Shown: positions 1-64,000 of the stretch, piece by piece
Position numbering within the stretch: position 1 is the first letter of the stretch
Layout: each line of letters starts with the position of its first letter
Virus record (IMG/VR): IMGVR_UViG_3300027708_000013
DNA from: a virus
Lineage: Duplodnaviria > Caudoviricetes
Length of the DNA: 64,000 nt
Direction: 5' to 3' (one strand)
The notes under the pieces: model-generated
Told to the model about the DNA's origin: nothing
The model's database searches: none
The model's input: only the letters and a program-made list of their open reading frames with translations
Program-made: the position numbers and the translations under genes

Positions 1-1
1 A

Positions 2-3000
2 TTGCAAGGCGACTTCGCTAACTTTGTTGGTAACGAAATAGGATTCACACCTAGACAATACTTGACAAACTTTGGTATTGATATACCCACACAGGCTAAA
101 TTTTATCAAGGGTTCATTAGACAAAAAGGCACATTAAATTCTATATCAGCATTTACAGCGGCAGGTTTCAATGGCGTAAGCAGCACAATCAATTTGTATG
201 AAGATTGGGCCATGCGTGTGGGCGAGTACGGTGCAACAAACAACAATAGATATGTTGAATTAATACTCAGCGAAGGCGTGTTCAAAGGCGAACCTGCTGT
301 GTTTAATTTTTTAAACAACGGCACCACAGCCACAGACAACATTGTGTCAGTGTATCCCGACAATATATACCGGTCCAGCATTGGGTATTCTCCAACAATC
401 TTTAAAGATAGAGATGACGCAAGTTTTTATGAAAACGATATATTAACTGCCGGTTATGTCAGCGTGGCAGATGTGGACACACAGATATTCAACATACAAG
501 CATATGGACAACTTAATTCGCAAATGGCCAATGTAGCCCCGGGCTACAAAATTTGGGCCGCACAGGACAACGTCAGCTCCAGCTGGGCAGTGTATCGTGT
601 AAACGAAACCAATGTTCTAATAAATTCAGTTTTTTACAATGTTGATTACACCATCACTGCAACTACAAATCGGGCACATGGCTTTGGTCGTGGCGACTAT
701 GTTGTGATCAAAGGATTTGACGGAAGAGTTGATGGTTTTTATCAAGTGTCTTCTGTGGTTGATAATTATAATTTCAATCTAATAATTGATGTCAACAGTT
801 ATCCTGTGCTGAAGTCTGCAGGAACCATCACCGGACTGGGGGTAGTTTATCGATTACAAACAGTGAGAATAAAATCACCTACAGATTTAAACGCCATTAC
901 TCCTTTAAATCAATGGCTGGATGGCGATAAGTTATGGGTTGATGCAGATCAAAATACACCAGGTTGGTTGGTATACAACAAGTCCAGCCCGTGGACCACT
1001 GCCAATGCCAGCGTGGTGACCAGTCCCTTGAGTATGCAGTTGGATGCCAACAGTTACATCAGTAATTCTGGATTCGGCACAGTGTCGACTATAAATCAGG
1101 CAGGAACATTTGCAGCGGCCAGTTTACCTAATTTAGGTATGGGCAATGTAATTGCATTTGTATCCAATGTCACCAATGGTTACAACTTTACCATGGTGGC
1201 CAATCTTGGTGCACCGCCAAGTAATAGTGCAAGTTTGTTTGGCGCCAGTCTACACAGTTCGGGTAATTTATTATATGTAGGAAATCCTGGCAACGGCAGC
1301 ACAGAGTATGGTAGAACACATATCCATAAATTTAATGCTACTGACACTGGTACTCCCACTGTAAACACTACTGCTGTTGCTACCGCTATCCTGCAAGCGT
1401 CGGTTGACGTTGAACCTGGAAAGACTTTATTTAAAACAACAACAGTTGGCGGAAGACCACTGGCAGATGTTAATAATTCCGGCACAGTATCTCCATTGGA
1501 TGCATTGGCATACAATCAATGGATAGGCGGAGTCAACACAAACCCAGGTCAGATTTCTTGGATTACCGGTACTTTACACCCTTATATTCTAGCAAACCCT
1601 GCCACTTATGGCGCATATATTAATGACTTCTTTACTTTATCACAAACATTATCAAGCCCATTCACTGGTAATACTGGAGATCAATTTGGTTACAGTGTAA
1701 GTGCCAGCGATGATGGTACTTGGTTATATGTTGGGGCTCCTGGTGCAGGCAATGTTTATGTATATCATGCCAATACAACCAGTTACTACAGCCTTGCCAA
1801 CACCATTGTGGGCAACAGCTATGTCAGCACAGGCAATGCTGTATCATCACGATTTGGTTATGTAGTCAGCACCACAAGCGAAGGTGACTATACTGCCATT
1901 GGAGCTCCAGGTGAAAGCATCGCAGGAGTATCATCTGCTGGTGCAGTTTATACGTTTAACCGCAGTCAAGAATCATTTATTGCCTCAGGCAACACAGCAT
2001 ATTACCCACAGTATGCTATTTCCGCTAATACTTTATTGGTCACAGTCAATGGCAATGTTGTAACCACTGGATACACCAGCAACAGCAGTGCTGTGACATT
2101 TACAGCAACACCCACAGTGGGAACCACTATCACCATCGATACTAATAAAATACAATTAGTAAAAAAATTAACAGAAACTGTTCCTGGCAGCGGAAATCAA
2201 TTTGGAACAGTGGCACACATATCCGGCAATGACGCAGATGTGTATGCATCAAGTCCCGGTTACAGCGAAGTGGGTTACCACAGTGGTGTTGTTTATAGAT
2301 TTGCCAACTACGGTGCCAATTACGGCACTGTGGCAGGCACAGTATACGATCCAGTGGTCACAGTGGGTCATAACTTGTATATCAATGGACAGTTAGTGAC
2401 GTTTGGTGCCAATGTTGGTGGCAGTTTAGTGGGCAATTTACAATCCATTGTGGCCAACATCAATTCAGCCAACATACCGGGCATCACAGCAACAGCACAA
2501 GATTATGGATTATTGACATTGACCAGCAACGTAGCAGTACCATACAAGAAATTATTAATTACACCAGGTACAGGAACAGCATTGGCCAACATTGGGCTAG
2601 ATGTTTATACCAATGTGCAATCTATCAAACATCCAGGCTCAGCTGATGTCAACGCTTTTGGTAGTCAACTTACATCCAGTGCGGACAGCAACAATTTAAT
2701 AGTCAGTGCCAACAGAGGCCAAACCAACAACGCAATGACTTTTGATCAATTGCTGACTCGCTTTGATGCAGATGCTACGTCATTCAGCGATATGCTACAG
2801 GGTTCGGGAGTGGTATACATTTATGGTTTAGTTGAAGGTTCATTGACATCAACCACACTGGATCAATACGTGTTGGTGCAACAATTACAAAACAACGCAG
2901 TAAGCTCTAATGATCAATTGGGCAGTAGTCTGGCATTGAATGCCAACATATTATTAGTCGGGGCTCCCGGCGATAGTAACCACTTAACGACTGACTCTGT

Positions 3001-6000
3001 GAGTCAAGCATTGACCAGTATTCCCAATGCCGGTACATACTACACATACAAAAACATCAGCGGCAACGTGGGCTGGGATATTATCGGCAGTGAGCAACCA
3101 CAAGTTGACATCAGCAGCATTACTAGAATGTATCTATACAATAACGTTACTGATACCTTGTTGACAAACTTTGATCATATTGATCCGGCCAAAGGCAAGG
3201 TACTAGGTATTGCTGAACAAGATTTAGATTACATTACTTCGTATGATCCGGCCATTTACAATGCCGGTGGTGGCCCCGAAGCCGGTCCCTTGGGCGGAGC
3301 CAGTCCAGACTTCCATTGGGGATCTGCACAAGTTGGGAAAACTTGGTGGGATACCAGCCTGGTTCGTTATGTAGATTATGAGCAGGGCAACTTAACTTAT
3401 CGTGCTAACCACTGGGGCGAAATGTTCCCGGGCAGCACTGTTCAAGTGTGTGAGTGGGTGGCAAGTTCTGTTCCGCCCGACCAATACACCGGCAGTGGCC
3501 AACCGCTTTATACAGAATTTCAATCTTATGTAGAAGAAAACTATGTAGACCAAGCAACCAAAGTTGTACGCACCAGATATTACTTCTGGGTTAAAGATAA
3601 AACCACAGTGCCAACAAATTCAACAAGAAGAAACAGTGTTAAAATTTTACAAGAAATTATTGCCAACCCCACTGCTCAATCGGTTCCCTATGCTGCCGTA
3701 CTACGCAATGATGCTGTAAGTCTTTACAACATAGGCGATTATTTAACTGGTGCTGGCAACACAGTGGTATTCCATGCTGACACAGATGCATTAATTAACA
3801 ACAATATCATGCATAACGAGTGGCAATTGGTTCAAGAAGGCAACAGCAACAGTTTGATTCCCACCAGGATTGTTGAAAAAATAATTGACAGTTTGGCTGG
3901 AGTGGACCAGTATGGCAACACAATCCCAGACGCAACATTAACACCACAAACAAGAATTGGGTTAGACTTTACTCAAACTGTATTTGTTGACAGAATGACA
4001 GCGTTGAAAAACTTTGTTGAATATGTCAATAACGTAATGATACAATATCCCATTGTAGAGCAACGCAACATCAACAATTTATACAGTGCAGAAGCTCAAC
4101 CTGCAGATACTGAGTATGATCTTGCTATTGCTACTCGGGCAGAACTAGATTACATCAACACAGCAACAACATTATCAAATTATACTGTGCTGGTGATCAA
4201 TAACGAAACACAAAACGGACTTTGGACTGTGCATACATGGACAGGTACAGCGTGGAGCACGGTGCGTACTCAAAGTTACTACACTCCGTTTTACTGGAGT
4301 TTTGCTGACTGGTACGACAGTACCTACAACTCCAGCGACACTGTAAAATATTTGGCCAACACCTACGCTGATCTAGCCACATTGACAGCCTCGGCAAATG
4401 ACACTGCTCAAGTAGCCAACAGAGGTAACGGTGAATTTGCTGTGTATCGTTACAACGGTTCTGCCTGGGACTTGGTGGGACTTGAAAACGGTACCATTCA
4501 ATACAACAGTACATTGTACACCACTGATGTGGCTGCTAATGAAATCAGAATACTATTTGAAACCATACGTGACAGTATTTTTGTTGATACACTAATTGGT
4601 AATTTCAATGGTCTGTTCTTTTATTTGATTAACTATGTACTAACCGAACAAAAATCTGTAGATTGGGTATTTAAAACCAGCTTTGTCACAGTGTTGCATC
4701 AGCTGAAAAAATTAGAACAGTTCCCTGCGTATATTCAAGACAACCAAACATACTACGAGAATTATATCAACGAAGTTAAGCCGTATAGAACCAGCATACG
4801 TGAATACTTGATCAACTATCAAGGTACCGATGATTTCACTGGCGATATTACAGACTTTGATATCCCAGCAACTTATATTGCCAATATCAATGCTTATCGT
4901 AGTCCTGATGGTAGTTTGCCGTCAGATGCTTACAGTTTAGCCACATTGCCGCAGTACAGTCAATGGAACAACAATCACAGTTACAGCATCAACACTGTCA
5001 CTGTGAGCAACTCAGGTGCCAACTACTATACAACTCCTACAATCACAGTGACAGGCGGTGGCGGCACAGGCGCCAATATACAAGCAGTTCTTGACGTGGC
5101 CAGCAATACCATTGCTAGATTTGACGTAGTTGATTCAGGATCAGGCTATACTTCTACTCCTACCATACAGATCAATGGGTCAGGTGTAAATGCTGCTGGA
5201 TATCCAAAATTGGTGTCAGAGCAGTTCATTACCAGTGTACCTGTGCAGACTATAACCACTGTGGGCAACGCTGTGATTTATGTTGGCAACATTGTTACTC
5301 AACCCAACACAGGTGCATCAGGAGTTGCTTACTCAGCTTCAACAGGCAACATTATTACTTTAAAAGATGTTGTTGGTACATTTGTCAGCAACCAATGGTT
5401 GTTCAGCGACTCCAGTAATTTATCAATACGTCCAGGTGTAGCCACAGTGTCAATGAAATTGACCGGCAATCTCGTTGCCTACACAGGCAATATTATTAAT
5501 CAACCGGGCAGTGGTGCACAGGCAGAAGTATACTACAATACCACAGGAAATGTTGTATCACTGTGGAATTATTCAGGAACTTTTGTTGGTAACGCATATC
5601 TATATAGAAACGGGTCAAACCTCAATATTAAGCCTGCGTATTATACTGTTTCCACAGTGACACCTGTTGGTTCTTATACTGCATTTGAGGATCAAAGCTA
5701 CAACAAAGTTAGAACATTTACTACACATGTGAAATTTGATAGAACCACTTATACCAGCAATATATCAGCATGGCAACCCAACGTCACAGTGTCGGCCAAT
5801 TCGCGTGTGAGTTATCAAGGCAGTGCATACCAAGCCAACTCCACAGTATACAGCAGTGCTACACTTAAATTAAGCAGTAATATTTCAGCCACAGTGGGTG
5901 ACTATGTAACACAAGGTAACAATGTCAGTGCCAATGCTAGAATTGTTTCAATTGCCAGCAACAGTTTAATCACAGTGGCCAATTTAACTGGTAATTTTTT

Positions 6001-7489
6001 ACGACGCACCGGTAATATTGCAATCAACGGCATCACTTCTGTAGCCAGTCCTGTGGCAGTTACAAATATATTTGATTATGGAAAATATTCATTATTGTCA
6101 ACTGCTAATTTAAGCAATGCCAGTGATCGCATTACTGCTGCTTATCAACCTGGATCGGGTATGCCGGGTTTAGATTTGGCACAGTTGATGTCGGGCATAG
6201 AATATCCAGGTGTACAAGTGCAAGGCGTAAAATTTGGAGCCACAACTTCAAATATCGCATCTAACATACTGTATTTTTACAGTAACACTTCAACACTGTA
6301 CAGTTCTAACGTGGCCGTGCTTGATTTTACTACCTACGGGCTACAACCAACATTGCCCATATCTATTGTTAATCTTGACACCGGGTTGAGAAGCAATGTC
6401 ACAATATTAAATGTCACAACTGGATCAATGTTCCTGGTGGGTGCAATGGCCAATATCGCATTGGGTGCCAACATCAGTATTGTGTATTATGATTACAACG
6501 ATCCTGCCTACTTAGACACCAACATACAAAGTTTTTATCGTGACTCTGCACTCGGCACCCGTGCCGAAGATATCAACGTTGATGGCGGTGGATACTACGA
6601 CACTTATAGCAGTCATGCTCCTGAGGAATTGATACCAGGAGTGACATTTGACAGTTTAAACATGATGGTGTATACACAAACTGGGAATGCCAATGTGGGT
6701 TATCGTGTGGTTCACAACATGTCGGCCAATGCGGCCAGTGTCAGCACACAGTATTGGCCTCAGTACTACGCTATTTTCTCAGCCAATACCACTGCACTGT
6801 CGGCAAATTTAAACATCACTGACAGTAATGTATATGTAACCAGTACCGCTGGATTGGCTACACCGTTGCCACAGTATACACAACCGGGTGTAATTTATGT
6901 CAACGGCGAAAAAATTACTTACTATACAATTGATAGAGTTAACAATGTATTGGGACAGCTACGTCGAGGGGTAGATGGCACCGGAGCACCTGTAGTTCAT
7001 CCAGCAGGAACAGCAGTGGTTGAATCATCTGTAAATCAGCTGATACCAACCAGTACCACACGTGGTGCCAATGTGCATCTTGGCAGTTGGTTAAACTTAA
7101 AAGTATCTGCCAATGTATCAATATTAGATGATAACTTATCCAATGATATAGTGGACAACATTTCCAATAACATAACTTCGTACCCGCAGGATCTACTAGA
7201 ATATCTAACATTGAACACAAATGCCACTGTGACTGTGGGAAATACCATTGCCCAATTGGCAACAGGTGCATCGGGTGTGGTAGCAGCCAACAGCACCGGA
7301 ATCACTGTTACAATATGGGCCGCCAATGCAACTGGAGCTTTCTCGTCCAATATCTTGGCCAACACCTATGTTTACAGAAATGGTGCCAATTTAACTGCCA
7401 AAACTGTGGGTATTTCCTACGACACAGTGGATGGCACAGGATTGGCTGGCAGTAACACAACTCAAGCTGTGTTTATTAGAGGGTATTAA
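2..7489 (+). CDS. Large virion structural protein, probable baseplate wedge subunit (5'-truncated by window edge)
   Basis: 2495-aa open frame running off the left edge. FG-GAP-like repeats (GDQFGYSVS..LYVGAPG, SRFGYVVS..AIGAPG, DQLGSSLA..LLVGAPG), a TPTITVTGGGGTGA segment like T4-type baseplate proteins, N/T/S-rich beta composition, and position directly upstream of the tail fibre genes. Confidence 0.7.
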   Translation: MQGDFANFVGNEIGFTPRQYLTNFGIDIPTQAKFYQGFIRQKGTLNSISAFTAAGFNGVSSTINLYEDWAMRVGEYGATNNNRYVELILSEGVFKGEPAVFNFLNNGTTATDNIVSVYPDNIYRSSIGYSPTIFKDRDDASFYENDILTAGYVSVADVDTQIFNIQAYGQLNSQMANVAPGYKIWAAQDNVSSSWAVYRVNETNVLINSVFYNVDYTITATTNRAHGFGRGDYVVIKGFDGRVDGFYQVSSVVDNYNFNLIIDVNSYPVLKSAGTITGLGVVYRLQTVRIKSPTDLNAITPLNQWLDGDKLWVDADQNTPGWLVYNKSSPWTTANASVVTSPLSMQLDANSYISNSGFGTVSTINQAGTFAAASLPNLGMGNVIAFVSNVTNGYNFTMVANLGAPPSNSASLFGASLHSSGNLLYVGNPGNGSTEYGRTHIHKFNATDTGTPTVNTTAVATAILQASVDVEPGKTLFKTTTVGGRPLADVNNSGTVSPLDALAYNQWIGGVNTNPGQISWITGTLHPYILANPATYGAYINDFFTLSQTLSSPFTGNTGDQFGYSVSASDDGTWLYVGAPGAGNVYVYHANTTSYYSLANTIVGNSYVSTGNAVSSRFGYVVSTTSEGDYTAIGAPGESIAGVSSAGAVYTFNRSQESFIASGNTAYYPQYAISANTLLVTVNGNVVTTGYTSNSSAVTFTATPTVGTTITIDTNKIQLVKKLTETVPGSGNQFGTVAHISGNDADVYASSPGYSEVGYHSGVVYRFANYGANYGTVAGTVYDPVVTVGHNLYINGQLVTFGANVGGSLVGNLQSIVANINSANIPGITATAQDYGLLTLTSNVAVPYKKLLITPGTGTALANIGLDVYTNVQSIKHPGSADVNAFGSQLTSSADSNNLIVSANRGQTNNAMTFDQLLTRFDADATSFSDMLQGSGVVYIYGLVEGSLTSTTLDQYVLVQQLQNNAVSSNDQLGSSLALNANILLVGAPGDSNHLTTDSVSQALTSIPNAGTYYTYKNISGNVGWDIIGSEQPQVDISSITRMYLYNNVTDTLLTNFDHIDPAKGKVLGIAEQDLDYITSYDPAIYNAGGGPEAGPLGGASPDFHWGSAQVGKTWWDTSLVRYVDYEQGNLTYRANHWGEMFPGSTVQVCEWVASSVPPDQYTGSGQPLYTEFQSYVEENYVDQATKVVRTRYYFWVKDKTTVPTNSTRRNSVKILQEIIANPTAQSVPYAAVLRNDAVSLYNIGDYLTGAGNTVVFHADTDALINNNIMHNEWQLVQEGNSNSLIPTRIVEKIIDSLAGVDQYGNTIPDATLTPQTRIGLDFTQTVFVDRMTALKNFVEYVNNVMIQYPIVEQRNINNLYSAEAQPADTEYDLAIATRAELDYINTATTLSNYTVLVINNETQNGLWTVHTWTGTAWSTVRTQSYYTPFYWSFADWYDSTYNSSDTVKYLANTYADLATLTASANDTAQVANRGNGEFAVYRYNGSAWDLVGLENGTIQYNSTLYTTDVAANEIRILFETIRDSIFVDTLIGNFNGLFFYLINYVLTEQKSVDWVFKTSFVTVLHQLKKLEQFPAYIQDNQTYYENYINEVKPYRTSIREYLINYQGTDDFTGDITDFDIPATYIANINAYRSPDGSLPSDAYSLATLPQYSQWNNNHSYSINTVTVSNSGANYYTTPTITVTGGGGTGANIQAVLDVASNTIARFDVVDSGSGYTSTPTIQINGSGVNAAGYPKLVSEQFITSVPVQTITTVGNAVIYVGNIVTQPNTGASGVAYSASTGNIITLKDVVGTFVSNQWLFSDSSNLSIRPGVATVSMKLTGNLVAYTGNIINQPGSGAQAEVYYNTTGNVVSLWNYSGTFVGNAYLYRNGSNLNIKPAYYTVSTVTPVGSYTAFEDQSYNKVRTFTTHVKFDRTTYTSNISAWQPNVTVSANSRVSYQGSAYQANSTVYSSATLKLSSNISATVGDYVTQGNNVSANARIVSIASNSLITVANLTGNFLRRTGNIAINGITSVASPVAVTNIFDYGKYSLLSTANLSNASDRITAAYQPGSGMPGLDLAQLMSGIEYPGVQVQGVKFGATTSNIASNILYFYSNTSTLYSSNVAVLDFTTYGLQPTLPISIVNLDTGLRSNVTILNVTTGSMFLVGAMANIALGANISIVYYDYNDPAYLDTNIQSFYRDSALGTRAEDINVDGGGYYDTYSSHAPEELIPGVTFDSLNMMVYTQTGNANVGYRVVHNMSANAASVSTQYWPQYYAIFSANTTALSANLNITDSNVYVTSTAGLATPLPQYTQPGVIYVNGEKITYYTIDRVNNVLGQLRRGVDGTGAPVVHPAGTAVVESSVNQLIPTSTTRGANVHLGSWLNLKVSANVSILDDNLSNDIVDNISNNITSYPQDLLEYLTLNTNATVTVGNTIAQLATGASGVVAANSTGITVTIWAANATGAFSSNILANTYVYRNGANLTAKTVGISYDTVDGTGLAGSNTTQAVFIRGY

Positions 7490-7494
7490 TGCAA

Positions 7495-7500
7495 TAAATA
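7495..7500 (+). promoter_or_regulatory. Late-type promoter core TAAATA (T4 late TATAAATA-like)
   Basis: caaTAAATA in the 7490-7523 intergenic gap. The same hexamer recurs at gene boundaries: 9265, 13111, 35411, 37481, 62713 (+) and 42990, 45825, 51726, 53068, 55492, 61335, 62668 (-). Confidence 0.6.
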
Positions 7501-7523
7501 TAACAATAGAGAAATGAAATAAT

Positions 7524-8570
7524 ATGGCAACAATAACCATCACCGCACTACCACTAAGCACCACAATGACAGATGCCACATATCTGCCGGTGGACAACGC
7601 TGCTGTAACCCAAAAAATCACTGGGTTATCGCTAAAAACCTACATGACCACCTTGCCAAACTTGACGGTTGCCGGCACCATTGGTGGAACTTTGACCACT
7701 GCTACACAACCCAATATTGCTACATTGGGTGTATTGACTGGGGTCAGCACCACAGGGCAAATAGTCAGCACCCTTGCCACTGGAACAGCTCCACTGGCCG
7801 TTGCCAGTACGACCCTTGTAGCAAATTTGTACACAGCCAGAAGTGCCCTAGCAGATGCAACCACCAATGGTGTCACTGTCACAACTGCATTGAATACACG
7901 ATCCGGCAGCGACATGTCGCTCACTGGCAACATTGGTAATATTACTGCTGTATTAAACACCGTAAACAGTTACCCCGGTACTTGGGGAGGAACTGCCAGT
8001 GGAATATATCAAATTCCAAATTTAACAGTAAACGCCAAAGGACTAATAACCTATGCTGGCAATACTGCATTAAATTTAACTGCATCAGCAGTTACTAATT
8101 TAGCAGGCACCGCCAATCAAATCACAGTCACCGGCGGCAATGTTGGGGCATTGACTCTAAGTATACCCAGTCAACTGAATGTTACTAATATTTCTGCTGC
8201 TAACGTAGCGTCTACAACTGTGTACGACAACAGCAATCGTGTATTAACGTCGGTCACTGTGACAGCAGGTACAGGCATGAGTGGTGGCGGAACTGTTGCC
8301 GGACCAACTGGTTCAGTAACTTTAAATAATTCTGGAATACTTAGTGTTACCAGTGGCGGAGGGCTAAGTGTTGCCACAGTGTCGGGTGCGGTTACAATAA
8401 CCAACACAGGTGTAACCGGAGTCAACGGCGGGTCGGGAGTTGCTGTTAGTGCCGCAACAGGTGCTGTGACAATTTCTCTTGCCAGCGGCTACAACGGTTA
8501 TGGGGCACGAGTCATAAGTTCGGGAACACCGTCGGGCGGTAGTGATGGTGATATCTGGTACAGGATTTAA
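7524..8570 (+). CDS. Tail fibre-like protein
   Basis: T/G/V-rich repeats (GVTGVNGGSGVAVS) and a C-terminal SDGDIWYRI end typical of phage fibre tips. Confidence 0.7.
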   Translation: MATITITALPLSTTMTDATYLPVDNAAVTQKITGLSLKTYMTTLPNLTVAGTIGGTLTTATQPNIATLGVLTGVSTTGQIVSTLATGTAPLAVASTTLVANLYTARSALADATTNGVTVTTALNTRSGSDMSLTGNIGNITAVLNTVNSYPGTWGGTASGIYQIPNLTVNAKGLITYAGNTALNLTASAVTNLAGTANQITVTGGNVGALTLSIPSQLNVTNISAANVASTTVYDNSNRVLTSVTVTAGTGMSGGGTVAGPTGSVTLNNSGILSVTSGGGLSVATVSGAVTITNTGVTGVNGGSGVAVSAATGAVTISLASGYNGYGARVISSGTPSGGSDGDIWYRI

Positions 8571-8573
8571 TCA

Positions 8574-9254
8574 ATGCCACAAGTCTATGTGCGTAATTCT
8601 GGTGTCTGGACAGAACCTAAAGAGATTTTTGTTCGTGCCAATGGCGGATGGAATACAGTTCGCGAGGTTTACGTGAATTCCAATGGCAATTGGCTACTTA
8701 CTTATCCTGTTCACGGCAGTCAATTTCTTAACTCAGGTTCGGGTACATTTACTGTTCCGTCAGGAATATATAGCCTAACAGTGTCCTATCCCACTGCTGG
8801 TGGAATCGTATCACAAGGTTTCTCAGTGACACCGGGTGATGCCTTTGCTTACAACATAGCTGACTTTGGCAGCGCCAGTACATTTGGTGGTATAACAGCT
8901 CCGGTGTTTGACACACAGGTTTATTCTCGCAGTGGTAATGTCGATGCTGTGTTGGTAATAACCACCAGTTGTGCCGGAGCCCAGAGTTTTCAAATAAATG
9001 CCGAAAGCAATCATGGCACACTGGGCAAAAATCTATCATTAACTCCAGTTCTATTGGAGGTATGCCAAGGAGATTTACAGGTGTATAACAGCTACTACAG
9101 CGGTAGAGGCACCATCAGTGGTGGCGGGACTCCTTATCTCAGTGGAGACAGTTATTATTTTCAAGTCTCCATTGGAGATCCGCAAAACAGTGAAGGTTAT
9201 CACGTAGACCGTTGGAATTTGAGACAACGTGTGCCATTTACAGTTTCGTGGTGA
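8574..9254 (+). CDS. Putative fibre-tip adhesin/virion protein
   Basis: N-terminal Trp-spaced repeat (VRNSGVW..VRANGGW..VNSNGNW) paralogous to the N-terminus of 11158..13113. Confidence 0.55.
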   Translation: MPQVYVRNSGVWTEPKEIFVRANGGWNTVREVYVNSNGNWLLTYPVHGSQFLNSGSGTFTVPSGIYSLTVSYPTAGGIVSQGFSVTPGDAFAYNIADFGSASTFGGITAPVFDTQVYSRSGNVDAVLVITTSCAGAQSFQINAESNHGTLGKNLSLTPVLLEVCQGDLQVYNSYYSGRGTISGGGTPYLSGDSYYFQVSIGDPQNSEGYHVDRWNLRQRVPFTVSW

Positions 9255-9264
9255 TAAAACACAA

Positions 9265-9270
9265 TAAATA
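9265..9270 (+). promoter_or_regulatory. Late-type promoter core TAAATA
   Basis: caaTAAATA 22 nt upstream of the ATG at 9293. Confidence 0.55.
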
Positions 9271-9292
9271 TATAGATATAATTAGGTACCTT

Positions 9293-9985
9293 ATGACACA
9301 CACTACTCAACAACCCAAAACTACACAGCCAGAACGTCAACCCGACGATGTAGGCGGAATATATGTTCGTGGACATATCAAAATTTCTGATCCAGAAACC
9401 AAAGAAGTTTTGGTGGATAAATCAAATGCCATACACTACGAAAACATCAGTCAAGCCATTGCCTACTGTTTGTCCAATAAAAATGGAACAAACGGTAATT
9501 TCATCTATGAAATGCGATTTGGCAACGGTGGATCCAGTATAGATCCAACCGGAGTTATTACTTATTTGCCACCCAACACCACTACTCAAAACAGTAACTT
9601 GTACAATCCCACTTATAGTAAAATTGTTGATGACACAACCAGTGCCAATCTAGACCCCACAAGAAACTACATACAAATTCGTCATGTGCCCGGCACAGTT
9701 TACACTGATATATTGGTGAGTTGCTTGCTAGACTACGGTGAGCCTGCTGGCCAAAGTGCATTTGACAACAGTCAAACCCTGGCAGATACATACACATTTG
9801 ATGAATTGGGCCTTGTAGGCAGAGATCCCGCTGGAACAACAGATGTATCGGGCAGTGGAACATTTACATCTGATGCTGGACCCTTGTTGACGCATGTGAT
9901 TTTCCATCCAGTACAAAAAGCATTGAACAGATTGATTCAAGTTGATTACACAGTGAGAATCCAAACTTTAACTAATTTAAGCTAG
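9293..9985 (+). CDS. Virion structural protein (baseplate/tail associated)
   Basis: Start moved from 9212 to ATG 9293 (after TAAATA and an AGG element). Lies in the structural operon; motifs MRFGNGG and FDELGL. Function inferred from context. Confidence 0.55.
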   Translation: MTHTTQQPKTTQPERQPDDVGGIYVRGHIKISDPETKEVLVDKSNAIHYENISQAIAYCLSNKNGTNGNFIYEMRFGNGGSSIDPTGVITYLPPNTTTQNSNLYNPTYSKIVDDTTSANLDPTRNYIQIRHVPGTVYTDILVSCLLDYGEPAGQSAFDNSQTLADTYTFDELGLVGRDPAGTTDVSGSGTFTSDAGPLLTHVIFHPVQKALNRLIQVDYTVRIQTLTNLS

Positions 9986-9993
9986 GATAAAAC

Positions 9994-11154
9994 ATGAGCT
10001 ATACTATTACCCAAACAGATGGAACAATAATATTACAGTTACCCGACGGCACAGCCGACGGACCTGATGTCAACCCCGGATTAAATAAAACTGACATCAA
10101 TTTGATTGGTAAAAATTATGCCACATACGGTTTGATACAAAATGAAAATTTTATAAAATTATTACAAAATTTTGCCTATGATACTCCACCGTTAAATCCT
10201 TTGACAGGAGAAATATGGTACGATACATCCACTAGTTTCTTAAAGGTATATTCGGGCAACACATGGACAGCAGTGAGTCCACTAACTGTGTCAGACACAC
10301 AACCCACTTCAACAGTCATTGGTGCTGAATGGTGGGACACGGTAAATTATCAACTTAAAATGTTCAACGGCAGCACTTGGACTACAATTGGTCCTGGTTA
10401 CAGTCAAGTGGATGGCGTTTCTGGTGCCATTGTTGATCACATAATAGATACCGGCAATATCAGTCACACTGTGATTAAAATGTATATCAATGGTGTGATA
10501 ACCAGTATTATTAGCAACGATGCAGCTTTTACTCCACTGTCAGCCTTGACAGGATTTGCTACAATACAAACAGGTATCAACATGAGCACTGCCCTTTCAG
10601 GCATTTTCATTGGTACAGCCACTAACAGTCAAAACTTGGGCAACATTGTTGCTACCAACTATGCAAGAACTGACATCACTTCCTCCTTTGCGGCCAACAT
10701 ATCAATCGGTGGCGGAAACTTTACATTTAAATCAGCCCCGGGCGGTGCAGCTTCCATCGGCAATCCTGTACTAGGTGCCAATATCACTTTATACAACAAT
10801 GTTAGTGGAATTACTACACCAACTGTAACGATTGATGGTGCAACTGGGTTAGTAACAGTGGCAGGAGATCCCATCTCTAACACAGGTGTTGCAACAAAAA
10901 ATTATGTTGACACCAGCATAGTCACAGCAACTACTCCATTGGCACCCATAGCCAGTGCAACACTAACAGGTACTCCCAACTCGACTACACCTGTAGCTAC
11001 AGACAACACCACTAGAATTGCAACAACAGCATTTACACAAGCGGCCATTGCGGCCAGTACACAGGCACTGTGGCAAGGCAGTCATCAATTTGTCAGCACA
11101 GTGACTCCCACTGTATTAGATGGTAGTGTGGGAGATTTTTGGTTTCAAATCTAA
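9994..11154 (+). CDS. Tail fibre protein
   Basis: N-terminus paralogous to 13138 (GPD..D/S.NLIGKN.A.YG...NENFIKLL.NFA). Fibre repeats ATKNYVD and LTGTP..TT..ATDNTTRIATTAF; ends GDFWFQI. Confidence 0.75.
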   Translation: MSYTITQTDGTIILQLPDGTADGPDVNPGLNKTDINLIGKNYATYGLIQNENFIKLLQNFAYDTPPLNPLTGEIWYDTSTSFLKVYSGNTWTAVSPLTVSDTQPTSTVIGAEWWDTVNYQLKMFNGSTWTTIGPGYSQVDGVSGAIVDHIIDTGNISHTVIKMYINGVITSIISNDAAFTPLSALTGFATIQTGINMSTALSGIFIGTATNSQNLGNIVATNYARTDITSSFAANISIGGGNFTFKSAPGGAASIGNPVLGANITLYNNVSGITTPTVTIDGATGLVTVAGDPISNTGVATKNYVDTSIVTATTPLAPIASATLTGTPNSTTPVATDNTTRIATTAFTQAAIAASTQALWQGSHQFVSTVTPTVLDGSVGDFWFQI

Positions 11155-11157
11155 ACT

Positions 11158-13113
11158 ATGACCTATCTACCATACGGCCTAACTAGAATCAAACAAGGTT
11201 CCGCATGGAAACCCATAAAGAGTCTTTGGTATAAAAACTCTGCGGGTACTTGGATCGCAGTAAAAACAGCGTGGACTAAACGCTCGGATGGAGTGTGGGA
11301 AAGAGTTTATCCCACACCGGCCGGTGTCAATACTGCCACCCCCACATCATTCACAGTTGAAGTATATCAGAACTGGCGTCCGGCTTTTCAAACTATAAAT
11401 TTTACAAATATTGGCGATAGGGCTTTAACTATTGCCAATGTAATTGCCTACGATGGTGTAAAAACCATAACCACAGTGAACCTGTCAGGCATGAATAGTG
11501 GTGTACCCTACACCATAGATACAGGTGGCACTGGATCTGTTGTTGCTAATGTTTATGGCAAAGCCGTGGGCACCAGCACAGGCAACATTACCTTTGTCAA
11601 TGACACTGGATACTTTGGCTCAGACGGTAATGTTGCCTATTGGCCTGGCAATCAAACAGTGATACCCATTACCACCACAGTGCTGGCCGGCTACAGCGAC
11701 ATCACAACAGTGCCTGGACCAGCTAATAACGGATACACTTACTATCAAGGAACCACCAGTTCGGACACATTGACCATTACCAATTCTGGCACTGGTGCCA
11801 ATCTTGTGGTGTCCGGCATCACTTCTGGCACTTATACACAAGTTGCTAATTTTGTTGGCAACATTGGTGCCAATTTTACTACATTCTCTGGCAATTCCGT
11901 CAGCAGAGCTATCACACTGGCCAATTTGAAAGCCGGCACATATCAAGATCAATTTGTTGTTAATAGTAATGCACGTAGCAAAAACACATACACAGTTCCA
12001 GTGACACTCAACGTATTGGCTGCTCATGGCAGTGAAAATTTTACTACAGTTGGCACCTACACTTGGACTGTACCTGCGGGAGTACTAAGCATCAATGTTA
12101 CAGCCCTGGGCGGCGGTGGCGGTGGTGGAGGTAATGACGCTAGTCCCGGGCATGCTGGCTTTACTGGACATTTAATCTCTGGGCCACTTAATGTGGTACC
12201 CGGGGATACCTTAACATTTTACATTGGTGGTGGTGGCTCGGGTGGATACTCCAGCAATCAATCTCCTGTAGGCAGTGGGCCCGGCGGATGGGGCAATGGT
12301 ACATACGATGGCGGGCGAGGCGGTAATGCCGGCTCAGGTGGAGTATCGGGCGGTGGTGGTGGCGGAGGTGGCGCCACAGTTATATTAAAAAATGGATCAC
12401 CTATGGCAGTAGCCGGTGGTGGTGGTGGTGGTGGTGGCGGTGGCTGGCACAGTGCCGGACGAGGAAGATCGGGCTACAGTTCCAGTGGCAGTACTGCTGG
12501 TGGTGCAGGACAAGACTATCCCGGTGACGGTGGAGGCGGAGGCGGAGGTGGAGGCGGATCAAACGGTGGGTCCGGTGGCGGACTGGTAGGCGGAGACAAC
12601 GGTGCTTATTCGGGCAGTGACGGTGCTGATATAGTATTAGGTGGATGGAGTCAGTCAGGTCAAAGTGGTGACAGCGGATGGTATGCTACAGGACAAGAAG
12701 CTGGTGTTTGGAATAGTTTTATATCTACTTATGGCATTTGGATCGGCGGACCATACGATGTCGCTACAGTGAGTTACAGTACCACTTTAAACTTCCCGAC
12801 CTCGGGCAACTATACATTTAATATAAGTATTGATAATGCTGGTTTTATTAGCATTGATGGCACGGAGGTATTAGACAACCCCTCTAGTTGGGGAGGAGTA
12901 GATAGTGCTTCAGTTTATGTTTCTGCTGGATCTCACACTATAACTGTAACTGGTACAAACTACGGCGGACCAGCAGCAATATCAGCACAAATCGTAAACC
13001 CAAGCGGATCAGAATTATGGAATACTTTGGCGGCATTGAACACCGGCACTAATTACAACGGAGGCCCAACAGCTGCCTCGGGTGGTAATGGTTATGTGTC
13101 GTTCTCGTGGTAA
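11158..13113 (+). CDS. Glycine-rich putative receptor-binding adhesin
   Basis: N-terminal Trp repeats, Ig-like middle region, long polyglycine runs (GGT codon tracts ~12110-12590), and a PA14-like C-terminal beta domain (TFNISIDNAGFISIDG..SAGSHTITV). Confidence 0.65.
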   Translation: MTYLPYGLTRIKQGSAWKPIKSLWYKNSAGTWIAVKTAWTKRSDGVWERVYPTPAGVNTATPTSFTVEVYQNWRPAFQTINFTNIGDRALTIANVIAYDGVKTITTVNLSGMNSGVPYTIDTGGTGSVVANVYGKAVGTSTGNITFVNDTGYFGSDGNVAYWPGNQTVIPITTTVLAGYSDITTVPGPANNGYTYYQGTTSSDTLTITNSGTGANLVVSGITSGTYTQVANFVGNIGANFTTFSGNSVSRAITLANLKAGTYQDQFVVNSNARSKNTYTVPVTLNVLAAHGSENFTTVGTYTWTVPAGVLSINVTALGGGGGGGGNDASPGHAGFTGHLISGPLNVVPGDTLTFYIGGGGSGGYSSNQSPVGSGPGGWGNGTYDGGRGGNAGSGGVSGGGGGGGGATVILKNGSPMAVAGGGGGGGGGGWHSAGRGRSGYSSSGSTAGGAGQDYPGDGGGGGGGGGGSNGGSGGGLVGGDNGAYSGSDGADIVLGGWSQSGQSGDSGWYATGQEAGVWNSFISTYGIWIGGPYDVATVSYSTTLNFPTSGNYTFNISIDNAGFISIDGTEVLDNPSSWGGVDSASVYVSAGSHTITVTGTNYGGPAAISAQIVNPSGSELWNTLAALNTGTNYNGGPTAASGGNGYVSFSW

Positions 13114-13116
13114 ATA
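13111..13116 (+). promoter_or_regulatory. Late-type promoter core TAAATA overlapping a stop codon
   Basis: TAA stop of 11158..13113 is part of TAAATA, 21 nt upstream of ATG 13138. Confidence 0.45.
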
Positions 13117-13137
13117 ACATTAATATGGAAATTTTCT

Positions 13138-14469
13138 ATGGCGTATAGCTTAACAAAAACAAACGGATCTACTTTAATAAATTTAGCTGATGGTGTAGCC
13201 AACGGACCAGACATCGATGCCAACGCTGCTGTGGCCAGTGTCAATTTAATTGGAAAAAACAAAGCCAGTTATGGATTTTACCTAAACGAAAATTTCATAA
13301 AATTATTGGAAAATTTTGCCTACAGTACTGCACCTGTTAGCCCAACCACTGGACAAATTTGGTGGGATACTTCAAACGCTGTGTTAAAAGTTTATAATGG
13401 CACAGCTTGGAAAGAAATAGCACATTCTGCTCCGGGTAGCACCAGTCCAAGTAATGCCATAGCCGGAGATCTTTGGTGGAATACCACTGCCAGTACATTA
13501 AATGTTTACAGCGGAACTGCCTGGATTACCATCGGCCCGGCTATTCCTCCAGGTTCAGCTGTGACACAATTTGTAAACAATCAATTAACAGACCCACTTT
13601 CAGCAATACACAATGTGGGTAACCTTGTGGTCAACAACAAACTTGCTGCAGTGGTTAGTACAGAGTCAACCTCATTCACTGTGTCAACGCCAGTATTGGG
13701 TCAAACTACAATAGCACCAGGATTTACCATAGCCAATAATGTTACCATTGGAGGTAGTATTTCTGGACAAGGGTTGGCAATAACCGGCACCGCAACTTTA
13801 AATGGTTCGCCCATTGCCACTGTCAGCAACAGCGGAGTTGCTAGTTTTGCAGCCATCAACTCCACCCCAATTGGCAATGCTGTGCCCAGCACAGGAGCAT
13901 TTACAACTTTAACCAGTGGCAGTTTCAATGGTATTGTTGGCAATGCAACTCCGGCCGCGGGTGCATTTACCACAGTTACCACCGCAGGCAACATAACTCC
14001 TACAGCTAATTTAACATACAATTTAGGTTCAACCACAGCCTGGTGGAACAACATTTATGGCACAGCAATACACGCACAATACGCTGACTTAGCTGAACGT
14101 TTTGCCGCAGATCAGCCCATGACAGCGGGCACAGTGGTGGCATTGGGTGGCTCGGCAGAAATTACAGTAGTTGATCAAGAATTAAGTGAAAGTGTGTTTG
14201 GAGTCATAAGTACTAAAGCAGCTTACTTAATGAATTCTGGAGCTGGGTCAAACGAAACACATCCTCCTGTGGCAGTACAAGGTCGTGTTCCTGTTCAAGT
14301 AACCGGTGTTGTACGCAAAGGTGATAGATTAGTTTCAGCAGGAAACGGTAGGGCAAGAGCCGGTGCACGTAATGAAATTACCGCATGGAATGTAATTGGG
14401 CGAGCATTGGAAGATAAACTAGATTCGGGATCAGGCACAATCGAAGCTGTGGTAAAACTAAATTCGTAA
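13138..14469 (+). CDS. Tail fibre/spike with C-terminal intramolecular-chaperone (peptidase G2-like) domain
   Basis: N-terminus shared with 9994. C-terminus YADLAERF..GTVV..G..GVIST..AYLMN..GRVPV.V.G.V.KGD.LVS..G..IGRALE resembles auto-cleaving chaperone domains. Confidence 0.65.
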   Translation: MAYSLTKTNGSTLINLADGVANGPDIDANAAVASVNLIGKNKASYGFYLNENFIKLLENFAYSTAPVSPTTGQIWWDTSNAVLKVYNGTAWKEIAHSAPGSTSPSNAIAGDLWWNTTASTLNVYSGTAWITIGPAIPPGSAVTQFVNNQLTDPLSAIHNVGNLVVNNKLAAVVSTESTSFTVSTPVLGQTTIAPGFTIANNVTIGGSISGQGLAITGTATLNGSPIATVSNSGVASFAAINSTPIGNAVPSTGAFTTLTSGSFNGIVGNATPAAGAFTTVTTAGNITPTANLTYNLGSTTAWWNNIYGTAIHAQYADLAERFAADQPMTAGTVVALGGSAEITVVDQELSESVFGVISTKAAYLMNSGAGSNETHPPVAVQGRVPVQVTGVVRKGDRLVSAGNGRARAGARNEITAWNVIGRALEDKLDSGSGTIEAVVKLNS

Positions 14470-14478
14470 GGAATAAAA

Positions 14479-15375
14479 ATGTCGTATGCACAAGGTGGCT
14501 TGATTGAAGCCTCGGATTATAATAACTTTTTAAATGGCTCAAACCAATTAAACACTGTTTGGAGCACAGGATCAGGAGCCGTTGGCTATGGTCAAACTGC
14601 ATTATCCACTGTTAGTCAAAGCGGAACAGTGACAGCTACTCAGTGGGCTACGATGATCAACACATTAAACAACGTGAGAAATCATCAAAGTGGAGTTGGA
14701 TCGGGCATTAGTGCCACCACTGCTGGCTCTACCATCAACTATCTGAGTACCTTGGCAACTCAAATCAACACCACTTACACCAATGCTGCTTTGTATGCCA
14801 CACAGGGAACCACAGTGACTGGATCAACATTTACTCTAGGTGTTTCAAGTACCACAGGTGTTAATACTGGTTTTAGTCGAGGTGTAACTTTTTCCAGTGT
14901 TCAAGCTGCTAGATACTTTTTCAATGCCGGCGGACAGCTGACTTTGGTTCTGGGCACCAACAGCAGCAATGGATCAGGTTCCAGTTCAAGCCTGGCAAGA
15001 TTAATCACAGGACTGGGCGGAGTCACAGTGAGAAACACAACCAATACTGGACGTTCAGGTTCGGGTATTACATTAAATACCAATAACACTGCATTTGGAT
15101 ACAGAAATCAAGGAACTTCTAATACAAATATTATATCTGTAACTGACACAACAGCAGCCTACACTGCCGATGCTGCATCAATTGGCTTGTACACTCCTAC
15201 CATCGATACAACCTCTGGAGCCAATGGTAGCCAGGTTTATTTTTATATTAGTTACTTAGTAGCGGACCACACTTGGGACGACACAATAAGTCTCAATATA
15301 ACCAGTAGAGTAGACATCACACCCCCAGAATCCACATATTTATCCAATGTGTGGGGCACTCCCACCATATCCTAA
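14479..15375 (+). CDS. Virion structural protein
   Basis: T/S/G/N-rich, last gene of the tail operon, AAGGA RBS; motif RYFFNAGG. Confidence 0.55.
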   Translation: MSYAQGGLIEASDYNNFLNGSNQLNTVWSTGSGAVGYGQTALSTVSQSGTVTATQWATMINTLNNVRNHQSGVGSGISATTAGSTINYLSTLATQINTTYTNAALYATQGTTVTGSTFTLGVSSTTGVNTGFSRGVTFSSVQAARYFFNAGGQLTLVLGTNSSNGSGSSSSLARLITGLGGVTVRNTTNTGRSGSGITLNTNNTAFGYRNQGTSNTNIISVTDTTAAYTADAASIGLYTPTIDTTSGANGSQVYFYISYLVADHTWDDTISLNITSRVDITPPESTYLSNVWGTPTIS

Positions 15376-15377
15376 TT

Positions 15378-15400
15378 CAATCAACCAATAGTGTTGATTG
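15378..15400 (+). terminator. Hairpin at the end of the tail operon (possible terminator)
   Basis: CAATCAAC-caatagt-GTTGATTG 8-bp stem directly after the 15375 stop; the U-tract follows about 7 nt later, so the geometry is imperfect. Confidence 0.4.
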
Positions 15401-15422
15401 GATTGGCTTTTAATGTTACAAT
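15394..15422 (+). promoter_or_regulatory. sigma70-type promoter, probably producing a leaderless mRNA
   Basis: TTGATT-17 nt-TACAAT with a TG extension; ATG 15429 lies 6 nt after the -10. Confidence 0.6.
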
Positions 15423-15428
15423 AGCAAT

Positions 15429-15743
15429 ATGACTGAACTAGAAAAACTCACTGCCGAAATACGCAGAGCCACCGATTATCACGTTAACAAAACAATACTG
15501 AGAGAAAAAATCCAAACAGATTTGCACGTGGCATACAACGGTGGATTATTTAAAGTTACACAAGAACTGTTGGCATTTGTTGCCACTTATCGTGCTGATA
15601 CCTTGTACATAGAAGATACATATCATAATCCAATCGAAGTTGACCGCGATGAGTTTCGTACTATTTGCGAACAGCACTATCAACAAGCAATGAATACCTG
15701 GCACCAACAACATGCAGAAATTAAACAACTTAGAAAAATCTAA
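15429..15743 (+). CDS. Hypothetical protein
   Basis: 104-aa ORF with promoter; first gene of the GT operon. Confidence 0.7.
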   Translation: MTELEKLTAEIRRATDYHVNKTILREKIQTDLHVAYNGGLFKVTQELLAFVATYRADTLYIEDTYHNPIEVDRDEFRTICEQHYQQAMNTWHQQHAEIKQLRKI

Positions 15744-16536
15744 GGGTGTTGTAGTATTTGCATTTAACACAGCTACAGTTGATTATGTTGCCATAGCAGA
15801 TCAAACTAGTAGATTAACTGCACATCATTTACAATTACCCATCACATTGATCACTGACCACGCCGCTGAACCCAAATTTGCATACGATGAAATCATAAGA
15901 GTCGACACCATCGGTGGCAATGTTCGCAACGACTTAAACAATCAACCAGTGGAATGGCGTAACTTTGGTAGATACCTGGCATACCAACTATCGCCCTATG
16001 ATGAAACAGTATTGCTGGATACAGATTATCTAGTACTGGACCACAGCATATTGAAACTGTGGGCCACGGAGTTTGATTACAAATTGATGCATGATAATCG
16101 AACAGCAAAGGGTATAGACACTAGCACCATGGGAGTGAATTCCTTGCCATTTGTTTGGGCCACTGTGGCGTTATTTAGACGCAGTGAACGTGCTCGATTG
16201 TTTTTCGATTTAATTGGTCGTGTGCAAAGAAACTATTCCTACTATAAAAGTTTGTACAGTATACACGAAACAAGTTACAGAAATGATTATGCTTTTGCCA
16301 TAGCCAATATAATATTGAACGGGTACACAGTGAATGCATCGCAAGGCATACCCTGGAGCATGTTTACTGTTGATCAAAAGATAGAACGGATGGCAATGAT
16401 AAATTCGCAAATTAGAATTTATCATCAGGCCACGGCAATAGTTGTACCCCGGCAATGCATACACGTGATGGATAAAGAATATTTACAAAGCGATAATTTT
16501 CAACAACTGGTAGAGGCAATAATTGAGTCAGCATAA
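15712..16536 (+). CDS. Putative GT-A fold (GT8-like) nucleotide-diphospho-sugar transferase
   Basis: LSPYDETVLLDTDYL (DxD), WATVALF and RND motifs. Confidence 0.6.
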   Translation: MQKLNNLEKSKGVVVFAFNTATVDYVAIADQTSRLTAHHLQLPITLITDHAAEPKFAYDEIIRVDTIGGNVRNDLNNQPVEWRNFGRYLAYQLSPYDETVLLDTDYLVLDHSILKLWATEFDYKLMHDNRTAKGIDTSTMGVNSLPFVWATVALFRRSERARLFFDLIGRVQRNYSYYKSLYSIHETSYRNDYAFAIANIILNGYTVNASQGIPWSMFTVDQKIERMAMINSQIRIYHQATAIVVPRQCIHVMDKEYLQSDNFQQLVEAIIESA

Positions 16537-17368
16537 AGAACCGCAAGGGTTCGTTACCTTTGCACAAAATACTGAAGAAGTGAATTACCTAGAACTGGCT
16601 TACTTGCAGTGCTTGAATGTCAAAGCCACGCAAAAGAACAACAGTTATGCTGTCATAGTGGACGCTGAAACTCGTGCTCTGGTAGAAGATCGCCATACCA
16701 AAACGTTTGATTACATCATTGATTTACCTGTGGATCACAACACCACCACTGCTAGATTTGCCAACGAGTATCAAGTGTTTGCTCTTACTCCGTTTAAAGA
16801 AACTGTCAAGTTGGAAAGCGATCTGTTGTTTACGCGAAGCATAGATCACTGGTGGACAGCATTTAGATTACGCGATGTTTGTCTCAGCACTGGTGCTAAA
16901 AATTATCGCGGCATACTATCCGGTGTAAGAAAATACCGACAGTTGTTTGATGAAAATAATTTACCCGATGTGTACAACGGTTTGATGTATTTTAGATATT
17001 CAAGACAGGCAGCGGATTTTTTCAACACAGCTGGTTTGATTTCACAGTGTTGGGATCTGTATCAAGAGCAATTGAAGAACTGTGCAGAAGAAACTCCCAG
17101 CACAGATGTGATATATGCCATTGCCGCATTGACAGTGGGCACAGATGCAGTTACTATGCCCAGTATGGACTTTATAAATTTTGTACACATGAAGTCAGGC
17201 TTCAACGGCTGGAGCGACACACAGAGTTGGTTGGACACAGTGGTGCATGAACGTGATGGCAATGTTGTACGTATCAACAACTTGAATCAATATCATCCAG
17301 TACACTACCATGACAAAACCTATGCCACCCAAGAGTTAACGGAATATTATGAATCAAGACGAACGTGA
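16523..17368 (+). CDS. GT8-like glycosyltransferase paralogue
   Basis: LTPFKETVKLESDLL aligns with the DxD region of 15712..16536; YNGLMYF; TTG start with AGAGG RBS. Confidence 0.55.
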   Translation: MSQHKEPQGFVTFAQNTEEVNYLELAYLQCLNVKATQKNNSYAVIVDAETRALVEDRHTKTFDYIIDLPVDHNTTTARFANEYQVFALTPFKETVKLESDLLFTRSIDHWWTAFRLRDVCLSTGAKNYRGILSGVRKYRQLFDENNLPDVYNGLMYFRYSRQAADFFNTAGLISQCWDLYQEQLKNCAEETPSTDVIYAIAALTVGTDAVTMPSMDFINFVHMKSGFNGWSDTQSWLDTVVHERDGNVVRINNLNQYHPVHYHDKTYATQELTEYYESRRT

Positions 17369-17708
17369 TTTTTGGGCACAAGTTGAAAGCCTGATCATCC
17401 CCATTCCTAAAGTTGAAATAGAATATAGATTGCACTACAATGAATTGGGCGAGATTGTTATGTGTAGTATGGCAGACCACCCTGAATCAAACCACTATGT
17501 TGTGGTATCAAAAGACAAATATGAACGATACTTTGATTATCGCATAGTTAAAGGACAATTAATAAAGATTGACCAAGCCAGCATTTATAGTGTAAAATTA
17601 ACTAAATCCAATACAGGCTACCGAACAGTAAAAAATCACGCTGGATTAATTATAGAGACTGGCGAATCATACTCGGAAACAGAATATTATGACCACAGAA
17701 ATCATTGA
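17349..17708 (+). CDS. Hypothetical protein
   Basis: 119-aa ORF overlapping both neighbours in the operon. Confidence 0.65.
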   Translation: MNQDERDFWAQVESLIIPIPKVEIEYRLHYNELGEIVMCSMADHPESNHYVVVSKDKYERYFDYRIVKGQLIKIDQASIYSVKLTKSNTGYRTVKNHAGLIIETGESYSETEYYDHRNH

Positions 17709-18585
17709 CGTTGCAGATTTAGATTGCATCTTTTTAACCTACAATGAACCCAATCGAGAAATCAATTGGATTAGAGTACAAAACATGGTGCCTTGGGCCA
17801 AGCGAGTAGATGGAGTCAAAGGATCGGATGCTGCACACAAGGCAGCGGCAGCGGCCAGTGACACTGATCGCTTTGTATTAATTGATGGTGACAACATTCC
17901 TGACCCTGAATTTTTTAATCTACAACTAGAGCTAGACGATACCAATCGTGACTGTGTATTTAGATGGCGGGCTAAAAATCACATAAATGGATTGATGTAT
18001 GGCAACGGTGGTGTCAGCTGTTGGACTCGAGAATTTATATACAACATGCGTACCCACGAAGCCACGGATGGTTCTGCAGAGAATGATGTAGAGTTTTGTT
18101 TTTATCCTAATTACTGGGCCATGCACGATTGTTATTCGACTACCTATCCCAATGCCACACCTGAACAGGCATGGCGAGCTGGATTCCGCGAAGGTGTCAA
18201 GATGTGTTTGGATCGTGGCGCAAGGCCCAACATGCCCGAATTTGAAAGACGTGTACACAATCGCAACTATGATCATTTATGCATTTGGCAAACTGTGGGC
18301 GCCGATGTCGAAAACGGATCATGGGCAATATACGGAGCAAGACTTGGCACATACATGACCATGATAGAAAAGTGGAACTATCGAGATGTACAAGACTTTG
18401 ATGTATTGGCAAGATTATGGCAAAGTTTTAAACAAGACGGCCCAGATCAATGTGCCAGTGTGGGAGAAACCTTACGCACACGCTTGGGATTGCCTATTGT
18501 AGACATGTCGGCTGATGCCAGTAGATTCTTCAAACATCATTACAAATCGCAGTTTAGAAATACTGGTCCCATGGCAAGAGAATGA
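17689..18585 (+). CDS. Putative GT-A (GT2-like) glycosyltransferase
   Basis: IFLTYNEP..VDGVKG..AH..FVLIDGDN (DxD); paralogous to the C-terminal domain of 35454..37487. Confidence 0.55.
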   Translation: MTTEIIDVADLDCIFLTYNEPNREINWIRVQNMVPWAKRVDGVKGSDAAHKAAAAASDTDRFVLIDGDNIPDPEFFNLQLELDDTNRDCVFRWRAKNHINGLMYGNGGVSCWTREFIYNMRTHEATDGSAENDVEFCFYPNYWAMHDCYSTTYPNATPEQAWRAGFREGVKMCLDRGARPNMPEFERRVHNRNYDHLCIWQTVGADVENGSWAIYGARLGTYMTMIEKWNYRDVQDFDVLARLWQSFKQDGPDQCASVGETLRTRLGLPIVDMSADASRFFKHHYKSQFRNTGPMARE

Positions 18586-18635
18586 TAAATTTAACAAATA
18601 GAGCCGGTGGTGGTTTAATTAAAGGATTTACATAA

Positions 18636-19355
18636 ATGAATTTACTTATTAATGGAGGTTCGATTAGTCGTGGACCCACTAGCTGGCCGTACGCCATACA
18701 AAAAAAATTTAATAGTAATATTGTAAACCTATCACAAGCTGGTGCCGGTAATACTTATCTACACGAAACAACAATATCAGAGTTAGCACAAAGAACATAC
18801 GATTTAGTTATTGTACAGTGGGTACCTTTTATACGTATTGATTATAAAGTGCAAAATATTGAATTATTTAATAATACAATATTTACATCAAATTATCAAT
18901 ACAAACAGAATGACTGGCCTGGTAAAATAATTTATCCGATTAATGATCAAGATTATGTAGAAAAAGATTGGATCTTTGGTTGCGGATATGCTGTTAATCA
19001 AGACAGAGATCCAAATATAGTCAAGGTATTTGAAAATTATTATCAATATATTGGGTCATCAGAGCAAACATATCATTTATTAATAAAAATGATCTCCCTA
19101 CAAAGTTATTTAAAAGCAAACTCAATTCCTTATTTGTTTTGTTTTGGTAGAAAATTTAAAACATTTGACAGACATAGGCATTTGTTTAATCAACTTGACA
19201 TGAACCATATGTATGTCGATCAATTTTTACTTGATATTGCAGAAAACAACAACATGTGGGATGTCACCGATCAGTCCCACCCTAGCCCAGAAGCATATGA
19301 AATATACGCAAACTTATTGATAGAAAAAATCCAAGGACTGATGATACGCGAATGA
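18636..19355 (+). CDS. SGNH/GDSL-like hydrolase or acyltransferase
   Basis: LLINGGSIS (block I), QAGAGN (block II) and a C-terminal HPS His. Confidence 0.55.
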   Translation: MNLLINGGSISRGPTSWPYAIQKKFNSNIVNLSQAGAGNTYLHETTISELAQRTYDLVIVQWVPFIRIDYKVQNIELFNNTIFTSNYQYKQNDWPGKIIYPINDQDYVEKDWIFGCGYAVNQDRDPNIVKVFENYYQYIGSSEQTYHLLIKMISLQSYLKANSIPYLFCFGRKFKTFDRHRHLFNQLDMNHMYVDQFLLDIAENNNMWDVTDQSHPSPEAYEIYANLLIEKIQGLMIRE

Positions 19356-20299
19356 AATTTGTTATAATACCAGCTGATAATTTTATATGGAATCAATCGG
19401 AGTTAATGTCGTTCTTGGTGAACAATCAAGAGAAAGATATACTGTTGTCAGTTAATAGCGAAGGATGTTGCCTCAATGCTATTGGTGTATACAAAATTTT
19501 AGATTTATTTAAATTTAAATCAGTGACTATATTATCTAATAACATTTTTGAATCTCATAACACCTATAACATAGTTAATGCTCAATCTTACTTTAAATTT
19601 TTTCAGATTGAAAAAGAATACAAAGAGTATCATGTATGGAATAACTCTAAGCTGTTTGGAGCTCTGTACAATCGACCAATATGGCATCGAATTGGTATTG
19701 CAAGTCACTTGTATGCAAATCACAGGACAGTCAGCATGGTAAATTTTCGAGCCAACCCACATGATGAGGACAGTCGAACACTTTTTGAACTACAGTCCTT
19801 GTTTGAAACAGATCCTGCATCGGTTGAGAACTTTATACAAACATATAAAAAATTTCCCGCACTGCTGAAAGAATTTGACGACTATACTGTTGGAGCCACA
19901 ACAACGCAACACACCGACCAATTGTGCAAATTATACACTGAGTTTTTAATTGATATTGTAGCAGAAACATTCACCAGTGGTAAAACTTTTTTTGCTACTG
20001 AAAAAACAGTAAGACCAATATTGCTTAAAAAACCATTTATTATAATGGGCCCAAAGTGCTTTCTAATACATCTACGGCAAATGGGATTTAAAACATTTAA
20101 TGACTATTGGAGCGAAGATTACGATGGATATGAACCAAAACAAAAATACAAAATGATATTAGAATCGATAGATAATATAGCATCTAAATCACAGCAAGAA
20201 ATAAGTTCCATGTACGCAGACATGCAAGAAATATTGGAACACAATTATAATTTGCTAATCAATAAAAAATTTCTAACTAAATTGACCTATGTTGGATAA
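19352..20299 (+). CDS. GT10/fucosyltransferase-motif-like protein
   Basis: IVAETF..FATEKTVRPI..KPFII.G..LRQMGFKTF motif shared with three paralogues. Confidence 0.45.
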   Translation: MKFVIIPADNFIWNQSELMSFLVNNQEKDILLSVNSEGCCLNAIGVYKILDLFKFKSVTILSNNIFESHNTYNIVNAQSYFKFFQIEKEYKEYHVWNNSKLFGALYNRPIWHRIGIASHLYANHRTVSMVNFRANPHDEDSRTLFELQSLFETDPASVENFIQTYKKFPALLKEFDDYTVGATTTQHTDQLCKLYTEFLIDIVAETFTSGKTFFATEKTVRPILLKKPFIIMGPKCFLIHLRQMGFKTFNDYWSEDYDGYEPKQKYKMILESIDNIASKSQQEISSMYADMQEILEHNYNLLINKKFLTKLTYVG

Positions 20300-21674
20300 A
20301 AGCGTATTCATGTCAGCAGCCGAAGAGATGCAAGCAAAACTTGGCAACTCACTCTGCTTGGCCAAATGGCAACAAGTGAGCCTACATCTTCCCACCGGTC
20401 TCAATAATTCGTGTTACCATCCACCATTGCATGCCATAGATGCTGATGCTGTAAAACTCAATCCCAGTGCATTACACAACACCGAACACAAGAAACAGCA
20501 ACGCATCATCATGTTGAAAAATGAACAACCTGCAGAGTGTAGTTACTGTTGGAACATAGAACGACATGATCAATTAAGCGACAGACATTATAGGTCAGGA
20601 GAACCGTGGGCCGCAGAACACTACGAAGCAATCAAAAACTCTCGAGGAGATGAAGATGTTGTACCCAGTTATGTGGAAGTTAATTTTAATCATGCTTGTA
20701 ACCTTGCTTGCAGTTATTGTAGTCCGCAGTTTAGTTCAACATGGCAAGCGGAAGTGGATCGATGGGGAGGGTACCCAACTACAACAATTCATAACGACCC
20801 TAGTCATTTTACTGGTCGTAATAGGCCAATCCCGGCCAGTCATGAAAATCCTTACGTAGAGGCATTTTGGTCATGGTGGCCAGAACTGTACCCCAAACTG
20901 CGACACTTTAGAATGACCGGTGGTGAACCATTGATGGACCGCAACACTTATCGGGTATTTGATTATGTGTTGGCCATGCCAAAACCAGATCTACATTTAA
21001 ATGTCACCAGCAACTTCAGCGTGGACCAGGCGTTGTTTGAACGATATTTGGACTATGTAAAACAGTTATGTGCAATACAGATAGAACATTTCATGCAGTA
21101 TGTCAGCTTGGATTCTGGCAACATCAAACATGCAGAATATATCAGGCATGGTCTCAACATGAATAGATTACATGAATATGTCAACAGATATTTGACAGAA
21201 GTGCCCCACCGTAACAGTCTGACATTCATTATCACCATGAATAATTTAAGTGTGCTGGGCCTACAACGTCAATTGCAATGGATACTGGATTTAAGAAAAC
21301 GTCACAGCACCACATATCAACGTGTTTGGTTTGATACTCCCTTGCTACGCACACCCACCTGGCAAAGCCTACAGATACTGCCACCTGTATACACAGGTGT
21401 GTTGGAACGTGTGTCCGACTGGATGGAACTGAACTTGGAAACAGAGGAAGATCCATTCCAAGGTTTTAAAGACTACGAAGTACAACGCCTACGCAGAGAC
21501 ATAGCATGGATGCAGGAAGGTTGCAAGTTAGACCCCGACTATGTTAAACTACAACGTGCAGACTTTTATCGGTTCTTCAATGAACACGACAAAAGGCGTC
21601 AAACAGATTTTTTAACTACTTTTCCCGAAATGCGTGAATTTTGGAAAGAATGTGAATACCATGCCAAGAATTGA
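20289..21674 (+). CDS. Radical SAM enzyme with N-terminal twitch/SPASM-like domain
   Basis: CNLACSYC, MTGGEP; N-terminal CLAKW..SCYH..CSYCW. Confidence 0.85.
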   Translation: MLDKSVFMSAAEEMQAKLGNSLCLAKWQQVSLHLPTGLNNSCYHPPLHAIDADAVKLNPSALHNTEHKKQQRIIMLKNEQPAECSYCWNIERHDQLSDRHYRSGEPWAAEHYEAIKNSRGDEDVVPSYVEVNFNHACNLACSYCSPQFSSTWQAEVDRWGGYPTTTIHNDPSHFTGRNRPIPASHENPYVEAFWSWWPELYPKLRHFRMTGGEPLMDRNTYRVFDYVLAMPKPDLHLNVTSNFSVDQALFERYLDYVKQLCAIQIEHFMQYVSLDSGNIKHAEYIRHGLNMNRLHEYVNRYLTEVPHRNSLTFIITMNNLSVLGLQRQLQWILDLRKRHSTTYQRVWFDTPLLRTPTWQSLQILPPVYTGVLERVSDWMELNLETEEDPFQGFKDYEVQRLRRDIAWMQEGCKLDPDYVKLQRADFYRFFNEHDKRRQTDFLTTFPEMREFWKECEYHAKN

Positions 21675-23022
21675 CAATGAGACCGACTTAGAATACAAAA
21701 AAAGAGTAATTGACATCAAGAGCGAAAGCTTTTGTGCGGCCAAATGGTACAACGCCACCATATGGTTGGGATCAGGTCAAACCACCAGTTGTCATCATCC
21801 ATTACCACATGCCATAGATATCGACGAGATTCGAACCAATCCCAAGGCCATACACAACACACAACGGAAAAAAATGGAACGCGAACAGATGCAACGCGGA
21901 GAACGTCCCGCAGGTTGTGAGTACTGTTGGAAGATTGAAGACATCGGGCGAGACAACATAAGTGATAGAGTTTACAAAACAGTTATATATTCAGATGAGG
22001 ATTTGAGAAATGCATTCGCTAGGCCAGCCAGCACAGATGTGGATTTACAAACGCTTGAAATTGCTTTTGATCGCACATGCAATTTTGGGTGTAGTTACTG
22101 TAACCCTGCTTTCAGCAGCACTTGGGTTAAAGATATTGACACCATGGGTGCTTATACCGGCCTCACTTCAGACGGTAGGAATCATTACACTCATAATCAT
22201 GCAAGTAGTCAGCTTTATCGCTTTGGTGAAAGTAATCCTTACGTTGAAGCGTTCTTTGCATGGTGGGAGTCAGATCTCCATCGCACACTTCAGGAGCTTC
22301 GATTAACTGGTGGAGAGCCACTGATGTCGGGCGACACCTGGAGATTATTGGAATGGTTCAAGAACAACAACAGTCGAGTCAACCCTGACATGCGGTTTGC
22401 CATCAACAGCAATCTTGGCGCCAAACCAGAATTGATTGATCGACTTGTTGCGGCCGCCCACAGCATCAAGCATTTTCACCTGTACACCAGTAACGAAGCA
22501 ACAGGTGTACAAAGCGAATACATTCGTGATGGGCTGGTATGGGATACATGGACTGCCAATGTGGAACAGGTGTTGCGTGATGCTGACCTAGAAGGATTTC
22601 ACATTATGTGTACCATCAACGCATTATGCTTGGATAGTTTAACTGATTTTTTGGATCAATGCCTGGAGTGGAAAGACCTATGTGGCCGAGACTTCCCTAC
22701 ATTCTCACTAAATATATTACGCTTTCCAAGTTTTCAAAGTCCTTTAGTGTTGCCAGATGACATACGCAACGGCTATAAACTTAAATTACAAGCATGGTTC
22801 AACACAAATAAAAACAATCAGTTATTACATCAATTTGAAACCAATCAAGTACAACGCTTGATAGACTATTTAGATGTAGTCAAAACTCCGCATGTGGGTG
22901 CAGCAGAACAAAGCGTATTACAACAGGACTTTAAGAAATTTTATACACAATACGACCAACGCAGAGGCAAAAACTTTACAACAACATTTCCCAACCTAGC
23001 AGAATGGTATGACTCGTTCTAA
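21661..23022 (+). CDS. Radical SAM enzyme with N-terminal twitch/SPASM-like domain
   Basis: CNFGCSYC, LTGGEP; N-terminal CAAKW..SCHH..CEYCW. Start moved to ATG 21661. Confidence 0.85.
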   Translation: MPRIDNETDLEYKKRVIDIKSESFCAAKWYNATIWLGSGQTTSCHHPLPHAIDIDEIRTNPKAIHNTQRKKMEREQMQRGERPAGCEYCWKIEDIGRDNISDRVYKTVIYSDEDLRNAFARPASTDVDLQTLEIAFDRTCNFGCSYCNPAFSSTWVKDIDTMGAYTGLTSDGRNHYTHNHASSQLYRFGESNPYVEAFFAWWESDLHRTLQELRLTGGEPLMSGDTWRLLEWFKNNNSRVNPDMRFAINSNLGAKPELIDRLVAAAHSIKHFHLYTSNEATGVQSEYIRDGLVWDTWTANVEQVLRDADLEGFHIMCTINALCLDSLTDFLDQCLEWKDLCGRDFPTFSLNILRFPSFQSPLVLPDDIRNGYKLKLQAWFNTNKNNQLLHQFETNQVQRLIDYLDVVKTPHVGAAEQSVLQQDFKKFYTQYDQRRGKNFTTTFPNLAEWYDSF

Positions 23023-23749
23023 ATATAAAACACTACTAGTTTCGGGGTGCAGTTTTACACATAATGACTGTGAAGAGCATTTTGCTTGGGCAAATGATTT
23101 AGCAGTGTGGACTGGAATGAATATTATTAACCTAGCCATACCGGGTGCTGGCAACACTCACATTGCCAATAGCATCATGCTATATATTGAACAACACAAT
23201 TTAGATCCTGCTGACACATTAGTTATGGCCATGTGGTCGGGAGTGGCACGTATAGATTGGATAACAGACAAGTCGTTATCAAATTTTAAAAATGCATACC
23301 CATTTACTTACAATTATGATGGTTACAATGAGTTGGTTCTTGGCGGTAGTTGGTGGCACCCCAAACGCAGAACGCATATTGAGCAAACACTAGTTGAATA
23401 CAGCAAATATCAAAGCTCGCACAGTTTTGCATTACACAGTTGGTTATCAATGTCAAATTTGTCTAACTACCTAACAGTAAAAGGATTTGAATTCTATTAC
23501 TCATCGATAACAGATATCAAGAATACCAAAGAGTTATGGGTCGATTACAATAAAGAATTAACAGACTTGAATTTATCGATTGATAAAACAAAATGGATAG
23601 TACCATGCTTAGGTGACTACTGTAGAGATCTAGATTTATTGCAAGATGATAAGTTCCATCCCAGTATGCAAGGACACGAAACTTGGACTAAAGCAATAGC
23701 AATGCCATTTTTGGCTGAAAGAAATATATTGACATGGCAGACAACATAG
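23009..23749 (+). CDS. SGNH/GDSL-like protein
   Basis: LVSGCSFT, IPGAGN, DKFHPS. Confidence 0.6.
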   Translation: MTRSKYKTLLVSGCSFTHNDCEEHFAWANDLAVWTGMNIINLAIPGAGNTHIANSIMLYIEQHNLDPADTLVMAMWSGVARIDWITDKSLSNFKNAYPFTYNYDGYNELVLGGSWWHPKRRTHIEQTLVEYSKYQSSHSFALHSWLSMSNLSNYLTVKGFEFYYSSITDIKNTKELWVDYNKELTDLNLSIDKTKWIVPCLGDYCRDLDLLQDDKFHPSMQGHETWTKAIAMPFLAERNILTWQTT

Positions 23750-25050
23750 AAGATTATTACAAAAATTACAACTACGGTGCCCGCAAGCCCATTTATATCA
23801 AAGAATCAGAATTAACACCAGATCAACTTGATAGACTAGTAAAAAGCGATGAGTTCTGCATGATCCCTTGGATACACATGCATGCCTTCCCGGATGGTCG
23901 TGCTTATCCCTGTTGTTTAAGTGAGCCCGATCATCCTGTTGGCAATCTCAAAACACACACCATGCGTGAAATATGGAATGATGCACCGCTGAAACAAATG
24001 CGAGTCAACATGCTGAACAACGTTCCATCAAAAGAATGTACTAAATGTTACGAACAAGAGAAAAGTCGCTTGTTTAGTATGAGAGAAAGTGCTAACAAAA
24101 ACTTTGGACATCATATTGGCCTAGTGGACAACACACGGCCCGATGGTCAGTACGATGATTTTAAATTACGCTACTACGACATTCGCTTCAGTAACCTTTG
24201 CAATTTTGCCTGCAGAACTTGTGGTGGTATCTTCTCTAGCAATTGGCACAAAGACGAAAAGGCCGCAGGATGGGATCCGAAGCATCCACAGATAATGTAT
24301 GCCGGACGAGACAAAGGTGACATGTGGCAACAGATGCAAGAGCACATTCCTCACTTGGAACAAATCTACTGGGCCGGCGGCGAACCCCTGATCATGGAAG
24401 AACATTGGAAAGTGTTAGACGAGCTGGTTCGACGTGAAATGTTTCATGTACGACTAATTTATAACACAAACTTCAGTGAACTCAAATTCAAAGGTCGTGA
24501 TGTACTTGAGATGTGGAAACTGTTTGACTGTGTCAGCATAGGTGCCAGCCTTGATGGTAGTTATCAGCGTGGAGAGTACATACGCAAAGGGCAAAACTGG
24601 AAAGAAACTGTAGAGAACCGTGAGCGTATGTTGAAGATTTGTCCCAACGTGGATTTCTATGTATCGAGTACAGTCAGCATGATGAACGTGTTGCACATCA
24701 CAGACTTTCATAGAGAATGGGTGGATCTGGGACTGTTACGCCCAATGGATTGGAACATAAACATACTACAACATCCACATCGCTATCGTGTAGATGTACT
24801 GCCTGAACCGTTAAAATTGCAAGCACAAGATAAAATTCAAACACATTTAGAATGGTTACGTCCCTTGGATACATTATCCCGTGCCACTTCGGGGTACGAA
24901 GGTGTAGTCAACTTTATGATGGCACAAGACAGCACACATGAATTACCTAGTTTCTTTAAAACTAATAATCTAATAGATCAAGTACGCAGTGAAGATTTCT
25001 TTGCAGTGTTTCCAGAATTAAAGGCGATACAACAATATGACCCTTCCTGA
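23734..25050 (+). CDS. Radical SAM enzyme with N-terminal twitch/SPASM-like domain
   Basis: CNFACRTC, AGGEP; N-terminal CMIPW..PCC..CTKC. Confidence 0.85.
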   Translation: MADNIEDYYKNYNYGARKPIYIKESELTPDQLDRLVKSDEFCMIPWIHMHAFPDGRAYPCCLSEPDHPVGNLKTHTMREIWNDAPLKQMRVNMLNNVPSKECTKCYEQEKSRLFSMRESANKNFGHHIGLVDNTRPDGQYDDFKLRYYDIRFSNLCNFACRTCGGIFSSNWHKDEKAAGWDPKHPQIMYAGRDKGDMWQQMQEHIPHLEQIYWAGGEPLIMEEHWKVLDELVRREMFHVRLIYNTNFSELKFKGRDVLEMWKLFDCVSIGASLDGSYQRGEYIRKGQNWKETVENRERMLKICPNVDFYVSSTVSMMNVLHITDFHREWVDLGLLRPMDWNINILQHPHRYRVDVLPEPLKLQAQDKIQTHLEWLRPLDTLSRATSGYEGVVNFMMAQDSTHELPSFFKTNNLIDQVRSEDFFAVFPELKAIQQYDPS

Positions 25051-26254
25051 CACAATTTGTATGCTACCATGGATCAGTGTGGAGGCCAGTCCCATGGGCA
25101 CTGTACGGCCTTGCTGTTTGGCTCATGATGAGATCCCAGATGAGCAAGGAGTCAAGTACGATTTAAACAACACCGATCTTGAAACTGCGTATCACAGTGA
25201 GTATATGCAGGAGTTACGTAGGCAATTTCGTGCAGGTGCAAAGCCTGCCACCTGTACACGTTGTTGGGACGAAGAAGCCGCTGGCCGAGCCAGCAAAAGA
25301 ATACACACACAGATAAGACTAAAGGAATTATACCCAAAAGTGGACTGGGCAAACGATGACCCGGATCAACTGTGGTTTGTGGATTTGAAACTGGGAAACA
25401 TTTGCAATCTCAAATGTCGTATATGTGGCTCGTGGAGTAGCAGCAAGTGGGCTGAAGAGGAAATGGCCTACTTGCCCGCAGGCGTAGACAAAAAATCACA
25501 CATAGCCTATACCTGGTTACGACAGGGTGCATGGCCACGCAAGACTGCTACATTCTGGGACAACATGAGGTCATTGTTGCCCAATATACGGTATATAGAA
25601 TTCACCGGCGGTGAACCCTGGCTGATTGAAGAACATTTTGATCTTTTAAAGTATGCAGTGTTGCGTGGACACAGCAAGCATATTGACATTCATTACAACA
25701 CCAATGCCACACAAGAACCCTCACAAGAACATTTTAATTTATGGGACGAGTTCGGCCGTGTGGATATTGCGTTTAGCGTTGACAATGTTGGGGATAGATT
25801 TGAATATGAACGCTACGGTGCAAAATGGGATCAAGCAAATACAATAGTTGACAAAATACATGGTTTTAGAACATTTCGCCACGGTTCTATTACTACACAG
25901 TTATGTTTCACTATTAATATACAGAATGTCTACTACTTAGATGAGCTACTTGCCTGGGCCGACACAAAAAAGTTTGGTAGTGTGTACTTTAACATGTTGC
26001 ACAGTCCTGACCATATGAGCATACAGAACATGACACCAGCTGCACAAGAATTAGTGTTGAACAAACTCAAAACCGTATTTTGGACCAGCAGTAAATACCA
26101 ACAAGAAATTGACAGTGTAATTCGATTTATAGAACTTGGCTCGGGCAGTGATGGTCAAGAGTTTTTAAGACAGATGCAACAGACCGATGCTTATCGCAAG
26201 CAGTGTTTCGCGGATACACACCTAGAAATAGCCAAGGCAATGGGATATAAATAA
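25037..26254 (+). CDS. Radical SAM enzyme with N-terminal twitch/SPASM-like domain
   Basis: CNLKCRIC, TGGEP; N-terminal CMLPW..PCC..CTRCW. Confidence 0.85.
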   Translation: MTLPDTICMLPWISVEASPMGTVRPCCLAHDEIPDEQGVKYDLNNTDLETAYHSEYMQELRRQFRAGAKPATCTRCWDEEAAGRASKRIHTQIRLKELYPKVDWANDDPDQLWFVDLKLGNICNLKCRICGSWSSSKWAEEEMAYLPAGVDKKSHIAYTWLRQGAWPRKTATFWDNMRSLLPNIRYIEFTGGEPWLIEEHFDLLKYAVLRGHSKHIDIHYNTNATQEPSQEHFNLWDEFGRVDIAFSVDNVGDRFEYERYGAKWDQANTIVDKIHGFRTFRHGSITTQLCFTINIQNVYYLDELLAWADTKKFGSVYFNMLHSPDHMSIQNMTPAAQELVLNKLKTVFWTSSKYQQEIDSVIRFIELGSGSDGQEFLRQMQQTDAYRKQCFADTHLEIAKAMGYK

Positions 26255-27318
26255 TGCATCTTCAGCTTTGGGACATGTCATATTATTCCGGGGATTTAGC
26301 CTATTATAATTACCCGTGCGACAAAGAATTTGGTGATTTGTTATTTTTTTTAAAAAGAATAAAGACAAGGAAAAAAATTCACCTGACAGACATAATCCAT
26401 TGGAAAATGAAATATCCCTCAAAGGGATATGATGTATATATAATCTGTGCTTTTGGGGAATTTGTCAATGAAGAGTTTTTAAATCTAATAGATCAAGACA
26501 AGTACTTCAATAACAAGATGGTAATTTTATTAACTTCGCAGTATTGGGAGCCGAATAAATTCAACACAATAAAAGTATTTTATTTAGAACATTTACAAAC
26601 AATAATTAGATTTTTTAAACCAACAGAATCAAAAAATATTAAACAAAGAATCTACACACACGGAATATTATCTAGACGTACAACATTTCATAAAAGTTAT
26701 ATCTTGATAAATCTATTAGAACGTTTTTCAAAGGATCTACAGTATACATTTTGTAACGAGCCCGAGCACGAATATAGTTTAGAAAAATTGAGTCAAACTC
26801 TAGATATGTACTATCCTGGATTAACGCCAACCGATGCTCAATTAAATTTATTGACATATTTACACAACAATCCAACTGTAGTTGAGGGGCATCAGTGGTC
26901 GGTTGACAACAGGATTTATACAGAATCTCAACTGATTTGGACCACAGAGTCTATATTTTTATCTAGGCATAATGCCCCTACTGCATACCTAACTGAAAAA
27001 ACAATTAAATCACTGGTCAGTAGAACTCCGTTTATTATAGTAGGACAAAAACACAGTTACGCTAGAATAAAATCGTTGGGGTTCCTGGACTATACAGATG
27101 AATTCAACATACAGTTTGATGATTTATCCGATCTTGATCGTTTCGCAGGTGTAATTAATTTAATGGATACGTTTGATTTCGCTAGTTTTTTAACATCATC
27201 AACAGCACAAGAAATGGCAGATTATAATTATCATTATTTTTTCGATGGATTTGTTGATCATGCTAATCGACAAAATGAAGAAAAAATAGAACACATACTG
27301 GAATTTGTCAATGCATAA
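26254..27318 (+). CDS. GT10-motif-like protein
   Basis: TTES..YLTEKTIKS..TPFIIVG..LGF; AT-rich gene. Confidence 0.45.
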   Translation: MHLQLWDMSYYSGDLAYYNYPCDKEFGDLLFFLKRIKTRKKIHLTDIIHWKMKYPSKGYDVYIICAFGEFVNEEFLNLIDQDKYFNNKMVILLTSQYWEPNKFNTIKVFYLEHLQTIIRFFKPTESKNIKQRIYTHGILSRRTTFHKSYILINLLERFSKDLQYTFCNEPEHEYSLEKLSQTLDMYYPGLTPTDAQLNLLTYLHNNPTVVEGHQWSVDNRIYTESQLIWTTESIFLSRHNAPTAYLTEKTIKSLVSRTPFIIVGQKHSYARIKSLGFLDYTDEFNIQFDDLSDLDRFAGVINLMDTFDFASFLTSSTAQEMADYNYHYFFDGFVDHANRQNEEKIEHILEFVNA

Positions 27319-28600
27319 ACCCACCACTTTATGTATGGCTCCTTGGACACACACTTATCTAAGCCCACAAACAGAAAGAAGAATGTGCTGTGCATCAAGA
27401 GAACCAGCACAAAATTTTGAGCAATACATAGACACAGCTGCTGGCACAGGCGAATATCGACCCATTACTTTAGACCAACACTGGAACAGTGAACACATGC
27501 GTAGTGTGAGACGTAGAATGATGGCAGGCGAAACCCTACCCGAGTGTACTGTGTGCAATGATCAACTGCTCAACACAGATGTTTACCGCAGTTATTTCAA
27601 CAACATGTTTGGCAATAAGTATGAGTATGCAATGGCAAACACAGATGCTGGGGGATACACCACTGTAAAACCAGTATCGTGGGATTATAGATTTAGCAAT
27701 CTTTGTAACTTCAAATGCCGTATGTGCGGTGACATGTTGAGCAGTAGTTGGGAAACAGAACAACGCCAACACAACATGATTGACTACACAAATCCAAAAA
27801 ACAATTGGATGCGGCCCGAAGTTAAACAACAGATCTCTCAGTTTCAAGACACACAAATTGAAGCAGAATTCAGTGAGGCAGTGGAACAGCATAGAATAGA
27901 AGAAGTATATTGGGTAGGTGGCGAACCCCTGATGTATGAACAGCATTGGCGGTACATGAAAAGAATAATAGAATTGGGAGACGGAAAAAATGTTTACGCT
28001 AGATACAATACAAATCTCAGTAGGGTTGATCATCGTGGTGTTAATCTCTATCGGGACATACTGGCTGGGCTACGTGACTGGCAAATCTGTGCAAGCATCG
28101 ATGGCACGGGACGAATTGGAGAGTATATTAGATCAGGTCTTGATTTTACTCAATGGCTTGCAAACATCCGCCAAGGAATTGAGATCCAACGTCATAGCCG
28201 CCAAATCCGTTTGGACTTCACTCTTACTACACCAGGACTCTTTGAAGTACAAAAGATACAATCGCTCGCAAAAGAACTCGGAGTAGATGTATTAGCCAAA
28301 GTGGTTTTTAGTTTCACACCAGACATTGTCATGAGCCCGTTGGCCTTACCTCGAGAGTTATTACATCCTTGGGTGGACGAAATCATTGCCGAGTTAAAGC
28401 CCGGTGCCCTACAGGATATACTTGTCCAGCTGAAAACTAGACCCACCTTCGAGGAACAGTGGCCAGATACCTATTCAGCAGGACTCAAAAAGGGCAAACG
28501 CCGCATAGAAACACTTGAATCTATCCGACGAGACGTGTATACTATGAAGGATATACTGGCAGAACGACCTGCGGTATTGACATGGTGGAATTCAATATGA
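27311..28600 (+). CDS. Radical SAM enzyme with N-terminal twitch/SPASM-like domain
   Basis: CNFKCRMC, VGGEP; N-terminal CMAPW..MCC..CTVC. ATG at 27311. Confidence 0.85.
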   Translation: MHKPTTLCMAPWTHTYLSPQTERRMCCASREPAQNFEQYIDTAAGTGEYRPITLDQHWNSEHMRSVRRRMMAGETLPECTVCNDQLLNTDVYRSYFNNMFGNKYEYAMANTDAGGYTTVKPVSWDYRFSNLCNFKCRMCGDMLSSSWETEQRQHNMIDYTNPKNNWMRPEVKQQISQFQDTQIEAEFSEAVEQHRIEEVYWVGGEPLMYEQHWRYMKRIIELGDGKNVYARYNTNLSRVDHRGVNLYRDILAGLRDWQICASIDGTGRIGEYIRSGLDFTQWLANIRQGIEIQRHSRQIRLDFTLTTPGLFEVQKIQSLAKELGVDVLAKVVFSFTPDIVMSPLALPRELLHPWVDEIIAELKPGALQDILVQLKTRPTFEEQWPDTYSAGLKKGKRRIETLESIRRDVYTMKDILAERPAVLTWWNSI

Positions 28601-29682
28601 CAATGAATAAAGTTCGAATAGTACTACGCAATCCCCTGAATCATCAAGAACAGATGGACTACACTATTGTTGCCAACGACTCTGAACTGGCACAGGATTG
28701 GATTTCAGCTTTAAAATTATTACTACAGAGTGGAAAACTGCTGGAGAAGAACTTTTGCTTCATGGGCTTCCCCCGAACCGCCAGAAACTTGGATTATTTG
28801 TGTGGGGAATTAAATCAACATGTAACGACAATTAATGATTTTTTCTTTGATTATCAAATTGCGGAAACATTCTCTCCCGACTCAGTGCGTGGACGTGACT
28901 ATGCTGAAAATGGTATCAACCATGCAGTAATGAATCGTCTACACAATCACTTTGAACAATTGCAAGGCACAGTGGATGACCTAAGCACCTATTACCGAAA
29001 CGCAAATTATGACGTCAAGTATGCCATACGTCAGTTAAATAATCTTTGTCACGAAATGGAAGGTTTGATACTGAGTCAGCGTAAGTTAACAACTGACCCT
29101 TACTGGGTACGTCCCAGTCAGATCACTACATTCTTAAATGCTGACAGGTACGATTTAAAAGATGCACATAGATCGGGGTTTGTTGCCAACGGATATGATC
29201 GAGTACAGGGTGGTGTTTACATGCACTGGACACAGATAGGCAAGACCCTGTTTGAAGTGTTCCGTGATGAATCGGCTCCACGATTGACAGCCGCAACATG
29301 CGAAGCAGTTACAGAATTGAAATATTACTCGGGCGAGTTTGACGTAGAGTGGGGAAATGATGTTGTGCGTAACAGTGGGCACCCGTGGCATGACAAAGAG
29401 CAAAGTCATTTTGAGGCTTGGTTAATTGAAAATGGAAGAGATTCCAGAGATGCTAAACTTAGTCTAGGATACCTGCCCTTGGGACAGGTTGACTTACTGG
29501 GTAGTTTTGGTACTATGGATTATCGAACAATTTGGAATATATTGTCCTCACACTTGGACATTTACAAGATAGAAGTAGACGGTGTAGCACAGACATTTGA
29601 CTATTGCTGGAGTGATGCCACTTACCAACAACAGCAAATCAACATGATGAGGCCTGGGTATGATTATAGTAGCCGGGGGTGA
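28597..29682 (+). CDS. Hypothetical protein in the radical SAM cluster
   Basis: ATGA overlap with the upstream stop at 28598-28600; about 361 aa; no motif recognised. Confidence 0.75.
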   Translation: MTMNKVRIVLRNPLNHQEQMDYTIVANDSELAQDWISALKLLLQSGKLLEKNFCFMGFPRTARNLDYLCGELNQHVTTINDFFFDYQIAETFSPDSVRGRDYAENGINHAVMNRLHNHFEQLQGTVDDLSTYYRNANYDVKYAIRQLNNLCHEMEGLILSQRKLTTDPYWVRPSQITTFLNADRYDLKDAHRSGFVANGYDRVQGGVYMHWTQIGKTLFEVFRDESAPRLTAATCEAVTELKYYSGEFDVEWGNDVVRNSGHPWHDKEQSHFEAWLIENGRDSRDAKLSLGYLPLGQVDLLGSFGTMDYRTIWNILSSHLDIYKIEVDGVAQTFDYCWSDATYQQQQINMMRPGYDYSSRG

Positions 29683-30478
29683 CAGTTTTGTATATGGTGC
29701 AGAATTAAAAGACTGTGCAGGAAAACCCAGTGAATCAACTTGGCCTGCACTGCTATCAAAAAATATCAACGCTGAATATACATGTGTTGCTGAAAGCGGA
29801 AATGCCAACAACGCCATTGCACGCCAATTAATGACTGCTTGCGAAGCACGTAAACATCAAGACTTGTTTGTAATAGTTCAATGGACATTCACACACAGGT
29901 ATGAATTCAGATTCAACTACAACACTCAACGCAGATCCTCGCCTTGGCACAGTATCAATTTATGGGATATAGTGGACGATCCAGCCAGTTTAAAAAAAGA
30001 GTTTGTTACTTTTGATTCCGCAGTATTTGATGCTCATGTAAACAATAAATTAATGCTGGATAATTCTGGGCTGACAGATTTTGCCAAAACATTTTACAAG
30101 CATGTGGGCAACAACGAGTATTATGAAACCTATACCAGTTTAAAAGAAATACTGTTCTTACAACAATATTTAGAAATAAATAAAATACCGTACTTGTTTG
30201 CACCAGCTGACATTTATTTAGAAAATAGTGATGCTTATCTTAGACACAGTGCAGATGTCACAATGCAGTCAATTTATAATCAAATTGATTGGAGTCGTTG
30301 GTACTCGTTTCCTTGCGGAACAGGAGCAGATCAAACAACAACTCCAAGAGGTTTTTACCAGTGGGCAGTAGAGAATAAATACCCTATAGGCACCACACAT
30401 CCATTAGAACCGGCCCATCAAGCAGCCGCCAACTTAATACAGGAGAAATTCAATGAACTGGTTACGAAATCTATATAA
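29660..30478 (+). CDS. SGNH/GDSL-like protein
   Basis: VAGGDSFV, ESGNAN, THPL. Confidence 0.6.
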   Translation: MIIVAGGDSFVYGAELKDCAGKPSESTWPALLSKNINAEYTCVAESGNANNAIARQLMTACEARKHQDLFVIVQWTFTHRYEFRFNYNTQRRSSPWHSINLWDIVDDPASLKKEFVTFDSAVFDAHVNNKLMLDNSGLTDFAKTFYKHVGNNEYYETYTSLKEILFLQQYLEINKIPYLFAPADIYLENSDAYLRHSADVTMQSIYNQIDWSRWYSFPCGTGADQTTTPRGFYQWAVENKYPIGTTHPLEPAHQAAANLIQEKFNELVTKSI

Positions 30479-30554
30479 CAGAATTGTACTAGAACGACGT
30501 TATCGTAAGAAGTTAAAAGAGTTGCGTCGAAGAGATCCGTTTATTTACAAATGA
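30453..30554 (+). CDS. Small basic peptide MNWLRNLYNRIVLERRYRKKLKELRRRDPFIYK (33 aa; absent from the ORF track)
   Basis: AGGAG RBS at 30441-30445, ATG at 30453, TGA overlapping the next ATG (ATGA at 30551-30554); fills the gap between two genes exactly. Confidence 0.8.
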   Translation: MNWLRNLYNRIVLERRYRKKLKELRRRDPFIYK

Positions 30555-31219
30555 TTAACCGTATATTAGCAGTGGGTGACAGTTTTACCTACGGTGACGA
30601 ACTAACCGATCTTGCCACAGCTTACCCTGCTTTACTGGCACAACAATTTGGTGCACAAGTTGATAATCAAGCTAGGCCAGGATCAGGCAACACACGAATG
30701 GTTAGAACTGTTGTTGATCATGTGGGTCGTAACAGTCCTGTGGCAATTGATCGAGCTGATTTGATCATCATTGGTTGGAGTAGCCCCGGAAGAATAGAAT
30801 TTGCAGATGCCACTGGCGTTTACGACATATGGCCTGGATATTCAGGCAACATGTTTACCCGCGAAGGTCAGTCCTGGCGACTGGAACTAATAGACTACAT
30901 AAGCAAATATCATGATCCACAATATTTGTACCAACAATATTTGCTAAATGTCATCATGTTGCAGAATTTTTTAAAAAGTCACAATCAACGTTATGTTATG
31001 TTGAACACAGTCAGCAACGAATATTATCACAACACTTACTATTCGCAATTTGCACATCTAACACAATTAGTAGATGCAGAACATTATTTAGGATGGCCTC
31101 GAGAGGGCATGGCAGAATGGACTCAAAGTTGTCCGCGTGGTGCCGGTGGGCATTTTTTAGAAGAAGGTCACCAACAAGTGGCAGAAAAAATATATCATCA
31201 TGTCAATTCTAGGAGTTAG
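30551..31219 (+). CDS. SGNH/GDSL-like protein
   Basis: LAVGDSFTYG, RPGSGN, GHFL. Confidence 0.65.
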   Translation: MINRILAVGDSFTYGDELTDLATAYPALLAQQFGAQVDNQARPGSGNTRMVRTVVDHVGRNSPVAIDRADLIIIGWSSPGRIEFADATGVYDIWPGYSGNMFTREGQSWRLELIDYISKYHDPQYLYQQYLLNVIMLQNFLKSHNQRYVMLNTVSNEYYHNTYYSQFAHLTQLVDAEHYLGWPREGMAEWTQSCPRGAGGHFLEEGHQQVAEKIYHHVNSRS

Positions 31220-32675
31220 TGCCGGCTTCCACGATGCCTCGGTGGCAGTGGTAGATCCTGCAGGTGAAATCTTATTTGCTGCTCACAGTGAACGTTATAG
31301 TAAAATAAAGAACGATGCTGACATACATCGTGACTTGATAGCTGAGTTGGGGCAATGGAACATCGATCATATTGCATACTATGAACGTCCGTGGCTAAAA
31401 CAACTACGACAGTTGTACTCAGGGCAGGGCATTGAGTGGAACAAACTAACTGCTGGCCAAATTGTAAAACAACAACTATGCGGACTTTTTAAAGATGTTC
31501 CCATCAGTACACACAGTCATCATTTAAGTCATGCAGCCGGTGGATTTCAAACCAGTATATTTAATCGAGCCACGGTGGTGGTGATTGATGCAGTAGGTGA
31601 GTGGGACACCATCACCATATGGGCGGCGGAATATGTCAATGGTCAAGCACGATATAAAAAACTTTGGAGTCAACAATATCCGCACAGTATAGGATTGTTT
31701 TACACAGCGGCCACAGCCGAAGTGGGCTTACGGCCCATGGAAGATGAGTACGTGCTGATGGGCATGAGTGCATATGGTAAGCCTGTGGTAGTATCAAAAA
31801 TGAAAACGGATTTGGTAAGCAATCAGTCTTTGATAACATTCCAACAAAACCTACACACCGGATTACCTTCAAGTTATGCAGACTATTACAATGGTGTGGA
31901 TATAGCCGCATCAGCACAGGCGTTGTGCGAGGAATTGATTTACTCCGTGATGCAACGTGCCAAACAGTTTGACTGGAGCGGAAATCTAGTGTATACTGGT
32001 GGCGTAGCACTCAATTGTTTGGCAAATAGACGTTTAGGAGATTATTTTGATAACATTTGGATTATGCCTTGTCCTGGTGATGCTGGTAGCAGCCTGGGTG
32101 CGGCTGCTTTACGATTTGGGAAAAGACTACACTGGCGTGATGCTTACTTGGGCAGTGATATTCCTGGTGCTTATCCCGTTGATGCCGTTGTTGATCATTT
32201 ATACAACAACAGCATCGTTGGTGTGGCTAGTGGTCGAGCGGAATTCGGGCCCAGGGCACTAGGCAATAGAAGTTTGTTGGCAGACCCAAGAGGGCATAAT
32301 GTAAAGGATCGAGTAAATGAAATCAAACGAAGACAGCAATTTAGACCGTTCGCTCCAGCAATTTTGGAGGAACATGTACATGATTATTTTGATATCCCCC
32401 GTGGCTGGAGTGACAGTAGGTATATGCAAATTGTCGGTGGTTGCCGGCATCCTGACTTATATCCTGCTGTTGTTCACGTTGACGGCACTAGCCGTATACA
32501 GACTGTGCCCCGAGATGGATCGGGAATAAGACAGGTATTGGAAGCATGGCATCAACGCACTGGCTGTCCCATGTTGTTAAACACCAGTTTAAACATACGT
32601 GGCGAACCCATGGTAAACAATAGAGCAGATGCAGATCGATTTGAACGATTATATAACATAAAGGTATGTTCGTGA
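31200..32675 (+). CDS. Carbamoyltransferase (NodU/CmcH family)
   Basis: FHDAS, HHLSHA, IDAVGE, GRAEFGPRALGNRSLL, FRPFAP, LLNTSLN. Confidence 0.9.
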   Translation: MSILGVSAGFHDASVAVVDPAGEILFAAHSERYSKIKNDADIHRDLIAELGQWNIDHIAYYERPWLKQLRQLYSGQGIEWNKLTAGQIVKQQLCGLFKDVPISTHSHHLSHAAGGFQTSIFNRATVVVIDAVGEWDTITIWAAEYVNGQARYKKLWSQQYPHSIGLFYTAATAEVGLRPMEDEYVLMGMSAYGKPVVVSKMKTDLVSNQSLITFQQNLHTGLPSSYADYYNGVDIAASAQALCEELIYSVMQRAKQFDWSGNLVYTGGVALNCLANRRLGDYFDNIWIMPCPGDAGSSLGAAALRFGKRLHWRDAYLGSDIPGAYPVDAVVDHLYNNSIVGVASGRAEFGPRALGNRSLLADPRGHNVKDRVNEIKRRQQFRPFAPAILEEHVHDYFDIPRGWSDSRYMQIVGGCRHPDLYPAVVHVDGTSRIQTVPRDGSGIRQVLEAWHQRTGCPMLLNTSLNIRGEPMVNNRADADRFERLYNIKVCS

Positions 32676-33358
32676 AAATTTTTACAGGAGCCAGCTGGTC
32701 CATTGGTGAGTTTGGTGAACATAATCGGCTGGTTGGGCCCAGTATAACTCAGTACGTTGCATTGCATGATTGTGTTGTAAATTTGTGCAAGGGAGCCTTG
32801 TCAAATTTTGATCAAATACATCGATTGGATAATTTTTTAACTAGGTATAAAATACAAAACAACAGTGATGCTGTTTATTGGTTAGTACATAATCCTTTAG
32901 CCTGTATGCCGATAGAACAAATATACCAAGGGCAAGCAAGTCTCGTTGCTTCCGTTGAAAAAATAGTAATCGATCAGTTATCGTATGCAAATACCGTGGC
33001 TGGAAAATATAACATTGTTATAAATTTAATTGGAGCGTCGTGTGACTTGGATTCAGTTGATATCGGGCACTTTAAAAATTTAAACATGTTGGTTCCCAGT
33101 TGGGGGAAATTAATAGACGAATCATATCCTGCATCTATATTTGCACATCAAGCCGACGAGTTTACGCGATTAAAAAAAGAATTAGAAATACACAGATCAG
33201 ATTTAATAACCGAATACGAACGTATTTCGGGGATGGCATTTAGGAAAAGAAAATTTATGTTGACTCAGCCGGATAAATTTGCAAGTTTTCATCCCACTAG
33301 CCAATCACATAGACTGCTGAGAGATCATCTATTCCCCGAATACAGTCATTTACTTTAA
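32666..33358 (+). CDS. Divergent SGNH-like protein
   Basis: FTGASWS, KGALSN, FHPT. Confidence 0.4.
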   Translation: MFVKIFTGASWSIGEFGEHNRLVGPSITQYVALHDCVVNLCKGALSNFDQIHRLDNFLTRYKIQNNSDAVYWLVHNPLACMPIEQIYQGQASLVASVEKIVIDQLSYANTVAGKYNIVINLIGASCDLDSVDIGHFKNLNMLVPSWGKLIDESYPASIFAHQADEFTRLKKELEIHRSDLITEYERISGMAFRKRKFMLTQPDKFASFHPTSQSHRLLRDHLFPEYSHLL

Positions 33359-33367
33359 AGGAAACAC

Positions 33368-34159
33368 ATGACACAAAGAATATTAATAATGGGCCTTCCG
33401 GGCTCAGGAAAAACTACACTGGCAGAAACACTGAGAGAACAATTATGGCAAGCCGGGCGTACAGTGGCATGGTTCAATGCCGACGATGTGCGACGTGACA
33501 CAAATGACTGGGACTTTAGTGAAGCCGGTAGAATTAGACAAAGTATTCGCATGAGAGAACGTGCCGATGCCGCCGCCACTGACTATGTCATCTGCGACTT
33601 TGTTGCTCCATTGGTAGAACAACGCAACAACTACAAAGCCGATTGGATCATATGGATGGACACTATCAGTGCGGGACGTTACGCCGACACCAATGCTGCT
33701 TTTATTGAGCCCGAAGTATACGATTTCCGCATTACAGAACAAGCGGCAGAGAAATGGGCAGACTTTGTTGCTGACCATATCCTAGACAATCGTCGTCGCC
33801 CACAGTGGGATTCTAAAAAAGAAACTGTACAGATGATGGGCAGATGGCAACCTTGGCATGCGGGACACAGAGCATTGTTTGAAAGATTACTGGCACGCAC
33901 AGGGCAAGTTGATATTCAAGTGCGTGATGTACAAGGATGGCAAGACAGCAATCCGTTCGGTTTCTTTGATGTTGTGCGTTTCATTCGACGAGATCTAGAG
34001 CCCGTGTATCAAGGACAGTTTAACATTAGACTGGTACCTAACATTGTACACATTGGCTGGGGTCGTGGCGTAGGTTATACAGCAGGCGAAGAAACATTTG
34101 ATGCTAGTATTACAGATATCAGTGCTACCAAAATAAGAAAAGAGTTGGGATTGAAATGA
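33368..34159 (+). CDS. Adenylylsulfate-kinase-like P-loop domain fused to a HIGH-family nucleotidyltransferase domain
   Basis: GLPGSGKTT, NADDVR and CDFVAP in the N-terminal part; GRWQPWHAGH and ISATKIRKE in the C-terminal part. Confidence 0.75.
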   Translation: MTQRILIMGLPGSGKTTLAETLREQLWQAGRTVAWFNADDVRRDTNDWDFSEAGRIRQSIRMRERADAAATDYVICDFVAPLVEQRNNYKADWIIWMDTISAGRYADTNAAFIEPEVYDFRITEQAAEKWADFVADHILDNRRRPQWDSKKETVQMMGRWQPWHAGHRALFERLLARTGQVDIQVRDVQGWQDSNPFGFFDVVRFIRRDLEPVYQGQFNIRLVPNIVHIGWGRGVGYTAGEETFDASITDISATKIRKELGLK

Positions 34160-34368
34160 ATGACACCGCTGTTAGAAGTCTAGCCAAAGCTGTCAGTTGG
34201 CGAGTGACTGGAACTGTAGATACATTCCTAATAAGTTGGCTGATCACCGGTGAAGTGCTGTTGGCATCAGGTATAGCACTCACTGAAATAATCACTAAGA
34301 TATTTTTATTTTGGATGCACGAGCGAGTGTGGAACAGGATCTCTTGGGGACAGCAACGGCAAGATTAG
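34156..34368 (+). CDS. DUF2061-like small membrane protein
   Basis: RSLAKAVSWRVTGTVDT..HERVW pattern; ATGA overlap with the upstream gene. Confidence 0.75.
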   Translation: MNDTAVRSLAKAVSWRVTGTVDTFLISWLITGEVLLASGIALTEIITKIFLFWMHERVWNRISWGQQRQD

Positions 34369-35455
34369 TTTGCAACTCCTGCCAGCAATGATCTAAAAAA
34401 TCATTACTGTAAAACAGATTGTAGTTGTGATTTAATATGGGTGTCATTTCTCTCAACATGAATTCAAGATCCTGCATACCGTAACTGCAAATTTCCTCAA
34501 TCACCTCTGCCACAGCAGTCATGCGTAAGATGGGATCTTCTATGGCATCGTAACTTTCGTTGAACCAACGTCCGAATGTTCTAAAGCCATAACTGCGTAG
34601 GTATTCCAAGTTGTGTGCTGGTCCCACTAATACAAATGGCATACGACTCACAATGGGTTTGAATATTTTTTCAGTTAAATGACATTTGTGTTCCCAGTAA
34701 CAAGTTTCTGTAACCACGTAAACAAAACTTTCCTGTGTCTGTTCTACAGCACTCAGCACAAAACTATGATTGGGAATCGATTCATGGTCCTGATAATCTA
34801 TGCGTAACGGTAGTTGAATTTGGTTGATACTAGCAACAGCTTGCTCAGCAACAACTCTTGGCACCAAAGCCGAGGATAATAAATTTTCTTGATAAGTACC
34901 ACCTTCAGGACAGACATCATTGTAACTAACGTATCCATCATCGAGTATGTCACGTTGAAGCAATTCACTGATTAAGAGACTACGGTAAACTCGTGGTCCA
35001 CTGGTTAGTCGATTAAAGGTGATATATTTTTTAGTTAGTTGCCTTTCACCTGGTGCAATTAATAAAGGATTGTAACGGTATCCGCGAAACCAATCGTTTG
35101 CAGAAAAAGCGTGATGGAAATAATAAACAACCGGGCAACTGTATCGTTCTTGTATTAGATCTACCGAGTTGGAATTTTTTTCGGTTGTAACTAATATAAA
35201 CTGATCACCATCTAAGAAGTTTTTGCACACTTGATCAAATACGGGATAATTAAATTCTCCCAGTACGGGCTCTTGATCATAAAATACAAATAGAGGTCCG
35301 CGTTTTCCTGGCCAATGGCCCATATCAGTCATTAAGAATTCAAAATTTTCTGGTTGAGTTGAACCGTAGGGCATTAGGTAAATGAGCCTGGGATCTGTTA
35401 CAATAGTGTTTAAATACGAAAAGATATTTTCGTAATGACTGTGGATATTATACAT
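34295..35455 (-). CDS. GT10-motif-like protein
   Basis: VVTET..HLTEKIFKPI..MPFVLVG..LRSYGFRTF. Confidence 0.5.
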   Translation of the reverse strand: MYNIHSHYENIFSYLNTIVTDPRLIYLMPYGSTQPENFEFLMTDMGHWPGKRGPLFVFYDQEPVLGEFNYPVFDQVCKNFLDGDQFILVTTEKNSNSVDLIQERYSCPVVYYFHHAFSANDWFRGYRYNPLLIAPGERQLTKKYITFNRLTSGPRVYRSLLISELLQRDILDDGYVSYNDVCPEGGTYQENLLSSALVPRVVAEQAVASINQIQLPLRIDYQDHESIPNHSFVLSAVEQTQESFVYVVTETCYWEHKCHLTEKIFKPIVSRMPFVLVGPAHNLEYLRSYGFRTFGRWFNESYDAIEDPILRMTAVAEVIEEICSYGMQDLEFMLREMTPILNHNYNLFYSNDFLDHCWQELQTNLAVAVPKRSCSTLARASKIKIS

Positions 35456-37487
35456 GTTTGATGTTTTTTATTGGGGACCTAAACCCAATTTATTTGCTTT
35501 TGAACGGCCCGCTGACAATTTGGATCATGCGGCCGCTTTGTCACGAACAGGCCGCTACTGGTATATTTATGGTGGCAATGACTACACAGGATTTGATTTT
35601 GATTATCAACCAGTTCCTTGGGAAAGTCAGCACGTACATGTTTGGCCCAGTCAATGGCAAAGAAACGGTGGCGTGTATCTGGCCGATCGAAATACTGTAC
35701 ACAACAGAGAGTGGCATTTTAGAACTGAACAACAGGTTGTTAGACAGCCCGACCGGGATCAATGGAAGATACCCAACAATATAGACACCGCAGAGTTTGA
35801 TTTCTCCTGGCATCCTGATCCACTGGAACCGGATTACAGTTACTATTTTCCCACACAACACCAATCAGCCGGCGGCCCTGTATACCCGGGCACTGCTGGG
35901 ATAAAATTAGTTGCAGATCAAACTGCTCGAGCAGTGCCTGTGCAGGAATCGTGGAGCATACCTCCAGGAATTGATACCGCAGAGTTTGATTTCTCGTGGC
36001 ATCCAGACCCTAGAGAACCCAACTACAGTTACCAATTTCCTACCCAGCATCAGCGAGATGGCGGTCCTGTGTATCGAGGATCGGCCGGAATAAAATATGT
36101 CACTGATCAACGTATTCGCGCCAATGCTGTACAGATATTTTACATGGATTTTTTAAATGGAACTATGGCACAGCATCAATTTGAATACCTACGCACCAAA
36201 CATCCTGACATTAAACGAACAAGATACGTAGACAATCATCTCACAGTGTTCCGTAGAATCATGTTCATGGCCACTACAGAATTTGTTTGGATCATCAGCA
36301 GTGTTTGTGATTACACTGATTTTGATTTCACATGGCACCCTCCGGAAGAACAAAGAGAAATGATTCATTGTTTCCCCACAGGTGTTCAGAAACGTGGTGA
36401 TACATTTCGCATACATGTAGAATCATTTAAACGACAAATGATTGAACTAGAACTGTTGGATTGGTTCAACGTAATTAACTATGTTGAAGATCACCCAGTG
36501 AATCGTTTTTCGATTCCTGTTCATTATTATGAATCAGACGATTTAGTTACAGAAATAAAGAAATACCAGTTCGAAACACCGTATGTGTTATTTACAAATC
36601 GAAGAGATGTGCGATATTTACAAACTCAAATTGAAAGTACTGAGTGCTTGTGGAGTCCTAAAGACCGTGTGGTTTCGCGGTGTAGCGAAGCCGGTAGTAC
36701 TGTGTTCGTACCCCGCGACGTCAAGGTGGATTTGAAGTCGCAAATCTACGATTATCCCTACATCAAGGACTCGGTTTATAGGTTTTGCGACCCTAGATTA
36801 GATATTGTATACATTAGTAACGGAGAACCCGACGAACAACGCTGGCACGATCATTTGGTAAACGGCACAGGCCAATTGGACAGTTATACATATGAAAATC
36901 GGGTACAATGGGTGCGTGGCGTCAATGGTAGAACAGCCGCTTATCAAGAAGCCGCACGTCGATGTTCGACCCCTTGGTTCTTTGCTGTGTTTGCTAAATT
37001 GGAAGTAGTTGCCGATTTTGATTGGACCTGGATGCCGGACTATTTCCAAGAACCCAAACACTATATCTTCAACAGCCGTAATCCTGTAAATGGCTTGGAG
37101 TATGGTCATATGGGTATAATCGCTTATAACAAGAGATTGGTGCTGGAAAATAACACACCCGGCATTGATTTTACCTTGAGTCAACCTCATGAAAGTGTTC
37201 CTGTACTTTCTGGTGTAGCACACTTCAATCAAGATGCTTGGATGACATGGAGGACTGCATTCCGTGAAGTGGTCAAACTCAAACACTTCATGGCAGTAGA
37301 ACCCACCGTGGAAACAGAACATAGACTAAATACTTGGCTGACAGTGGCTGAAGGCAATTTTGCCGAATACTGTTTGGCCGGTGCCCGGGACGCTGTAGAG
37401 TACTACGATCAAGTTGCGGGAGATTATGAACTGCTGAAGTTGAGTTTTGATTGGGCCTGGCTGAAACAACGTTTTGACAATAAATAA
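35454..37487 (+). CDS. Repeat-containing protein with a degenerate GT2-like C-terminal domain
   Basis: 63-aa tandem duplication plus recurring FDF(S/T)WxP motifs; C-terminal domain paralogous to 17689..18585 but lacking DxD. Confidence 0.6.
   Translation: MFDVFYWGPKPNLFAFERPADNLDHAAALSRTGRYWYIYGGNDYTGFDFDYQPVPWESQHVHVWPSQWQRNGGVYLADRNTVHNREWHFRTEQQVVRQPDRDQWKIPNNIDTAEFDFSWHPDPLEPDYSYYFPTQHQSAGGPVYPGTAGIKLVADQTARAVPVQESWSIPPGIDTAEFDFSWHPDPREPNYSYQFPTQHQRDGGPVYRGSAGIKYVTDQRIRANAVQIFYMDFLNGTMAQHQFEYLRTKHPDIKRTRYVDNHLTVFRRIMFMATTEFVWIISSVCDYTDFDFTWHPPEEQREMIHCFPTGVQKRGDTFRIHVESFKRQMIELELLDWFNVINYVEDHPVNRFSIPVHYYESDDLVTEIKKYQFETPYVLFTNRRDVRYLQTQIESTECLWSPKDRVVSRCSEAGSTVFVPRDVKVDLKSQIYDYPYIKDSVYRFCDPRLDIVYISNGEPDEQRWHDHLVNGTGQLDSYTYENRVQWVRGVNGRTAAYQEAARRCSTPWFFAVFAKLEVVADFDWTWMPDYFQEPKHYIFNSRNPVNGLEYGHMGIIAYNKRLVLENNTPGIDFTLSQPHESVPVLSGVAHFNQDAWMTWRTAFREVVKLKHFMAVEPTVETEHRLNTWLTVAEGNFAEYCLAGARDAVEYYDQVAGDYELLKLSFDWAWLKQRFDNK
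35763..36110 (+). repeat. Intragenic tandem duplication, 189-nt period
   Basis: WKIPNNIDTAEFDFSWHPDPLEPDYSY.. at 35763 and WSIPPGIDTAEFDFSWHPDPREPNYSY.. at 35952. Confidence 0.9.
37481..37486 (+). promoter_or_regulatory. Late-type promoter core TAAATA
   Basis: caaTAAATA just before ATG 37492, overlapping the end of the upstream gene. Confidence 0.45.
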
Positions 37488-37491
37488 TAAT

Positions 37492-38190
37492 ATGAGATCC
37501 AGTGAATTTATAACATCTAACAGAGTAGCAGATTTAACTCCCGCTCAAATTGGGCGTATTTTTGAAAATATACTCAACCCTAACGTATTGTTAGAAGGCA
37601 TTAATCCGCAAGCTGCCGCAGAGGTTAAGCAAGCTACCAATTCCACTATACAAAAAATACTCGCTGTTCCAGCCGGTGCTGTACAAACATTTGATCAAGA
37701 TGTCGCACAACTAGAACAAAAAATAATGGGATCAATCAAAGATCCTGAAGAGAAAAAAACTGTTTTACATTATCTAGGAAGGTATCAATTGTGGGCAAAA
37801 AAGCATCCTGTGACACAGGCCGCAATTTTAGCTACTCTGGCGGTGCTTGCAGGTGCAGCCGTAGGAACACTCACTGGTGCTATTGTAATCGGTCTTCTTA
37901 AAACAGTAGATGAATTGGTATTGGGTAAAAAAGCACATGAAGCTGTTGGTGCAGGTGTTGTAGCTGGTGGATTAGCCTGGGGTATAGGCAAGGCACTGGA
38001 ATTTGCCGCTGGTACTGAACTAGTTAAAAGTGCTGCTCACTGGGCCGCGGATACGGTGGGCGATATTGGCAAGGCTGGTGCCCGCGGAATAGCGGCTGGT
38101 GCTCGCAGTGTGGCTGGTGTAGCATCCGGTGTATATGGAGATACTGTAAAAGGATTAAAAAATATAGCCGGTGGTGGCGGCTATTATTAA
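37492..38190 (+). CDS. Hypothetical protein with a hydrophobic Ala/Gly-rich region; possible internal head protein
   Basis: Start moved to MRSSEFI (37492); hydrophobic AAILATLAVLAGAAVGTLTGAIVIGLL segment. Confidence 0.6.
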   Translation: MRSSEFITSNRVADLTPAQIGRIFENILNPNVLLEGINPQAAAEVKQATNSTIQKILAVPAGAVQTFDQDVAQLEQKIMGSIKDPEEKKTVLHYLGRYQLWAKKHPVTQAAILATLAVLAGAAVGTLTGAIVIGLLKTVDELVLGKKAHEAVGAGVVAGGLAWGIGKALEFAAGTELVKSAAHWAADTVGDIGKAGARGIAAGARSVAGVASGVYGDTVKGLKNIAGGGGYY

Positions 38191-38202
38191 CGCAAATACC
38201 AG

Positions 38203-38547
38203 ATGCGTATACACGAAATCTCCGTACCTCAATATAAAGAAATAGAATTTGTCTGTGCCAATGCAGAGCATCCTGACGCTACAGATCCCGCTGTGCAACG
38301 AAAACTGTATAGAGAATTACAAAAAATCCCCGGAGTAATACCTTTATATCAAGACTGGACCGATTACAGTGAAGGTCAATATAGTTTAAGTGCTATATAT
38401 AAAGACCGTGCTGTTCGTGGTAAAATTTTATCACTGGCTCGGCAGTTGGGTGTGGAGGTTGATGTGGAACAAACAGTGGATGGGGACTATGTTGATCGTG
38501 CCTTAACAGGTAGTCACGAAGGACAAATTAACGCAGATAATTCTTAA
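38203..38547 (+). CDS. Hypothetical protein (MRIHEI N-terminus); possible internal head protein
   Basis: 114 aa, follows 37492 on the same strand. Confidence 0.6.
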   Translation: MRIHEISVPQYKEIEFVCANAEHPDATDPAVQRKLYRELQKIPGVIPLYQDWTDYSEGQYSLSAIYKDRAVRGKILSLARQLGVEVDVEQTVDGDYVDRALTGSHEGQINADNS

Positions 38548-39634
38548 CCGCATTGACCACACTTTCAACTTCCGTGTCACGCAGTTCAGGATAAATCGGT
38601 AAGCTGATTGCTTCTCTCGAAAACGCTGTAGATTCTCTAAACAATTCTCTAGCATAGTCAATATAGTTGTAACCCACAGGCAATTCAAACAAGGGTGTGT
38701 CATAGTGGAAACGTGAGTCGATTCCACAACTCTGTAAGTAATCACGCAGGCCATGACGTTCGCTCAAGCGTATTACAAATTTACTCCAGGCCGAAGTTAC
38801 GTGTTCACCGGGTAATACCACATCCACCCATTCCGCAAGTTCTTGTGTATAGTATTCGGCGATAGCCTGTCTACGTGTTTGCCAAGCATCAAAGTATTTG
38901 AGTTTGACCAACATTTGAGCTGAATCGCTTTCGCTCATTTTGCTGTTGGTGCCAATGAAGCAATGATCCAGGTATTTGCCATTGTCACGTAAATTTAGTA
39001 ACTGATGATAAACATCAACATCGTCCGTGAGCACCATGCCACCTGAACCATAGTTATTTAGATTCTTGGTAGGGTCAAAACTCAACACACCGATGTCACC
39101 AAGACTGCCCGAGGGTTGGTCCTTGTATCTAGCACCAAAACTCTGTGCAGCATCTTCTATCACACGTATGTTGCTGTTGAAAAACTCTGTTTGCAGTCTA
39201 AATCTATCATAGTCTACAACATGTCCAAACAGGTTGGCATACATGATACAGTTAACCCCAGCTCCGGTTAGGGCCATGTCCATGCTTTCTAAATCTATCA
39301 GTGCTGCATCATCGGTGTCGCAAAACACCGGAGTATTGCCGGCATACAGTACCGAGTTGATGGTGGCTGCAAAACTCAAGGTGGGAATTAACACACGAGA
39401 TTCCTGTGCCAATATCACTTGTTGTGCAAAAATCAATCCCTGTGTGGCACTGTTCACTGCCACTGCATATTCTCGATCACATCGACGGGCTATGGCTGTT
39501 TCGAACCGTCGAGTCGAGTCACCATCTAACACCTGCCCGGATCTGTACACTTGATCCACAGCATCAAGTATCTCTTCACGCAGAGTCAAGAATTGACGAT
39601 CAACGCCGAAGAAGGGTATCCGTGATCCACTCAT
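38528..39634 (-). CDS. DegT/DnrJ/EryC1/StrS PLP-dependent sugar aminotransferase
   Basis: MSGSRIPFFG start (39634), VNSATQGL, IEDAAQSFG, SFDPTKNL (PLP lysine), SLPIYP. Confidence 0.9.
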   Translation of the reverse strand: MSGSRIPFFGVDRQFLTLREEILDAVDQVYRSGQVLDGDSTRRFETAIARRCDREYAVAVNSATQGLIFAQQVILAQESRVLIPTLSFAATINSVLYAGNTPVFCDTDDAALIDLESMDMALTGAGVNCIMYANLFGHVVDYDRFRLQTEFFNSNIRVIEDAAQSFGARYKDQPSGSLGDIGVLSFDPTKNLNNYGSGGMVLTDDVDVYHQLLNLRDNGKYLDHCFIGTNSKMSESDSAQMLVKLKYFDAWQTRRQAIAEYYTQELAEWVDVVLPGEHVTSAWSKFVIRLSERHGLRDYLQSCGIDSRFHYDTPLFELPVGYNYIDYARELFRESTAFSREAISLPIYPELRDTEVESVVNAVKNYLR

Positions 39635-40556
39635 GATATTTTCTAAATCCTGACTCAATGTCTGTGGTGCCACGATAACCAAAGTCTTCGCCGGCACGTA
39701 TGTTACTTAATGTTCCTCTTGATGGAAATCTAGGATTGGCATCGACAATTTTTATTCTGCCACCACCGGCTATCTTCACTGCCAATTCGGCAGCTTCCAC
39801 CAAACTTCTTGCCTCACCTCGGGTAATATTATATGTTCTACCACTGCTGTTGAAATTGACAGCGGCACGAACAATACCATCCACTACATCATCCACATAG
39901 GTAAAATCCAACAGTTCTCTGGCGCCACACACAGTCAATTCTTCATTGCGTATGGCCGAGAGTAAAAATCTACTCACAACTCTATCAACAACATCATGTG
40001 GGCCATACACAGCACTGGGCCGAACCACAACATGGTCAATGCCGGCTGTTCTACAAAGATCTCTAGTAAGAGTTTCACCAGTGAGTTTTAATATTCCGTA
40101 GATGCCACGTGGCCTGCACTGCATGTCTTCATAGGCCAAGGGAGCAAAGTCACCGTACACCATGCTGCTACTGATGTAAACAAATCTGCGTAACTGTACC
40201 TGCTCGCTGGCACGAAGTAGATTTATCAATCCTTGTGTCAACACTTGACTGCCTTCTGCAGGATTTAAATCCACTGCTTTGGCTCGGGGATATGCTGCAC
40301 AGTGTATAACCACATCCGGACGACATTCTTCAAACGCATTTACGACGTAATTGTAGTTTCTAATGTCTACATTGTGTATGCTCTGTGTTGAGATACGGTC
40401 AAGACGTTGTTGATGTAGGGGAGTTAATTCTGCGTCAGGTATAATACCATAGTTGGTAAAGTTGTCCAGCACACAAACTTCATGACCTTGATGTTCTAAT
40501 AGTCGTACTACGTTGTGTCCAATAAATCCAGCACCGCCGGTTACTAGAAATTTCAT
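39600..40556 (-). CDS. NAD-dependent NDP-sugar epimerase/dehydratase
   Basis: VTGGAGFIG, SSSMVYG, YGILK (YxxxK), RPSAVYGP, DFTYVDD. Confidence 0.9.
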   Translation of the reverse strand: MKFLVTGGAGFIGHNVVRLLEHQGHEVCVLDNFTNYGIIPDAELTPLHQQRLDRISTQSIHNVDIRNYNYVVNAFEECRPDVVIHCAAYPRAKAVDLNPAEGSQVLTQGLINLLRASEQVQLRRFVYISSSMVYGDFAPLAYEDMQCRPRGIYGILKLTGETLTRDLCRTAGIDHVVVRPSAVYGPHDVVDRVVSRFLLSAIRNEELTVCGARELLDFTYVDDVVDGIVRAAVNFNSSGRTYNITRGEARSLVEAAELAVKIAGGGRIKIVDANPRFPSRGTLSNIRAGEDFGYRGTTDIESGFRKYHEWITDTLLRR

Positions 40557-41230
40557 TGTACAAATTCACCGGCCATGGGAAATATTTCTGCAATCACACC
40601 AGCACAGGTTTGAGCAATCTCTTGATGCTCCAGTTGTGTGCCGTTGGCACTGCGAAGTTCTATGTAGTGTATCCAACTTCTCAGTGTGCCATTCATGTAG
40701 AGTCTGCTCACAGTGTTGCCTTCGGGCAACACAGCACGGGCCTGTTCCTTGGCAATGCCGTTGCGTACAGCCCATGCATAAGTGTCTCGAGCCAGGTCAA
40801 TCACTGCCTGTTGTCGTTCCTGCCAAGTTTCTCGAAGAATTTGATTAGAAACAGTGTCGTCCAACTCAATGCTGTTCTGACGATTTTTAGTATCTTGTAA
40901 ACGTGCTGGTCTTGTAACAAAACTTAAATCCTGTGTGGGATCTGCATAGCGTTGACTGAACTCTTGGAAACTAAAACTTCTGTGACGCAACATCTGCCTA
41001 GCAATGTCTCTGGTTGTGGTAATTTCCAAACAGGCCGACACCATTTCCAACGGGCTCCAGTGTTGATGTTTGACTAAGTATCTAATCAATCGTTCACTGG
41101 TTTCTGTATTGATTTGATTGTTGGGATTACTAACTCTGGCACAGAACGCTACCAGTTCCTGCACGTTGTCCACTTGTGATGCCAGCATGTCTTGACTGGG
41201 TGCGGAATAACTTATTAGTTTAACTTGCAT
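40553..41230 (-). CDS. thyX: Flavin-dependent thymidylate synthase
   Basis: CARVS, HWSPLE, RHRSFSFQEFSQRY, ARAVLP, MNGTLRSWIHY. Confidence 0.95.
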   Translation of the reverse strand: MQVKLISYSAPSQDMLASQVDNVQELVAFCARVSNPNNQINTETSERLIRYLVKHQHWSPLEMVSACLEITTTRDIARQMLRHRSFSFQEFSQRYADPTQDLSFVTRPARLQDTKNRQNSIELDDTVSNQILRETWQERQQAVIDLARDTYAWAVRNGIAKEQARAVLPEGNTVSRLYMNGTLRSWIHYIELRSANGTQLEHQEIAQTCAGVIAEIFPMAGEFVQ

Positions 41231-41732
41231 GTTTATGTTGTCGTTTAAAAATTGGTGTGTATTTTACCAAGGTTGATCGAAAGTCGGCTGCTACTTCTGC
41301 TTTGACAGGAACAAATCCTGTCAGGAACGTTTTAAGTTCCATCCTAGTATCTATTTTAAACGAACCCTTGACATGTGTCAAGTAAACTGCATCCAGAATG
41401 TTAATGCATGATTCGATTAATCCTGGTCCACCTATGACCCATATTATACGATTGGGGTTTTCCTGTTCCAGTGCAAGTACAGATTCCACAATGTCCCCTG
41501 ACACTGTTCCTGCTGTAGCCACATGACTGTGAGTGGCCACATAGACAATACGTCCCAATAGGGGTTTGGGCATGGCTGGATCATCCCAGGTGCGTCGTCC
41601 CATGACCACTACATGGTTTTGGGTCAGTCGGGCGAACGAGTCAAGATTGTGTGTGGTGCTGGGCCATGGTCTGGTGCCATTGACACCCATACCGCCGTAG
41701 TGGTCCACGGCAAATAGTGCGTTGATAGTCAT
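41220..41732 (-). CDS. folA: Dihydrofolate reductase-like protein (catalytic acidic residue apparently Asn)
   Basis: A.D..GGMG..G..PW, VVMGRRTW, LLGR, WVIGGPG, YLTHV.G.F..DT. Confidence 0.75.
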   Translation of the reverse strand: MTINALFAVDHYGGMGVNGTRPWPSTTHNLDSFARLTQNHVVVMGRRTWDDPAMPKPLLGRIVYVATHSHVATAGTVSGDIVESVLALEQENPNRIIWVIGGPGLIESCINILDAVYLTHVKGSFKIDTRMELKTFLTGFVPVKAEVAADFRSTLVKYTPIFKRQHKHAS

Positions 41733-41735
41733 TGA

Positions 41736-42086
41736 TTATAAATTTTTAAGTAAGTTGTCTGTGATGGGTTGTACTGCTCGAGCAACATGGTCAACACTGA
41801 TAAAAAAGTCGACATTTTTTATAATGTCGTCTAGGGATTCTAATCGATCATTGATACGTTGTTCTAAATCTTCTGGTGCTACACCCTCGGCCAGTAGTTC
41901 TTGGATATCAATATCTACTTGGGTGCCATCTATTAGATTAACAGTGATTGCACGGAGTACAGATACTGGAGCTTGAGCCTTTTCGACTTCTGCCAGTATC
42001 TGTCGCCATTTGTCACGTTCGGTAATAGTTAACTTAAGCCGTTTGTTTTTTCGCGGGGGCTTTTTTGGCTTTGGTTGGTTTGACAT
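41736..42086 (-). CDS. Hypothetical protein
   Basis: 116-aa ORF in the operon; start uncertain. Confidence 0.65.
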   Translation of the reverse strand: MSNQPKPKKPPRKNKRLKLTITERDKWRQILAEVEKAQAPVSVLRAITVNLIDGTQVDIDIQELLAEGVAPEDLEQRINDRLESLDDIIKNVDFFISVDHVARAVQPITDNLLKNL

Positions 42087-42714
42087 TTTTTGCAGGAGTA
42101 GTGAATTCGGCAGCTTCGAGTTCTAATCTCTCTGCTTCTTTTAATAAAGTCTGTGCATCTAATCGCATTTTGGCAGACTGTGCAATACGCTGACTGGCCA
42201 ACTGCTCGTCGGTCAACACATCACTGACAGTGGCAGTGCTGACTACAGCGGGCTGACTGCGACTTGCTGGACTTACACCCACTTCTCTTGGTTCACGACG
42301 TCCGGTCATTCCGGCATTGGCATCTAAATCAGCTAATTTTTTGATGGCCTCTTCGCCCTGGCTCATTTCGTTTAGGATTTTGTTTAATTCGTCCAAACGA
42401 ACTGTGCTTTTGGCATTGGGGGTAATGATGACTTGATTGGTATTCACCTTCTTTAACAGACCTTGAACATGCAGTGCTTCTAGACAGTTGCGTCCATCGG
42501 CCAACACATGACGAAACAGTGCATCGGCCAGTTCTGGACTGTTTTGTCCCACTGGGCTTTCCAACACCTTCATTACATCATCGTGAATCATCTGTGGTAA
42601 TGTGTCGCTGTAAATTACCAGGCACATGTGATCATCGCCGGGAATCTGACGATATGCTAATACAATTCTTTTGCCATTGTGCTTGCCAATGTGCTTGAGT
42701 ACGCCTTGTGCCAT
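42034..42714 (-). CDS. Hypothetical protein
   Basis: 226 aa, AGGAG RBS, Lys/Ala-rich C-terminal tail. Confidence 0.75.
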   Translation of the reverse strand: MAQGVLKHIGKHNGKRIVLAYRQIPGDDHMCLVIYSDTLPQMIHDDVMKVLESPVGQNSPELADALFRHVLADGRNCLEALHVQGLLKKVNTNQVIITPNAKSTVRLDELNKILNEMSQGEEAIKKLADLDANAGMTGRREPREVGVSPASRSQPAVVSTATVSDVLTDEQLASQRIAQSAKMRLDAQTLLKEAERLELEAAEFTTPAKNVKPTKAKKAPAKKQTA

Positions 42715-42716
42715 GT

Positions 42717-42959
42717 TTATTCTCCTTGTGGTGGTGTTGTATCTGCTTCTGTATTAGGAGCAGTTGCAACACCTTGGGCTTGTAAAAATGCAGCTAAACG
42801 ATCATGTAAACCGCCAACTAAAGCCATTTCGTCTGCACGAATAGCACCACGTTGTGCTGTTACTTGAATAGTTTGTAAAGCCAGTGTAAGATCGCTCAAG
42901 GTCAACTGCGGTGCAGGTGCGTCTACTGGGGCTTGTGGTTGTTGTAATTCTTCTGACAT
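42717..42959 (-). CDS. Hypothetical protein
   Basis: 80 aa, GGAG RBS, TAAATA upstream at 42990-42995. Confidence 0.7.
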   Translation of the reverse strand: MSEELQQPQAPVDAPAPQLTLSDLTLALQTIQVTAQRGAIRADEMALVGGLHDRLAAFLQAQGVATAPNTEADTTPPQGE

Positions 42960-43026
42960 GTTATCTCCGTTTAAATAATTAACTACAGTTATTTAACCAG
43001 TGATGCCGGCCACGAAAAAATTTTTA

Positions 43027-43332
43027 TTAGAAAGGGTGATTGTCTGTATTAAACGTAGATAATACCAGTGCAAAGTAACTGGCTTCGCCGGCTGTTTCAA
43101 AGGCTGCTCGTTTTAAAAAACCTGTACTCAATGATATATCGATGGATTGCTGATTCGCCCATGATGCATCGCCGAAGTAAAATCTACCGTCAAGATTTGC
43201 CCAAATCCAGTCTGTGATGTCTTTGTCATCCACCAAGCACTCAAAATCCACTGGTGTGAAGTGTGGCGGACAGTGAGCCAACTGTCGTAGCCCAAACACT
43301 GCCAAGGGATTGGCATCGCCCAGTTTAAGCAT
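43027..43332 (-). CDS. Hypothetical protein
   Basis: 101 aa, overlaps the upstream gene in the operon. Confidence 0.65.
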   Translation of the reverse strand: MLKLGDANPLAVFGLRQLAHCPPHFTPVDFECLVDDKDITDWIWANLDGRFYFGDASWANQQSIDISLSTGFLKRAAFETAGEASYFALVLSTFNTDNHPF

Positions 43333-43678
43333 TTCCCGCGGCCTTTTTTGCCTGTTCAGTGATGGATTGGTTCAGTCGTTCCTGTGTGGCATCACTGACT
43401 TTACCAGTGATCACAGTGATATTTGGTTCATCTGATTGCGGATACTCCACAGTGATTTTATTCACCAACGCTGAATCTGCATCCAGTCTAAATCCACCAA
43501 TGATGTGCCACTGTGACGATGCTTCGGCGATTTCTGTGGCTCTAACCAAATCCTCCAGTCGCATTTCCAATTCCATGATGCGGGCAATGGCCTGATCCAT
43601 GTCCTCGGGTGCATTGTGATGAATGGGTTTTCTATCTACAGGCAAATCTTGTTTATCAACTGCTGTGTTATCGCTCAT
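43325..43678 (-). CDS. Hypothetical protein
   Basis: 117 aa, ATGA overlap, AAGGA RBS. Confidence 0.65.
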   Translation of the reverse strand: MSDNTAVDKQDLPVDRKPIHHNAPEDMDQAIARIMELEMRLEDLVRATEIAEASSQWHIIGGFRLDADSALVNKITVEYPQSDEPNITVITGKVSDATQERLNQSITEQAKKAAGNA

Positions 43679-44088
43679 GCTGTTCCTTGTGTTGTGTTTG
43701 ATTCATGTGGGGGTAATGCCAGTGCTTCAACTCCGCTTTTGTACCAAGCAGTCAAGGGTTCAACTCCCCGGGTCTGAGTCAATTTAATCATACAGCCATT
43801 CATGAACAAGGCTTGGTATTCAATCCAAGCATCTGCCTTGTAGCCACCACGAGGTTCATCTTCACGATAAAATCTTATCAAGCCATCGAATTCGTCGCAC
43901 AGTACCCAGCGTTCATTGGACTTTGTCAATCCGCCACCAAATATACCTTCACCATCTTCCCACTCTGCATCATATTCCTCGTACCACAGCTGATGGTTTT
44001 CAATTTTATAATTGTCCAATGCCTGAGCCGGAGTGTCTTTGGTTTGATACTCGCGTCCTTCAAAATTTAAAAGATCAAACATTCCCAT
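43675..44088 (-). CDS. Hypothetical protein
   Basis: 137 aa, MGMFD..YQTKD N-terminus. Confidence 0.7.
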   Translation of the reverse strand: MGMFDLLNFEGREYQTKDTPAQALDNYKIENHQLWYEEYDAEWEDGEGIFGGGLTKSNERWVLCDEFDGLIRFYREDEPRGGYKADAWIEYQALFMNGCMIKLTQTRGVEPLTAWYKSGVEALALPPHESNTTQGTA

Positions 44089-44108
44089 TTAAGATTTTCT
44101 TTCTGCAA

Positions 44109-44300
44109 TCATAGTCTACCTACGTCTTGGGCCAGTCTATCTATTGCCGCTTGCGAAATCTGTACAATGGTGCTGGGAGGGCAGTTGGCAAGTGCTTCTA
44201 TGGCCAAAGCTATTTGCAACAGCTCCATTCGTTTAATTGTGCTGGATCCAGTATCAATTTCGTTAATTGGTGACATCACGTTTGATGATTCGATTTTCAT
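44109..44300 (-). CDS. Small hypothetical protein
   Basis: ATG at 44300 overlaps the upstream TGA (ATGA); 63 aa. Confidence 0.45.
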   Translation of the reverse strand: MKIESSNVMSPINEIDTGSSTIKRMELLQIALAIEALANCPPSTIVQISQAAIDRLAQDVGRL

Positions 44301-44530
44301 TGTTTTAAAGTCTCCCATATCAGTGTTGGATCGGTTCGCGGAACAGAGGCCACTGGCCGTATCCACCGTTGTTCAACGGCCAAGGCTATGACATCTGCAT
44401 AATACGGGGGGCAGTTTTTAGCGATTTCAATTGCGGCACGGCCGGTCACTGCAACATCACCCTGCAGTTGGAAACTGACATCACCGGGACGCAGTTCGAC
44501 CCATGGAGTTTGTTGTACAGTGATGGTCAT
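44297..44530 (-). CDS. Small hypothetical protein
   Basis: 77 aa; start overlaps the stop of the vWA gene. Confidence 0.6.
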   Translation of the reverse strand: MTITVQQTPWVELRPGDVSFQLQGDVAVTGRAAIEIAKNCPPYYADVIALAVEQRWIRPVASVPRTDPTLIWETLKQ

Positions 44531-45774
44531 TATTCAACGTCCTCATAGTGTACTCCCACTCCAAACTCAGGTTCTGCTGAAGGATTACCTTTGATAATCC
44601 ATACCGTATCACAGTAGTTTTCTACTTCGCTGGGATTCCAGCCAAAGAAGCAGTAGTCAGTAAACATGATCAACTTCTTGGGTTCAATGCCCTGCTCAAT
44701 CAAGTAGTTCCAAACACAGTGTGGATCTGTACCACCACCACCTTTGGGGTCAAAACTGGTAATATCTTCCAAGTTATCACTGGTGAATTCACCTACACCA
44801 CCAATCTCAGTGTCCCAACCCAGCACAGTGATTTTGTATTCACTGTAGGCTTCCATGATGCCTTTGATCTCGCTAAAGAATATTTTCAACTCTGCGGCGC
44901 CAATACTGCCCGAAGTGTCAATGCCAATCACAACATCAATCTGTTCGCCTGGCTTCATACCTGGCAGTATAGCATCCATGCCCCAGCCCTTGCGATTCAT
45001 TCTACCAAAGGTATAGTCTTGTTTGATGGTGCTTTGGATCTGTTGTTGAATCAATTCCTGCCAAGAAATTCTCGGTTCAGTTAAATCTTTAATAAGTCTT
45101 TTGACACCGCCGGGTATGTTGCCAGCACCTGCGGCCTGTGCCGCTTGCAACACAGCATCTTTGATTTCGTCACGTATGGCTTGACGTTCACTGGCAGACA
45201 GTTTGGGACGACCTTTGCCTTCGCCCTCGCCGTCCTCGCCCTCACCATCATCACCATCCAAGTGCTCGTCCAACATCTGTTTCAACAAAGATTCAATGTC
45301 AAGTTTGGTGGCGTTTTTGTACAAGTCATCGTACACTTCTTCGGCACTCATGCCACGATATTTGGTATTGTATAAACCAATTGGAATACGCTCGCCAATA
45401 CGCTGTTCTTCTAAATCAGCATTGACACAGTAGTCATCGGCAATGTTCCACAGTTTAGGATCTCTGCTGTCTCTACGTCCCATGTGATCGTATACCACGT
45501 GCAACACTTCATGCCCAACTAAAAATTCCACCTGCTTTAGTGGCATTTTATTGACAAATTCGCTGTTGTAGTACAATCTTCTACCGTCGGTTGCGGCAGT
45601 GGCACACCAAGCATCGGCATTGACCAACTGCATACGTGTGGCTAGATTACCAAAGAACGGAGCCTTGAGTAGTAAACCAATACGTGCAGTGATGAATTTT
45701 TCACGTGCGGCCTCGTCAATTCTTGGATCAGTCACTGTCACGGGTTTTACGGCTTGTAGTGTTGTCATATGCAA
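44530..45774 (-). CDS. HExxH metallopeptidase-like + vWA domain protein (DUF2201-like)
   Basis: ATDG, HEVLH, DYCVN, acidic linker, IDTSGSI (MIDAS), GGGGT, MFTD. Confidence 0.85.
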   Translation of the reverse strand: MHMTTLQAVKPVTVTDPRIDEAAREKFITARIGLLLKAPFFGNLATRMQLVNADAWCATAATDGRRLYYNSEFVNKMPLKQVEFLVGHEVLHVVYDHMGRRDSRDPKLWNIADDYCVNADLEEQRIGERIPIGLYNTKYRGMSAEEVYDDLYKNATKLDIESLLKQMLDEHLDGDDGEGEDGEGEGKGRPKLSASERQAIRDEIKDAVLQAAQAAGAGNIPGGVKRLIKDLTEPRISWQELIQQQIQSTIKQDYTFGRMNRKGWGMDAILPGMKPGEQIDVVIGIDTSGSIGAAELKIFFSEIKGIMEAYSEYKITVLGWDTEIGGVGEFTSDNLEDITSFDPKGGGGTDPHCVWNYLIEQGIEPKKLIMFTDYCFFGWNPSEVENYCDTVWIIKGNPSAEPEFGVGVHYEDVE

Positions 45775-45896
45775 TTCCTTATTCTATACTAGTATTATAC
45801 TACTTTTCAATTCTCAATGTGTTGTATTTACACTGCAAATAAATTGGAGGACTTACGGCCAATTCTACCTGCCTCCGGCTCAGAGACCGGCTGATC

Positions 45897-46997
45897 TTAC
45901 TTACCGCTTGCGGCAATGATGTACTTACCAAATCTCTTGTGGAATTCGTTGAAGTTAGGCATCTTGCCCGGTACCATTGGTAAGTTGTATGTGGTTAACG
46001 CAACTCTAGCACCCATAACAACAACTTCAGTGGTAAAATTATCCATCATAAACTTCAAGAAACGATCCGCTTGGGCATGCCATTCTGCCAAGTTGGTAGC
46101 GCCAGACTTCTTAAATCTTTCCTGCAATTCATAGCATAAACTAATGGTCAATGAATACATGGCCGAAATTTCTTTGGTCTTTAATTCAGTGGTCTTGCCA
46201 CTTAAAATATCGTCTGGCTTGGGCATGGAACTTGACACCTTGCGATGTGCCATGAACTTGAGAGCAAGTCCTTCGCCCACAGTACCAGCAATCAAGTCAG
46301 TGAGTTCAGCATCAGTGGCATCTTCATCATCCAAGAACTGACTTACAAATGTCCACGATCTTGGTGTAGCAAATGCACGGCTTGAGCTTTTTGGATCAAA
46401 GTCAAACAGGTCCTGTTTGGCAAAGGTCAAGTAACCCACTACATCTTGGTGTACATAATTCTTCACACTCCAAGCGAACCATGAATCAAAGTCCTTACGC
46501 ATTTCCAAGTGTACGAAACGATTGGCAAGCGGAGTAGGCATACGATAGGTGACACCTTTGTCGCTTTCTCTGTTACCCGCCGCCACCATGACTACGTTTT
46601 TAGGCAGGACATACTTGCCACTGCGACGATTCAAAATAAGTTGATAACCTGCGGCCTGTACACTGGGCGCCGCTGAGTTCATTTCGTCCAAGAACAACAC
46701 CACGATGGGGTACTGGCTGGCCAATTCTTCGCTAGGCAAGTCAATTGGAGGAGCCCAATCCATAACTTCTTTGTTCTTGTTGAAGAATGGGATACCACGA
46801 ATATCTGTGGGTTCCATCTGACTCAGTCGCAAGTCAATCATGTGTCCGCCCAATTCTTCTGTTATTTCGGCGATGATTTCGCTTTTACCAATACCTGGAG
46901 GGCCCCATAAAAATACTGGACGTTGTTTTTTGAAACAGCGTAAAATTCTACTGCGAGCATCGTTGGGGCTAACGGTTCTATTTTCAGTCACTGACAT
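45897..46997 (-). CDS. MoxR-like AAA+ ATPase
   Basis: GPPGIGKS, DIRGIP, LFLDEMN, AAGNR, LANRF, TPRSW. Confidence 0.9.
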   Translation of the reverse strand: MSVTENRTVSPNDARSRILRCFKKQRPVFLWGPPGIGKSEIIAEITEELGGHMIDLRLSQMEPTDIRGIPFFNKNKEVMDWAPPIDLPSEELASQYPIVVLFLDEMNSAAPSVQAAGYQLILNRRSGKYVLPKNVVMVAAGNRESDKGVTYRMPTPLANRFVHLEMRKDFDSWFAWSVKNYVHQDVVGYLTFAKQDLFDFDPKSSSRAFATPRSWTFVSQFLDDEDATDAELTDLIAGTVGEGLALKFMAHRKVSSSMPKPDDILSGKTTELKTKEISAMYSLTISLCYELQERFKKSGATNLAEWHAQADRFLKFMMDNFTTEVVVMGARVALTTYNLPMVPGKMPNFNEFHKRFGKYIIAASGK

Positions 46998-47028
46998 AAT
47001 TACTTTCCTTTTGTTAATTGTTACTACT

Positions 47029-47057
47029 ATTATATACGAATACTAATTCCTGGTCTG
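47029..47057 (-). promoter_or_regulatory. Degenerate copy of the early promoter repeat
   Basis: CAGACC-aggaattagtattcgta-TATAAT (17-nt spacer), upstream of the AAA ATPase gene. Confidence 0.5.
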
Positions 47058-47063
47058 TGGCTT

Positions 47064-47396
47064 TTATGCTACTGAGTAAAATTCGGCATCCAATCTGGCC
47101 GACAGTTCTGCCTGTTCGCGACTGCGTTCATCGGCCAACCATTTGGCATGCATGGCTGACTCTTCATCTGACTCTTCAATCACCCAACCCGCGGCACGAA
47201 GTTCTTCGCGACCAGCAAAGGTTGCCTTCATGCGATCCATACAATCATGGATACTATTAATGCTGGACTCCAACCACTCACGACTACGCCATTGTTCCGG
47301 GGTAGCCGAACGTGGACGAGAACCGTAAAAATCCTTGTGGAAATCGCTGAAATAACCTTGTAATTCTTCTACTGAGTATTGGGCTAATGTATTCAT
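47064..47396 (-). CDS. Hypothetical early protein
   Basis: AAGGAG RBS, own promoter, SDFHKDFYGSRPR motif. Confidence 0.75.
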   Translation of the reverse strand: MNTLAQYSVEELQGYFSDFHKDFYGSRPRSATPEQWRSREWLESSINSIHDCMDRMKATFAGREELRAAGWVIEESDEESAMHAKWLADERSREQAELSARLDAEFYSVA

Positions 47397-47427
47397 CGAC
47401 TGCTCCTTAAAATTTAACTATACATAT

Positions 47428-47456
47428 ATTATAACAAATCTGGAATTCTGGGTCAA
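47428..47456 (-). promoter_or_regulatory. Strong sigma70-type early promoter
   Basis: TTGACC-cagaattccagatttgt-TATAAT (17-nt spacer, extended -10). Confidence 0.85.
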
Positions 47457-47731
47457 CCAAACGGCTGATTTTTAAAATAAACTGTAAACGCACGGGCATC
47501 TGCTTTGTGGGTGTCTTGTTGCTGAGCATGCGGTCCACGATAACGAATTCTAACCCGATAGCCCAACTGAGTCAATCCCGATTTCACTGCGTTGTAATGT
47601 TTGATCGGTATCATACGCAGGTCAGGATTGGTGCTGGCCACCTCATACAATTCCACAAACCCAGCAACAAAACTTTGAGTTACAAGATTTGTTGTTGGCA
47701 CTTGTGTATTTTCTGGGCGATAAGTGTACAT
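47453..47731 (-). CDS. Hypothetical early protein
   Basis: 92 aa; its TGA stop lies inside the -35 box of the next promoter. Confidence 0.6.
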   Translation of the reverse strand: MYTYRPENTQVPTTNLVTQSFVAGFVELYEVASTNPDLRMIPIKHYNAVKSGLTQLGYRVRIRYRGPHAQQQDTHKADARAFTVYFKNQPFG

Positions 47732-47732
47732 G

Positions 47733-48200
47733 TTAGTTAGCCTCGTACACTGCCTTCAACTGCTTCATAAATTCAGCACGTAATTTGCCTGCTTCTTTTG
47801 GGCTGATTGTGTCTTTTTCATACTTGACCCGGCGGTCAGTGCCTGGGATTGTTTTATAAACAAAATCGCCGGCCTGTGCAACTTTAACAGTGTTTTTACC
47901 TACGGCAACTGCCCGGGGCTTTTTAACTGTTTTAGTCTTAGCAACAGTGCTTTCATCTTTGATCAAACCTTCCAACAAAGCCGCCGCTTCCACTGTATTA
48001 AAATTTGAATAACGATCTACTAAGTTAGCAAGTACATACCGAGCGGCATCATTTTTAGTCATTGCAGTAGGCAAAATTGTCATACAAATGTCAGTATCGC
48101 CTAATTTGGCCAACTGCTGAGCACGACCAATGTCGTTGGCAGTACGGAATTTTAAACTACCGTTTAAACGGCTAAATCCTGCAAAAGTTACTGTACTCAT
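47733..48200 (-). CDS. Hypothetical early protein (basic)
   Basis: AAGGAG RBS, own promoter, KFRTAND..LP.AMTK motif. Confidence 0.75.
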   Translation of the reverse strand: MSTVTFAGFSRLNGSLKFRTANDIGRAQQLAKLGDTDICMTILPTAMTKNDAARYVLANLVDRYSNFNTVEAAALLEGLIKDESTVAKTKTVKKPRAVAVGKNTVKVAQAGDFVYKTIPGTDRRVKYEKDTISPKEAGKLRAEFMKQLKAVYEAN

Positions 48201-48230
48201 TTAACACTCCTTTTTGTTTACTATACTAAT

Positions 48231-48259
48231 ATTATAACAAACCCTGAATTATGGGTCAA
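48231..48259 (-). promoter_or_regulatory. Strong sigma70-type early promoter
   Basis: TTGACC-cataattcagggtttgt-TATAAT. Confidence 0.85.
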
Positions 48260-48399
48260 CCAAAAAGCTCACGATTTTGATGCTTTTCTTGACGTTTGAA
48301 ACGTGTTTTCAACTCCACTGTACGGCTACGAAAAGGGCTGTTGTTCATAAACAACACTCTATGAGCACGGGTTTTTTGGGGTTTTTGTTTAATTTTCAT
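48256..48399 (-). CDS. Small basic protein (47 aa)
   Basis: MKIKQKPQKTRAHRVLF..; ATG 9 nt after a -10 box; TGA stop inside the next -35. Confidence 0.6.
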   Translation of the reverse strand: MKIKQKPQKTRAHRVLFMNNSPFRSRTVELKTRFKRQEKHQNRELFG

Positions 48400-48408
48400 A
48401 ATACAGTT

Positions 48409-48437
48409 ATTATACGGTATTGCGAATTCTGGGTCAA
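48409..48437 (-). promoter_or_regulatory. Strong sigma70-type early promoter
   Basis: TTGACC-cagaattcgcaataccg-TATAAT. Confidence 0.85.
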
Positions 48438-48439
48438 CC

Positions 48440-48467
48440 AAAAGAAAAGCCCCACGAAGGAGCTTTT
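48440..48467 (-). terminator. Rho-independent terminator
   Basis: Minus strand AAAAGCTCC-TTCGT-GGGGCTTTT-CTTTT, downstream of 48495..49547. Confidence 0.7.
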
Positions 48468-48494
48468 ATTATTAATTTTAGTACTAATTTTTAG

Positions 48495-49547
48495 TTATTT
48501 TTTGCCGATATATTCGTGACTGTAACAAATACGATAAGCATCTCTAACAGTGGTGGTACCACCATATCCCGGCATCTTACGTGCAGAGCCATCGGAATTG
48601 AGATAACTACCTGTCCTGCTTTTCTTGTTCATTGAAGTGGCTCGCCATAATGGTGACTTTTCTCTGTGTTCACCAAATGATGGGTGTGCAGTTTTAGAAA
48701 AGTATCGTAATCCACGACTGACATAGATTTCAGCAATGGCGTCCGAGAAGGCTGTGCCTATGCCCATGCCTTGGAACTCGGGCAAGATCACTGTCCTGTG
48801 ACCACGCCAGTAACTATGTATATCTCTATTGGTTGAATGTATCGCGGCATGAAACCCAATGGGCTTGTTGCCCAACAACAGTACATAGTAGTGAGCACTC
48901 TTTGAGATAGCAGTGTCTAGATAGTGATACTTACCAAAATATTGCCAATAGTCTCGACTTGTGCTTTGGATGGTAAGCGTAATCTTGGGTCTTGTTCCCA
49001 TTGGAAGAAGTGACCTCCGATTTTCTAAGACACAGAGATCTGTGTCATAAACGTAGTCGGGATCAAGCCATTCTACTATGTCTCTGTGGCATGACGCAAT
49101 GTAAAGTGCAGACTTTTCTGTTTGCCGGTCATAAAACTTACGCATACTCAATGCAAGACTTTTAGCAGTATCCCTGTCCACTACTGACGTAAACTCATCT
49201 ATTTTGTTGATGCCTTGGTCCAAGCACTGGGCCATTTCAAATCTGTGGCGCTCGCCATTGCTCAGTGTTGACACAGGGCGGAACCATGCTGGTATTGATC
49301 TTAATCCGCAGGCCAATAATAATTCTTCTCCACGCTCGGCTGTAGAGAAATTACTTATAACCCACGCTTCGTCGTCAATGTAAGGTTGTTTGAGTTCTCC
49401 AATGTTGCGTAGGATTGTGCTCTTACCCGAACCCGATGTGCCTACAATCAGCACAATACCTTCTTGTGGCAGATCAGGGATAGCGACCGCAGATTCTTGA
49501 TAATCTTTGATATCGTATTTTGTTTTAATGGTTTCTAAGTAGCTCAT
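48495..49547 (-). CDS. ABC-type ATPase fused to a GNAT acetyltransferase
   Basis: GTSGSGKS (Walker A), LSNGE (signature), IDEF (Walker B); C-terminal HRTVILPEFQGMGIG acetyl-CoA motif. Confidence 0.85.
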   Translation of the reverse strand: MSYLETIKTKYDIKDYQESAVAIPDLPQEGIVLIVGTSGSGKSTILRNIGELKQPYIDDEAWVISNFSTAERGEELLLACGLRSIPAWFRPVSTLSNGERHRFEMAQCLDQGINKIDEFTSVVDRDTAKSLALSMRKFYDRQTEKSALYIASCHRDIVEWLDPDYVYDTDLCVLENRRSLLPMGTRPKITLTIQSTSRDYWQYFGKYHYLDTAISKSAHYYVLLLGNKPIGFHAAIHSTNRDIHSYWRGHRTVILPEFQGMGIGTAFSDAIAEIYVSRGLRYFSKTAHPSFGEHREKSPLWRATSMNKKSRTGSYLNSDGSARKMPGYGGTTTVRDAYRICYSHEYIGKK

Positions 49548-49548
49548 A

Positions 49549-50106
49549 TTATATAATCAAATGTTTAAAATAATTGTAATGGTCTTCCAGGGTCCAAGCC
49601 AATGGATCAATAGCCGTTCCGTCGTGCGTCTGGTAGGTGGCCGAAAAAACATTTGAATACCGTACAAATGGCAACCAAATATTTGGAGTACGACTGGCCC
49701 ACCCGGTTTCCTTTAGTTCCTTGTGTTTAGCACGACTCAATTTAACCGTGGGCGAATTAAGTGCTTGCTTGATTGTGATGGTCTTGGATAATAATAAATC
49801 ACGAATGATTTTCTCCGGAATCAAATGCTCAAAATCGCATTTTTTGTCGGCTCCAATTTCATGATAGTGTGCTTGCATACCATCTCGTTGTTCGATGCAA
49901 TATCCATGATATCTGCGTAAATTGTCATCAATTTCATTGCGAATTTCTCGTAATTCTTGTTGATCGTTTTTCACAGCATGGTATTCATCAAGCAAGCGGC
50001 CAAGATTTCTAGTACAACGACGGGCCACTGTTTGATAAGTTTCAGGGGTACGTTTGGTTTTGCCATAATTGGGTACTATGAACTTTTCTAATGACTCCTT
50101 AAGCAT
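49549..50106 (-). CDS. Hypothetical protein, possible His-Me/HNH-like nuclease fold
   Basis: DFEHLIP motif; weak evidence. Confidence 0.4.
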   Translation of the reverse strand: MLKESLEKFIVPNYGKTKRTPETYQTVARRCTRNLGRLLDEYHAVKNDQQELREIRNEIDDNLRRYHGYCIEQRDGMQAHYHEIGADKKCDFEHLIPEKIIRDLLLSKTITIKQALNSPTVKLSRAKHKELKETGWASRTPNIWLPFVRYSNVFSATYQTHDGTAIDPLAWTLEDHYNYFKHLII

Positions 50107-50599
50107 TGGCCAATCCCCATAAATCTTCTCCGAACAGGCGTCTGATCAGAATTTGTTCTGGCTCGTCACCCCAATTATTTTTTACAATTTTATTGCACCA
50201 TGCTCGAGCATGGTCTTCGCTAGGCACCTTAAACGGGCATGATCCAAAAGAAGTTGCTATGTACGGTTTTTCAAGAACTATTTCTTTGATATGTAATTCA
50301 TCTTGTTTAATCTGATTTCTTATGTAGTCAAAAAGCATTTTTTCCTTAACTTGAAATAATTCTGTACGACAGTCGCCAACTAGACTTGTTCCTGAACAAT
50401 AATCAAAATTCTTTTTAACTCTTGATTCTAATTTTTCAATGTGGCTGGCTCGGCCAAAAAACAAATAATCAAGTCCAACAGTGTTCCAACAATTTCTTTG
50501 TCTCAATCGAACAGCCGACCAAGGAGTCAACGCCTTTCCTACTTTCCATACATCTGCTTGGCCGGTTAAATCTTTGTGTGCATATAAAAAATGGCTCAT
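50099..50599 (-). CDS. Possible GIY-YIG-like nuclease
   Basis: FLY..K....WKVGKA....R.RQ..and TELF pattern. Confidence 0.45.
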   Translation of the reverse strand: MSHFLYAHKDLTGQADVWKVGKALTPWSAVRLRQRNCWNTVGLDYLFFGRASHIEKLESRVKKNFDYCSGTSLVGDCRTELFQVKEKMLFDYIRNQIKQDELHIKEIVLEKPYIATSFGSCPFKVPSEDHARAWCNKIVKNNWGDEPEQILIRRLFGEDLWGLANA

Positions 50600-51654
50600 T
50601 GTGCTACCTCCTGTGGAAATAGACCTGGAGCAATATTGCCATCCTCTATACCAGTTTTACTTGCATTACCGTGAAATGGTAAATTTAGCGTTCCGCCGTT
50701 GCGTAAATGCAGTTCACGTAAAAAATTACTCATCGCCAACGGAGCATTCCAACCGGCACCTGGATGACTGTGTTCCCATTGTGTTTTGGCCTTTTTGTGC
50801 ACCAATGATGAACTTTTAAATGATCGTTTGGCTGTGGACAATACCTGAAGCATCCAATTGTCCGGAAGATCAAATTGAGTAGGGTTGGTACCAATCAATC
50901 TTTGCAGTTCTACTAGCCCGATATAACAACCCTGGTCAATTTCTTCCTGCATTAGAAATACTGTTTTGATAGCGTCCAGTACACGATTCAAAATTGTTCC
51001 GGATTCATCTAATTCAATACCTTTTTGTGCATATTTAAAATGACTAAAGAAGTGATCGTTGTCTCCACGCAAGGTATCGCTGTTGCGTGAATTCTTGTCT
51101 TGAAGGTCTATTCCCAGTTGATCAAATTGATCCTGCATGGTACGAGCACGAACATTTTTGATATCACGACTACCGTTTTTGTAGCGTACCAATGCGTTAC
51201 GATGTAAGTCGCCTGGGTTGAGACGTTTTACACCTGTGTCGTTTAGCATTTCGAAAGCATACGAGGCAAAGTTTGGATCGTCTGTTTCCACTACAGCACA
51301 GGGAATTTTTGTGTAGTCAAGGATTGCCGCGGCCAGTGCCCGGTGCTGAGCATCATACAAATAGATAGTACCGCCTTTAATACAACAAGCCGACCCAGGA
51401 CTGCATATTCTAGGATCCCATTTTTTCATGATATTGATCACGTGTTTGTGTAGTACGTCACGTTGGACCTCATAGTCGATCCAAAGATCTTCAATGTCAA
51501 TCATGGTGCTGTGTGGAAATGTATGTACTAATGCTTTTGCACGAGCTCGCCAAGCCTCAAGGTCTTTTTCGGAAACTTCGTAATGTGCTTTGAGCTGTGA
51601 TTCTACTTCTGCTACTACCTCCGTAAATTTACGGACTAGGCGTTTTGCGGCCAT
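50596..51654 (-). CDS. ParB/Srx-like (DGQHR-type) N-terminal domain protein
   Basis: IDIEDLWID.EVQR, YDAQHRALAA, IPC.VV..FEMLN. Confidence 0.7.
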   Translation of the reverse strand: MAAKRLVRKFTEVVAEVESQLKAHYEVSEKDLEAWRARAKALVHTFPHSTMIDIEDLWIDYEVQRDVLHKHVINIMKKWDPRICSPGSACCIKGGTIYLYDAQHRALAAAILDYTKIPCAVVETDDPNFASYAFEMLNDTGVKRLNPGDLHRNALVRYKNGSRDIKNVRARTMQDQFDQLGIDLQDKNSRNSDTLRGDNDHFFSHFKYAQKGIELDESGTILNRVLDAIKTVFLMQEEIDQGCYIGLVELQRLIGTNPTQFDLPDNWMLQVLSTAKRSFKSSSLVHKKAKTQWEHSHPGAGWNAPLAMSNFLRELHLRNGGTLNLPFHGNASKTGIEDGNIAPGLFPQEVAQ

Positions 51655-51733
51655 TTATTTCTCCTTTATTAAGCTTCGTTACCCGACACAATGCGGGATT
51701 AGTTTAGTAAACGATTTACTTTAACTATTTACA

Positions 51734-51762
51734 ACTATACACAACTTCAAATCTACTGTCAA
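51734..51762 (-). promoter_or_regulatory. sigma70-type promoter for the ParB cassette
   Basis: TTGACA-17 nt-TATAGT, followed by TAAATA (51726-51731) and two small hairpins in the leader. Confidence 0.75.
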
Positions 51763-51765
51763 CCT

Positions 51766-52317
51766 CTAAATTTCTAGTGTACTGCCTTTTGCCCGATTGT
51801 AGAAAATATGTACACCAATTTTCTTTGCACGTTGAGTAACATCGGCCCAGGCAGGATTTCGAATATAATCGGCATGATAAAATAAACTGCGTTCCAAGCC
51901 AGCGACACCTTCGCCCGCCAACACTGCTTGGGCAATCTCTTCACAACGATGGTATATACCTGGGTCGGGCTGTGGCAATCGTTTTAATAGTGTCCATGAA
52001 AATTGGCTGGGTGCATGCACCACACCACACACAGTTGTACCCCAGTATCCCGAACGTACACGATTCACAGTGACATGACCCACAGCATATCTACCTACAT
52101 CTTCTTGGTTACCGGCTTCGTAATAGATGTTTCGAGCCAAGCAATCCACGTCTCGAGCAGTGTAGTCGACACGATGACCCGTGTCAACAATACCTTCCAA
52201 TCTATTCAGGCGTTGTTCAATTTGTTGGGTTTGGGTTGATATATCACCAATGGTAAATGACAGTTTGATCAACAACAACACAGCAATGCCAGATAAAAAC
52301 AGTATGGAACGATTCAC
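51766..52317 (-). CDS. Cell wall hydrolase (SleB/Hydrolase_2 family)
   Basis: N-terminal TM segment; CLARNIYYEA, AVGHVTVNRV, QFSW, LFYHADY..P.W, IGVHIFY. Confidence 0.9.
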   Translation of the reverse strand: MNRSILFLSGIAVLLLIKLSFTIGDISTQTQQIEQRLNRLEGIVDTGHRVDYTARDVDCLARNIYYEAGNQEDVGRYAVGHVTVNRVRSGYWGTTVCGVVHAPSQFSWTLLKRLPQPDPGIYHRCEEIAQAVLAGEGVAGLERSLFYHADYIRNPAWADVTQRAKKIGVHIFYNRAKGSTLEI

Positions 52318-52394
52318 AAAGACCTCTACAAGTGGTTAGACAAGTAGTCATTGTACGATGTATTGGATTATCGTGTGTTGTTTTTACACAACGG

Positions 52395-52769
52395 CTACAG
52401 ATTTGATTGGAGATTGTTTAGATATGTAGCAAGATCGCCACCGTGTAACTGTAGCATCACAGCATCTGTTTCACTGTGGACATACAGTTGTTTGGTTGTG
52501 GTAAGGTAATAGGGTGCCTGAAAGATTCTTTCCAACTGCAACAGTTGCCGATAATGAATATCGGATGCCACAGCAACAGGGTGAAACGCAATATCAGTGT
52601 GCCGTTTAATCCAACGATAGCCCACAGTGGTTAATCTAAGACTGTGTGGGTTTAGTGGGTTCTTCCACCATTGATGTTCAACACCGGGCCAGGCAGAACC
52701 GGGCTCCACGTGATCAATTAAAAATTGAGTCCATGTGGCTTGTGAATTAAGGTCGGTAGACTGTGTCAC
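52395..52769 (-). CDS. Hypothetical protein
   Basis: 124 aa in the operon; SLRLT..G motif. Confidence 0.65.
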   Translation of the reverse strand: MTQSTDLNSQATWTQFLIDHVEPGSAWPGVEHQWWKNPLNPHSLRLTTVGYRWIKRHTDIAFHPVAVASDIHYRQLLQLERIFQAPYYLTTTKQLYVHSETDAVMLQLHGGDLATYLNNLQSNL

Positions 52770-53037
52770 CTTGCTTTAATAGCACAACAGTAAAGGCAGT
52801 GGTTTTAAAAAGAATGTTGAGTTTTTTGGCCAAGTTGATGGCATGACCTGAATTAGAGAATGAAACCTTCTTGTATTTTGGTCCAGGGTAATTTATCAGC
52901 ACGTTGAATGTTTTTAAATTGATAGGCTGGTTGTTGTAAAATATCGCCCAGATTCCTTCGCTGGCCAAAATTTGGTCACTTTTGTAGTTTGACTTGTTTA
53001 CATGTTCCAGCAGAACTGTTGGTTTTGGCCTACTCAT
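52747..53037 (-). CDS. Hypothetical protein
   Basis: MSRPKPTVLL..; GGAG RBS and TAAATA at 53068-53073. Confidence 0.75.
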   Translation of the reverse strand: MSRPKPTVLLEHVNKSNYKSDQILASEGIWAIFYNNQPINLKTFNVLINYPGPKYKKVSFSNSGHAINLAKKLNILFKTTAFTVVLLKQGDTVYRP

Positions 53038-53097
53038 TATCGATATCTCCCATACTTTTGATACAGTTATTTATCTCCTATAAGTGCGTATATTATA

Positions 53098-53313
53098 TTA
53101 AAATCCGCCGCCGTCCATGGTAATTTCCACAGCACCGGTGGTTACATCGGGTTGCTCACTGAGTTCAGCGATGTGTGACAGCAGTGCAAATATGTCCGCA
53201 TGCAGGTTACGTGCATCCTGAGCAGTCATGACCACGGTGGCACTTTGCGTTTGATTCATTACACGAATTCTGTCATTGAAGTTTCGTACATGTATGCTTA
53301 GTTTATGATCCAT
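53098..53313 (-). CDS. Hypothetical protein
   Basis: 71 aa, overlaps the upstream gene. Confidence 0.65.
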   Translation of the reverse strand: MDHKLSIHVRNFNDRIRVMNQTQSATVVMTAQDARNLHADIFALLSHIAELSEQPDVTTGAVEITMDGGGF

Positions 53314-53779
53314 TTGCTGTCCTTAGGTGTTGGTTGGCTGTTTCCTGTGTGTGAAATGGCCCTTGATATTCATAGCGATTTAAGGTAATGGCCTTGGGAC
53401 AATAGCCACGTGCCCAATGTGAATCAAACTTTACAATGTAGTAGCCAGCACAGAAAAAACTTTTGCTTTTGGCAGTTTTGGTGAAAATTGGCAACTGCCG
53501 TTGTACATCAAACAACACATTGTAAGGACGGTGTGGAGTGGGATAACCATAAATTTCGTAGGCTTTACCTTCTACAGCACGTGGTTTTTCCGGTTTAACA
53601 AATTCAATGTTGTATTTCTTGCTCAACAGTTTGATCGACGGGAATACTTCACGCTGGTCATTGCGAACATAGGCAACTCCTCCTTCGTCAATGGCCTGTA
53701 TGGTGGCAATCTTTTCTCCCGATGCTTCTACGATCCAAAATTTATTTTTTACTATTTGTTTTGCTATGGTTTCTGTCAT
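53303..53779 (-). CDS. Hypothetical protein
   Basis: Start moved to MTETIAK (53779), overlapping the upstream stop. Confidence 0.7.
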   Translation of the reverse strand: MTETIAKQIVKNKFWIVEASGEKIATIQAIDEGGVAYVRNDQREVFPSIKLLSKKYNIEFVKPEKPRAVEGKAYEIYGYPTPHRPYNVLFDVQRQLPIFTKTAKSKSFFCAGYYIVKFDSHWARGYCPKAITLNRYEYQGPFHTQETANQHLRTANGS

Positions 53780-54144
53780 GTTAGTGATCCTATTATTAGT
53801 ATGTAAGTCGCTGTGTGTAACAATTGGTCTAGACCCAACAACCACCAAAATTCTTCATGGGTAGTAGCAGTCCAACCGTAGTGCCGATTGATGTTGACCT
53901 TGGCCCAGTCAATGTGATAGTGTGCCACTGCATCTAATAAACCCATAAGAGAAGCAGTCATTTCATCATATCCAAACAATGCTAGGCATAGCATTGTAGC
54001 TGTGCCATGTAGGCCAGCATGTAGTACACCACCCGGGTGCCCATAGACACCTTTGTTTAGATATTGATAAGGCCTCTGTAGTAAAAAGTCCACAACAAAA
54101 TGCTTGACGAACAATACTAGAACCAGTGCAAGGGTAGTATTCAC
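53776..54144 (-). CDS. DUF3307-like membrane protein
   Basis: KHFVVDFLLQ, HAGLHG, HYHIDW, DQLLH. Confidence 0.75.
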   Translation of the reverse strand: MNTTLALVLVLFVKHFVVDFLLQRPYQYLNKGVYGHPGGVLHAGLHGTATMLCLALFGYDEMTASLMGLLDAVAHYHIDWAKVNINRHYGWTATTHEEFWWLLGLDQLLHTATYILIIGSLT

Positions 54145-54187
54145 GTTATTCTTTCAAACAGCTCATGGTGATTATTTTTTTGCCCAG

Positions 54188-54481
54188 TCATGACTTCAAC
54201 AACTCCATGCTGACAATGTGTCCAATGGCAGTGGTGATGTCTTCGCCCTCGGGAATAACATGTGTGACCAAGTTATCTTGATCTGTTTTACGATTGTAAG
54301 TGTGAATCTGCACAACAGTTCCGCCCTGTGCTGGCATAACCTTAAATGACAAACCTTCAACTTCAACGTGAGCATGATTTCTGCCCGCTTTTGTATTGTA
54401 TATATCTTCGCTCTCGTAGCCGCGGCCGCGGTTGTAATCCCAGCCCCACTTCATCATTGCCGACCAAACTTTTCTAATCAT
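54188..54481 (-). CDS. Hypothetical protein
   Basis: 97 aa, ATGA overlap with rnh. Confidence 0.65.
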   Translation of the reverse strand: MIRKVWSAMMKWGWDYNRGRGYESEDIYNTKAGRNHAHVEVEGLSFKVMPAQGGTVVQIHTYNRKTDQDNLVTHVIPEGEDITTAIGHIVSMELLKS

Positions 54482-55470
54482 TTGGGATAACTTCTTGACA
54501 AAAATTCCACGTAACTGGCGGCTTGATCGCTGATACGCTTTAAATCATATTTTCCACAAAACTTTAAAAACAGTGTGCCAATCTGACTCACTGCCTTGGG
54601 CACTGATCCGGCAACAACGGTTTCTGTTATTTTTGCTTTGACATCGTCGGGCTGTGCAGATAAATCCACCAGTGTAACATTGCGTTGATAATCGTCCAGC
54701 ACTCTGTGTTCTACACCGTTGTGGTCAGTCCAGCGACTCAGCATTAAATTATTCCACGCAAAGCCTTTTTTATCCCGGTCTTCGTAGGCTTCTTTAAGTC
54801 CAACTTTATTCTTACTGCCAGTCGTCCTGACTCCAGGGTACGCACTGAATACGTTGTCTGTGGGGTCGCCTCGCATAGCTTTTTCAAATAAGATCCAACT
54901 TGGATCAGGGATGGATCGGTTTTCCTTAGTCTTTTTATCTTTGACTGGGGCACCTTTTTTGTCAAAAATGCCCGTAATAGTGTGGAGCTCATCTGCTATC
55001 CCGTTGTATTGTTTTACGTTTTCACTTAGTAGTTGATAAAAGTCTGTGTCACTGCTGACTATGACATGCTCGTCTTCAGGATGTGTCTGTATCCATCCGG
55101 CAATTAAATCATCTGCTTCTAACTCAGCGTGTTGTAGCACTGTGCAATTGGTCTTTTCTGTTAAAAAAGTTTTAAGTTCATCAAAACTTTCCCAAAATAA
55201 TCGATCTTCTTCTGCCTCAGCCTCGGTCAAGGCCGCACGGGCCACCGCACGATTCTTTTTGTATGGCTCGTAAAAGTCCTTACGCCAACTTCTACCTTCC
55301 AAGCAGAACACCACATGATCGGCCCGTTGATCTCGAAAAGCCTTGTTTACACTGCCCAAGGTAACATGTATGGCAAAGCCCAATTTATCCCATGTATCTG
55401 TTTGTCTATGGGCCGAGTGTCTTGCACGAAAGAATGTGTTTGCAGTGTCAACTATTAGATATTTTGTCAT
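54478..55470 (-). CDS. rnh: T4-type RNase H / 5'-3' exonuclease
   Basis: IVDTAN, EGRSWRK, EADDLI, SSDTDFYQL, GDPTDNV. Confidence 0.9.
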   Translation of the reverse strand: MTKYLIVDTANTFFRARHSAHRQTDTWDKLGFAIHVTLGSVNKAFRDQRADHVVFCLEGRSWRKDFYEPYKKNRAVARAALTEAEAEEDRLFWESFDELKTFLTEKTNCTVLQHAELEADDLIAGWIQTHPEDEHVIVSSDTDFYQLLSENVKQYNGIADELHTITGIFDKKGAPVKDKKTKENRSIPDPSWILFEKAMRGDPTDNVFSAYPGVRTTGSKNKVGLKEAYEDRDKKGFAWNNLMLSRWTDHNGVEHRVLDDYQRNVTLVDLSAQPDDVKAKITETVVAGSVPKAVSQIGTLFLKFCGKYDLKRISDQAASYVEFLSRSYPK

Positions 55471-55476
55471 ACAGTA

Positions 55477-55505
55477 ATAATAGCATATAACTATTTAGCA
55501 GTCAA
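55477..55505 (-). promoter_or_regulatory. sigma70-type promoter (leaderless rnh) with nested TAAATA
   Basis: TTGACT(55505-55500)-17 nt-TATTAT(55482-55477), ATG 6 nt later; TAAATA at 55492-55497. Confidence 0.65.
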
Positions 55506-56189
55506 CAAGATTTCTGCTATTTCCTCGTTGGATTTGAATCCATAGTGCAATCCGTCTCGAGCAACATCGCACAACAGGTTCTGTTGGCTATATCTGCGGT
55601 TGAATTCGGCAATACTGAATTCCTTTACTTTGAATTTATAAATTTTGCTCAACAATGCAACTCTTGATTGATTTTGGTAAAATCTTTGAACAGCAACAGA
55701 GTCTTCCATATTCCATACATATTCTATTTTTGGATTCATTGGCATAATGTTCTGTATTTCGTTACCGTACAGTTCAAATCTGGCCATGTCTGGCCAAAGT
55801 ATGTAAATAGTTTGTATCTGATATAGTCCACATACATTGGTTAATATTCTTGCCACTGTGTCGGTACTGCCGCCGCTGTAACCCAAGTTTAACATAGGGT
55901 ACGGACGGTTCTTTTCGATCAGTGAGGGCCATGTACTGTCCTCTGGCATGCCCACTCCTTGAGTGAAACTGCACCCCAGGGCGATGTCTACTTTTTTGTT
56001 GTACATCTCCTCTAAATCATATGTTCTAAATCCCTGTGCATTGAATTGATACGCTATCTCAACTCCGCTCCACTTTTCCCGATCAGCGTTTTGTGACAAC
56101 GCTGTTTCAGTGTCACTACCATACCAATTCTGTGTGACATTTTTTACATTTGAATTCCACGGTATCTGTTGTGTTAGCCAATGATTCAT
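55491..56189 (-). CDS. SGNH/GDSL-like protein
   Basis: ALGCSFT, NLGYSGGS, DGLHYG. Confidence 0.55.
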   Translation of the reverse strand: MNHWLTQQIPWNSNVKNVTQNWYGSDTETALSQNADREKWSGVEIAYQFNAQGFRTYDLEEMYNKKVDIALGCSFTQGVGMPEDSTWPSLIEKNRPYPMLNLGYSGGSTDTVARILTNVCGLYQIQTIYILWPDMARFELYGNEIQNIMPMNPKIEYVWNMEDSVAVQRFYQNQSRVALLSKIYKFKVKEFSIAEFNRRYSQQNLLCDVARDGLHYGFKSNEEIAEILLTAK

Positions 56190-56190
56190 A

Positions 56191-56889
56191 TTATCTCGTT
56201 AAAAATTTCAACACCATTTGCTTGTATAAGAATTCCGCCCAGGCTTGGTGTGCTGCTGCACCAAAATGGTAACTGTCAGGAGCCACTGTAGCAAACCCAT
56301 GGTTTTTACACCAGTTGTAATACGTGAAGTCGGGATTGTAAGGTTCCAGGTAGCGACCATTCCAATCAAACTGCTCAACACCGGTCCAGGGTTCATAACT
56401 AGTGAAGAAAAAATGATTTATGCCCAATCTTTCCAACTCTTGATGAAAATTGTAAATGTACTGATGCGAACGATTCATGGTGGGTTGCCATTGGAATTCT
56501 GTCACCCATTTCCGATACTGTTCTTTTATCTGCTGGGGCCAATCTTCACCCGCCCCGCCAGCATTTATTTGCCACCATACATCATCATAAAACCACTCTT
56601 CACGTTCCCATGTGCTCCAGCCAATGATGACTAAATCGGGTCTGGGATTATTTTTTAGATATTGCCCAGTGGTTCTTATTATTCTACTGTTGCTGGCAGC
56701 ACTTTCGGCATCACAGTGCAACACGGCACCCAACTGATTGGCTATGTGACAACCGTAACTTGCCCGTTCATTGTCAGGATGAGGCCTACGAGCCAAGGCC
56801 CAGTATAGTGGGTCGTCATTGGCAAAACAATAACCGTTCACTGCTTCCGCTCCAGCACTATGACTGTCGCCGTTGACGTAAAGAATCAA
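56191..56889 (-). CDS. SGNH/GDSL-like protein
   Basis: VNGDSHS, ESAASN, SYHFG..AH. Confidence 0.55.
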   Translation of the reverse strand: MILYVNGDSHSAGAEAVNGYCFANDDPLYWALARRPHPDNERASYGCHIANQLGAVLHCDAESAASNSRIIRTTGQYLKNNPRPDLVIIGWSTWEREEWFYDDVWWQINAGGAGEDWPQQIKEQYRKWVTEFQWQPTMNRSHQYIYNFHQELERLGINHFFFTSYEPWTGVEQFDWNGRYLEPYNPDFTYYNWCKNHGFATVAPDSYHFGAAAHQAWAEFLYKQMVLKFLTR

Positions 56890-57363
56890 TTAACTGATCT
56901 CGGTTTTGCCGTCGCCTAGATCTCGACGATCCAGCACTCTTGGTCTAGCTTCATAAGGTTGATTGGCTTCCCACTGTTCGTAGTTTTCCTGCACCACATT
57001 GCGACACACATCCTGAAACCAACGATCCACAATAGCACTTTCATCTTCGCCCGGCTTGCTTTGATAACCTTGACGCACCAAGTTGACAATGAATTTTTCA
57101 TTCCAATCCAGTTCAAATGCACCGTTGCCAATGTTGTCTGGATCCAAGTCCACTTTGACCACACTGACCCAAGGCTCACCTTTGAGTGTAGCTGTGTCTT
57201 TGGGCGACATGTCACCCAATCGTGCCCACGTGTCCAATGCATCATCAGCATCTGCAGTTTTTTTTGTTGCGGCTTTTTGTCGCTTGGGCTTGGGTGCTGG
57301 TGGAGATGCCGGCTCGGGTGCGGTCTCTGGATTTGCTTTTTTAAATCGATCAAATATTCCCAT
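56890..57363 (-). CDS. Hypothetical protein
   Basis: 157 aa, AAGGA RBS; GEPWV..GAFELDWN motif. Confidence 0.75.
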   Translation of the reverse strand: MGIFDRFKKANPETAPEPASPPAPKPKRQKAATKKTADADDALDTWARLGDMSPKDTATLKGEPWVSVVKVDLDPDNIGNGAFELDWNEKFIVNLVRQGYQSKPGEDESAIVDRWFQDVCRNVVQENYEQWEANQPYEARPRVLDRRDLGDGKTEIS

Positions 57364-57366
57364 TTA

Positions 57367-57657
57367 TTATCCTTTCAATAACCATATTAAGTGTTCTACT
57401 GTGCTGTGATATCTAACAACGTGTACTGGTGGTCTCGGAATCGCAACAGCAGAAGTTGAATCACTGTGATTATTATAAGCACCGCGGTATGCTGTTTCCA
57501 ACCACATCAGCCGTCCACTTATGTCACAACGCTGAGGCCACCATAAAAACAGCAACCGCCATTCAATGTGTTCGCGGTACCATTCAGCTACCCAGTCTTC
57601 AGTCATTGATCTCCTGCCGGGTCCTAGTATTCCTGGCATGGGCATTACGTACCCCAC
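57367..57657 (-). CDS. Hypothetical protein (start uncertain, possibly 57606)
   Basis: Fills the gap between queE and 57363. Confidence 0.5.
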   Translation of the reverse strand: MGYVMPMPGILGPGRRSMTEDWVAEWYREHIEWRLLFLWWPQRCDISGRLMWLETAYRGAYNNHSDSTSAVAIPRPPVHVVRYHSTVEHLIWLLKG

Positions 57658-58496
57658 TCGTTCTTGAAAAGCGGCACTTGAAGTCTGTCACTGTATCTCC
57701 AACCACGCTTCATAGCCGCCCCTGCTACATTACGTGCATTCAGTGAGTACACACTTTCCACACCACCCACTGGCATCAAGTACACAGGACCTGTAAAGCC
57801 TGCACTACGATATGCACCCACGGCACATTCTGCATCAGCAACATCTTGTTGTGTGGCCACAACAAATTTCAAATACGCTGTTCCATAATTTTCATATTCG
57901 CATACAACATCTGGAAGAATAGCTTCTTCCCACTTTTCACCTGACGCTGGAAGTTTAGCACTAACACTAAACGTAACTTCTTTTGAGTTTTCATAAACCC
58001 AATCTTCTAAATAACTTTTAAATTCTTCTGTTAGTTTTTGAGTGCCATTTGTTTCAAAGGTTATTTCTTTCAAAGCCTTCAAACTGGGATGATCTAGTAA
58101 ATCTGGGTAGGCACGTTGCCATCCCAACAAAGGTTCCCCTCCAGTGATCACAAGATGTTCGTCTCTCCACTCACCATGTGGTAAGATCTCCATGATACGA
58201 GCCACAATGGCATCCGTAGTCAACATGGGACTGAGCTGTTTAAAGTCCGGATGCCACGACGCATAACTGTCACAACCAGTTGACACCAATGGTAATGCCT
58301 CATATCGTGGGTAAGGATACAACTCATGTATTGCGGCCAAGTCATCGGCTTCGGTACTTGACTCGCCACGTGGCATGCCAAATCCGCTACAAGTGAAGTT
58401 ACACCCAAATGTTCGAAGGAACACACTGGGTACTCCCATGTATCTTCCTTCTCCCTGGATTGAATAAAACAGTTCTGCTATTTTAATCTTGCTCAT
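57645..58496 (-). CDS. queE: 7-carboxy-7-deazaguanine synthase (radical SAM)
   Basis: ELFYSIQGEG, VFLRTFGCNFTC, GCDS, VITGGEP, FETNGT, KFVV, YLMP, RLQVPLF. Confidence 0.9.
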   Translation of the reverse strand: MSKIKIAELFYSIQGEGRYMGVPSVFLRTFGCNFTCSGFGMPRGESSTEADDLAAIHELYPYPRYEALPLVSTGCDSYASWHPDFKQLSPMLTTDAIVARIMEILPHGEWRDEHLVITGGEPLLGWQRAYPDLLDHPSLKALKEITFETNGTQKLTEEFKSYLEDWVYENSKEVTFSVSAKLPASGEKWEEAILPDVVCEYENYGTAYLKFVVATQQDVADAECAVGAYRSAGFTGPVYLMPVGGVESVYSLNARNVAGAAMKRGWRYSDRLQVPLFKNEWGT

Positions 58497-58764
58497 CGAA
58501 TATTGTACTCCACTTTCGTAATTTGTTAAATTTGTTTTGTTTTGCTACGGTTATTTCTGATTCTGTTACCACACCGTGTTGTTTTAACAGCTCAATCATG
58601 GCCACTACATCGCCAATTTCTTTCACTAAGTTTTCACGTTGTGTGCCTGATTCTTTGAGGTACACATTGTCCATACCAAAACGTCTACACTTGCTGATGC
58701 TTTGTATCACCTCGGCACACTCTTCTTGTAGTATATCTAATATTTCTGTTATCTTGCTAGTCAT
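58483..58764 (-). CDS. MazG-like nucleotide pyrophosphohydrolase
   Basis: LQEECAEVIQ..KC.RFG..KEIGDV (EExxE..ExxD). Confidence 0.75.
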   Translation of the reverse strand: MTSKITEILDILQEECAEVIQSISKCRRFGMDNVYLKESGTQRENLVKEIGDVVAMIELLKQHGVVTESEITVAKQNKFNKLRKWSTIFDEQD

Positions 58765-59483
58765 TTTCTTGCAATTCCATTTAAAACTAAATTAGTTTGT
58801 TCCTGCATCACTTGATCCAGTGTGGTGTTTATAGACAATCCCAACTTGGGTGCTATTATTTTATTACAATATTCCCAATGAGTCAATGGTGTTGGGTGAT
58901 TATCTGTGCCATCTGGGTGATATTGATGTCGAGTCAACATGTATTGATTGTTTTGTTCTTGATAATCCAGCAAGGAAATTCCCTCGACATGATTGTTGGC
59001 AATATTATATTTTTTATATATGTCCAACAATTTGGCATCTACCTCTTTTTCTGTTTCGCCTGTAAAAAACGGAAAAGCTGAAAAATGATACACAGTATAT
59101 TTTTTTCTATAACTGTCACAGTCAACCAAATACATGTAATCCATTGTGGTTTGAAAACGTTCCACACAGTGATAAAAATTGACTAAAAATGTTTTGTCTC
59201 CTCGTATACTGCCCAGGTGATGCCAGTGTGGATCATGTTTATTGGACGGACTTGATTTTGGTGTATCTCGATACCTGGACCAACGATCAAATCCAGACCA
59301 CATGATCACCACTGTATCACCGGATCGGGCTTGATCAACCACCGATCGTGCAATGGTGGCATTGTCTCCACCAGCGATGCCTACGTTGCGAAACTCATTA
59401 AATTCTGCACCGAGATAGTCGGCCCAAGTACTCCAACAGTAATCAGTAAAACTACACCCCGACACTACTAATCTTGTGTTCAT
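58761..59483 (-). CDS. SGNH/GDSL-like protein
   Basis: VSGCSFT, IAGGDN, DNHPT..H. Confidence 0.55.
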   Translation of the reverse strand: MNTRLVVSGCSFTDYCWSTWADYLGAEFNEFRNVGIAGGDNATIARSVVDQARSGDTVVIMWSGFDRWSRYRDTPKSSPSNKHDPHWHHLGSIRGDKTFLVNFYHCVERFQTTMDYMYLVDCDSYRKKYTVYHFSAFPFFTGETEKEVDAKLLDIYKKYNIANNHVEGISLLDYQEQNNQYMLTRHQYHPDGTDNHPTPLTHWEYCNKIIAPKLGLSINTTLDQVMQEQTNLVLNGIARK

Positions 59484-59484
59484 A

Positions 59485-60435
59485 TCAAATTCCCAAATTC
59501 TGTATTTTATTGTGATTTTCTATCATGTATTCTTCAAATCTCGTTCTATTATTGATCAATCTCGGCAATAGTTTTTGATATAACATATTTAGATCTGACG
59601 GGCGTTTATCAAAGTTTTTTAATATCTCCGCAATGGCATGTGCCCGGTCACGCCAATGCGGGAGACTCCACCAAGTACCAAATACATCATCAAAGGTATC
59701 AAATCCCGATTGATGCAATTGATTGTATAAATTATCGTCACCTAATATTAAAAATGGACGTAGGCCAATAATGGGTTTCCATGATTTCTCACTGAGAAAA
59801 ACATTGGAATGTTTGCAGGATTCTGTGACCACATTGATAAAAATTTGATTCCATATTGTGGGATCGCCTAGGCTAAAAATGTCGTTGGCTATTTTTCCAA
59901 TGTTTTCTGGTTCGTGAGGATCAAACTGCTTTACATCATAGTGCGGATCAATGAATCCTTGAGTACTTTGACTCACAATTCCATGATCTTTCACACTGGC
60001 AAGTTGTTCTAAAAATTCAATTCTAAACGGATGCAGTTTTCTATTTAAACATAGATATAATTTTTTTATATTGGGTGCTTGAGTATAACGTTGATCAAAG
60101 AAATACTCAGGATTTTGTCGTATAAACTCCACCCAATAACTAAAATAATACTGCCCATAACTGTTACCAATGTGTATTTGTGCTCTAGATCGATTGCAAA
60201 TTATTTCATGTGCTGCAGTTCTAAGAGGAATACATCCTGTGCTCTCCCAATCAATACTGGAATAACACACTGCAATTTTTTTACAATCTAGTTTATCAAG
60301 TTCTGTATCTGTTGCAGTGATACCACTGGTATCAATGAAAACATGATCCTGTGACAGTTGCGGTAGTATTTGTTCAATGATATAGCAATTGACTTTCCCA
60401 CGCCGAGATAAATTAAACGGTTTATTATATGCCAT
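59485..60435 (-). CDS. GT10-motif-like protein
   Basis: INVVTES..FLSEKSWKPI..RPFLILG..GFDTF. Confidence 0.5.
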   Translation of the reverse strand: MAYNKPFNLSRRGKVNCYIIEQILPQLSQDHVFIDTSGITATDTELDKLDCKKIAVCYSSIDWESTGCIPLRTAAHEIICNRSRAQIHIGNSYGQYYFSYWVEFIRQNPEYFFDQRYTQAPNIKKLYLCLNRKLHPFRIEFLEQLASVKDHGIVSQSTQGFIDPHYDVKQFDPHEPENIGKIANDIFSLGDPTIWNQIFINVVTESCKHSNVFLSEKSWKPIIGLRPFLILGDDNLYNQLHQSGFDTFDDVFGTWWSLPHWRDRAHAIAEILKNFDKRPSDLNMLYQKLLPRLINNRTRFEEYMIENHNKIQNLGI

Positions 60436-60461
60436 TGATTTTTATTGCTTGTGCTGTGGAT

Positions 60462-60665
60462 TCAACATTGGTTCCAATGTCTTACTACACCTGCGATTAT
60501 AACAAAATTTGTTATTATGTATATCAACACAATTACTGTGCGAACACCGGCGACGCCGTCGGCTTCTTGATCAGTAGCACCAGTTTTTTCACCCAGTGCC
60601 TTGGCCCAAATTCTCCAAAGATGCCTAACCTTCGTAGATGGCACTGTTGGCTCCATGTTCAGCAC
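60462..60665 (-). CDS. Small membrane protein (start uncertain)
   Basis: WRIWAKALGEK..EAD..RTVIVLIYIITNFVIIAGVVRHW, one TM segment. Confidence 0.55.
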   Translation of the reverse strand: MLNMEPTVPSTKVRHLWRIWAKALGEKTGATDQEADGVAGVRTVIVLIYIITNFVIIAGVVRHWNQC

Positions 60666-61251
60666 ATTCCGCTCTTACACAGTAACAACGACCATTGGTT
60701 TTTTCTCTAATCAATTGATCGGCAAAATAAAATGCATGTTCGGCAAATTTCTCTGCACCCACACCATTGAATATTCTAATTTCGGCTAATCCCAACTCTT
60801 CCAGTTCTTGGAATTTGGCAAGATATGGATCAGCGAGATCCAACGCCAATTTATGATCAAAGTTATCTTCTAACCATGCCTTGAGCGGTTTGAGTCCGCC
60901 AAAGTCCACTGCCCAGTTTTTATCATCTAATTCATCGCAACCAAATGTAAATGTAAATGCTAGACTGTAACCATGTAGCAAATGACAATGACTGTGATCT
61001 GCGTTGGGTTGACGAAACACAGCACTGAGTCCTATGTTGTGTCCGTAGTGCTTGGTTGAGTAATATTTTGCCCCAGACCTTTGCCCTGTTTCGGCAATGT
61101 CATTGAGTGCTTGCTCGGTTGATTGAACTGTATTGCGTAACTGTTCAATGTATTCAGATGTCTCGTCACTATTTGCCTTGGTGCTATGGTAATGGTTGAT
61201 TCGAGCATCAAAATAGTCGCTCAGTGCTGATGTGAAAGTTTTATTTGCCAT
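60625..61251 (-). CDS. queD: 6-carboxy-5,6,7,8-tetrahydropterin synthase with N-terminal extension
   Basis: HCHLLHGYS, DFGGLK, FDHK, GAEKFAE, ECAEHGANSAIY; AGGAG RBS. Confidence 0.85.
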   Translation of the reverse strand: MANKTFTSALSDYFDARINHYHSTKANSDETSEYIEQLRNTVQSTEQALNDIAETGQRSGAKYYSTKHYGHNIGLSAVFRQPNADHSHCHLLHGYSLAFTFTFGCDELDDKNWAVDFGGLKPLKAWLEDNFDHKLALDLADPYLAKFQELEELGLAEIRIFNGVGAEKFAEHAFYFADQLIREKTNGRCYCVRAECAEHGANSAIYEG

Positions 61252-61330
61252 TGTATTCTCCTATGTTAGATTATAGCATAGACTTGCAGAATTTGTATAG
61301 CGGGAATGAAAGCCAGAAAGGCCGCTTGAA
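61252..61330 (-). ncRNA. Candidate cis-regulatory RNA (preQ1-I-like pseudoknot plus RBS hairpin) upstream of queD
   Basis: P1 AGCGG/CCGCU, 18-nt loop ending in C, A-rich tail AUACAAA, P2 GGCUU/AAGUC, and a CUAUG/CAUAG hairpin overlapping the AUAGGAG RBS. Pairings assigned by eye only. Confidence 0.4.
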
Positions 61331-61337
61331 ACAGTAT

Positions 61338-61889
61338 TTATTGTTGCCACCAAGTTTCCCAAGGAAAACAAATCCACACCGGGTCTTCCAGTTTGTTGAT
61401 GTCCGTCCCCGAATAGTCCACCAAAAACTCACTCGCAGTGTTGTTCACCAGCACAGCAGTGCGTACATTGTGATGCCAGACGTTCAGCCAACGATCGTGA
61501 TTGGGCAAACAACTGCTTTGCCAATCCTCCCGAATCCAAGCCAGTGTGGCACCGGAATCATTGATGTCGTCTACTATTAATATACGTTTAGCATGTATGG
61601 TGTAGTCAAATGCACTGTTGGTGCCCAGGCCTTGATATCCGCCATCCACCCAACCGAATGCATCTTCGGCCATGCTGAGATTACTTGTACGCTCATCTCC
61701 GTCACGCAAACTCACATCCAGACTCCGCATTGGTACGCCCAAATAATGACTCAACATCAATGCCGGAGTCAATCCACCACGTGTGAGTCCCACAATGTAA
61801 TCGGGGCGCCATGAGCCCTCGTGCAGGTCACGTATAATTTCATGCACCCAACCACGAACATCTGCATCGGTGTAATAGATTTTTTTCAT
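61338..61889 (-). CDS. Type I phosphoribosyltransferase (xanthine/guanine PRT-like)
   Basis: IVGLTRGGL, ILIVDDINDSGATL (PRPP-binding loop), WICFPWE. Confidence 0.85.
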   Translation of the reverse strand: MKKIYYTDADVRGWVHEIIRDLHEGSWRPDYIVGLTRGGLTPALMLSHYLGVPMRSLDVSLRDGDERTSNLSMAEDAFGWVDGGYQGLGTNSAFDYTIHAKRILIVDDINDSGATLAWIREDWQSSCLPNHDRWLNVWHHNVRTAVLVNNTASEFLVDYSGTDINKLEDPVWICFPWETWWQQ

Positions 61890-62635
61890 CTTGGAGCAAA
61901 GTCCTGTTGTAGTTTGATATTGTCCATGAACTCTTTTTTAGTTCCTGGGTCTGTGTTGAACGCACCTTTGAGTACTGTGGTCTGTGTCAAACTACTATGT
62001 GCCATGATGCCTCTATTGGTGCAACATCCATGTTCCGCCTGTATGTAAACTCCAATATGTTCCGAATCTGTTGCTCTCATTATTTCTTTTGCGATGTCGT
62101 TGCAGAGCTCTTCTTGTAAAGTACCACGCCTAGCACACCACTGAGCAATCCTAGTGTACTTGCTAAGACCAATAAGTTTGTTAGCGGCGATAATACCAAT
62201 GTAAGCCACACCACTAACAGGCTGATGATGATGACTACACATACTACGCAACTCACTTCTAATAACCAACATACCTTCATATCTATCCTCGCTATCATTT
62301 GGAAAAGCTGTTGCATCTGGTGCTGCATCATATCTACCCGCCATCGTTTCGTTAAAATACATTTTAGCCAATCGCTTGGCAGTGCCCTTGCTGTTTGGAT
62401 CCGTTTCTCTATCAATCAGCAAGCGATCTAAAACAGTTTCGAATGCCTCAGCGGCTTCGTTGATCAATTGTCGTTTGACGGCATCATTATTGACATATTC
62501 GCTAATATTGTCTCCAGCCCAAAATCTTTTACCATTTCGTTTCATTGTGGCACGAATCACGTCTGATACTGGGCATAGTTGATAACCACCGTCACCTGCC
62601 ATTGCGGCTAGGCCTGTTTCTTTTTTATTTGTCAA
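61886..62635 (-). CDS. folE: GTP cyclohydrolase I
   Basis: TAKRLAKMY, SMCSHH, GLSKYTR, QEEL, HGCCTNRG; TTG start with GGGAG RBS. Confidence 0.95.
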   Translation of the reverse strand: MTNKKETGLAAMAGDGGYQLCPVSDVIRATMKRNGKRFWAGDNISEYVNNDAVKRQLINEAAEAFETVLDRLLIDRETDPNSKGTAKRLAKMYFNETMAGRYDAAPDATAFPNDSEDRYEGMLVIRSELRSMCSHHHQPVSGVAYIGIIAANKLIGLSKYTRIAQWCARRGTLQEELCNDIAKEIMRATDSEHIGVYIQAEHGCCTNRGIMAHSSLTQTTVLKGAFNTDPGTKKEFMDNIKLQQDFAPR

Positions 62636-62658
62636 TTAGTTCTCCCGTGTATTGTGTT

Positions 62659-62687
62659 ATTGTATAGTATTTAGATTCAAGTGTCAA
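62659..62687 (-). promoter_or_regulatory. sigma70-type promoter of the folE operon with nested TAAATA
   Basis: TTGACA(62687-62682)-17 nt-TACAAT(62664-62659); TAAATA at 62668-62673. Confidence 0.75.
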
Positions 62688-62743
62688 ATAATTATGAACA
62701 TATATTATATAATAAATACCAAAACAATGTGATTATATTCAAA

Positions 62744-63826
62744 ATGAAACGTGCCGTTCTTTGTGTTGCCAATCCGCAGGACTATATCAATCAACTTGAT
62801 GATTACAGTATTATGATTGTCAATCCTGATGCTCCCGTGTCACGACAGCAGTATCTACTAGATAATTCAGATTGGAGCCTGCTGATCACAGCCGATGGTG
62901 AGCAACATCGTGACGGTGCCGACTACCCCAATGAACGAGTGTTATGGTATACTTCGGGCACCACCGGCGACAGTAAGTTTTGCAGTTTTAGTCAACGACA
63001 ATTAAACCATATGGCCGAAACCATTGTACAAGCATATGATCTAACCGAACAGGATAGGTATGTCAGTGTCATGAGTCTTTGGCATGCACACGGGCAAGGA
63101 TTTTATTGGGCCACACAGTTGGCTGGATGTGAAACACACTATCTTTCAGTTAAAAACCTACGTGCCTGGCCCAGCTACAGTCCTACCTTTGTCACTGCCA
63201 TACCTGATGTATTACAAACCGCCACTCAGTTAAAATTTGATAACAATCTAAGGTTTATACGCACAGCCAGTGCTCCATTGCCTGATCGGTTGTACACTGC
63301 ACTACGAGAATGTTTCGACGTCCCGGTATTGGAAGCATTTGGTATGACCGAGGCAATGAGTCATTGTTTTACCAATCCCTTACACGGTGAGCAAAGAATG
63401 GGCACCGTGGGTTTACCGTCAGGAGTTGAAGCTCAAATTGATGATGGGCACCTGTTGTTGCGTGGTCCCACTTTGGATAGAGAGGTATGGTTTGACACCG
63501 GTGACTTGGCCGAGCAAGATGAAAAAGGATACTATCGAATACTTGGTCGCAGCCGTGATCAAATCAATGTCAAAGGTGTTAAATTAAATCCGTTGAGTCT
63601 GGAACAAAAAATACTTGAGAATATCGCCGGAGTGTCGGCGGTGGCAGTGTTTGGCTCAGATTCGGTTAAATGTGTTTATGTTGGATCTGTTGACAGTAAA
63701 GAAATTCAACAATTCTTAATTGATCTAGCACCATACTGTCGAGCCACAGTATTGGAATCTGTTTCTGCTATACCCTTGACTCCTGCAGGTAAAGTATCCC
63801 GCAGTTTGTTAAATACTCTTTACTAA
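62744..63826 (+). CDS. AMP-binding (ANL superfamily) acyl-CoA synthetase-like ligase
   Basis: YTSGTTG, RTASAPL, EAFGMTE, FDTGDL, GRSRDQINVKG, GKV. Start moved to ATG 62744; TAAATA at 62713. Confidence 0.85.
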   Translation: MKRAVLCVANPQDYINQLDDYSIMIVNPDAPVSRQQYLLDNSDWSLLITADGEQHRDGADYPNERVLWYTSGTTGDSKFCSFSQRQLNHMAETIVQAYDLTEQDRYVSVMSLWHAHGQGFYWATQLAGCETHYLSVKNLRAWPSYSPTFVTAIPDVLQTATQLKFDNNLRFIRTASAPLPDRLYTALRECFDVPVLEAFGMTEAMSHCFTNPLHGEQRMGTVGLPSGVEAQIDDGHLLLRGPTLDREVWFDTGDLAEQDEKGYYRILGRSRDQINVKGVKLNPLSLEQKILENIAGVSAVAVFGSDSVKCVYVGSVDSKEIQQFLIDLAPYCRATVLESVSAIPLTPAGKVSRSLLNTLY

Positions 63827-64000
63827 AGTATTTTAAGTTATAAACTGGTGTTTTGGTTAACTTGTATATTTTGTGTTGCTAACAAAACATAAAGATTGTC
63901 TGTTGTCGTGTAGTAGTGTATATTCGTAATGGTCAAGAATCATTTGATATTAATTAATCTACAATCGGGATAGTCAAAATGCTTGTCAAGTTGAGGAGTG

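Follow-up and report, generated by a model that had tools for sequence, protein, structure and literature searches.

We have found, in a freshwater jumbo phage, a strongly conserved block of about 23 kb, rich in radical SAM and sugar enzymes, located directly 3' of the tail-fibre genes. In the 64,000-nucleotide stretch of DNA analyzed here (the window), the region from 15.4 to 40.6 kb carries genes for sugar-transferring and sugar-decorating enzymes. The explanation that we favor, although tentatively and at somewhat less than even chances, is that the block encodes a conserved cytoplasmic pathway of the phage by which a glycan is built and heavily modified, most likely on the virion fibres. 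Presence and identity were counted over 50 related IMG/VR loci (full loci). Ten core genes were all present in 45 of them and colinear in 44 of these 45, and because of this colinearity the gene set appears to be a functional unit and not a chance collection. Random shuffling of the genes among relatives, which the initial annotation had named as an argument against such a pathway, was not seen. The core genes were 55–75% identical among relatives vs. about 41–45% for the adjoining fibre genes, and most neighboring genes of the block have stop/start overlaps. About five genes are lineage-specific inserts, GT-B and SGNH genes among them. The block had been placed before at 15712–40556, next to the tail genes, and nearly every item listed for it was recovered; its contents stand, but the conserved unit begins at 15429, and the DegT and SDR genes at the other end are on the minus strand together with ThyX and DHFR.

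The tail-fibre-like genes (13138..15375, plus strand) have PHROG tail-fibre and virion-protein matches and a weak Peptidase_G2 match, and are found upstream of the cluster in 35–42 of the 50 loci. In the product of the first (13138–14469), a fibre N-terminal domain is combined with an intramolecular-chaperone-like domain at the C-terminus, and the second (14479–15375) codes for a protein with 31% S/T and zero Lys, an S/T-rich composition being ordinary among phage fibres. In the window, 80 IMG/VR loci and the distant phage L159 alike, the block comes after the fibre genes and has their orientation, and the association with fibre or structural genes persists in both L159 and the also distant RsoM2USA. 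We infer that the acceptor is most likely a virion protein rather than the host surface, the candidates being the Ser/Thr-rich fibre proteins whose genes directly precede the block; it would then be the fibre or the virion surface that becomes glycosylated. The conserved unit starts with a small protein of 104 aa (15429..15743, plus strand; 43/50 loci, median identity 58%), preceded by a terminator-like hairpin with a 14-bp stem and a promoter-like site. Another small conserved protein (17349..17708, plus strand, 119 aa; 46/50 loci) has a similar-sized ORF at its position in both RsoM2USA and L159. Neither had a family match in the profile search. Two ORFs at 37474..38547 (plus strand), one Gly/Ala-rich with one hydrophobic segment (37474–38190) and one of 114 aa (38203–38547), are lineage-specific, with no family matches and no homolog among the 80 loci. 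Lake metatranscriptome contigs were identical to pieces of the cluster, DNA carry-over being possible in those libraries.

The transferases are of GT-A-like and GT-B types. Two paralogous GT8-like (glycogenin-like) GT-A transferases (15712..17368, plus strand; 15712–16536 and 16523–17368) are present in all 50 loci and share an invariant D105 in "LDSDY", plus H251 and K255. Their diversified profile matched only glycogenin-1 and -2 in PDB (E 2.9e-5), spanning the N-terminal half and the DxD motif, and did not match Pfam GT8. A third putative glycosyltransferase, GT2-like and with the DxD motif "LIDGDN" (17689..18585, plus strand), is among the best-conserved genes of the cluster (50/50 loci, median identity 72%) and has a homolog 38% identical in RsoM2USA. 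It matched Glyco_tranf_2_3 below the Pfam cut-off (E 0.0018), its family gave weak GT2 matches in 3/17 and 2/17 members, and there was no match of the family to PDB sequences. The GT2-like and GT8-like assignments, both below Pfam cut-offs, are weak. The degenerate fourth GT-A domain that had been proposed is the C-terminal domain of a 677-aa protein (35454..37487, plus strand), a paralog of 17689 that in the alignment has VFAK in the place of DGD; the protein had no Pfam or NCBIfam match. Three proteins described before by a GT10 motif (19352, 26254 and 34295, here family D) are indeed paralogs with a common E-T...T-E-K...P-F..G block and GT-B fold, but their membership in GT10, the family of the Pfam-bearing Atlas clusters nearest to 34295, is a lead only. 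The conserved copy (34295..35455, minus strand; 36/50 loci) gave a model of pLDDT 87 whose top Foldseek PDB matches were all GT-B transferases (E about 2e-4). The accessory copy at 26254..27318 (plus strand; HMM E 7e-66) is without an ortholog in any of the 50 full loci, and the third (19352–20299) forms with a DUF6071/SGNH gene (18636–19355; Pfam DUF6071, 27.5 bits) an accessory insert (18636..20299, plus strand), whose two genes appeared in 17 and 8 loci out of 50, respectively. The two glycogenin-like, the GT2-like and the GT-B enzymes would assemble an oligosaccharide on a soluble acceptor.

All five radical SAM genes reported initially (20289, 21634, 23734, 25037 and 27305) have CxxxCxxC and four invariant N-terminal Cys, and the three that were scanned scored 286–403 bits against the NCBIfam model N_Twi_rSAM (NF033640, cut-off 170 bits). 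Radical SAM 1 and 2 (20289..23022, plus strand; 20289–21674, with 290 bits, and 21634–23022) are sister orthogroups present in 50/50 loci. Radical SAM 3 and 4 (23734..26254, plus strand; 23734–25050, with 403 bits, and 25037–26254) have SPASM and Radical_SAM Pfam domains, and it is with the 23734 type that bacterial homologs cluster in the orthogroup tree. Radical SAM 5 (27305..28600, plus strand; 286 bits) was found in every one of the 50 loci with median identity of 75%. Each of the five orthogroups had 99% support and was single copy per sampled genome. Since N_Twi_rSAM genes are scattered across these genomes (7–16 matches per relative, weak sub-cut-off ones included), fibre adjacency says little about them. 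Their heterogeneous neighborhoods in bacteria also count against the favored explanation; in its support, the SGNH family is found at a distance of 10 kb or less from the N_Twi_rSAM genes at 12 of the 77 bacterial loci.

Of the SPASM/twitch radical SAM enzymes characterised so far, the majority act in the maturation of peptides or proteins. The substrates of the five enzymes, alone or together with the SGNH proteins, might therefore be fibre or other virion proteins, which would receive changes such as cross-links, epimerisation or oxidation, the transferases being a separate glycosylation function. Weak matches to sactipeptide and other maturases go in this direction, as does RsoM2USA, where the SGNH/radical SAM/carbamoyltransferase block is physically apart from the transferases. 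We consider this distinctly unlikely, however: nothing like a precursor-peptide gene was found, nor any RiPP recognition element, protease or exporter; the twitch region can be aligned with the sugar (aminocyclitol) dehydrogenase BtrN; and radical SAM genes are accompanied by GT-B and SGNH genes in a second cluster of one relative (G003), and by a carbamoyltransferase whose type is that of small-molecule/sugar enzymes. We found no characterised member of the radical SAM, DUF6071 or 28582 families. If the enzymes, which belong to an unstudied family, act on a glycan, the chemistry would be so far undescribed.

Under the glycan reading, decoration would be carried out by these five N-terminal-twitch enzymes, the SGNH (DUF6071) esterase/acyltransferase-type proteins, a cyclophilin-like-fold protein and an O-carbamoyltransferase. 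Five SGNH-like proteins had been counted; four (18636, 23009, 29660 and 30551) match DUF6071/GDSL, two of them above the Pfam cut-off. The two core proteins (29660..31219, plus strand; 29660–30478 and 30551–31219, with 25.5 and 36.7 bits; 42–43/50 loci) retain G-x-S, G-x-N and His blocks, and the accessory one at 23009..23749 (plus strand; 1/50 loci) scored 20 bits, below the cut-off, with an SGNH HMM E of 2e-36. The fifth (32666..33358, plus strand; 3/50 loci), an accessory and possibly degenerate protein, has only the G-x-S block and a C-terminal His, had no Pfam match and was missed by the SGNH HMM built without it. The conserved enzyme-like protein at 28582..29682 (plus strand) has 66 invariant residues across 23 orthologs and is predicted to form a cyclophilin-like beta-barrel with a helical insert (pLDDT 86.7). 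Its model had no Foldseek PDB match, its AFDB relatives are all uncharacterised, and VIA-align gave cyclophilins at Z 7–8.6, the background level of that search. The carbamoyltransferase (31200..32675, plus strand; 49/50 loci), of the NodU/CmcH/TobZ superfamily, has both Pfam domains strong (Carbam_trans_C 167 bits, Carbam_trans_N 126 bits), but is not an equivalog of NodU, as which it was first annotated (133 bits vs. a cut-off of 1000). In PDB it is closest to NovN, GdmN and TobZ, and its homolog in RsoM2USA is 45% identical.

For donor supply, the minus strand carries at 38528..40556 a DegT/PseC-like sugar aminotransferase (38528–39697; 254 bits) and an epimerase-type extended SDR (39600–40556; Epimerase 161 bits, best PDB match 6zl6); a DegT aminotransferase and an NDP-sugar epimerase had been named initially. 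The SDR has SSSMVYG and YGILK motifs, and is of epimerase type in that SSSMVYG stands in place of the TDE signature of dehydratases. They are the last genes of a DHFR-ThyX operon, with matching order (DHFR-ThyA-SDR-DegT) in the relative G001, and, so co-expressed, would turn host nucleotide-sugars into amino-sugar donors. A further activated donor may be provided by the predicted kinase/nucleotidyltransferase fusion (33368..34159, plus strand), with an APS-kinase-like P-loop N-terminus (Pfam APS_kinase 43 bits, residues 5–90; APS kinases in PDB, E 2e-5) and a C-terminal HxGH/ISxT part (WHAGH and ISATKIR motifs; weak NMNAT-type match over 156–224). The sulfation suggested initially is unsupported: it had this weak, partial P-loop as its sole basis, and the search of the cluster gave neither a sulfotransferase nor an ATP sulfurylase.

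Transferases, carbamoyltransferase and radical SAM enzymes could also decorate a modified base of the phage DNA, giving resistance to host nucleases. A phage NodU-type carbamoyltransferase making 5-carbamoyloxymethylcytosine is known (PMC8670742), T4 beta-glucosyltransferase is among the fold matches of family D, DegT and SDR share the operon of ThyX and DHFR, and three SGNH genes and a family D GT-B gene adjoin PTPS/QueD-like and FolE genes at 55–63 kb. In the MetaGPA study, however, DNA-acting carbamoyltransferases co-occurred with a ThyA-like hydroxymethylase, and those flanked by glycosyltransferases sat on unmodified contigs (PMC8670742). The five complete relatives each have a single PF00303 gene, a canonical ThyA (the one examined passes thymidylate synthase equivalog cut-offs), and at the operon position where relatives carry ThyA, this phage has ThyX. 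TET/JBP and TGT were found in none of the five and QueC in at most one, in searches where control genomes also gave no TET match and phage DpdA is divergent. The canonical ThyA, the ThyX of the window and the lack of TET argue against decoration of 5-hydroxymethyl-pyrimidine DNA, and the transferase block is linked to structural and not to replication genes. The proposal is thus weakened and we hold it to be quite improbable; what is supported of the original interpretation is an uncharacterised sugar-building and decorating pathway and its link to fibre and structural genes.

No cluster enzyme has a TM segment, the only TM-like one being in 37474, and flippases, polymerases and polyprenyl-phosphate transferases had no matches in the cluster, which has no exporter. 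This is compatible with a host-surface target as well, since most bacterial O-antigen/LOS glycosyltransferases, including GT8 enzymes such as LgtC and RfaI/J, are likewise peripheral proteins with no TM segment. The soluble enzymes might modify host undecaprenyl-linked O-antigen, capsule or LOS intermediates at the inner membrane face, to be exported by host flippases and ligases, and the altered surface would block superinfection or keep progeny off debris. Surface glycans with carbamoyl and O-acyl decoration are a known theme, and some Bacteroidota have N_Twi_rSAM genes beside GT1, SGNH and UbiA genes. We regard this as rather unlikely. The cluster and its conserved flanks lack an initiating transferase, a ligase and an acyltransferase-3 membrane protein, and flippase and polymerase are equally missing; the block travels with late structural genes and not with early host-takeover genes; known examples of host-envelope remodeling come from temperate phages, but the phage described here is a jumbo phage of T4-like lytic type; and all members of a clade whose divergence reaches 50% identity would need a compatible host pathway.

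The enzyme set is similar to those for the tailoring of aminoglycosides, novobiocin and moenomycin, with a twitch radical SAM (BtrN), DegT, GT-B, a TobZ/NovN-type O-carbamoyltransferase and a MoeE5-like epimerase. The product might accordingly be a small molecule that diffuses, or a modified nucleotide-sugar, directed at the host or at competing phages. Examples would be a metabolite resembling aminoglycosides, moenomycin or nucleoside antibiotics, or a nucleotide analogue of the viperin kind, viperin being the weak best PDB match of the radical SAM profile. Such a product is nevertheless very unlikely, as the cluster has no scaffold-forming enzyme (2-deoxy-scyllo-inosose synthase, prenyltransferase, PKS or NRPS), exporter or self-resistance gene and its position is conserved within the late structural region. 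A link to the virion is also seen in the cultured Ralstonia phage RsoM2USA, where a block with two GT8-like, a GT2-like and radical SAM genes comes after the structural genes ORF355-364; of these, ORF356 and ORF359 were detected by virion mass spectrometry. The decorating enzymes that RsoM2USA keeps in a separate block are, in the phage described here, in one cluster with the transferases.

A search of IMG/VR with one radical SAM protein of the cluster recovered 80 loci with identities of 50–91%, the longest contig among them reaching 357 kb; the conservation counts refer to the 50 loci with full 10-kb flanks. Ten genes, named here by their first coordinate, were considered the core: the GT8-like 15712 and 16523 (family A), the GT2-like 17689, the radical SAM genes 20289, 21634, 23734, 25037 and 27305, the gene 28582 and the carbamoyltransferase 31200. 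All ten were present in 45 of the 50 loci, and in 44 of these 45 they were colinear on one strand. Median identity was 55–75% for the core enzymes, with the exception of 15712 (46%), and 41–45% for the fibre-like genes 13138 and 14479 located upstream. Genes 18636, 19352, 23009, 26254 and 32666 were each found in 0–17 of the 50 loci, and the recurrent "slots" they occupy are filled in other lineages by different GT-B or SGNH genes or by additional radical SAM genes. Random shuffling among relatives, named in the initial annotation as evidence against a functional unit, was thus not seen, a result that clearly speaks for such a unit, and the annotation's account of the gene content held with minor corrections. 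Our analysis indicates that the cluster is probably a conserved pathway of glycan assembly and tailoring. This part of the earlier interpretation is well supported, whereas sulfation is unsupported and the decoration of 5hm-pyrimidine DNA is disfavoured. No match was obtained for the block as a whole when 50,697 phage records were searched by megablast.

The window belongs to a jumbo phage genome of ~341 kb that comes from freshwater or lake metagenomes. The genes between 15429 and 38547 lie, with few exceptions, on the plus strand, mostly with overlapping stop and start, and the sole sizeable gap ahead of the block is found at 15376–15428. A hairpin with a 14-bp stem and a T-run (15372–15422, plus strand) overlaps there a promoter-like TTGATT-17-TACAAT with a TG extension, and judging from its sequence the site may be a transcription-unit boundary between the fibre genes and the cluster. 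Overall, the sigma-70 and terminator scans gave results at chance level, as did the occurrence of a candidate late-promoter motif, AACAAWTAGAG. The region upstream of the cluster contains a giant ORF (>2,495 aa) and a number of fibre-like genes; the latter show PHROG tail-fibre and virion-protein matches, domains of the PA14 and Gly-rich types and a weakly matched intramolecular-chaperone domain. In one protein of the fibre region (11158–13113, plus strand), which is 21% Gly and has long poly-Gly runs, a Gly_rich_2 domain is accompanied by a PA14-like carbohydrate-binding domain at the C-terminus. The block adjoins a minus-strand operon, DHFR-ThyX-SDR-DegT, at 38.5 kb. Further along the minus strand, the region 44530–46997 codes for a DUF2201 metallopeptidase/VWA-like protein adjoining a MoxR-type AAA ATPase, the latter with 49% identity to that of the Pseudomonas jumbo phage PA5oct and its relatives, indicating that this clade is distantly related to cultured jumbo phages. 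The gene at 48495–49547 (minus strand) codes for a 350-aa fusion of a P-loop NTPase and a GNAT acetyltransferase domain (phrog_11143, function unknown). Two lake metatranscriptome libraries contained short contigs identical to pieces of the cluster (fibre genes, all radical SAM genes but one, GT-B genes, one SGNH, 28582 and the carbamoyltransferase); DNA carry-over in these libraries is possible, and they give weak support to transcription of the cluster in nature.

The glycosyltransferase-like genes could be assigned at different levels. Pfam Glyco_transf_8 had no match in sets of 36 and 48 family A members, and an alignment-based large-database search with profile A1 recovered only close, unannotated orthologs. 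Once diversified with representatives from a search of 1.8 billion proteins (profile A7), the family had PDB matches only to glycogenin-1 and -2 (19 distinct sequences, E 2.9e-5 to 4e-4), spanning the N-terminal half as far as the DxD ("LDaD"). For this reason we call family A GT8-like, with membership unproven; in metagenomes it amounts to ~2,200 clusters at 50% identity. Gene 17689 scored 18.8 bits against Glyco_tranf_2_3 (cut-off 27) with a match covering the DxD region, weak GT2 matches appeared in 3/17 and 2/17 members of its family, and the DGD is invariant in its orthologs. PDB sequence searches with this family, including the diversified profile A8, gave only noise, and hhalign of family A with the 17689 family aligned the two DxD regions without significance (probability 0.08). 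The degenerate fourth GT-A-like transferase reported before could be traced to the C-terminal domain of 35454, a paralog of 17689 with VFAK in place of DGD. As for family D (19352, 26254 and 34295), its predicted structure (pLDDT 87) matched only GT-B glycosyltransferases in Foldseek, with TarM, SenB, OtsA and SdgB as the best hits and plant FUT13 in eleventh place. The GT-B assignment came from this fold search, the profile giving noise against PDB sequences. The motif E-T...T-E-K...P-F..G is present and the nearest Pfam-bearing Atlas clusters are GT10 (score 0.80), while Pfam Glyco_transf_10 had no match to the family. Hence, the GT-B fold is confirmed at the level of the model, and GT10 is a lead only.

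The five radical SAM genes are mutual paralogs (21–32% identity). Three of them were scanned against NCBIfam NF033640 (N_Twi_rSAM, "twitch domain-containing radical SAM protein"), with scores of 290 bits for 20289, 403 for 23734 and 286 for 27305 over a curated whole-protein cut-off of 170. The main-cluster matches in the five complete related genomes, five in each, scored 273–412 bits. All five proteins carry CxxxCxxC, preceded by four cysteines invariant across paralogs and orthologs (C42, C60, C102 and C105 in the numbering of 23734). Their SPASM Pfam domain is N-terminal, and BtrN aligns with this region through its C-terminal twitch domain (E 4e-4). In the tree the five genes correspond to five orthogroups, with 99% support each and one member per sampled genome, indicating that the paralogs predate the clade. 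A single radical SAM of the cluster matched more than 6,700 proteins in metagenomes.

The five complete relatives (G001–G005) have between 7 and 16 N_Twi_rSAM matches each, weak ones below the cut-off included, five of them in the cluster and the others scattered. For a phage, this genome-wide expansion represents an unusually large set of radical SAM genes, and G003 contains a second array (198–216 kb), in which four radical SAM genes have GT-B and SGNH genes as neighbours. A co-localisation of the extra family D GT-B genes with the extra radical SAM copies was considered over the five genomes, and the hand count of ~5–6 of 18 within 5 kb versus ~16% expected was not convincing. The bacterial homologs, with 30–40% identity, come mainly from Bacteroidota, Bdellovibrionota and Alphaproteobacteria and are mostly single genes in mixed contexts. 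We found no conserved operon around them (PhyH in 4/54 neighbours; GT1, UbiA and GDSL in 3/54 each), and a DUF6071-type SGNH gene was located within 10 kb in 12 of 77 loci. One contig of a Bacteriovoracaceae MAG (UBA6144; L089, 6046–18042) contains nine N_Twi_rSAM genes in a row, covering all five phage orthogroups at 27–55% identity, and near this array no GT8-like, GT2-like or carbamoyltransferase gene was recognisable. The array may belong to a prophage or to a mis-binned phage, or it may be a bacterial counterpart. A literature search for DUF6071, for N-terminal twitch radical SAM enzymes or for jumbo phages with radical SAM and glycosyltransferase genes found nothing. GT-B, SGNH and carbamoyltransferase genes recur as neighbours of the radical SAM genes, and from this, together with the BtrN-like twitch domain, we infer that a carbohydrate is more likely than a peptide as substrate of these enzymes.

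Among the decorating enzymes, the SGNH proteins 30551 and 18636 reached 36.7 and 27.5 bits against DUF6071 (PF19547; cut-off 27), with 29660 (25.5) and 23009 (20.1) below it. These four retain the Ser of block I, the Gly and Asn of blocks II and III and the His of block V, G-x-S and the C-terminal His being invariant and G-x-N present in most. The fifth candidate, 32666, was not recognised by an SGNH HMM built without it, and has only G-x-S and the His in common. Gene 31200 belongs to the NodU/CmcH/TobZ superfamily, with 126 bits for Carbam_trans_N and 167 for Carbam_trans_C (cut-offs 24 and 27) and NovN, GdmN and TobZ as PDB relatives (E 1e-33 to 1e-49), the first two being the closest. The earlier designation as a NodU carbamoyltransferase is therefore right for the superfamily and not for NodU proper (NF041651, 133 bits versus 1000). 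Gene 33368 is an APS-kinase-like P-loop joined to an HxGH/ISxT nucleotidyltransferase. Only its residues 5–90 match APS kinase (43 bits), every equivalog cut-off was missed, and no ATP sulfurylase or sulfotransferase family was matched within the cluster, so that sulfation is unsupported.

The putative donor-forming genes adjoin the block on the minus strand. The DegT gene (38528–39697) gave a full-length match of 254 bits (cut-off 19.8), its closest equivalog being PseC (170 bits versus a cut-off of 423). For the SDR (39600–40556) we considered an NDP-sugar 4,6-dehydratase of the RmlB type and rejected it; S-S-S-M-V-Y-G stands where T-D-E is expected, with YGILK, which indicates an epimerase-type SDR. 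Its best PDB match was an epimerase-domain protein (6zl6), and it scored 113 bits against the dTDP-glucose dehydratase equivalog (cut-off 365). Gene 28582 is among the best-conserved genes, with 66 invariant residues, and its clear relatives are all uncharacterised proteins. Its predicted structure (pLDDT 86.7) had no match in PDB by Foldseek, the PDB sequence search gave noise and the Atlas feature search was blank. The model suggests a cyclophilin-like barrel with a helical insert, a tentative call since the structural-alignment Z of 7–8.6 is the background level of that search.

Parts of the same arrangement were found in more distant genomes. Locus L159, labelled as Rickettsiales bacterium MED657 and most likely a distant phage contig binned into a bacterial MAG, has in this order, at 25–46% identity, a fibre gene, 14479-like and 15429-like genes, two GT8-like genes, a small ORF, a GT2-like gene, a radical SAM, an SGNH and a GT-B. 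In the cultured Ralstonia phage RsoM2USA (344 kb) the module is split in two, and all the homologs are annotated as hypothetical. ORF353–348 (two GT8-like genes, a small ORF, GT2-like, radical SAM and GT2-like) follow directly after ORF355–364, annotated as sheath, baseplate and structural genes, among them ORF356 and ORF359 detected by virion mass spectrometry (PMC8504454). Some 90 kb away, ORF203–199 code for an SGNH, a radical SAM (53% identity to 21634), two more SGNH and a carbamoyltransferase (45% identity). This split indicates that the transferase sub-module is tied to structural genes, and that the sub-module of SGNH, radical SAM and carbamoyltransferase is separable. An SDR epimerase-like gene, ORF358 (L161, 13585–14562), with 24% identity to the SDR at 39600–40556, is located in RsoM2USA between the annotated sheath gene ORF359 and the verified virion protein ORF356.

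No TM-like segment was found in any of the cluster enzymes, the lineage-specific 37474 being the only gene with one, and the family scans of the cluster gave no match to flippases, polymerases, ligases or polyprenyl-phosphate transferases. On this basis the chemistry is cytoplasmic, which fits a protein or a nucleic-acid acceptor. The host surface may also be reached, with cytoplasmic enzymes acting on host lipid-linked intermediates. In the case of nucleic acid, the cluster would decorate a modified base in the phage DNA, something we consider quite improbable. Speaking for it, a second small set of the same families is found at 55491–60435 (minus strand), with three DUF6071/SGNH-like genes (55491–56189, 56191–56889 and 58761–59483), a 283-aa gene without assigned function and a fourth family D GT-B (59485–60435). 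A 5'-3' exonuclease lies on one side and, on the other, also on the minus strand, there are a PTPS/QueD-like gene (60625–61251), a weak xanthine-PRTase-like ORF (61338–61889) and a GTP cyclohydrolase I, FolE (61886–62635). This stretch, 60625–62635, may represent a pterin/folate module, or else a 7-deazaguanine module may begin here. The known phage 5hmC carbamoyltransferase, however, occurs together with a ThyA-like hydroxymethylase, and the carbamoyltransferases flanked by glycosyltransferases in that study were on unmodified contigs (PMC8670742). A single PF00303 gene was present in each of the five complete relatives, and in G001 this gene scores above the thymidylate synthase equivalog cut-offs and is located in the same DHFR-x-SDR-DegT operon. 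Where the window has a ThyX beside the DHFR (40553–41732, minus strand), the relatives have at the same operon position a ThyA and no ThyX (DHFR-ThyA-SDR-DegT; in G001, L162 5615–6995). This looks like a non-orthologous displacement within one phage clade and points to ordinary dTMP synthesis. TET/JBP was found in 0/5 relatives, a weak negative since the TET control matched no control genome; with the ThyX and the canonical ThyA, it disfavours the decoration of 5hm-pyrimidine DNA. TGT was found in 0/5 and QueC in at most 1/5, against a deazaguanine/DpdA system in the relatives, though FolE was present in 5/5.

The virion or its fibres are the best-supported target, and we give the combined statement of a glycan pathway with this acceptor somewhat less than an even chance. 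A bolder proposal, which we regard as doubtful, is that the N-terminal-twitch radical SAM enzymes are a new carbohydrate-tailoring class, five of which, acting in series and together with DUF6071 acyl-handling enzymes, a new cyclophilin-like-fold enzyme and the carbamoyltransferase, would produce a hypermodified tail-fibre glycan in a widespread clade of freshwater jumbo phages. If true, this virion glycan would be the first one built by radical SAM enzymes, and receptor-binding surfaces would have a diversification system driven by the phage. No characterised member exists for at least four core families (N_Twi_rSAM, DUF6071, the GT8-like family A and that of 28582), and jumbo phages from many lake and freshwater samples keep the core families fixed in order. 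Solving the pathway would provide functions for several large "dark" families at once, besides new radical carbohydrate chemistry. With the virion as acceptor, T4-like jumbo phages would join mycobacteriophages and giant viruses in having glycosylated virions, with consequences for host recognition, stability and evasion of antibodies or defences in phage applications. The question is accessible to experiment in RsoM2USA, which is in culture and has the module in reduced form.

In mycobacteriophages, capsid and tail-tube proteins reportedly carry glycans that alter the surface properties of the virion. There, like here, phage-encoded soluble glycosyltransferases are located within or beside the structural gene block, and this position is the only feature of that type found in our phages. 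The mycobacteriophage system has one to few transferases and no tailoring enzymes, whereas here there are ~7 transferase-like genes, five radical SAM, four or five SGNH and a carbamoyltransferase; the host may be of Gram-negative type and the glycan is a predicted one. Systems of phage DNA glycosyltransferases have reportedly been described as well (Pyle et al. 2024, cited in PMC12619734). These and the 5hmC carbamoyltransferase systems (PMC8670742) resemble the cluster in that a phage NodU/TobZ-type carbamoyltransferase and phage GT-B transferases are encoded in clusters, but they depend on a ThyA-like hydroxymethylase or TET in place of the thymidylate synthases found here. The aminoglycoside and Nod-factor sets (BtrN, TobZ, DegT-type; NodU, NodL, NodZ, NodPQ) use the same enzyme classes on amino-sugars, namely twitch radical SAM, O-carbamoyltransferase, PLP aminotransferase, fucosyltransferase-like transferases and an APS-kinase-like domain. 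The cluster differs from them in having no scaffold synthase, sulfotransferase or ATP sulfurylase, and in the twitch domain, N-terminal here and C-terminal in the aminoglycoside-type BtrN. Among the giant viruses, chloroviruses have capsid glycans and Mimivirus has fibril clusters making viosamine and bacillosamine. Their route is also virus-encoded, from an SDR and a DegT-type aminotransferase to glycosyltransferases, with GT8-like and GT-B enzymes, and it decorates surface fibres. Unlike here, these are eukaryotic viruses, and we know of no radical SAM, DUF6071 or carbamoyltransferase steps in their glycosylation. The N_Twi_rSAM family itself consists in bacteria mostly of single genes, while in these phages five conserved orthogroups follow one another and further copies are found elsewhere. 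What sets this probable virus-encoded glycosylation apart is the series of five radical SAM enzymes of an unstudied family, accompanied by several uncharacterised conserved enzymes.

What the first reader, a model, noticed from the sequence alone, without database searches (positions are those of the whole stretch)
20289..28600. Five paralogous radical SAM enzymes with the auxiliary-cluster domain placed N-terminally
Seen: all five have CxxxCxxC and GGEP cores preceded by a Cys-rich segment (C..(P/K)W..C(C/H/Y)..CxxC). They fall into two subtypes: 20289/21661 (C.AKW..SC.H) and 23734/25037/27311 (CM.PW..CC). Known: twitch/SPASM domains are normally C-terminal; twitch enzymes such as BtrN oxidise sugars/aminocyclitols, while SPASM enzymes modify peptides. 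Inference: a permuted, expanded radical SAM family acting sequentially on an unknown substrate.
Basis: partly seen in the sequence, partly recalled or inferred. Interest (0 to 1): 0.75.

Follow-up and report, generated by a model that had tools for sequence, protein, structure and literature searches.

The report
Five N-terminal-twitch radical SAM enzymes
An uncultured giant lake phage carries five old, very different copies of an untested iron-sulfur "radical SAM" enzyme whose helper iron-sulfur module sits at the front instead of the back; the same five-gene set recurs in many phages among sugar-handling genes behind the tail fibres, so it most likely edits a sugar coat by chemistry nobody has tested.

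Summary
All five ORFs are full-length members of the curated but uncharacterised NCBIfam family NF033640 (N_Twi_rSAM), scoring 286-403 bits against a cut-off of 170. Each has CX3CX2C, GGEP and four invariant N-terminal Cys.

New here: a profile of the N-terminal module finds only BtrN in the whole PDB (E 6.7e-7). It aligns to BtrN's C-terminal twitch with all four Cys in register, so the domain order really is permuted.

The five are 19-32% identical. Each forms its own clade. All five are kept in the order 1-5 in 64 of 80 related viral contigs. Four have a sister paralog in one chromosomal array of a Bacteriovoracaceae genome.

They are the core of a soluble, roughly 18.7-kb cassette behind the tail-fibre genes. 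It also holds GT8-like transferases, SGNH/DUF6071 proteins, a 33-aa microprotein, a NodU-type carbamoyltransferase and a kinase-nucleotidyltransferase.

The substrate is not shown. A sugar or glycan is the best guess (about 0.5). A protein substrate is the main rival.

The architecture is already named, and I found no paper on a characterised member. This scan has noted such arrays before on other DNA (85 notes, at least 77 genomes). The cultured Ralstonia phage RsoM2USA carries a minimal module and is a possible test bed.

The parts
20289..21674 (+). rSAM1, 461 aa, N_Twi_rSAM subtype A. Twitch Cys C23/C42/C84/C87 (nt 20355-20549), CX3CX2C at nt 20697-20720, GGEP at nt 20919-20930. Two further Cys are conserved in its orthologs: C261 (94%) and C455 (97%).
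   Evidence: NF033640 290 bits, positions 2-397 of 398; motifs; ortholog Cys conservation in 68 sequences; own clade, SH-aLRT 99
21661..23022 (+). rSAM2, 453 aa from the ATG at 21661 (a GTG at 21634 is also open), subtype A. Twitch at nt 21733-21927, CX3CX2C at nt 22078-22101, GGEP at nt 22309-22320. One extra conserved Cys: C332 in the numbering from the GTG start. It is 53% identical to gp202 of the cultured Ralstonia phage RsoM2USA.
   Evidence: NF033640 309 bits
23009..23749 (+). SGNH/DUF6071-like protein, 246 aa, sitting in a variable slot between rSAM2 and rSAM3. It is found in only 2 of the related loci.
   Evidence: Pfam DUF6071 E 5e-4, below the cut-off; rarity
23734..25050 (+). rSAM3, 438 aa, subtype B. 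Twitch Cys C42/C60(C61)/C102/C105 (nt 23857-24048), CX3CX2C at nt 24199-24222, GGEP at nt 24376-24387. No further invariant Cys.
   Evidence: NF033640 403 bits; Pfam SPASM on residues 42-106, E 4e-12; AlphaFold2 model pLDDT 94.5, pTM 0.91
25037..26254 (+). rSAM4, 405 aa, subtype B. Twitch at nt 25058-25264, CX3CX2C at nt 25403-25426, GGEP at nt 25607-25618. One extra invariant Cys: C290.
   Evidence: NF033640 329 bits; Pfam SPASM on residues 8-77
26254..27318 (+). Unknown 354-aa protein in a variable slot, with a weak likeness to GT10 fucosyltransferases. No ortholog was found in the 80 related loci.
   Evidence: Atlas feature score 0.81 to GT10 clusters, a lead only
27311..28600 (+). rSAM5, 429 aa from the ATG at 27311, subtype B. 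Twitch at nt 27332-27556, CX3CX2C at nt 27704-27727, GGEP at nt 27917-27928. One extra invariant Cys: C262 in the numbering from the TTG start.
   Evidence: NF033640 286 bits; Pfam SPASM on residues 10-85, exactly at the cut-off
15429..18585 (+). Upstream conserved block of the cassette: a 104-aa unknown, two paralogous GT8-like GT-A proteins (15712-16536 with DTD, 16523-17368 with ESD at the metal motif), a 119-aa unknown, and a GT-A-like 298-aa protein with an LIDGDN motif.
   Evidence: Profile of the 281-aa protein hits glycogenin (GT8), E 5e-4; the two are paralogs, hhalign probability 97.5%; the 298-aa protein has only a weak Pfam GT2 hit, E 0.0018; the block is kept in 59-73 related loci
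28582..29682 (+). Conserved 366-aa partner of unknown function. The model shows a cyclophilin-like barrel with a helical insert.
   Evidence: Present in 68 loci; model pLDDT 89.9; best PDB Z 9.5, not telling; only unnamed cellular relatives
29660..32675 (+). Conserved tail block: SGNH/DUF6071 (29660-30478), a 33-aa microprotein ending RDPFIYK (30453-30554), SGNH/DUF6071 (30551-31219), and a NodU/CmcH-type carbamoyltransferase (31200-32675).
   Evidence: Pfam; NodU; the peptide is conserved in 70-71 of 80 loci and in RsoM2USA
33368..34159 (+). Last gene of the cassette: a fusion of a P-loop (APS-kinase-like) kinase with a nucleotidyltransferase-like domain.
   Evidence: Pfam APS_kinase on residues 5-90; NCBIfam NMN-adenylyltransferase-like on residues 156-224, far below the cut-off
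14479..15375 (+). A 298-aa Ser/Thr-rich (31%) fibre-like protein directly upstream, followed by a terminator-like hairpin at 15372-15406. It is a candidate acceptor of the glycan; this is inference only.
   Evidence: Composition; kept in 59 loci in the same position; hairpin

Best explanation
The five genes encode five non-redundant, anciently diverged members of the curated but biochemically untested family N_Twi_rSAM (NF033640). Each has a radical SAM core (CX3CX2C for the SAM-cleaving [4Fe-4S] cluster, plus GGEP). In front of the core, not behind it, sits a BtrN-type twitch module whose four Cys should hold one auxiliary [4Fe-4S] cluster. They form the conserved centre of a soluble, single-strand cassette of about 18.7 kb (15429-34159) directly behind the tail-fibre genes of an uncultured freshwater jumbo phage. 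The cassette also holds GT8-like and other GT-A-like transferases, SGNH/DUF6071 proteins, a microprotein, a NodU-type carbamoyltransferase and a kinase-nucleotidyltransferase.

Most likely mechanism (inferred): each enzyme removes a hydrogen atom from a different C-H of a sugar residue or sugar nucleotide of a phage-made glycan. The substrate radical is then either oxidised through the twitch cluster (BtrN-like alcohol-to-ketone chemistry) or quenched from the other face by a conserved Cys (epimerisation). This would turn common host sugars into unusual ones, which are further carbamoylated or acylated. The glycan probably ends up on a cytoplasmic acceptor such as the Ser/Thr-rich fibre protein encoded just upstream.

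Shown: family membership, cluster motifs, twitch homology and permuted order, orthology, and collinear retention of the five. Inferred: cluster binding, the substrate class, the reaction types and the acceptor.
For: Membership: NF033640 at 286-403 bits against a cut-off of 170, full length.

Motifs: seven Cys and GGEP are invariant among the five, and the seven cluster Cys are 97-100% conserved in 66-72 orthologs of each.

Twitch homology: Pfam SPASM matches the N-termini of rSAM3/4/5. The profile of the N-terminal module (82 sequences) has BtrN as its only significant PDB hit, E 6.7e-7. It aligns to BtrN chain positions 167-242, with Cys at 169, 187, 232 and 235 aligned to the four family Cys. 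From my own knowledge (Goldman et al. 2013, not re-read here), these are BtrN's auxiliary-cluster ligands, and BtrN oxidises an aminocyclitol.

Fold: the model has pLDDT 94.5 and pTM 0.91, with a beta-hairpin between the first two Cys. The core's best matches are enzymes of the SPASM/twitch group, including the sugar enzymes BlsE (Z 12.6) and DesII (Z 12.4).

Pathway unit: 64 of 80 viral loci hold all five orthologs, always in the order 1-5 on one strand. Each orthogroup is a clade, SH-aLRT 97-100. The Bacteriovoracaceae chromosomal array has a sister paralog to rSAM1, 2, 4 and 5.

Sugar context in the window: a GT8-like pair, the carbamoyltransferase (E 4e-49), SGNH proteins, and a DegT aminotransferase with an NDP-sugar epimerase/dehydratase 4-6 kb downstream.

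Sugar context elsewhere: one homolog is fused to a GT2 domain. The commonest Pfam families among 119 bacterial neighbours are GT2 (7), PhyH (6) and GDSL (3). A GT2 and a sugar-type nucleotidyltransferase lie beside the Bacteriovoracaceae array.

Cytoplasmic acceptor: no cassette protein has a membrane-spanning segment.

Possible H-donor Cys: rSAM1, 2, 4 and 5 each keep a further conserved Cys in the core.
Against: No member of the family has been characterised; I found no paper on one. The substrate class therefore rests on gene neighbourhood alone.

The core's structural neighbours are tied between sugar enzymes (BlsE, DesII) and peptide or protein enzymes (anSME, CteB, SkfB, SuiB), all at Z 12.2-12.6.

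Most fusion partners found were protein-binding repeats (TPR, Sel1, ankyrin), not sugar enzymes.

The glycosyltransferase calls in this window are weak: E 5e-4 for the GT8-like pair, and sub-threshold for the 298-aa and GT10-like proteins.

The minimal module in RsoM2USA has no recognisable glycosyltransferase among the genes examined.

The position of the auxiliary cluster relative to the active site could not be measured, because no coordinates are available to the tools.
Confidence: 0.5

Rival explanations
1. The five enzymes act directly on a protein, for example the Ser/Thr-rich fibre protein or another virion protein. They would oxidise, epimerise or cross-link side chains, as anSME, EpeE or the sactisynthases do. 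The transferases in the cassette would then be a separate decoration step.
For: Core structural neighbours include anSME (Z 12.6), SuiB (12.5), CteB (12.3), SkfB (12.2) and EpeE (10.5). Homologs are fused to TPR, Sel1 and ankyrin repeats, which usually bind proteins. The cassette directly follows the fibre genes. All cassette proteins are soluble.
Against: No RRE or other peptide-recognition domain was detected. The twitch module's only PDB sequence relative is the aminocyclitol enzyme BtrN, not a peptide maturase. Bacterial neighbourhoods show GT2, PhyH and GDSL rather than peptidases or exporters. TPR domains are also fused to glycosyltransferases that act on protein-bound glycans (my own knowledge), so the fusions do not discriminate.
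Confidence: 0.2
2. The cassette makes a diffusible sugar-derived small molecule, such as an aminoglycoside-like or nucleoside-like compound, rather than a virion or cell-surface glycan. The radical SAM enzymes would be its tailoring steps.
For: BtrN, BlsE and DesII are all antibiotic-pathway enzymes. The carbamoyltransferase family includes aminoglycoside and Nod-factor carbamoylases. There is an aminotransferase and a kinase nearby. All proteins are soluble. A cyanophage paper calls similar genes 'antibiotic synthesis genes' (PMC12801897).
Against: No scaffold-forming enzyme, such as an inosose synthase, was seen. The cassette is fixed behind the fibre genes in 80 phage contigs. No exporter or self-resistance gene was seen.
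Confidence: 0.1
3. The enzymes modify nucleotides or the phage's DNA, in the manner of viperin, QueE or MoaA, or as part of a base hypermodification.
For: Weak core matches to viperin, QueE and MoaA. Glycosyltransferases and kinases also occur in DNA hypermodification pathways (my own knowledge).
Against: Those matches cover only the common core and are far below the family cut-offs. The cassette lies with the fibre genes on the + strand, apart from the nucleotide-metabolism block on the - strand. Bacterial homologs sit beside GT2, PhyH and GDSL genes.
Confidence: 0.08
4. The conserved 33-aa peptide ending RDPFIYK is a ribosomal precursor that one or more of the radical SAM enzymes modify at its C-terminal Tyr. 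This would be a PQQ-like or mycofactocin-like route to a peptide-derived molecule that is then glycosylated.
For: The peptide is kept in 70-71 of 80 loci, with an invariant tail. It also occurs, unannotated, next to the single rSAM2 ortholog in RsoM2USA. PqqE and MftC are SPASM enzymes that act on Tyr-containing peptides (my own knowledge; MftC is the top reviewed-protein match for the core).
Against: Among the bacterial loci, peptides with a PFIY-type tail occur only where a carbamoyltransferase is present (L108, L159). They are absent from about 70 other loci that have N_Twi genes. Those bacterial peptides have a hydrophobic middle like SxtK/DUF5989 (my own recall; Pfam found nothing). There is one peptide for five enzymes, and no RRE was found.
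Confidence: 0.05

Closest known systems
NCBIfam NF033640, N_Twi_rSAM ('twitch domain-containing radical SAM protein')
   Same: All five match the whole 398-position model far above its cut-off. They have the same N-terminal four-Cys module, CX3CX2C and GGEP.
   Different: Nothing differs at the family level. The family itself has no characterised member, no solved structure and no hit over its cut-off in 14 model genomes. What this locus adds is five fixed orthogroups acting as a set in a phage.
BtrN (butirosin 2-deoxy-scyllo-inosamine dehydrogenase, PDB 4M7S/4M7T), the founding twitch enzyme
   Same: The N-terminal module is homologous to BtrN's twitch (E 6.7e-7), with the spacing C-x17/18-C-x41/44-CxxC and even a shared C-M-x-P start. 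This implies a single auxiliary cluster ligated by four Cys, and a carbohydrate-type substrate is plausible.
   Different: In BtrN the twitch follows the core; here it precedes the core by about 50 residues and a helical linker. These proteins are 405-461 aa, with an extra C-terminal helical region. BtrN is not among the 50 best structural matches of the core. The reaction is unknown.
SPASM/twitch enzymes with solved structures: anSME, BlsE, DesII, CteB, SkfB, SuiB
   Same: These are the best structural matches of the radical SAM core (Z 12.2-12.6 over about 210-235 residues).
   Different: Only residues about 145-400 align. Their auxiliary domains are C-terminal. SPASM proteins carry seven or eight Cys for two auxiliary clusters, whereas only four are present here.
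Radical SAM cassettes noted in the host-recognition cluster of pelagimyophages and in T4-like environmental viral genomes (PMC7029224, PMC5332604)
   Same: T4-like aquatic phages carry several radical SAM genes; in the pelagimyophages these sit next to tail-fibre and glycosyltransferase genes.
   Different: Those papers only record the genes. They name no family, no twitch permutation and no orthogroup structure.

Membership tests
NF033640 N_Twi_rSAM | Whole-protein HMM score at or above the curated cut-off (170 bits), with end-to-end coverage | tested here: met
   290, 309, 403, 329 and 286 bits; profile positions 1/2 to 385-398 of 398
NF033640 N_Twi_rSAM | Twitch-type Cys module on the N-terminal side of the CX3CX2C motif | tested here: met
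   Four invariant Cys lie 50-55 residues upstream of CX3CX2C. Pfam SPASM matches the N-terminus in three of the five. There is profile homology to the BtrN twitch.
Radical SAM superfamily | CX3CX2C cluster motif and the GGE SAM-binding motif in a partial TIM barrel | tested here: met
   The motifs are invariant. The model's core aligns to solved radical SAM barrels at Z up to 12.6. Pfam PF04055 is over its cut-off for rSAM3 and rSAM4 only, and below it for the other three.
Radical SAM superfamily | Binds [4Fe-4S] and cleaves SAM reductively | not testable with these tools
   Needs anaerobic reconstitution, iron and sulfide counts, EPR and a 5'-deoxyadenosine assay
SPASM subfamily (two auxiliary clusters) | Seven- or eight-Cys motif, including CX2CX5CX3C, for a second auxiliary cluster | tested here: not met
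   Only four Cys are conserved in the module; no CX2CX5CX3C is present. The module is therefore twitch, not full SPASM.
BtrN-like twitch dehydrogenases | Twitch domain C-terminal to the core, small (about 250 aa) enzyme, oxidation of a secondary alcohol on a cyclitol or sugar | tested here: not met
   Twitch homology is met, but the domain order is reversed and the proteins are 405-461 aa. The reaction cannot be tested here. It may work like BtrN, but it is not a member.
RiPP radical SAM maturases (sactisynthase, PqqE or MftC type) | RRE or PqqD-like peptide-recognition domain, and a precursor peptide gene that travels with the enzyme | tested here: inconclusive
   No RRE was detected by Pfam or NCBIfam. 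The only small conserved peptide tracks the carbamoyltransferase.

The most novel reading that the evidence does not exclude
The five enzymes are a post-assembly glycan-editing set. Each would be a radical C-H epimerase or dehydrogenase aimed at a different position of a simple host-sugar chain already attached to a virion fibre protein. The phage could then make rare sugars on its receptor-binding apparatus without any dedicated nucleotide-sugar pathway. That would be a kind of carbohydrate chemistry and virion decoration not described for any phage.
Probability: 0.2. Interest if true: 0.85.

Novelty: new member of a known kind. Interest (0 to 1): 0.55.

Why it matters
N_Twi_rSAM is a very large enzyme family: over a thousand clusters at 50% identity, and thousands of phage variants. 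It has no characterised member, no solved structure and no representative in model organisms. A fixed, collinear set of five in hundreds of aquatic phages, mirrored in a predatory bacterium, marks a conserved multi-step pathway of unknown radical chemistry. That pathway sits where phages decide host recognition. The direct sequence link of the N-terminal module to the BtrN twitch gives a concrete hypothesis to test: one auxiliary cluster and redox chemistry on a carbohydrate. The minimal module in the cultured Ralstonia phage RsoM2USA offers a system in which to test it.

Tried and rejected
1. Sequence search of rSAM3 against all PDB chains found nothing significant.

2. Foldseek and VIA searches of the whole model found only common-core matches, and no structure with the same architecture. 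BtrN was not among the 50 best core matches.

3. The conserved 366-aa partner was folded to learn the pathway. It has a cyclophilin-like barrel with a helical insert, Z at most 9.5, and only unnamed relatives, so it says nothing about function.

4. The GT-A-like 298-aa protein, as a single sequence and as a profile, found no glycosyltransferase in the PDB. The 274-aa GT8-like protein and one SGNH protein alone also found nothing.

5. Pfam on the 33-aa peptide and its RsoM2USA counterpart gave no hit, DUF5989 included.

6. A recurrent N-terminal extension of about 130 aa (DISNFFV motif) in some homologs gave only a marginal partial match to ARF GTPases. It showed no likeness to the window's two GT10-like proteins.

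7. The T4 late-promoter word TATAAATA occurs once in the window, which is fewer than chance would give.

8. No whole genome is held for the window, so phage-encoded Fe-S assembly or reductase genes could not be sought.

9. Megablast of the region against isolate phages found no match. PHROGs has only weak generic radical SAM hits.

10. Short exact contigs of the cassette occur in two lake metatranscriptome libraries. No silent control stretch was laid, and DNA carry-over is not excluded, so transcription is not shown.

11. Four literature searches for a characterised N-terminal-twitch enzyme found none.

Full report
**What is there**

The span 20289-28600 holds seven overlapping or abutting + strand genes. 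Five of them are radical SAM proteins of 405-461 aa. Against NCBIfam, all five match one model end to end: NF033640, N_Twi_rSAM, 'twitch domain-containing radical SAM protein'. Scores are 286-403 bits against a curated cut-off of 170. Every other radical SAM family scores far below its own cut-off. Pfam sees the Radical_SAM core in all five, though over its cut-off in only two. It also places a SPASM domain at the N-terminus of rSAM3, rSAM4 and rSAM5.

An alignment of the five shows 19-32% identity. The 453 aa obtained for the second gene is the length of most close relatives listed.

**Is the N-terminal module really a twitch domain?**

I cut the N-terminal module (rSAM3 residues 38-135) out of 82 family members, including all five paralogs. 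I then searched the resulting profile against every PDB sequence. The only significant hit is BtrN (4M7S/4M7T), E 6.7e-7. Profile positions 3-75 align to BtrN chain positions 167-242, which is its C-terminal end. The four family Cys fall on BtrN Cys at chain positions 169, 187, 232 and 235, and both sequences begin C-M-x-P. From my own knowledge (Goldman et al. 2013, not re-read here), this stretch is BtrN's twitch domain, and these Cys ligate its auxiliary [4Fe-4S] cluster.

The AlphaFold2 model of rSAM3 is confident (pLDDT 94.5, pTM 0.91). It places a beta-hairpin between the first two Cys and a helix starting at the CxxC, as expected for a twitch. There are four conserved Cys and no CX2CX5CX3C, so this is a twitch with one auxiliary cluster, not a full SPASM. 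The domain order is therefore genuinely reversed relative to BtrN and to every solved SPASM/twitch enzyme. I could not test whether the module sits on the same face of the barrel as in BtrN, because no coordinates are available.

**The core**

By sequence, rSAM3 has no solved relative. By structure, residues about 145-400 match the radical SAM cores of anSME, BlsE, SuiB, DesII, CteB and SkfB, all tied at Z 12.2-12.6. Viperin and MoaA follow at about 11.5. Reviewed UniProt proteins give the same picture, with MftC, SkfB and AlbA on top. The core thus belongs to the SPASM/twitch group, but it does not tell sugar substrates from peptide substrates.

**Size and spread of the family**

An exhaustive search with rSAM3 finds 10047 clusters at 50% identity at E<=0.001, and 1383 at E<=1e-30. 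rSAM2 alone has at least 8000 relatives at 90% clustering. Nearly all are from metagenomes, and they are named at most 'organic radical activating enzyme'. No hit over the cut-off occurs in 14 model genomes. In species-representative genomes the family is found mostly in Bdellovibrionota, Elusimicrobiota and Bacteroidota, often in many copies. I found no paper on a characterised member. Two papers merely record several radical SAM genes in T4-like aquatic phages; in the pelagimyophages they lie next to fibre and glycosyltransferase genes.

**The five are a fixed set**

Eighty viral contigs encode an rSAM3 relative at 49-91% identity. In 64 of them all five orthologs are present, always in the order 1-2-3-4-5 on one strand. 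Most of the other 16 are cut by contig ends. Extra genes are inserted only at the junctions, and the SGNH gene at 23009 and the unknown at 26254 of this window are two such inserts.

In a tree, each orthogroup is a clade (SH-aLRT 97-100), and rSAM1 plus rSAM2 form a clade (100). One chromosomal array in a Bacteriovoracaceae genome holds a sister paralog to rSAM1, rSAM2, rSAM4 and rSAM5. That contig also carries phosphofructokinase, phosphoglycerate mutase and Obg, so it is bacterial. The set is therefore older than this phage lineage, or it moves as a set.

Beyond the seven cluster Cys, rSAM1, 2, 4 and 5 each keep a further conserved Cys in the core, while rSAM3 keeps none. These are candidate hydrogen donors, as in radical epimerases, but that is only a lead.

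**Surroundings**

The window is phage DNA, with tail-fibre-like proteins upstream and phage nucleases and an ATPase downstream. Earlier notes call it an uncultured freshwater jumbo phage.

Directly behind the fibre genes lies a 298-aa protein with 31% Ser+Thr, followed by a terminator-like hairpin. After that come 20 coupled + strand genes, running from 15429 to 34159:
- a 104-aa unknown;
- two paralogous GT8-like proteins (their profile hits glycogenin at E 5e-4);
- a 119-aa unknown;
- a GT-A-like protein, with weak evidence only;
- SGNH/DUF6071 proteins;
- two weakly GT10-like unknowns;
- the five radical SAM genes;
- a conserved 366-aa unknown;
- a 33-aa microprotein;
- a NodU-type carbamoyltransferase;
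- a 230-aa unknown (32666-33358, no family match);
- a kinase-nucleotidyltransferase fusion.

None of these proteins has a membrane-spanning segment. That argues against a Gtr-type change of the host O-antigen and for a cytoplasmic acceptor. A DegT aminotransferase and an NDP-sugar epimerase/dehydratase lie 4-6 kb further on, on the other strand. They are kept in only about five of the related loci.

**Evidence on the substrate from elsewhere**

- One homolog is fused to a GT2 domain. Others are fused to TPR, Sel1 or ankyrin repeats, or to a second copy of the enzyme.
- Among 119 neighbours of the gene in 15 bacterial loci, the commonest Pfam families are GT2 (7), PhyH dioxygenase (6) and GDSL (3). 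One carbamoyltransferase and one sulfotransferase were also found.
- A GT2 and a sugar-type nucleotidyltransferase lie beside the Bacteriovoracaceae array, and a carbamoyltransferase lies about 10 kb away.

This favours a carbohydrate, but weakly. The repeat-domain fusions keep a protein substrate in play.

**A cultured handle**

The Ralstonia jumbo phage RsoM2USA, whose genes in this region are all annotated 'hypothetical', carries a minimal module. It consists of SGNH, the rSAM2 ortholog (53% identity), SGNH, an unannotated micro-ORF ending QDPFIYK, SGNH, and a carbamoyltransferase (45% identity).

**The 33-aa peptide**

The peptide is strikingly conserved: it is present in 70-71 of 80 loci, with an invariant tail RDPFIYK. 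In the bacterial loci, small ORFs with a PFIY-type tail appear only beside a carbamoyltransferase (L108, L159), and there they carry a hydrophobic middle. The peptide therefore belongs with the carbamoyltransferase. Earlier notes of this scan read such peptides as SxtK-like tyrosine shuttles, which I did not test. It is unlikely to be the radical SAM substrate.

**Verdict**

The reading 'permuted twitch, expanded family' is supported. The permutation is now tied by sequence to BtrN, but the architecture is already a named family, and this scan has met such arrays before (85 notes in at least 77 genomes). Function is inferred.

My best reading is five position-specific radical C-H oxidations or epimerisations on a phage-made glycan, probably on a fibre protein (confidence about 0.5). 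The rivals are a protein substrate (0.2), a small molecule (0.1), nucleotides or DNA (0.08) and the peptide (0.05).

In two lake metatranscriptome libraries, short exact contigs cover parts of the cassette, but this does not show transcription.

Noticed in passing
window 30453-30554 (+); L001:14231-14338 (RsoM2USA, unannotated gap between gp201 and gp200): A 33-aa basic microprotein ending RDPFIYK is more conserved than the enzymes around it. It is present in 70-71 of 80 viral loci, and in the distant cultured phage RsoM2USA as an unannotated ORF. In the bacterial loci L108 and L159, peptides with the same kind of head and a PFIY-type tail, but with a hydrophobic middle, sit beside carbamoyltransferases. 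The phage form looks like a membrane-less version of these.
   Followed up: partly
window 14479-15375 (+) and 15372-15406: The 298-aa protein with 31% Ser+Thr and no Cys is the last gene of the fibre block, and it is kept in this position in 59 related loci. A 14-pair terminator-like hairpin follows its stop codon, and a promoter-like site (15394-15422) precedes the cassette.
   Followed up: partly
L088 and L089 (two contigs of 183 kb and 148 kb binned as a Haliscomenobacter MAG): L088 carries the complete phage cassette in the same gene order. L089 carries an rSAM3 relative and the same RDPFIYK peptide. They are phage contigs in a bacterial bin, which is either mis-binning or a hint of the host. 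Several short MAG contigs with over 50% identity (L082-L087) look the same.
   Followed up: no
window 28582-29682 (+): The 366-aa partner kept in 68 loci folds confidently into a cyclophilin-like barrel with a long helical insert. It has unnamed relatives in cellular genomes (TM 0.78), and no function could be read from it.
   Followed up: yes
proteins P0010, P0013, P0033, P0036 and about 15 more (homologs): Many homologs carry a shared N-terminal extension of about 130 aa, with a conserved ...NERIIF...LQ..LN..DISNFFV... motif, that matches no Pfam family. Others are tandem double enzymes of 790-1100 aa.
   Followed up: partly
window 34295-35455 (-); L088: The convergent 386-aa, Cys-rich unknown gene after the cassette has relatives in 30 loci. 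In L088 it appears three times, once inserted between rSAM1 and rSAM2, so it behaves like another optional tailoring gene.
   Followed up: no
window 33368-34159 (+): A fusion of an APS-kinase-like P-loop domain (residues 5-90) with a nucleotidyltransferase-like domain (residues 156-224, far below the family cut-offs). It is kept in 39 related loci as the last gene of the cassette.
   Followed up: no
window 26246-26253: The only exact TATAAATA (the T4 late-promoter word) in the window lies directly before the start of the inserted 354-aa gene. One match is fewer than chance would give, so it may mean nothing.
   Followed up: no

What the first reader, a model, noticed from the sequence alone, without database searches (positions are those of the whole stretch)
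48440..51762. Self-contained four-gene cassette: ParB/DGQHR-like, GIY-YIG-like, HNH-like, ABC-ATPase-GNAT
Seen: four tightly coupled genes bounded by their own sigma70 promoter (51734-51762, with leader hairpins) and terminator (48440-48467). Known: ParB/DGQHR domains (DndB/DpdB-like) and GNAT enzymes occur in DNA-modification and defence loci. Inference: an uncharacterised phage-borne modification/restriction, anti-defence or phage-exclusion system, in which the GNAT acetylates DNA or protein and the putative nucleases attack unmodified targets. The nuclease calls are weak.
Basis: partly seen in the sequence, partly recalled or inferred. Interest (0 to 1): 0.7.

Follow-up and report, generated by a model that had tools for sequence, protein, structure and literature searches.

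The report
Mosaic phage nuclease and DNA-acylation island
The four overlapping genes are real and were named about right, but they are three separately inherited units in a shuffled hot-spot of a giant freshwater phage: a ParB-like/HNH-like nuclease pair, an inserted selfish nuclease gene, and an ATPase-acetyltransferase already predicted in print to modify DNA.

Summary
Observation confirmed. Four minus-strand genes overlap or abut, between an 11/12 sigma70-like promoter (51762-51734) and a hairpin-plus-T terminator (48467-48445). The 'leader hairpins' fold no better than shuffled sequence.

- P1 has a ParB/Srx fold and all three DGQHR-domain motifs.
- P2 is a T5orf172/MUG113 (GIY-YIG superfamily) protein.
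- P3 has an E-H...N...H pattern. Its best structural match, a weak one, is the T5 HNH nickase SciA.
- P4 is a full-length member of phrog_11143, the ABC-ATPase-GNAT family that Iyer/Aravind predicted to acylate a DNA base.

Interpretation partly supported: this is not one fixed system.
- In about 73 distinct related loci with window-type P1, P3 follows in all but one contig-end locus.
- The P1-P3 gap is empty in 21 loci. Elsewhere it holds unrelated nuclease genes, a homing-endonuclease pattern.
- P4 is absent from two near-complete relatives that have P1-P3. A complete relative has P4 but neither P1 nor P3.
- Upstream of P4, relatives carry DNA methyltransferases, other ParB-like proteins or other nuclease-like genes.
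- In four unrelated cultured phages a small ParB_N gene directly precedes ABC-GNAT.

Best reading: a hypervariable DNA-modification/nuclease island with a GmrS/GmrD-like split nuclease. No function is tested. This scan reached the same reading earlier on other DNA (e1-5375207, e1-5375214, e1-5365020).

The parts
51734..51762 (-). sigma70-like promoter TTGACA-17 nt-TATAGT upstream of P1
   Evidence: (11 of 12 matches) and the sequence. This is a consensus match only; no transcript data were examined.
51655..51733 (-). 5' leader with an AAAGGAG Shine-Dalgarno 7 nt before the ATG; the small hairpins are not significant
   Evidence: z = +0.99 against shuffles.
50596..51654 (-). P1: ParB/Srx-fold protein of DGQHR type (QR = Q64-R65; D101-A-Q-H-R105, DGQHR in some relatives; FxxxN = F134...N138) with a C-terminal helical domain of unknown fold
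   Evidence: Alignment A2. AF2 model, pLDDT 83. Foldseek top rows are KorB, ParB, Srx and PadC. VIA-align gives Z 8.1 to sulfiredoxin 6ky4, 7.6 to KorB and 7.2 to PadC over residues 48-142. phrog_1033 'ParB-like' E 2.8e-4. Motif definitions come from PMC4619093.
50099..50599 (-). P2: T5orf172/MUG113 (GIY-YIG superfamily) protein, read as a free-standing homing-endonuclease-like insert
   Evidence: Atlas feature neighbours score 0.93-0.94; structural neighbours give TM 0.61 by query and 0.74 by row to a T5orf172 cluster. The homologue in L056 hits MUG113 at E 3.4e-4 and T5orf172 at E 0.0099. Conserved FLY.H, KVG, R31/R33 and T79-E80. A P2 homologue fills the P1-P3 gap in only 2 of about 73 related loci; L057 carries one downstream of P3.
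49549..50106 (-). P3: helical hairpin (residues 21-72) plus a putative His-Me/HNH-like nuclease core (E93-H94 ... N117 ... H128)
   Evidence: Alignments A1 and A3. H94 is invariant in 49 diverse members, and position 128 is mostly D in the wider family and H in the window's subfamily. AF2 model, pLDDT 87. Best VIA-align row is the T5 SciA endonuclease 9qgx, Z 5.1, 93 residues aligned. An Atlas row for Phage_T5_Nicking_endo gives TM 0.51 by row. No Pfam, PDB-sequence or Foldseek-PDB match.
48495..49547 (-). P4: soluble ABC-type ATPase (Walker A GTSGSGKST, signature LSNGERHR, Walker B IDEFTS) fused to a GNAT acyltransferase (acyl-CoA motif QGMGIG)
   Evidence: phrog_11143 E 1.2e-81 over residues 3-349. 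Pfam ABC_tran and Acetyltransf_1. tblastn finds it in 91 cultured phage records at 31-39% identity, including Tenacibaculum phage pT24. The family is described in PMC7824862.
48445..48467 (-). intrinsic-terminator-like hairpin with a T run after P4
   Evidence: and the sequence. The next TTGACC-17-TATAAT promoter starts immediately after it.

Best explanation
The 3.3-kb operon is a mosaic of three units. It sits in a hypervariable 'DNA-modification and nuclease' slot between the lysozyme/g52395 side and the MoxR ATPase gene of a family of about 340-kb freshwater phages.

Unit 1 is P1 plus P3, a linked pair. P1 is a ParB/Srx-fold, DGQHR-type protein, inferred to bind NTP and to load onto or sense DNA. 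P3 is a small protein with an HNH-like E-H...N...H core, inferred to cut DNA. The architecture mirrors the split GmrS/GmrD (DUF262 + DUF1524) Type IV restriction enzymes. I infer a two-component, nucleotide-regulated DNA endonuclease used in conflict with host DNA or competing phages. Which DNA it spares or attacks is unknown.

Unit 2 is P2, a T5orf172/GIY-YIG-type free-standing homing-endonuclease-like gene that has invaded the P1-P3 junction.

Unit 3 is P4, an accessory member of the widespread phage ABC-ATPase-GNAT family, predicted but never shown to put an acyl group on a DNA base using ATP and acyl-CoA. Because small ParB proteins precede this enzyme in unrelated phages, P1 may double as its ParB-type helper here (inference).

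Shown here: the gene anatomy, the folds and motifs, and the linkage patterns. Inferred: every biochemical activity.
For: P1-P3 linkage: in about 73 distinct IMG/VR loci with window-type P1, P3 follows it in all but one locus that ends about 290 bp past P1 (L081). A distant phage (L093/L095) keeps the pair at 41% (P1, hhalign E 2e-63) and 25% (P3) identity. A second, very divergent ParB-like family (c16, with IDVTIQR and WDAQHT motifs) also precedes P3.

P1: ParB/Srx fold and the QR, D(A/G)QHR and FxxxN motifs, as defined in PMC4619093.

P3: conserved (E)H-IP...N...H/D pattern, with SciA HNH as the top structural row.

P2 as a mobile insert: the gap is empty in 21 loci, holds an HNH_3-like family in about 50, and holds MvaI/BcnI-like, HNH+NUMOD3 or T5orf172 genes in others. 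A NUMOD3 gene sits between P3 and P4 in L056.

P4 as an accessory gene: it is absent from relatives G001 (95% complete) and G002 (100% complete), which both have P1-P3. Complete relative G008 has P4 but neither P1 nor P3.

The island's theme: N6_N4_Mtase (E 7e-36), Eco57I/N6_Mtase-type methylases and a PD-(D/E)xK-looking gene sit just upstream of P4 in relatives.

P4's family and predicted role.

ParB_N genes directly upstream of ABC-GNAT: Leptospira LE4, Pasteurella Pmp13, Oenococcus unk162 and Arthrobacter EastWest.

Precedent that a phage ParB activates a DNA-modifying enzyme: PMC13229309.
Against: No Pfam, NCBIfam or PADLOC model for DUF262, DndB, DpdB, DUF1524 or HNH matches P1 or P3. The GmrSD likeness is therefore one of architecture and motifs, not demonstrated homology.

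P3's nuclease fold rests on Z 5.1 and TM about 0.5, which is within the range of chance for a partly helical model. N117 and H128 are not conserved across the wider family; position 128 is mostly D there.

P3 also occurs without any window-type P1 (L114/L115; G007), so the pair is not obligate.

P1 shows no detectable sequence relation to the small ParB_N partners of ABC-GNAT elsewhere.

The ATPase half of P4 is most similar to ribosome-associated ABC-F/EttA proteins, so a non-DNA target is not excluded.

No activity has been measured for any of the four proteins.
Confidence: 0.6

Rival explanations
1. One reading: all four genes are parts of one dedicated modification-restriction or anti-defence machine. 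The GNAT marks self DNA and the two or three nucleases attack unmarked DNA.
For: The genes are tightly coupled under one promoter and one terminator. The same four functional classes recur together in L056. When P4 is present in a locus that has window-type P1-P3, it is always downstream of P3.
Against: A P2 homologue fills the P1-P3 gap in only 2 of about 73 loci, and that slot is otherwise empty or filled by unrelated nuclease genes. P1-P3 occur without P4 in near-complete genomes. P4 occurs without P1-P3 in a complete genome and in L110, the closest relative by flanking genes.
Confidence: 0.08
2. P1-P3 is a genome-processing system rather than a weapon. P3 is a site-specific nickase like T5 SciA, guided by the ParB-like P1, and it nicks the phage's own DNA for replication, recombination or packaging.
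For: The T5 SciA nicking endonuclease is the best structural row for P3, and the Phage_T5_Nicking_endo family appears in the Atlas search. In the distant phage L093-L095 a DNA ligase gene follows the P3 homologue. The window's neighbours are DNA-metabolism genes (ThyX, 5'-3' exonuclease).
Against: The structural match is weak (Z 5.1). The pair is missing from a complete relative (G008) and from L110, so it is dispensable. It lies in a shuffled island alongside methylases and nuclease-type genes.
Confidence: 0.12
3. P1 is the phage's counterpart of DpdB, the ParB/DndB-like ATPase that helps DpdA insert 7-deazaguanine into DNA. It serves the 7-deazaguanine system encoded nearby in the same genome.
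For: Earlier notes of this scan (e1-5380151, e1-5380175, not re-tested here) place a folE-queD-queE operon at 57.6-62.7 kb and a DpdA-like gene just beyond the window. P1 carries DGQHR-type motifs, as DndB/DpdB-type proteins do (PMC4619093).
Against: No PADLOC or Pfam DndB/DpdB-type model matches P1. P1 is coupled to the nuclease-like P3, not to a transglycosylase, and lies at least 6 kb from the deazaguanine genes. It is absent from relatives in a variable island. I could not test whether those relatives keep DpdA, because the TGT model found nothing even where DpdA is expected.
Confidence: 0.07
4. P4 does not modify DNA. It acylates a protein or RNA, for example a ribosome or tRNA component, in the manner of the ATPase-coupled acetyltransferase TmcA, or a host protein as phage Rac does. 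Its position next to nuclease genes would then be incidental.
For: The ATPase half is most similar to EttA/ABC-F and ABCE1, which are ribosome-associated ABC proteins. GNATs of phages are known to acetylate host proteins (PMC7824862). No DNA acylation by this family has been demonstrated.
Against: It recurs next to ParB_N genes, DNA methyltransferases and nucleases. In Mu-like phages it sits at the right end after the tail-fibre genes, where Mu carries mom (that position is recalled from memory). Those ABC similarities cover only generic ATPase motifs.
Confidence: 0.13

Closest known systems
GmrS/GmrD (GmrSD; DUF262 + DUF1524) Type IV restriction endonucleases, including the split two-gene form of E. 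coli CT596 (PMC4619093)
   Same: Both are two-part systems: a ParB/Srx-fold protein with QR, DGQ(Q/H)R and FxxxN motifs, paired with a His-Me/HNH-type protein carrying an E/D-H...N... catalytic pattern. The genes are adjacent and inherited together.
   Different: There is no HMM-level match to PF03235 or PF07510. P1 has D-A-Q-H-R and its own helical C-domain. P3 is short (185 aa) with an N-terminal helical hairpin. The pair is encoded by a lytic-type jumbo phage, not a defence island. The substrate is unknown.
ABC-ATPase + GNAT phage family predicted to acylate a DNA nucleobase (Iyer, Zhang, Burroughs, Aravind, NAR 2013, as cited in PMC7824862; phrog_11143; example Tenacibaculum phage pT24)
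   Same: P4 is a full-length member: phrog_11143 E 1.2e-81, and 35% identity to the pT24 protein named in the paper. All ATPase and GNAT motifs are intact.
   Different: Here the gene lies downstream of a large DGQHR-type ParB protein and an HNH-like gene. Elsewhere it follows a small ParB_N protein or precedes a formyltransferase.
Free-standing homing endonuclease genes of T4-like phages (seg/mob genes) and T5orf172/GIY-YIG proteins
   Same: P2 is a small nuclease-superfamily gene wedged between two conserved genes. It is sporadic among relatives, and the same site is filled by unrelated HNH, NUMOD3 and MvaI/BcnI-like genes or left empty.
   Different: No cleavage or homing has been shown. 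PMC7824862 also proposes a recombination or Holliday-junction-resolvase role for T5orf172 proteins.
ParB-dependent phage DNA-modifying enzymes (ParB-activated thymine dioxygenases, PMC13229309)
   Same: A phage ParB-like protein encoded beside a DNA-modification enzyme acts as its activator on double-stranded DNA. This gives a tested precedent for a ParB + ABC-GNAT partnership.
   Different: The enzyme class differs (Fe/2OG dioxygenase against ATPase-acyltransferase). P1 is a different ParB family and is primarily linked to P3, not to P4.
T5 SciA HNH nicking endonuclease (PDB 9qgx; Pfam PF26848)
   Same: It is the best structural row for the P3 core, residues 54-157 (Z 5.1, 93 residues aligned; Atlas TM 0.51 by row).
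   Different: Identity is 9%, there is no sequence-profile match, and the score lies within the range of chance matches. P3 has an extra helical hairpin.

Membership tests
GmrSD (DUF262/GmrS + DUF1524/GmrD) | N-terminal component with ParB/Srx fold | tested here: met
   VIA-align gives Z 8.1 (Srx), 7.6 (KorB) and 7.2 (PadC) over P1 residues 48-142. The top 8 rows are all ParB/Srx proteins. The Foldseek rows agree.
GmrSD (DUF262/GmrS + DUF1524/GmrD) | QR pair, DGQQR/DGQHR pentapeptide and FxxxN motif (PMC4619093) | tested here: met
   Q64-R65, D101-(A/G)-Q103-H104-R105 and F134...N138 are invariant in 30 homologues. Motif definitions were read.
GmrSD (DUF262/GmrS + DUF1524/GmrD) | Profile match to PF03235 (GmrSD_N) and PF07510 (DUF1524) | tested here: not met
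   No hit at E <= 1 for P1, P3 or their homologues, and none to PADLOC GmrSD, BrxU or SspE models. Only one Atlas neighbour cluster (rank 100) carries GmrSD_N.
GmrSD (DUF262/GmrS + DUF1524/GmrD) | His-Me finger nuclease partner with an E/D-H-N-N type motif | tested here: inconclusive
   E93-H94...N117...H128 is present in the window's subfamily. Only H94 is invariant in the wide family, where position 128 is mostly D. The structural support is weak.
GmrSD (DUF262/GmrS + DUF1524/GmrD) | NTP-dependent cleavage of modified DNA | not testable with these tools
   Needs biochemistry.
DndB / DGQHR domain (PF14072, TIGR03187) and DpdB | Profile match to the family and linkage to dndACDE or dpdA | tested here: not met
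There is no Pfam, NCBIfam or PADLOC hit. The neighbours are P2/P3/P4, a SleB-like hydrolase and MoxR.
DUF6551 (PF20188), a phage-rich ParB-like family | Profile match | tested here: inconclusive
   One of 30 P1 homologues hits at E 0.011. Atlas feature and structure neighbours carry DUF6551 in 11-92% of their members.
T5orf172 / MUG113 (GIY-YIG superfamily) | Profile match and GIY-YIG-type core residues | tested here: inconclusive
   The window's P2 has no Pfam hit. Its homologue in L056 hits MUG113 at 21.6 bits (cut-off 22.3) and T5orf172 at E 0.0099. Atlas structure gives TM 0.61/0.74 to a T5orf172 cluster. Y6, K19-V-G21, R31, R33 and E80 are conserved.
Free-standing homing endonuclease genes | Sporadic presence at a fixed intergenic site, with empty sites and unrelated occupants in relatives | tested here: met
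   There are 21 empty sites. About 50 loci hold an HNH_3-like gene, and others hold MvaI/BcnI-like, HNH+NUMOD3 or T5orf172 genes.
Free-standing homing endonuclease genes | Cleavage of the empty site and gene conversion | not testable with these tools
   Needs an in vitro cleavage assay or a co-infection assay.
ABC-ATPase-GNAT phage family (phrog_11143; Iyer et al. 2013) | Single chain with a complete ABC ATPase followed by a GNAT, matching the family profile end to end | tested here: met
   phrog_11143 E 1.2e-81, residues 3-349 of 350. Pfam ABC_tran and Acetyltransf_1 hits pass their cut-offs. Walker A, signature, Walker B and QxxGxG motifs are read.
ABC-ATPase-GNAT phage family (phrog_11143; Iyer et al. 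2013) | Genomic association with a ParB-like gene | tested here: met
   P1 lies in the same operon. ParB_N genes lie directly upstream in 4 of 11 cultured-phage contexts examined.
ABC-ATPase-GNAT phage family (phrog_11143; Iyer et al. 2013) | Acylation of a DNA base | not testable with these tools
   This is a prediction in the literature only.
HNH (PF01844) / T5 nicking endonuclease (PF26848) | Profile match or clear beta-beta-alpha-metal fold match for P3 | tested here: inconclusive
   There are no Pfam hits for 49 family members. The best structural rows are SciA at Z 5.1 and the PF26848 cluster at TM 0.51 by row.

The most novel reading that the evidence does not exclude
P1-P3 is a new, phage-borne family of split GmrSD-like nucleases that read the modification state of DNA. 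P4, activated by the ParB-like P1, writes a so-far undescribed acyl mark on the DNA of a phage that already carries 7-deazaguanine. The operon would then be a working write-and-discriminate pair built from parts that no database family covers.
Probability: 0.15. Interest if true: 0.75.

Novelty: new variant of a known kind. Interest (0 to 1): 0.38.

Why it matters
The ABC-ATPase-GNAT family is spread across phages of many phyla: 91 cultured phage records and 142 IMG/VR stretches in my searches. It was predicted more than a decade ago to acylate DNA, yet it remains untested. This locus and its relatives show it embedded in a shuffled island with DNA methyltransferases, ParB-like proteins and nuclease-like genes. 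That context strengthens the DNA-modification reading and offers natural with/without comparisons.

The P1-P3 pair has no cultured representative and no database family. It has more than a thousand 90%-identity clusters in metagenomes, and it looks like a phage-side version of a bacterial Type IV restriction architecture. If it is active, it would be an example of phages carrying restriction-like weapons. The finding is nevertheless an annotation-level result: nothing here is mechanistically surprising, and this scan has already reached the same reading on related phages.

Tried and rejected
- Complex prediction on P1 + P3 returned 'no answer' (score 0.00, controls not run). It is no evidence either way.
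- Foldseek against the PDB found nothing for P3. Profile searches of PDB sequences with A1, A2 and A3 gave only chance coiled-coil-type hits.
- BFVD gave one probable structural relative of P3, in Synechococcus phage S-T4 (prob 1.00, TM 0.51). I could not reach its locus: tblastn of P3 and of a distant homologue against cultured phages found nothing.
- tblastn of P1 and megablast of the whole locus against cultured phages found nothing.
- The Pfam TGT model found no DpdA in three near-complete relatives. This is uninformative, since phage DpdA is divergent, so the co-occurrence of P1 with DpdA remains untested.
- hhalign of the P1 profile against the small ParB_N partner (Pmp13) and against the pT24 and PX29 upstream genes showed no relation.
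- phmmer of three genes upstream of distant P4 homologues against PDB sequences found nothing.
- A literature search for SciA gave only unrelated matches.
- The 2013 NAR paper that first described the ABC-GNAT family is not held, so I rely on its citation in PMC7824862.
- I rejected the idea that the P1-P3 pair is a core, essential gene set after finding a complete relative without it.
- I rejected the 'leader hairpins' after the shuffle test.

Full report
WHAT IS THERE.
Four minus-strand ORFs fill 48495-51654:
- P1: 50596-51654, 352 aa
- P2: 50099-50599, 166 aa
- P3: 49549-50106, 185 aa
- P4: 48495-49547, 350 aa

P1/P2 overlap by 4 nt, P2/P3 overlap by 8 nt, and P3/P4 are 1 nt apart. A TTGACA-17-TATAGT site (11 of 12) lies at 51762-51734. 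A 9-bp hairpin with a T run lies at 48467-48445 (sequences). The leader has a good Shine-Dalgarno, but its hairpins fold no better than shuffled sequence (z +0.99).

The window comes from an uncultured phage with a contig of about 341 kb. It has no DNA match among 50,697 cultured phage records, and no whole genome is held for it. Neighbouring genes are DNA and nucleotide metabolism and lysis genes: ThyX, MoxR plus VWA, a 5'-3' exonuclease and a SleB-like hydrolase. Earlier notes of this scan place a 7-deazaguanine operon 6 kb further on (not re-tested here).

THE FOUR PROTEINS.

P1. No Pfam family matches. phrog_1033 'ParB-like' hits at E 2.8e-4. An alignment of 30 homologues (A2) shows invariant Q64-R65, D101-x-Q-H-R105 (DAQHR here, DGQHR in several relatives) and F134...N138. 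These are the three signatures of the DGQHR/GmrS-type ParB domain as defined in PMC4619093. The AF2 model (pLDDT 83) has a ParB/Srx domain at residues 48-142:
- VIA-align gives Z 8.1 to sulfiredoxin, 7.6 to KorB and 7.2 to PadC, and the first eight rows are all from this superfamily.
- Foldseek agrees.

The C-terminal helical half matches nothing. Atlas neighbours point to DUF6551, ParB_N and, distantly, GmrSD_N.

P2. There is no Pfam hit for the window protein. Its Atlas neighbours by features (0.93-0.94) and by structure (TM 0.61/0.74) are T5orf172/MUG113 clusters. A 40%-identical homologue hits MUG113 and T5orf172 just under the cut-offs. The GIY-YIG-type residues are conserved: FLY, KVG, R31/R33 and T79-E80.

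P3. No family matches in any library, for it or for 48 diverse relatives. A profile search of 1.84 billion representatives found 146 clusters, mostly stand-alone proteins of about 185 aa. The close family has invariant D-F-E-H-L-I-P, N117-x-P-T-V-x-L-S and H128. Across the wide family H94, P119, R149-Y150 and H176 are invariant, and position 128 is mostly D where the window's subfamily has H. This is an HNH-like E-H...N...H/D pattern.

The AF2 model is confident (pLDDT 87): a long helical hairpin followed by a small beta/alpha core. Structural search results for P3:
- Foldseek against the PDB finds nothing.
- The best row of the exhaustive VIA-align search is the T5 HNH nickase SciA (Z 5.1, 93 residues aligned).
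- The Atlas search lists the T5 nicking-endonuclease family (TM 0.51 by row) and an HNH cluster.

These scores are within the range of chance, so 'HNH-like' is plausible but not shown.

P4. It matches phrog_11143 end to end (E 1.2e-81). It has Pfam ABC_tran and GNAT hits and intact Walker A, signature, Walker B and acyl-CoA motifs. tblastn finds it at 31-39% identity in 91 cultured phages of many hosts. [quoted passage not shown]

ARE THE GENES LINKED ELSEWHERE?

Loci fetched with P1 (104 stretches encode a relative, 80 kept) and then scanned with all four proteins show that P3 follows P1 in every distinct locus. The one exception (L081) ends about 290 bp past P1.

The P1-P3 gap takes several forms:
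- 5-20 bp in 21 of about 73 distinct loci.
- An ORF of one loosely connected HNH_3-like family in about 50 loci.
- An MvaI/BcnI-like gene in L062.
- An HNH+NUMOD3 gene in L064.
- A P2-type gene in only L028 and L056. L057 carries a P2 homologue downstream of P3 instead.

A NUMOD3 gene also sits between P3 and P4 in L056. Empty sites together with unrelated nuclease genes at one junction are the pattern of free-standing homing endonuclease genes.

The pair itself is older than this phage group. A distant phage (L093-L095) has a P1 homologue (41% identity, hhalign E 2e-63), a CTP-synthase-N-like gene, a P3 homologue (25% identity) and then a DNA ligase.

P4 is independent of the pair:
- It is absent from G001 (95% complete) and G002 (100% complete, terminal repeats), which both carry P1-P3.
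- Loci fetched with P4 (142 stretches encode a relative, 80 kept; about 47 at 74-85% identity, in the same slot between g52395/SleB and MoxR) show many different upstream neighbours.
- Those neighbours are window-type P1+P3; a very divergent ParB-like protein (c16, with IDVTIQR and WDAQHT) plus a P3 variant; a PD-(D/E)xK-looking gene plus P3; an N6_N4 DNA methylase (E 7e-36); Eco57I/N6-type methylases; a distant P1 (c30, DAQHR; hhalign probability 95%); or just an HNH gene.
- L110, the closest relative by flanking genes (about 90% identity), has P4 but no P1-P3.
- The complete genome G008 has P4 but neither P1 nor P3.
- P3 also occurs without window-type P1 (L114/L115; G007).

The slot is therefore a hypervariable island whose contents are DNA methylases, ParB-like proteins, nuclease-like genes and the ABC-GNAT gene.

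THE ParB LINK OF P4.
In 4 of the 11 cultured-phage contexts I examined, the gene directly upstream of ABC-GNAT, and overlapping it, encodes a small ParB_N protein. These are Leptospira LE4 gp14, Pasteurella Pmp13_0047, Oenococcus unk162 gp48 and Arthrobacter EastWest gp74. In three Mu-like or Porphyromonas phages a formyltransferase follows the gene, after the tail genes. P1 is not detectably related in sequence to those small ParB proteins. The link is therefore at superfamily level. A tested precedent for a phage ParB activating a DNA-modifying enzyme on double-stranded DNA exists in PMC13229309.

INTERPRETATION.
The best-supported reading is three units.
1. P1+P3 is a ParB/DGQHR protein with an HNH-like partner. 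Its architecture mirrors split GmrS/GmrD, so it is probably a nucleotide-regulated DNA endonuclease used in conflict. Its target (host, competitor or modified DNA) is unknown.
2. P2 is a selfish T5orf172-type insert.
3. P4 is an accessory member of a known, untested, predicted DNA-acylating family, and may use P1 as its ParB helper.

Membership in GmrSD, DndB or DpdB fails at the profile level. 'Works like' is therefore claimed, and 'is a member' is not.

The rivals are a single four-part system, a self-nicking system, a DpdB-like helper for the deazaguanine pathway, and a non-DNA target for P4. They are weighed in their own sections of this report.

RELATION TO EARLIER NOTES.
After forming this reading I found that the scan had already followed up near-identical operons in related phages, with the same conclusion (e1-5375207, e1-5375214, e1-5365020). 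It has also noted ParB + ABC-GNAT modules in many genomes. One of those notes led me to PMC13229309. These notes are not independent evidence. Every claim above rests on my own calls.

VERDICT.
This is a new variant of known kinds: a GmrSD-like split nuclease without a database family, next to a known predicted modification enzyme and a mobile nuclease gene. Interest is moderate.

Noticed in passing
window 47428-47456, 48231-48259, 48409-48437 (minus strand): Three near-identical TTGACC-17-TATAAT promoters (11 of 12 each) bracket small genes between P4 and the MoxR gene. In relatives the length of this stretch ranges from about 95 bp to about 2.5 kb, so it is part of the same shuffled region.
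   Followed up: partly
L093:264-3900 and L095:2284-4888: In a distant phage, a 211-aa protein matching only the CTP-synthase N-terminal (synthetase) domain (E 2.9e-39) sits between the P1 and P3 homologues, and a DNA ligase follows. A CTP-related enzyme next to a ParB-type protein (ParB proteins can bind CTP) is curious and unexplained.
   Followed up: partly
L127:4123-5004, L117:3163-4470, L116:3856-5004, L134:2837-3982: In related jumbo phages, DNA methyltransferase genes (N6_N4_Mtase E 7e-36; Eco57I/N6_Mtase-type) sit immediately upstream of the ABC-GNAT gene, in the place that P1-P3 occupy here. The PX29 homologue of P4 likewise has a weak N6_Mtase-like neighbour (L001:5754-7001).
   Followed up: partly
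L002 (phiE255), L108 (Komp_PAO1_1), L106 (Porphyromonas phage): In Mu-like and Porphyromonas phages the ABC-GNAT gene overlaps a downstream formyltransferase gene after the tail-fibre genes, near the right genome end. This is where Mu carries mom (Mu's layout is recalled from memory).
   Followed up: no
L119:3207-4433 and five similar loci (c16 family): A 400-413-aa protein with IDVTIQR and WDAQHT (Arg of DGQHR replaced by Thr) precedes a 33-40%-identical P3 variant. It looks like a second, highly divergent ParB-like partner of P3, undetected by Pfam.
   Followed up: partly
proteins P0283 (6328 aa) and P0288 (7917 aa): Two giant proteins match the helical-hairpin part of the P3 profile (positions about 27-105) in 17 and 23 separate stretches. 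This is probably coiled-coil repeat similarity, but I did not examine it.
   Followed up: no
L096:1986-4576: A bacterial-looking contig carries a distant P3 homologue directly after a 656-aa DUF2779 protein and next to a ParDE toxin-antitoxin pair. P3-type proteins are therefore not confined to phages or to ParB partners.
   Followed up: no
G007:C1:162640-163185: The P3 homologue of this 80%-complete relative is read through one in-frame TGA. It may be a broken gene or a sequencing error.
   Followed up: no
window 38528-40556: A DegT/DnrJ-type aminotransferase gene and an NAD-dependent sugar epimerase/dehydratase gene lie next to ThyX. These are sugar-tailoring genes in a phage whose DNA is thought to be modified.
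   Followed up: no
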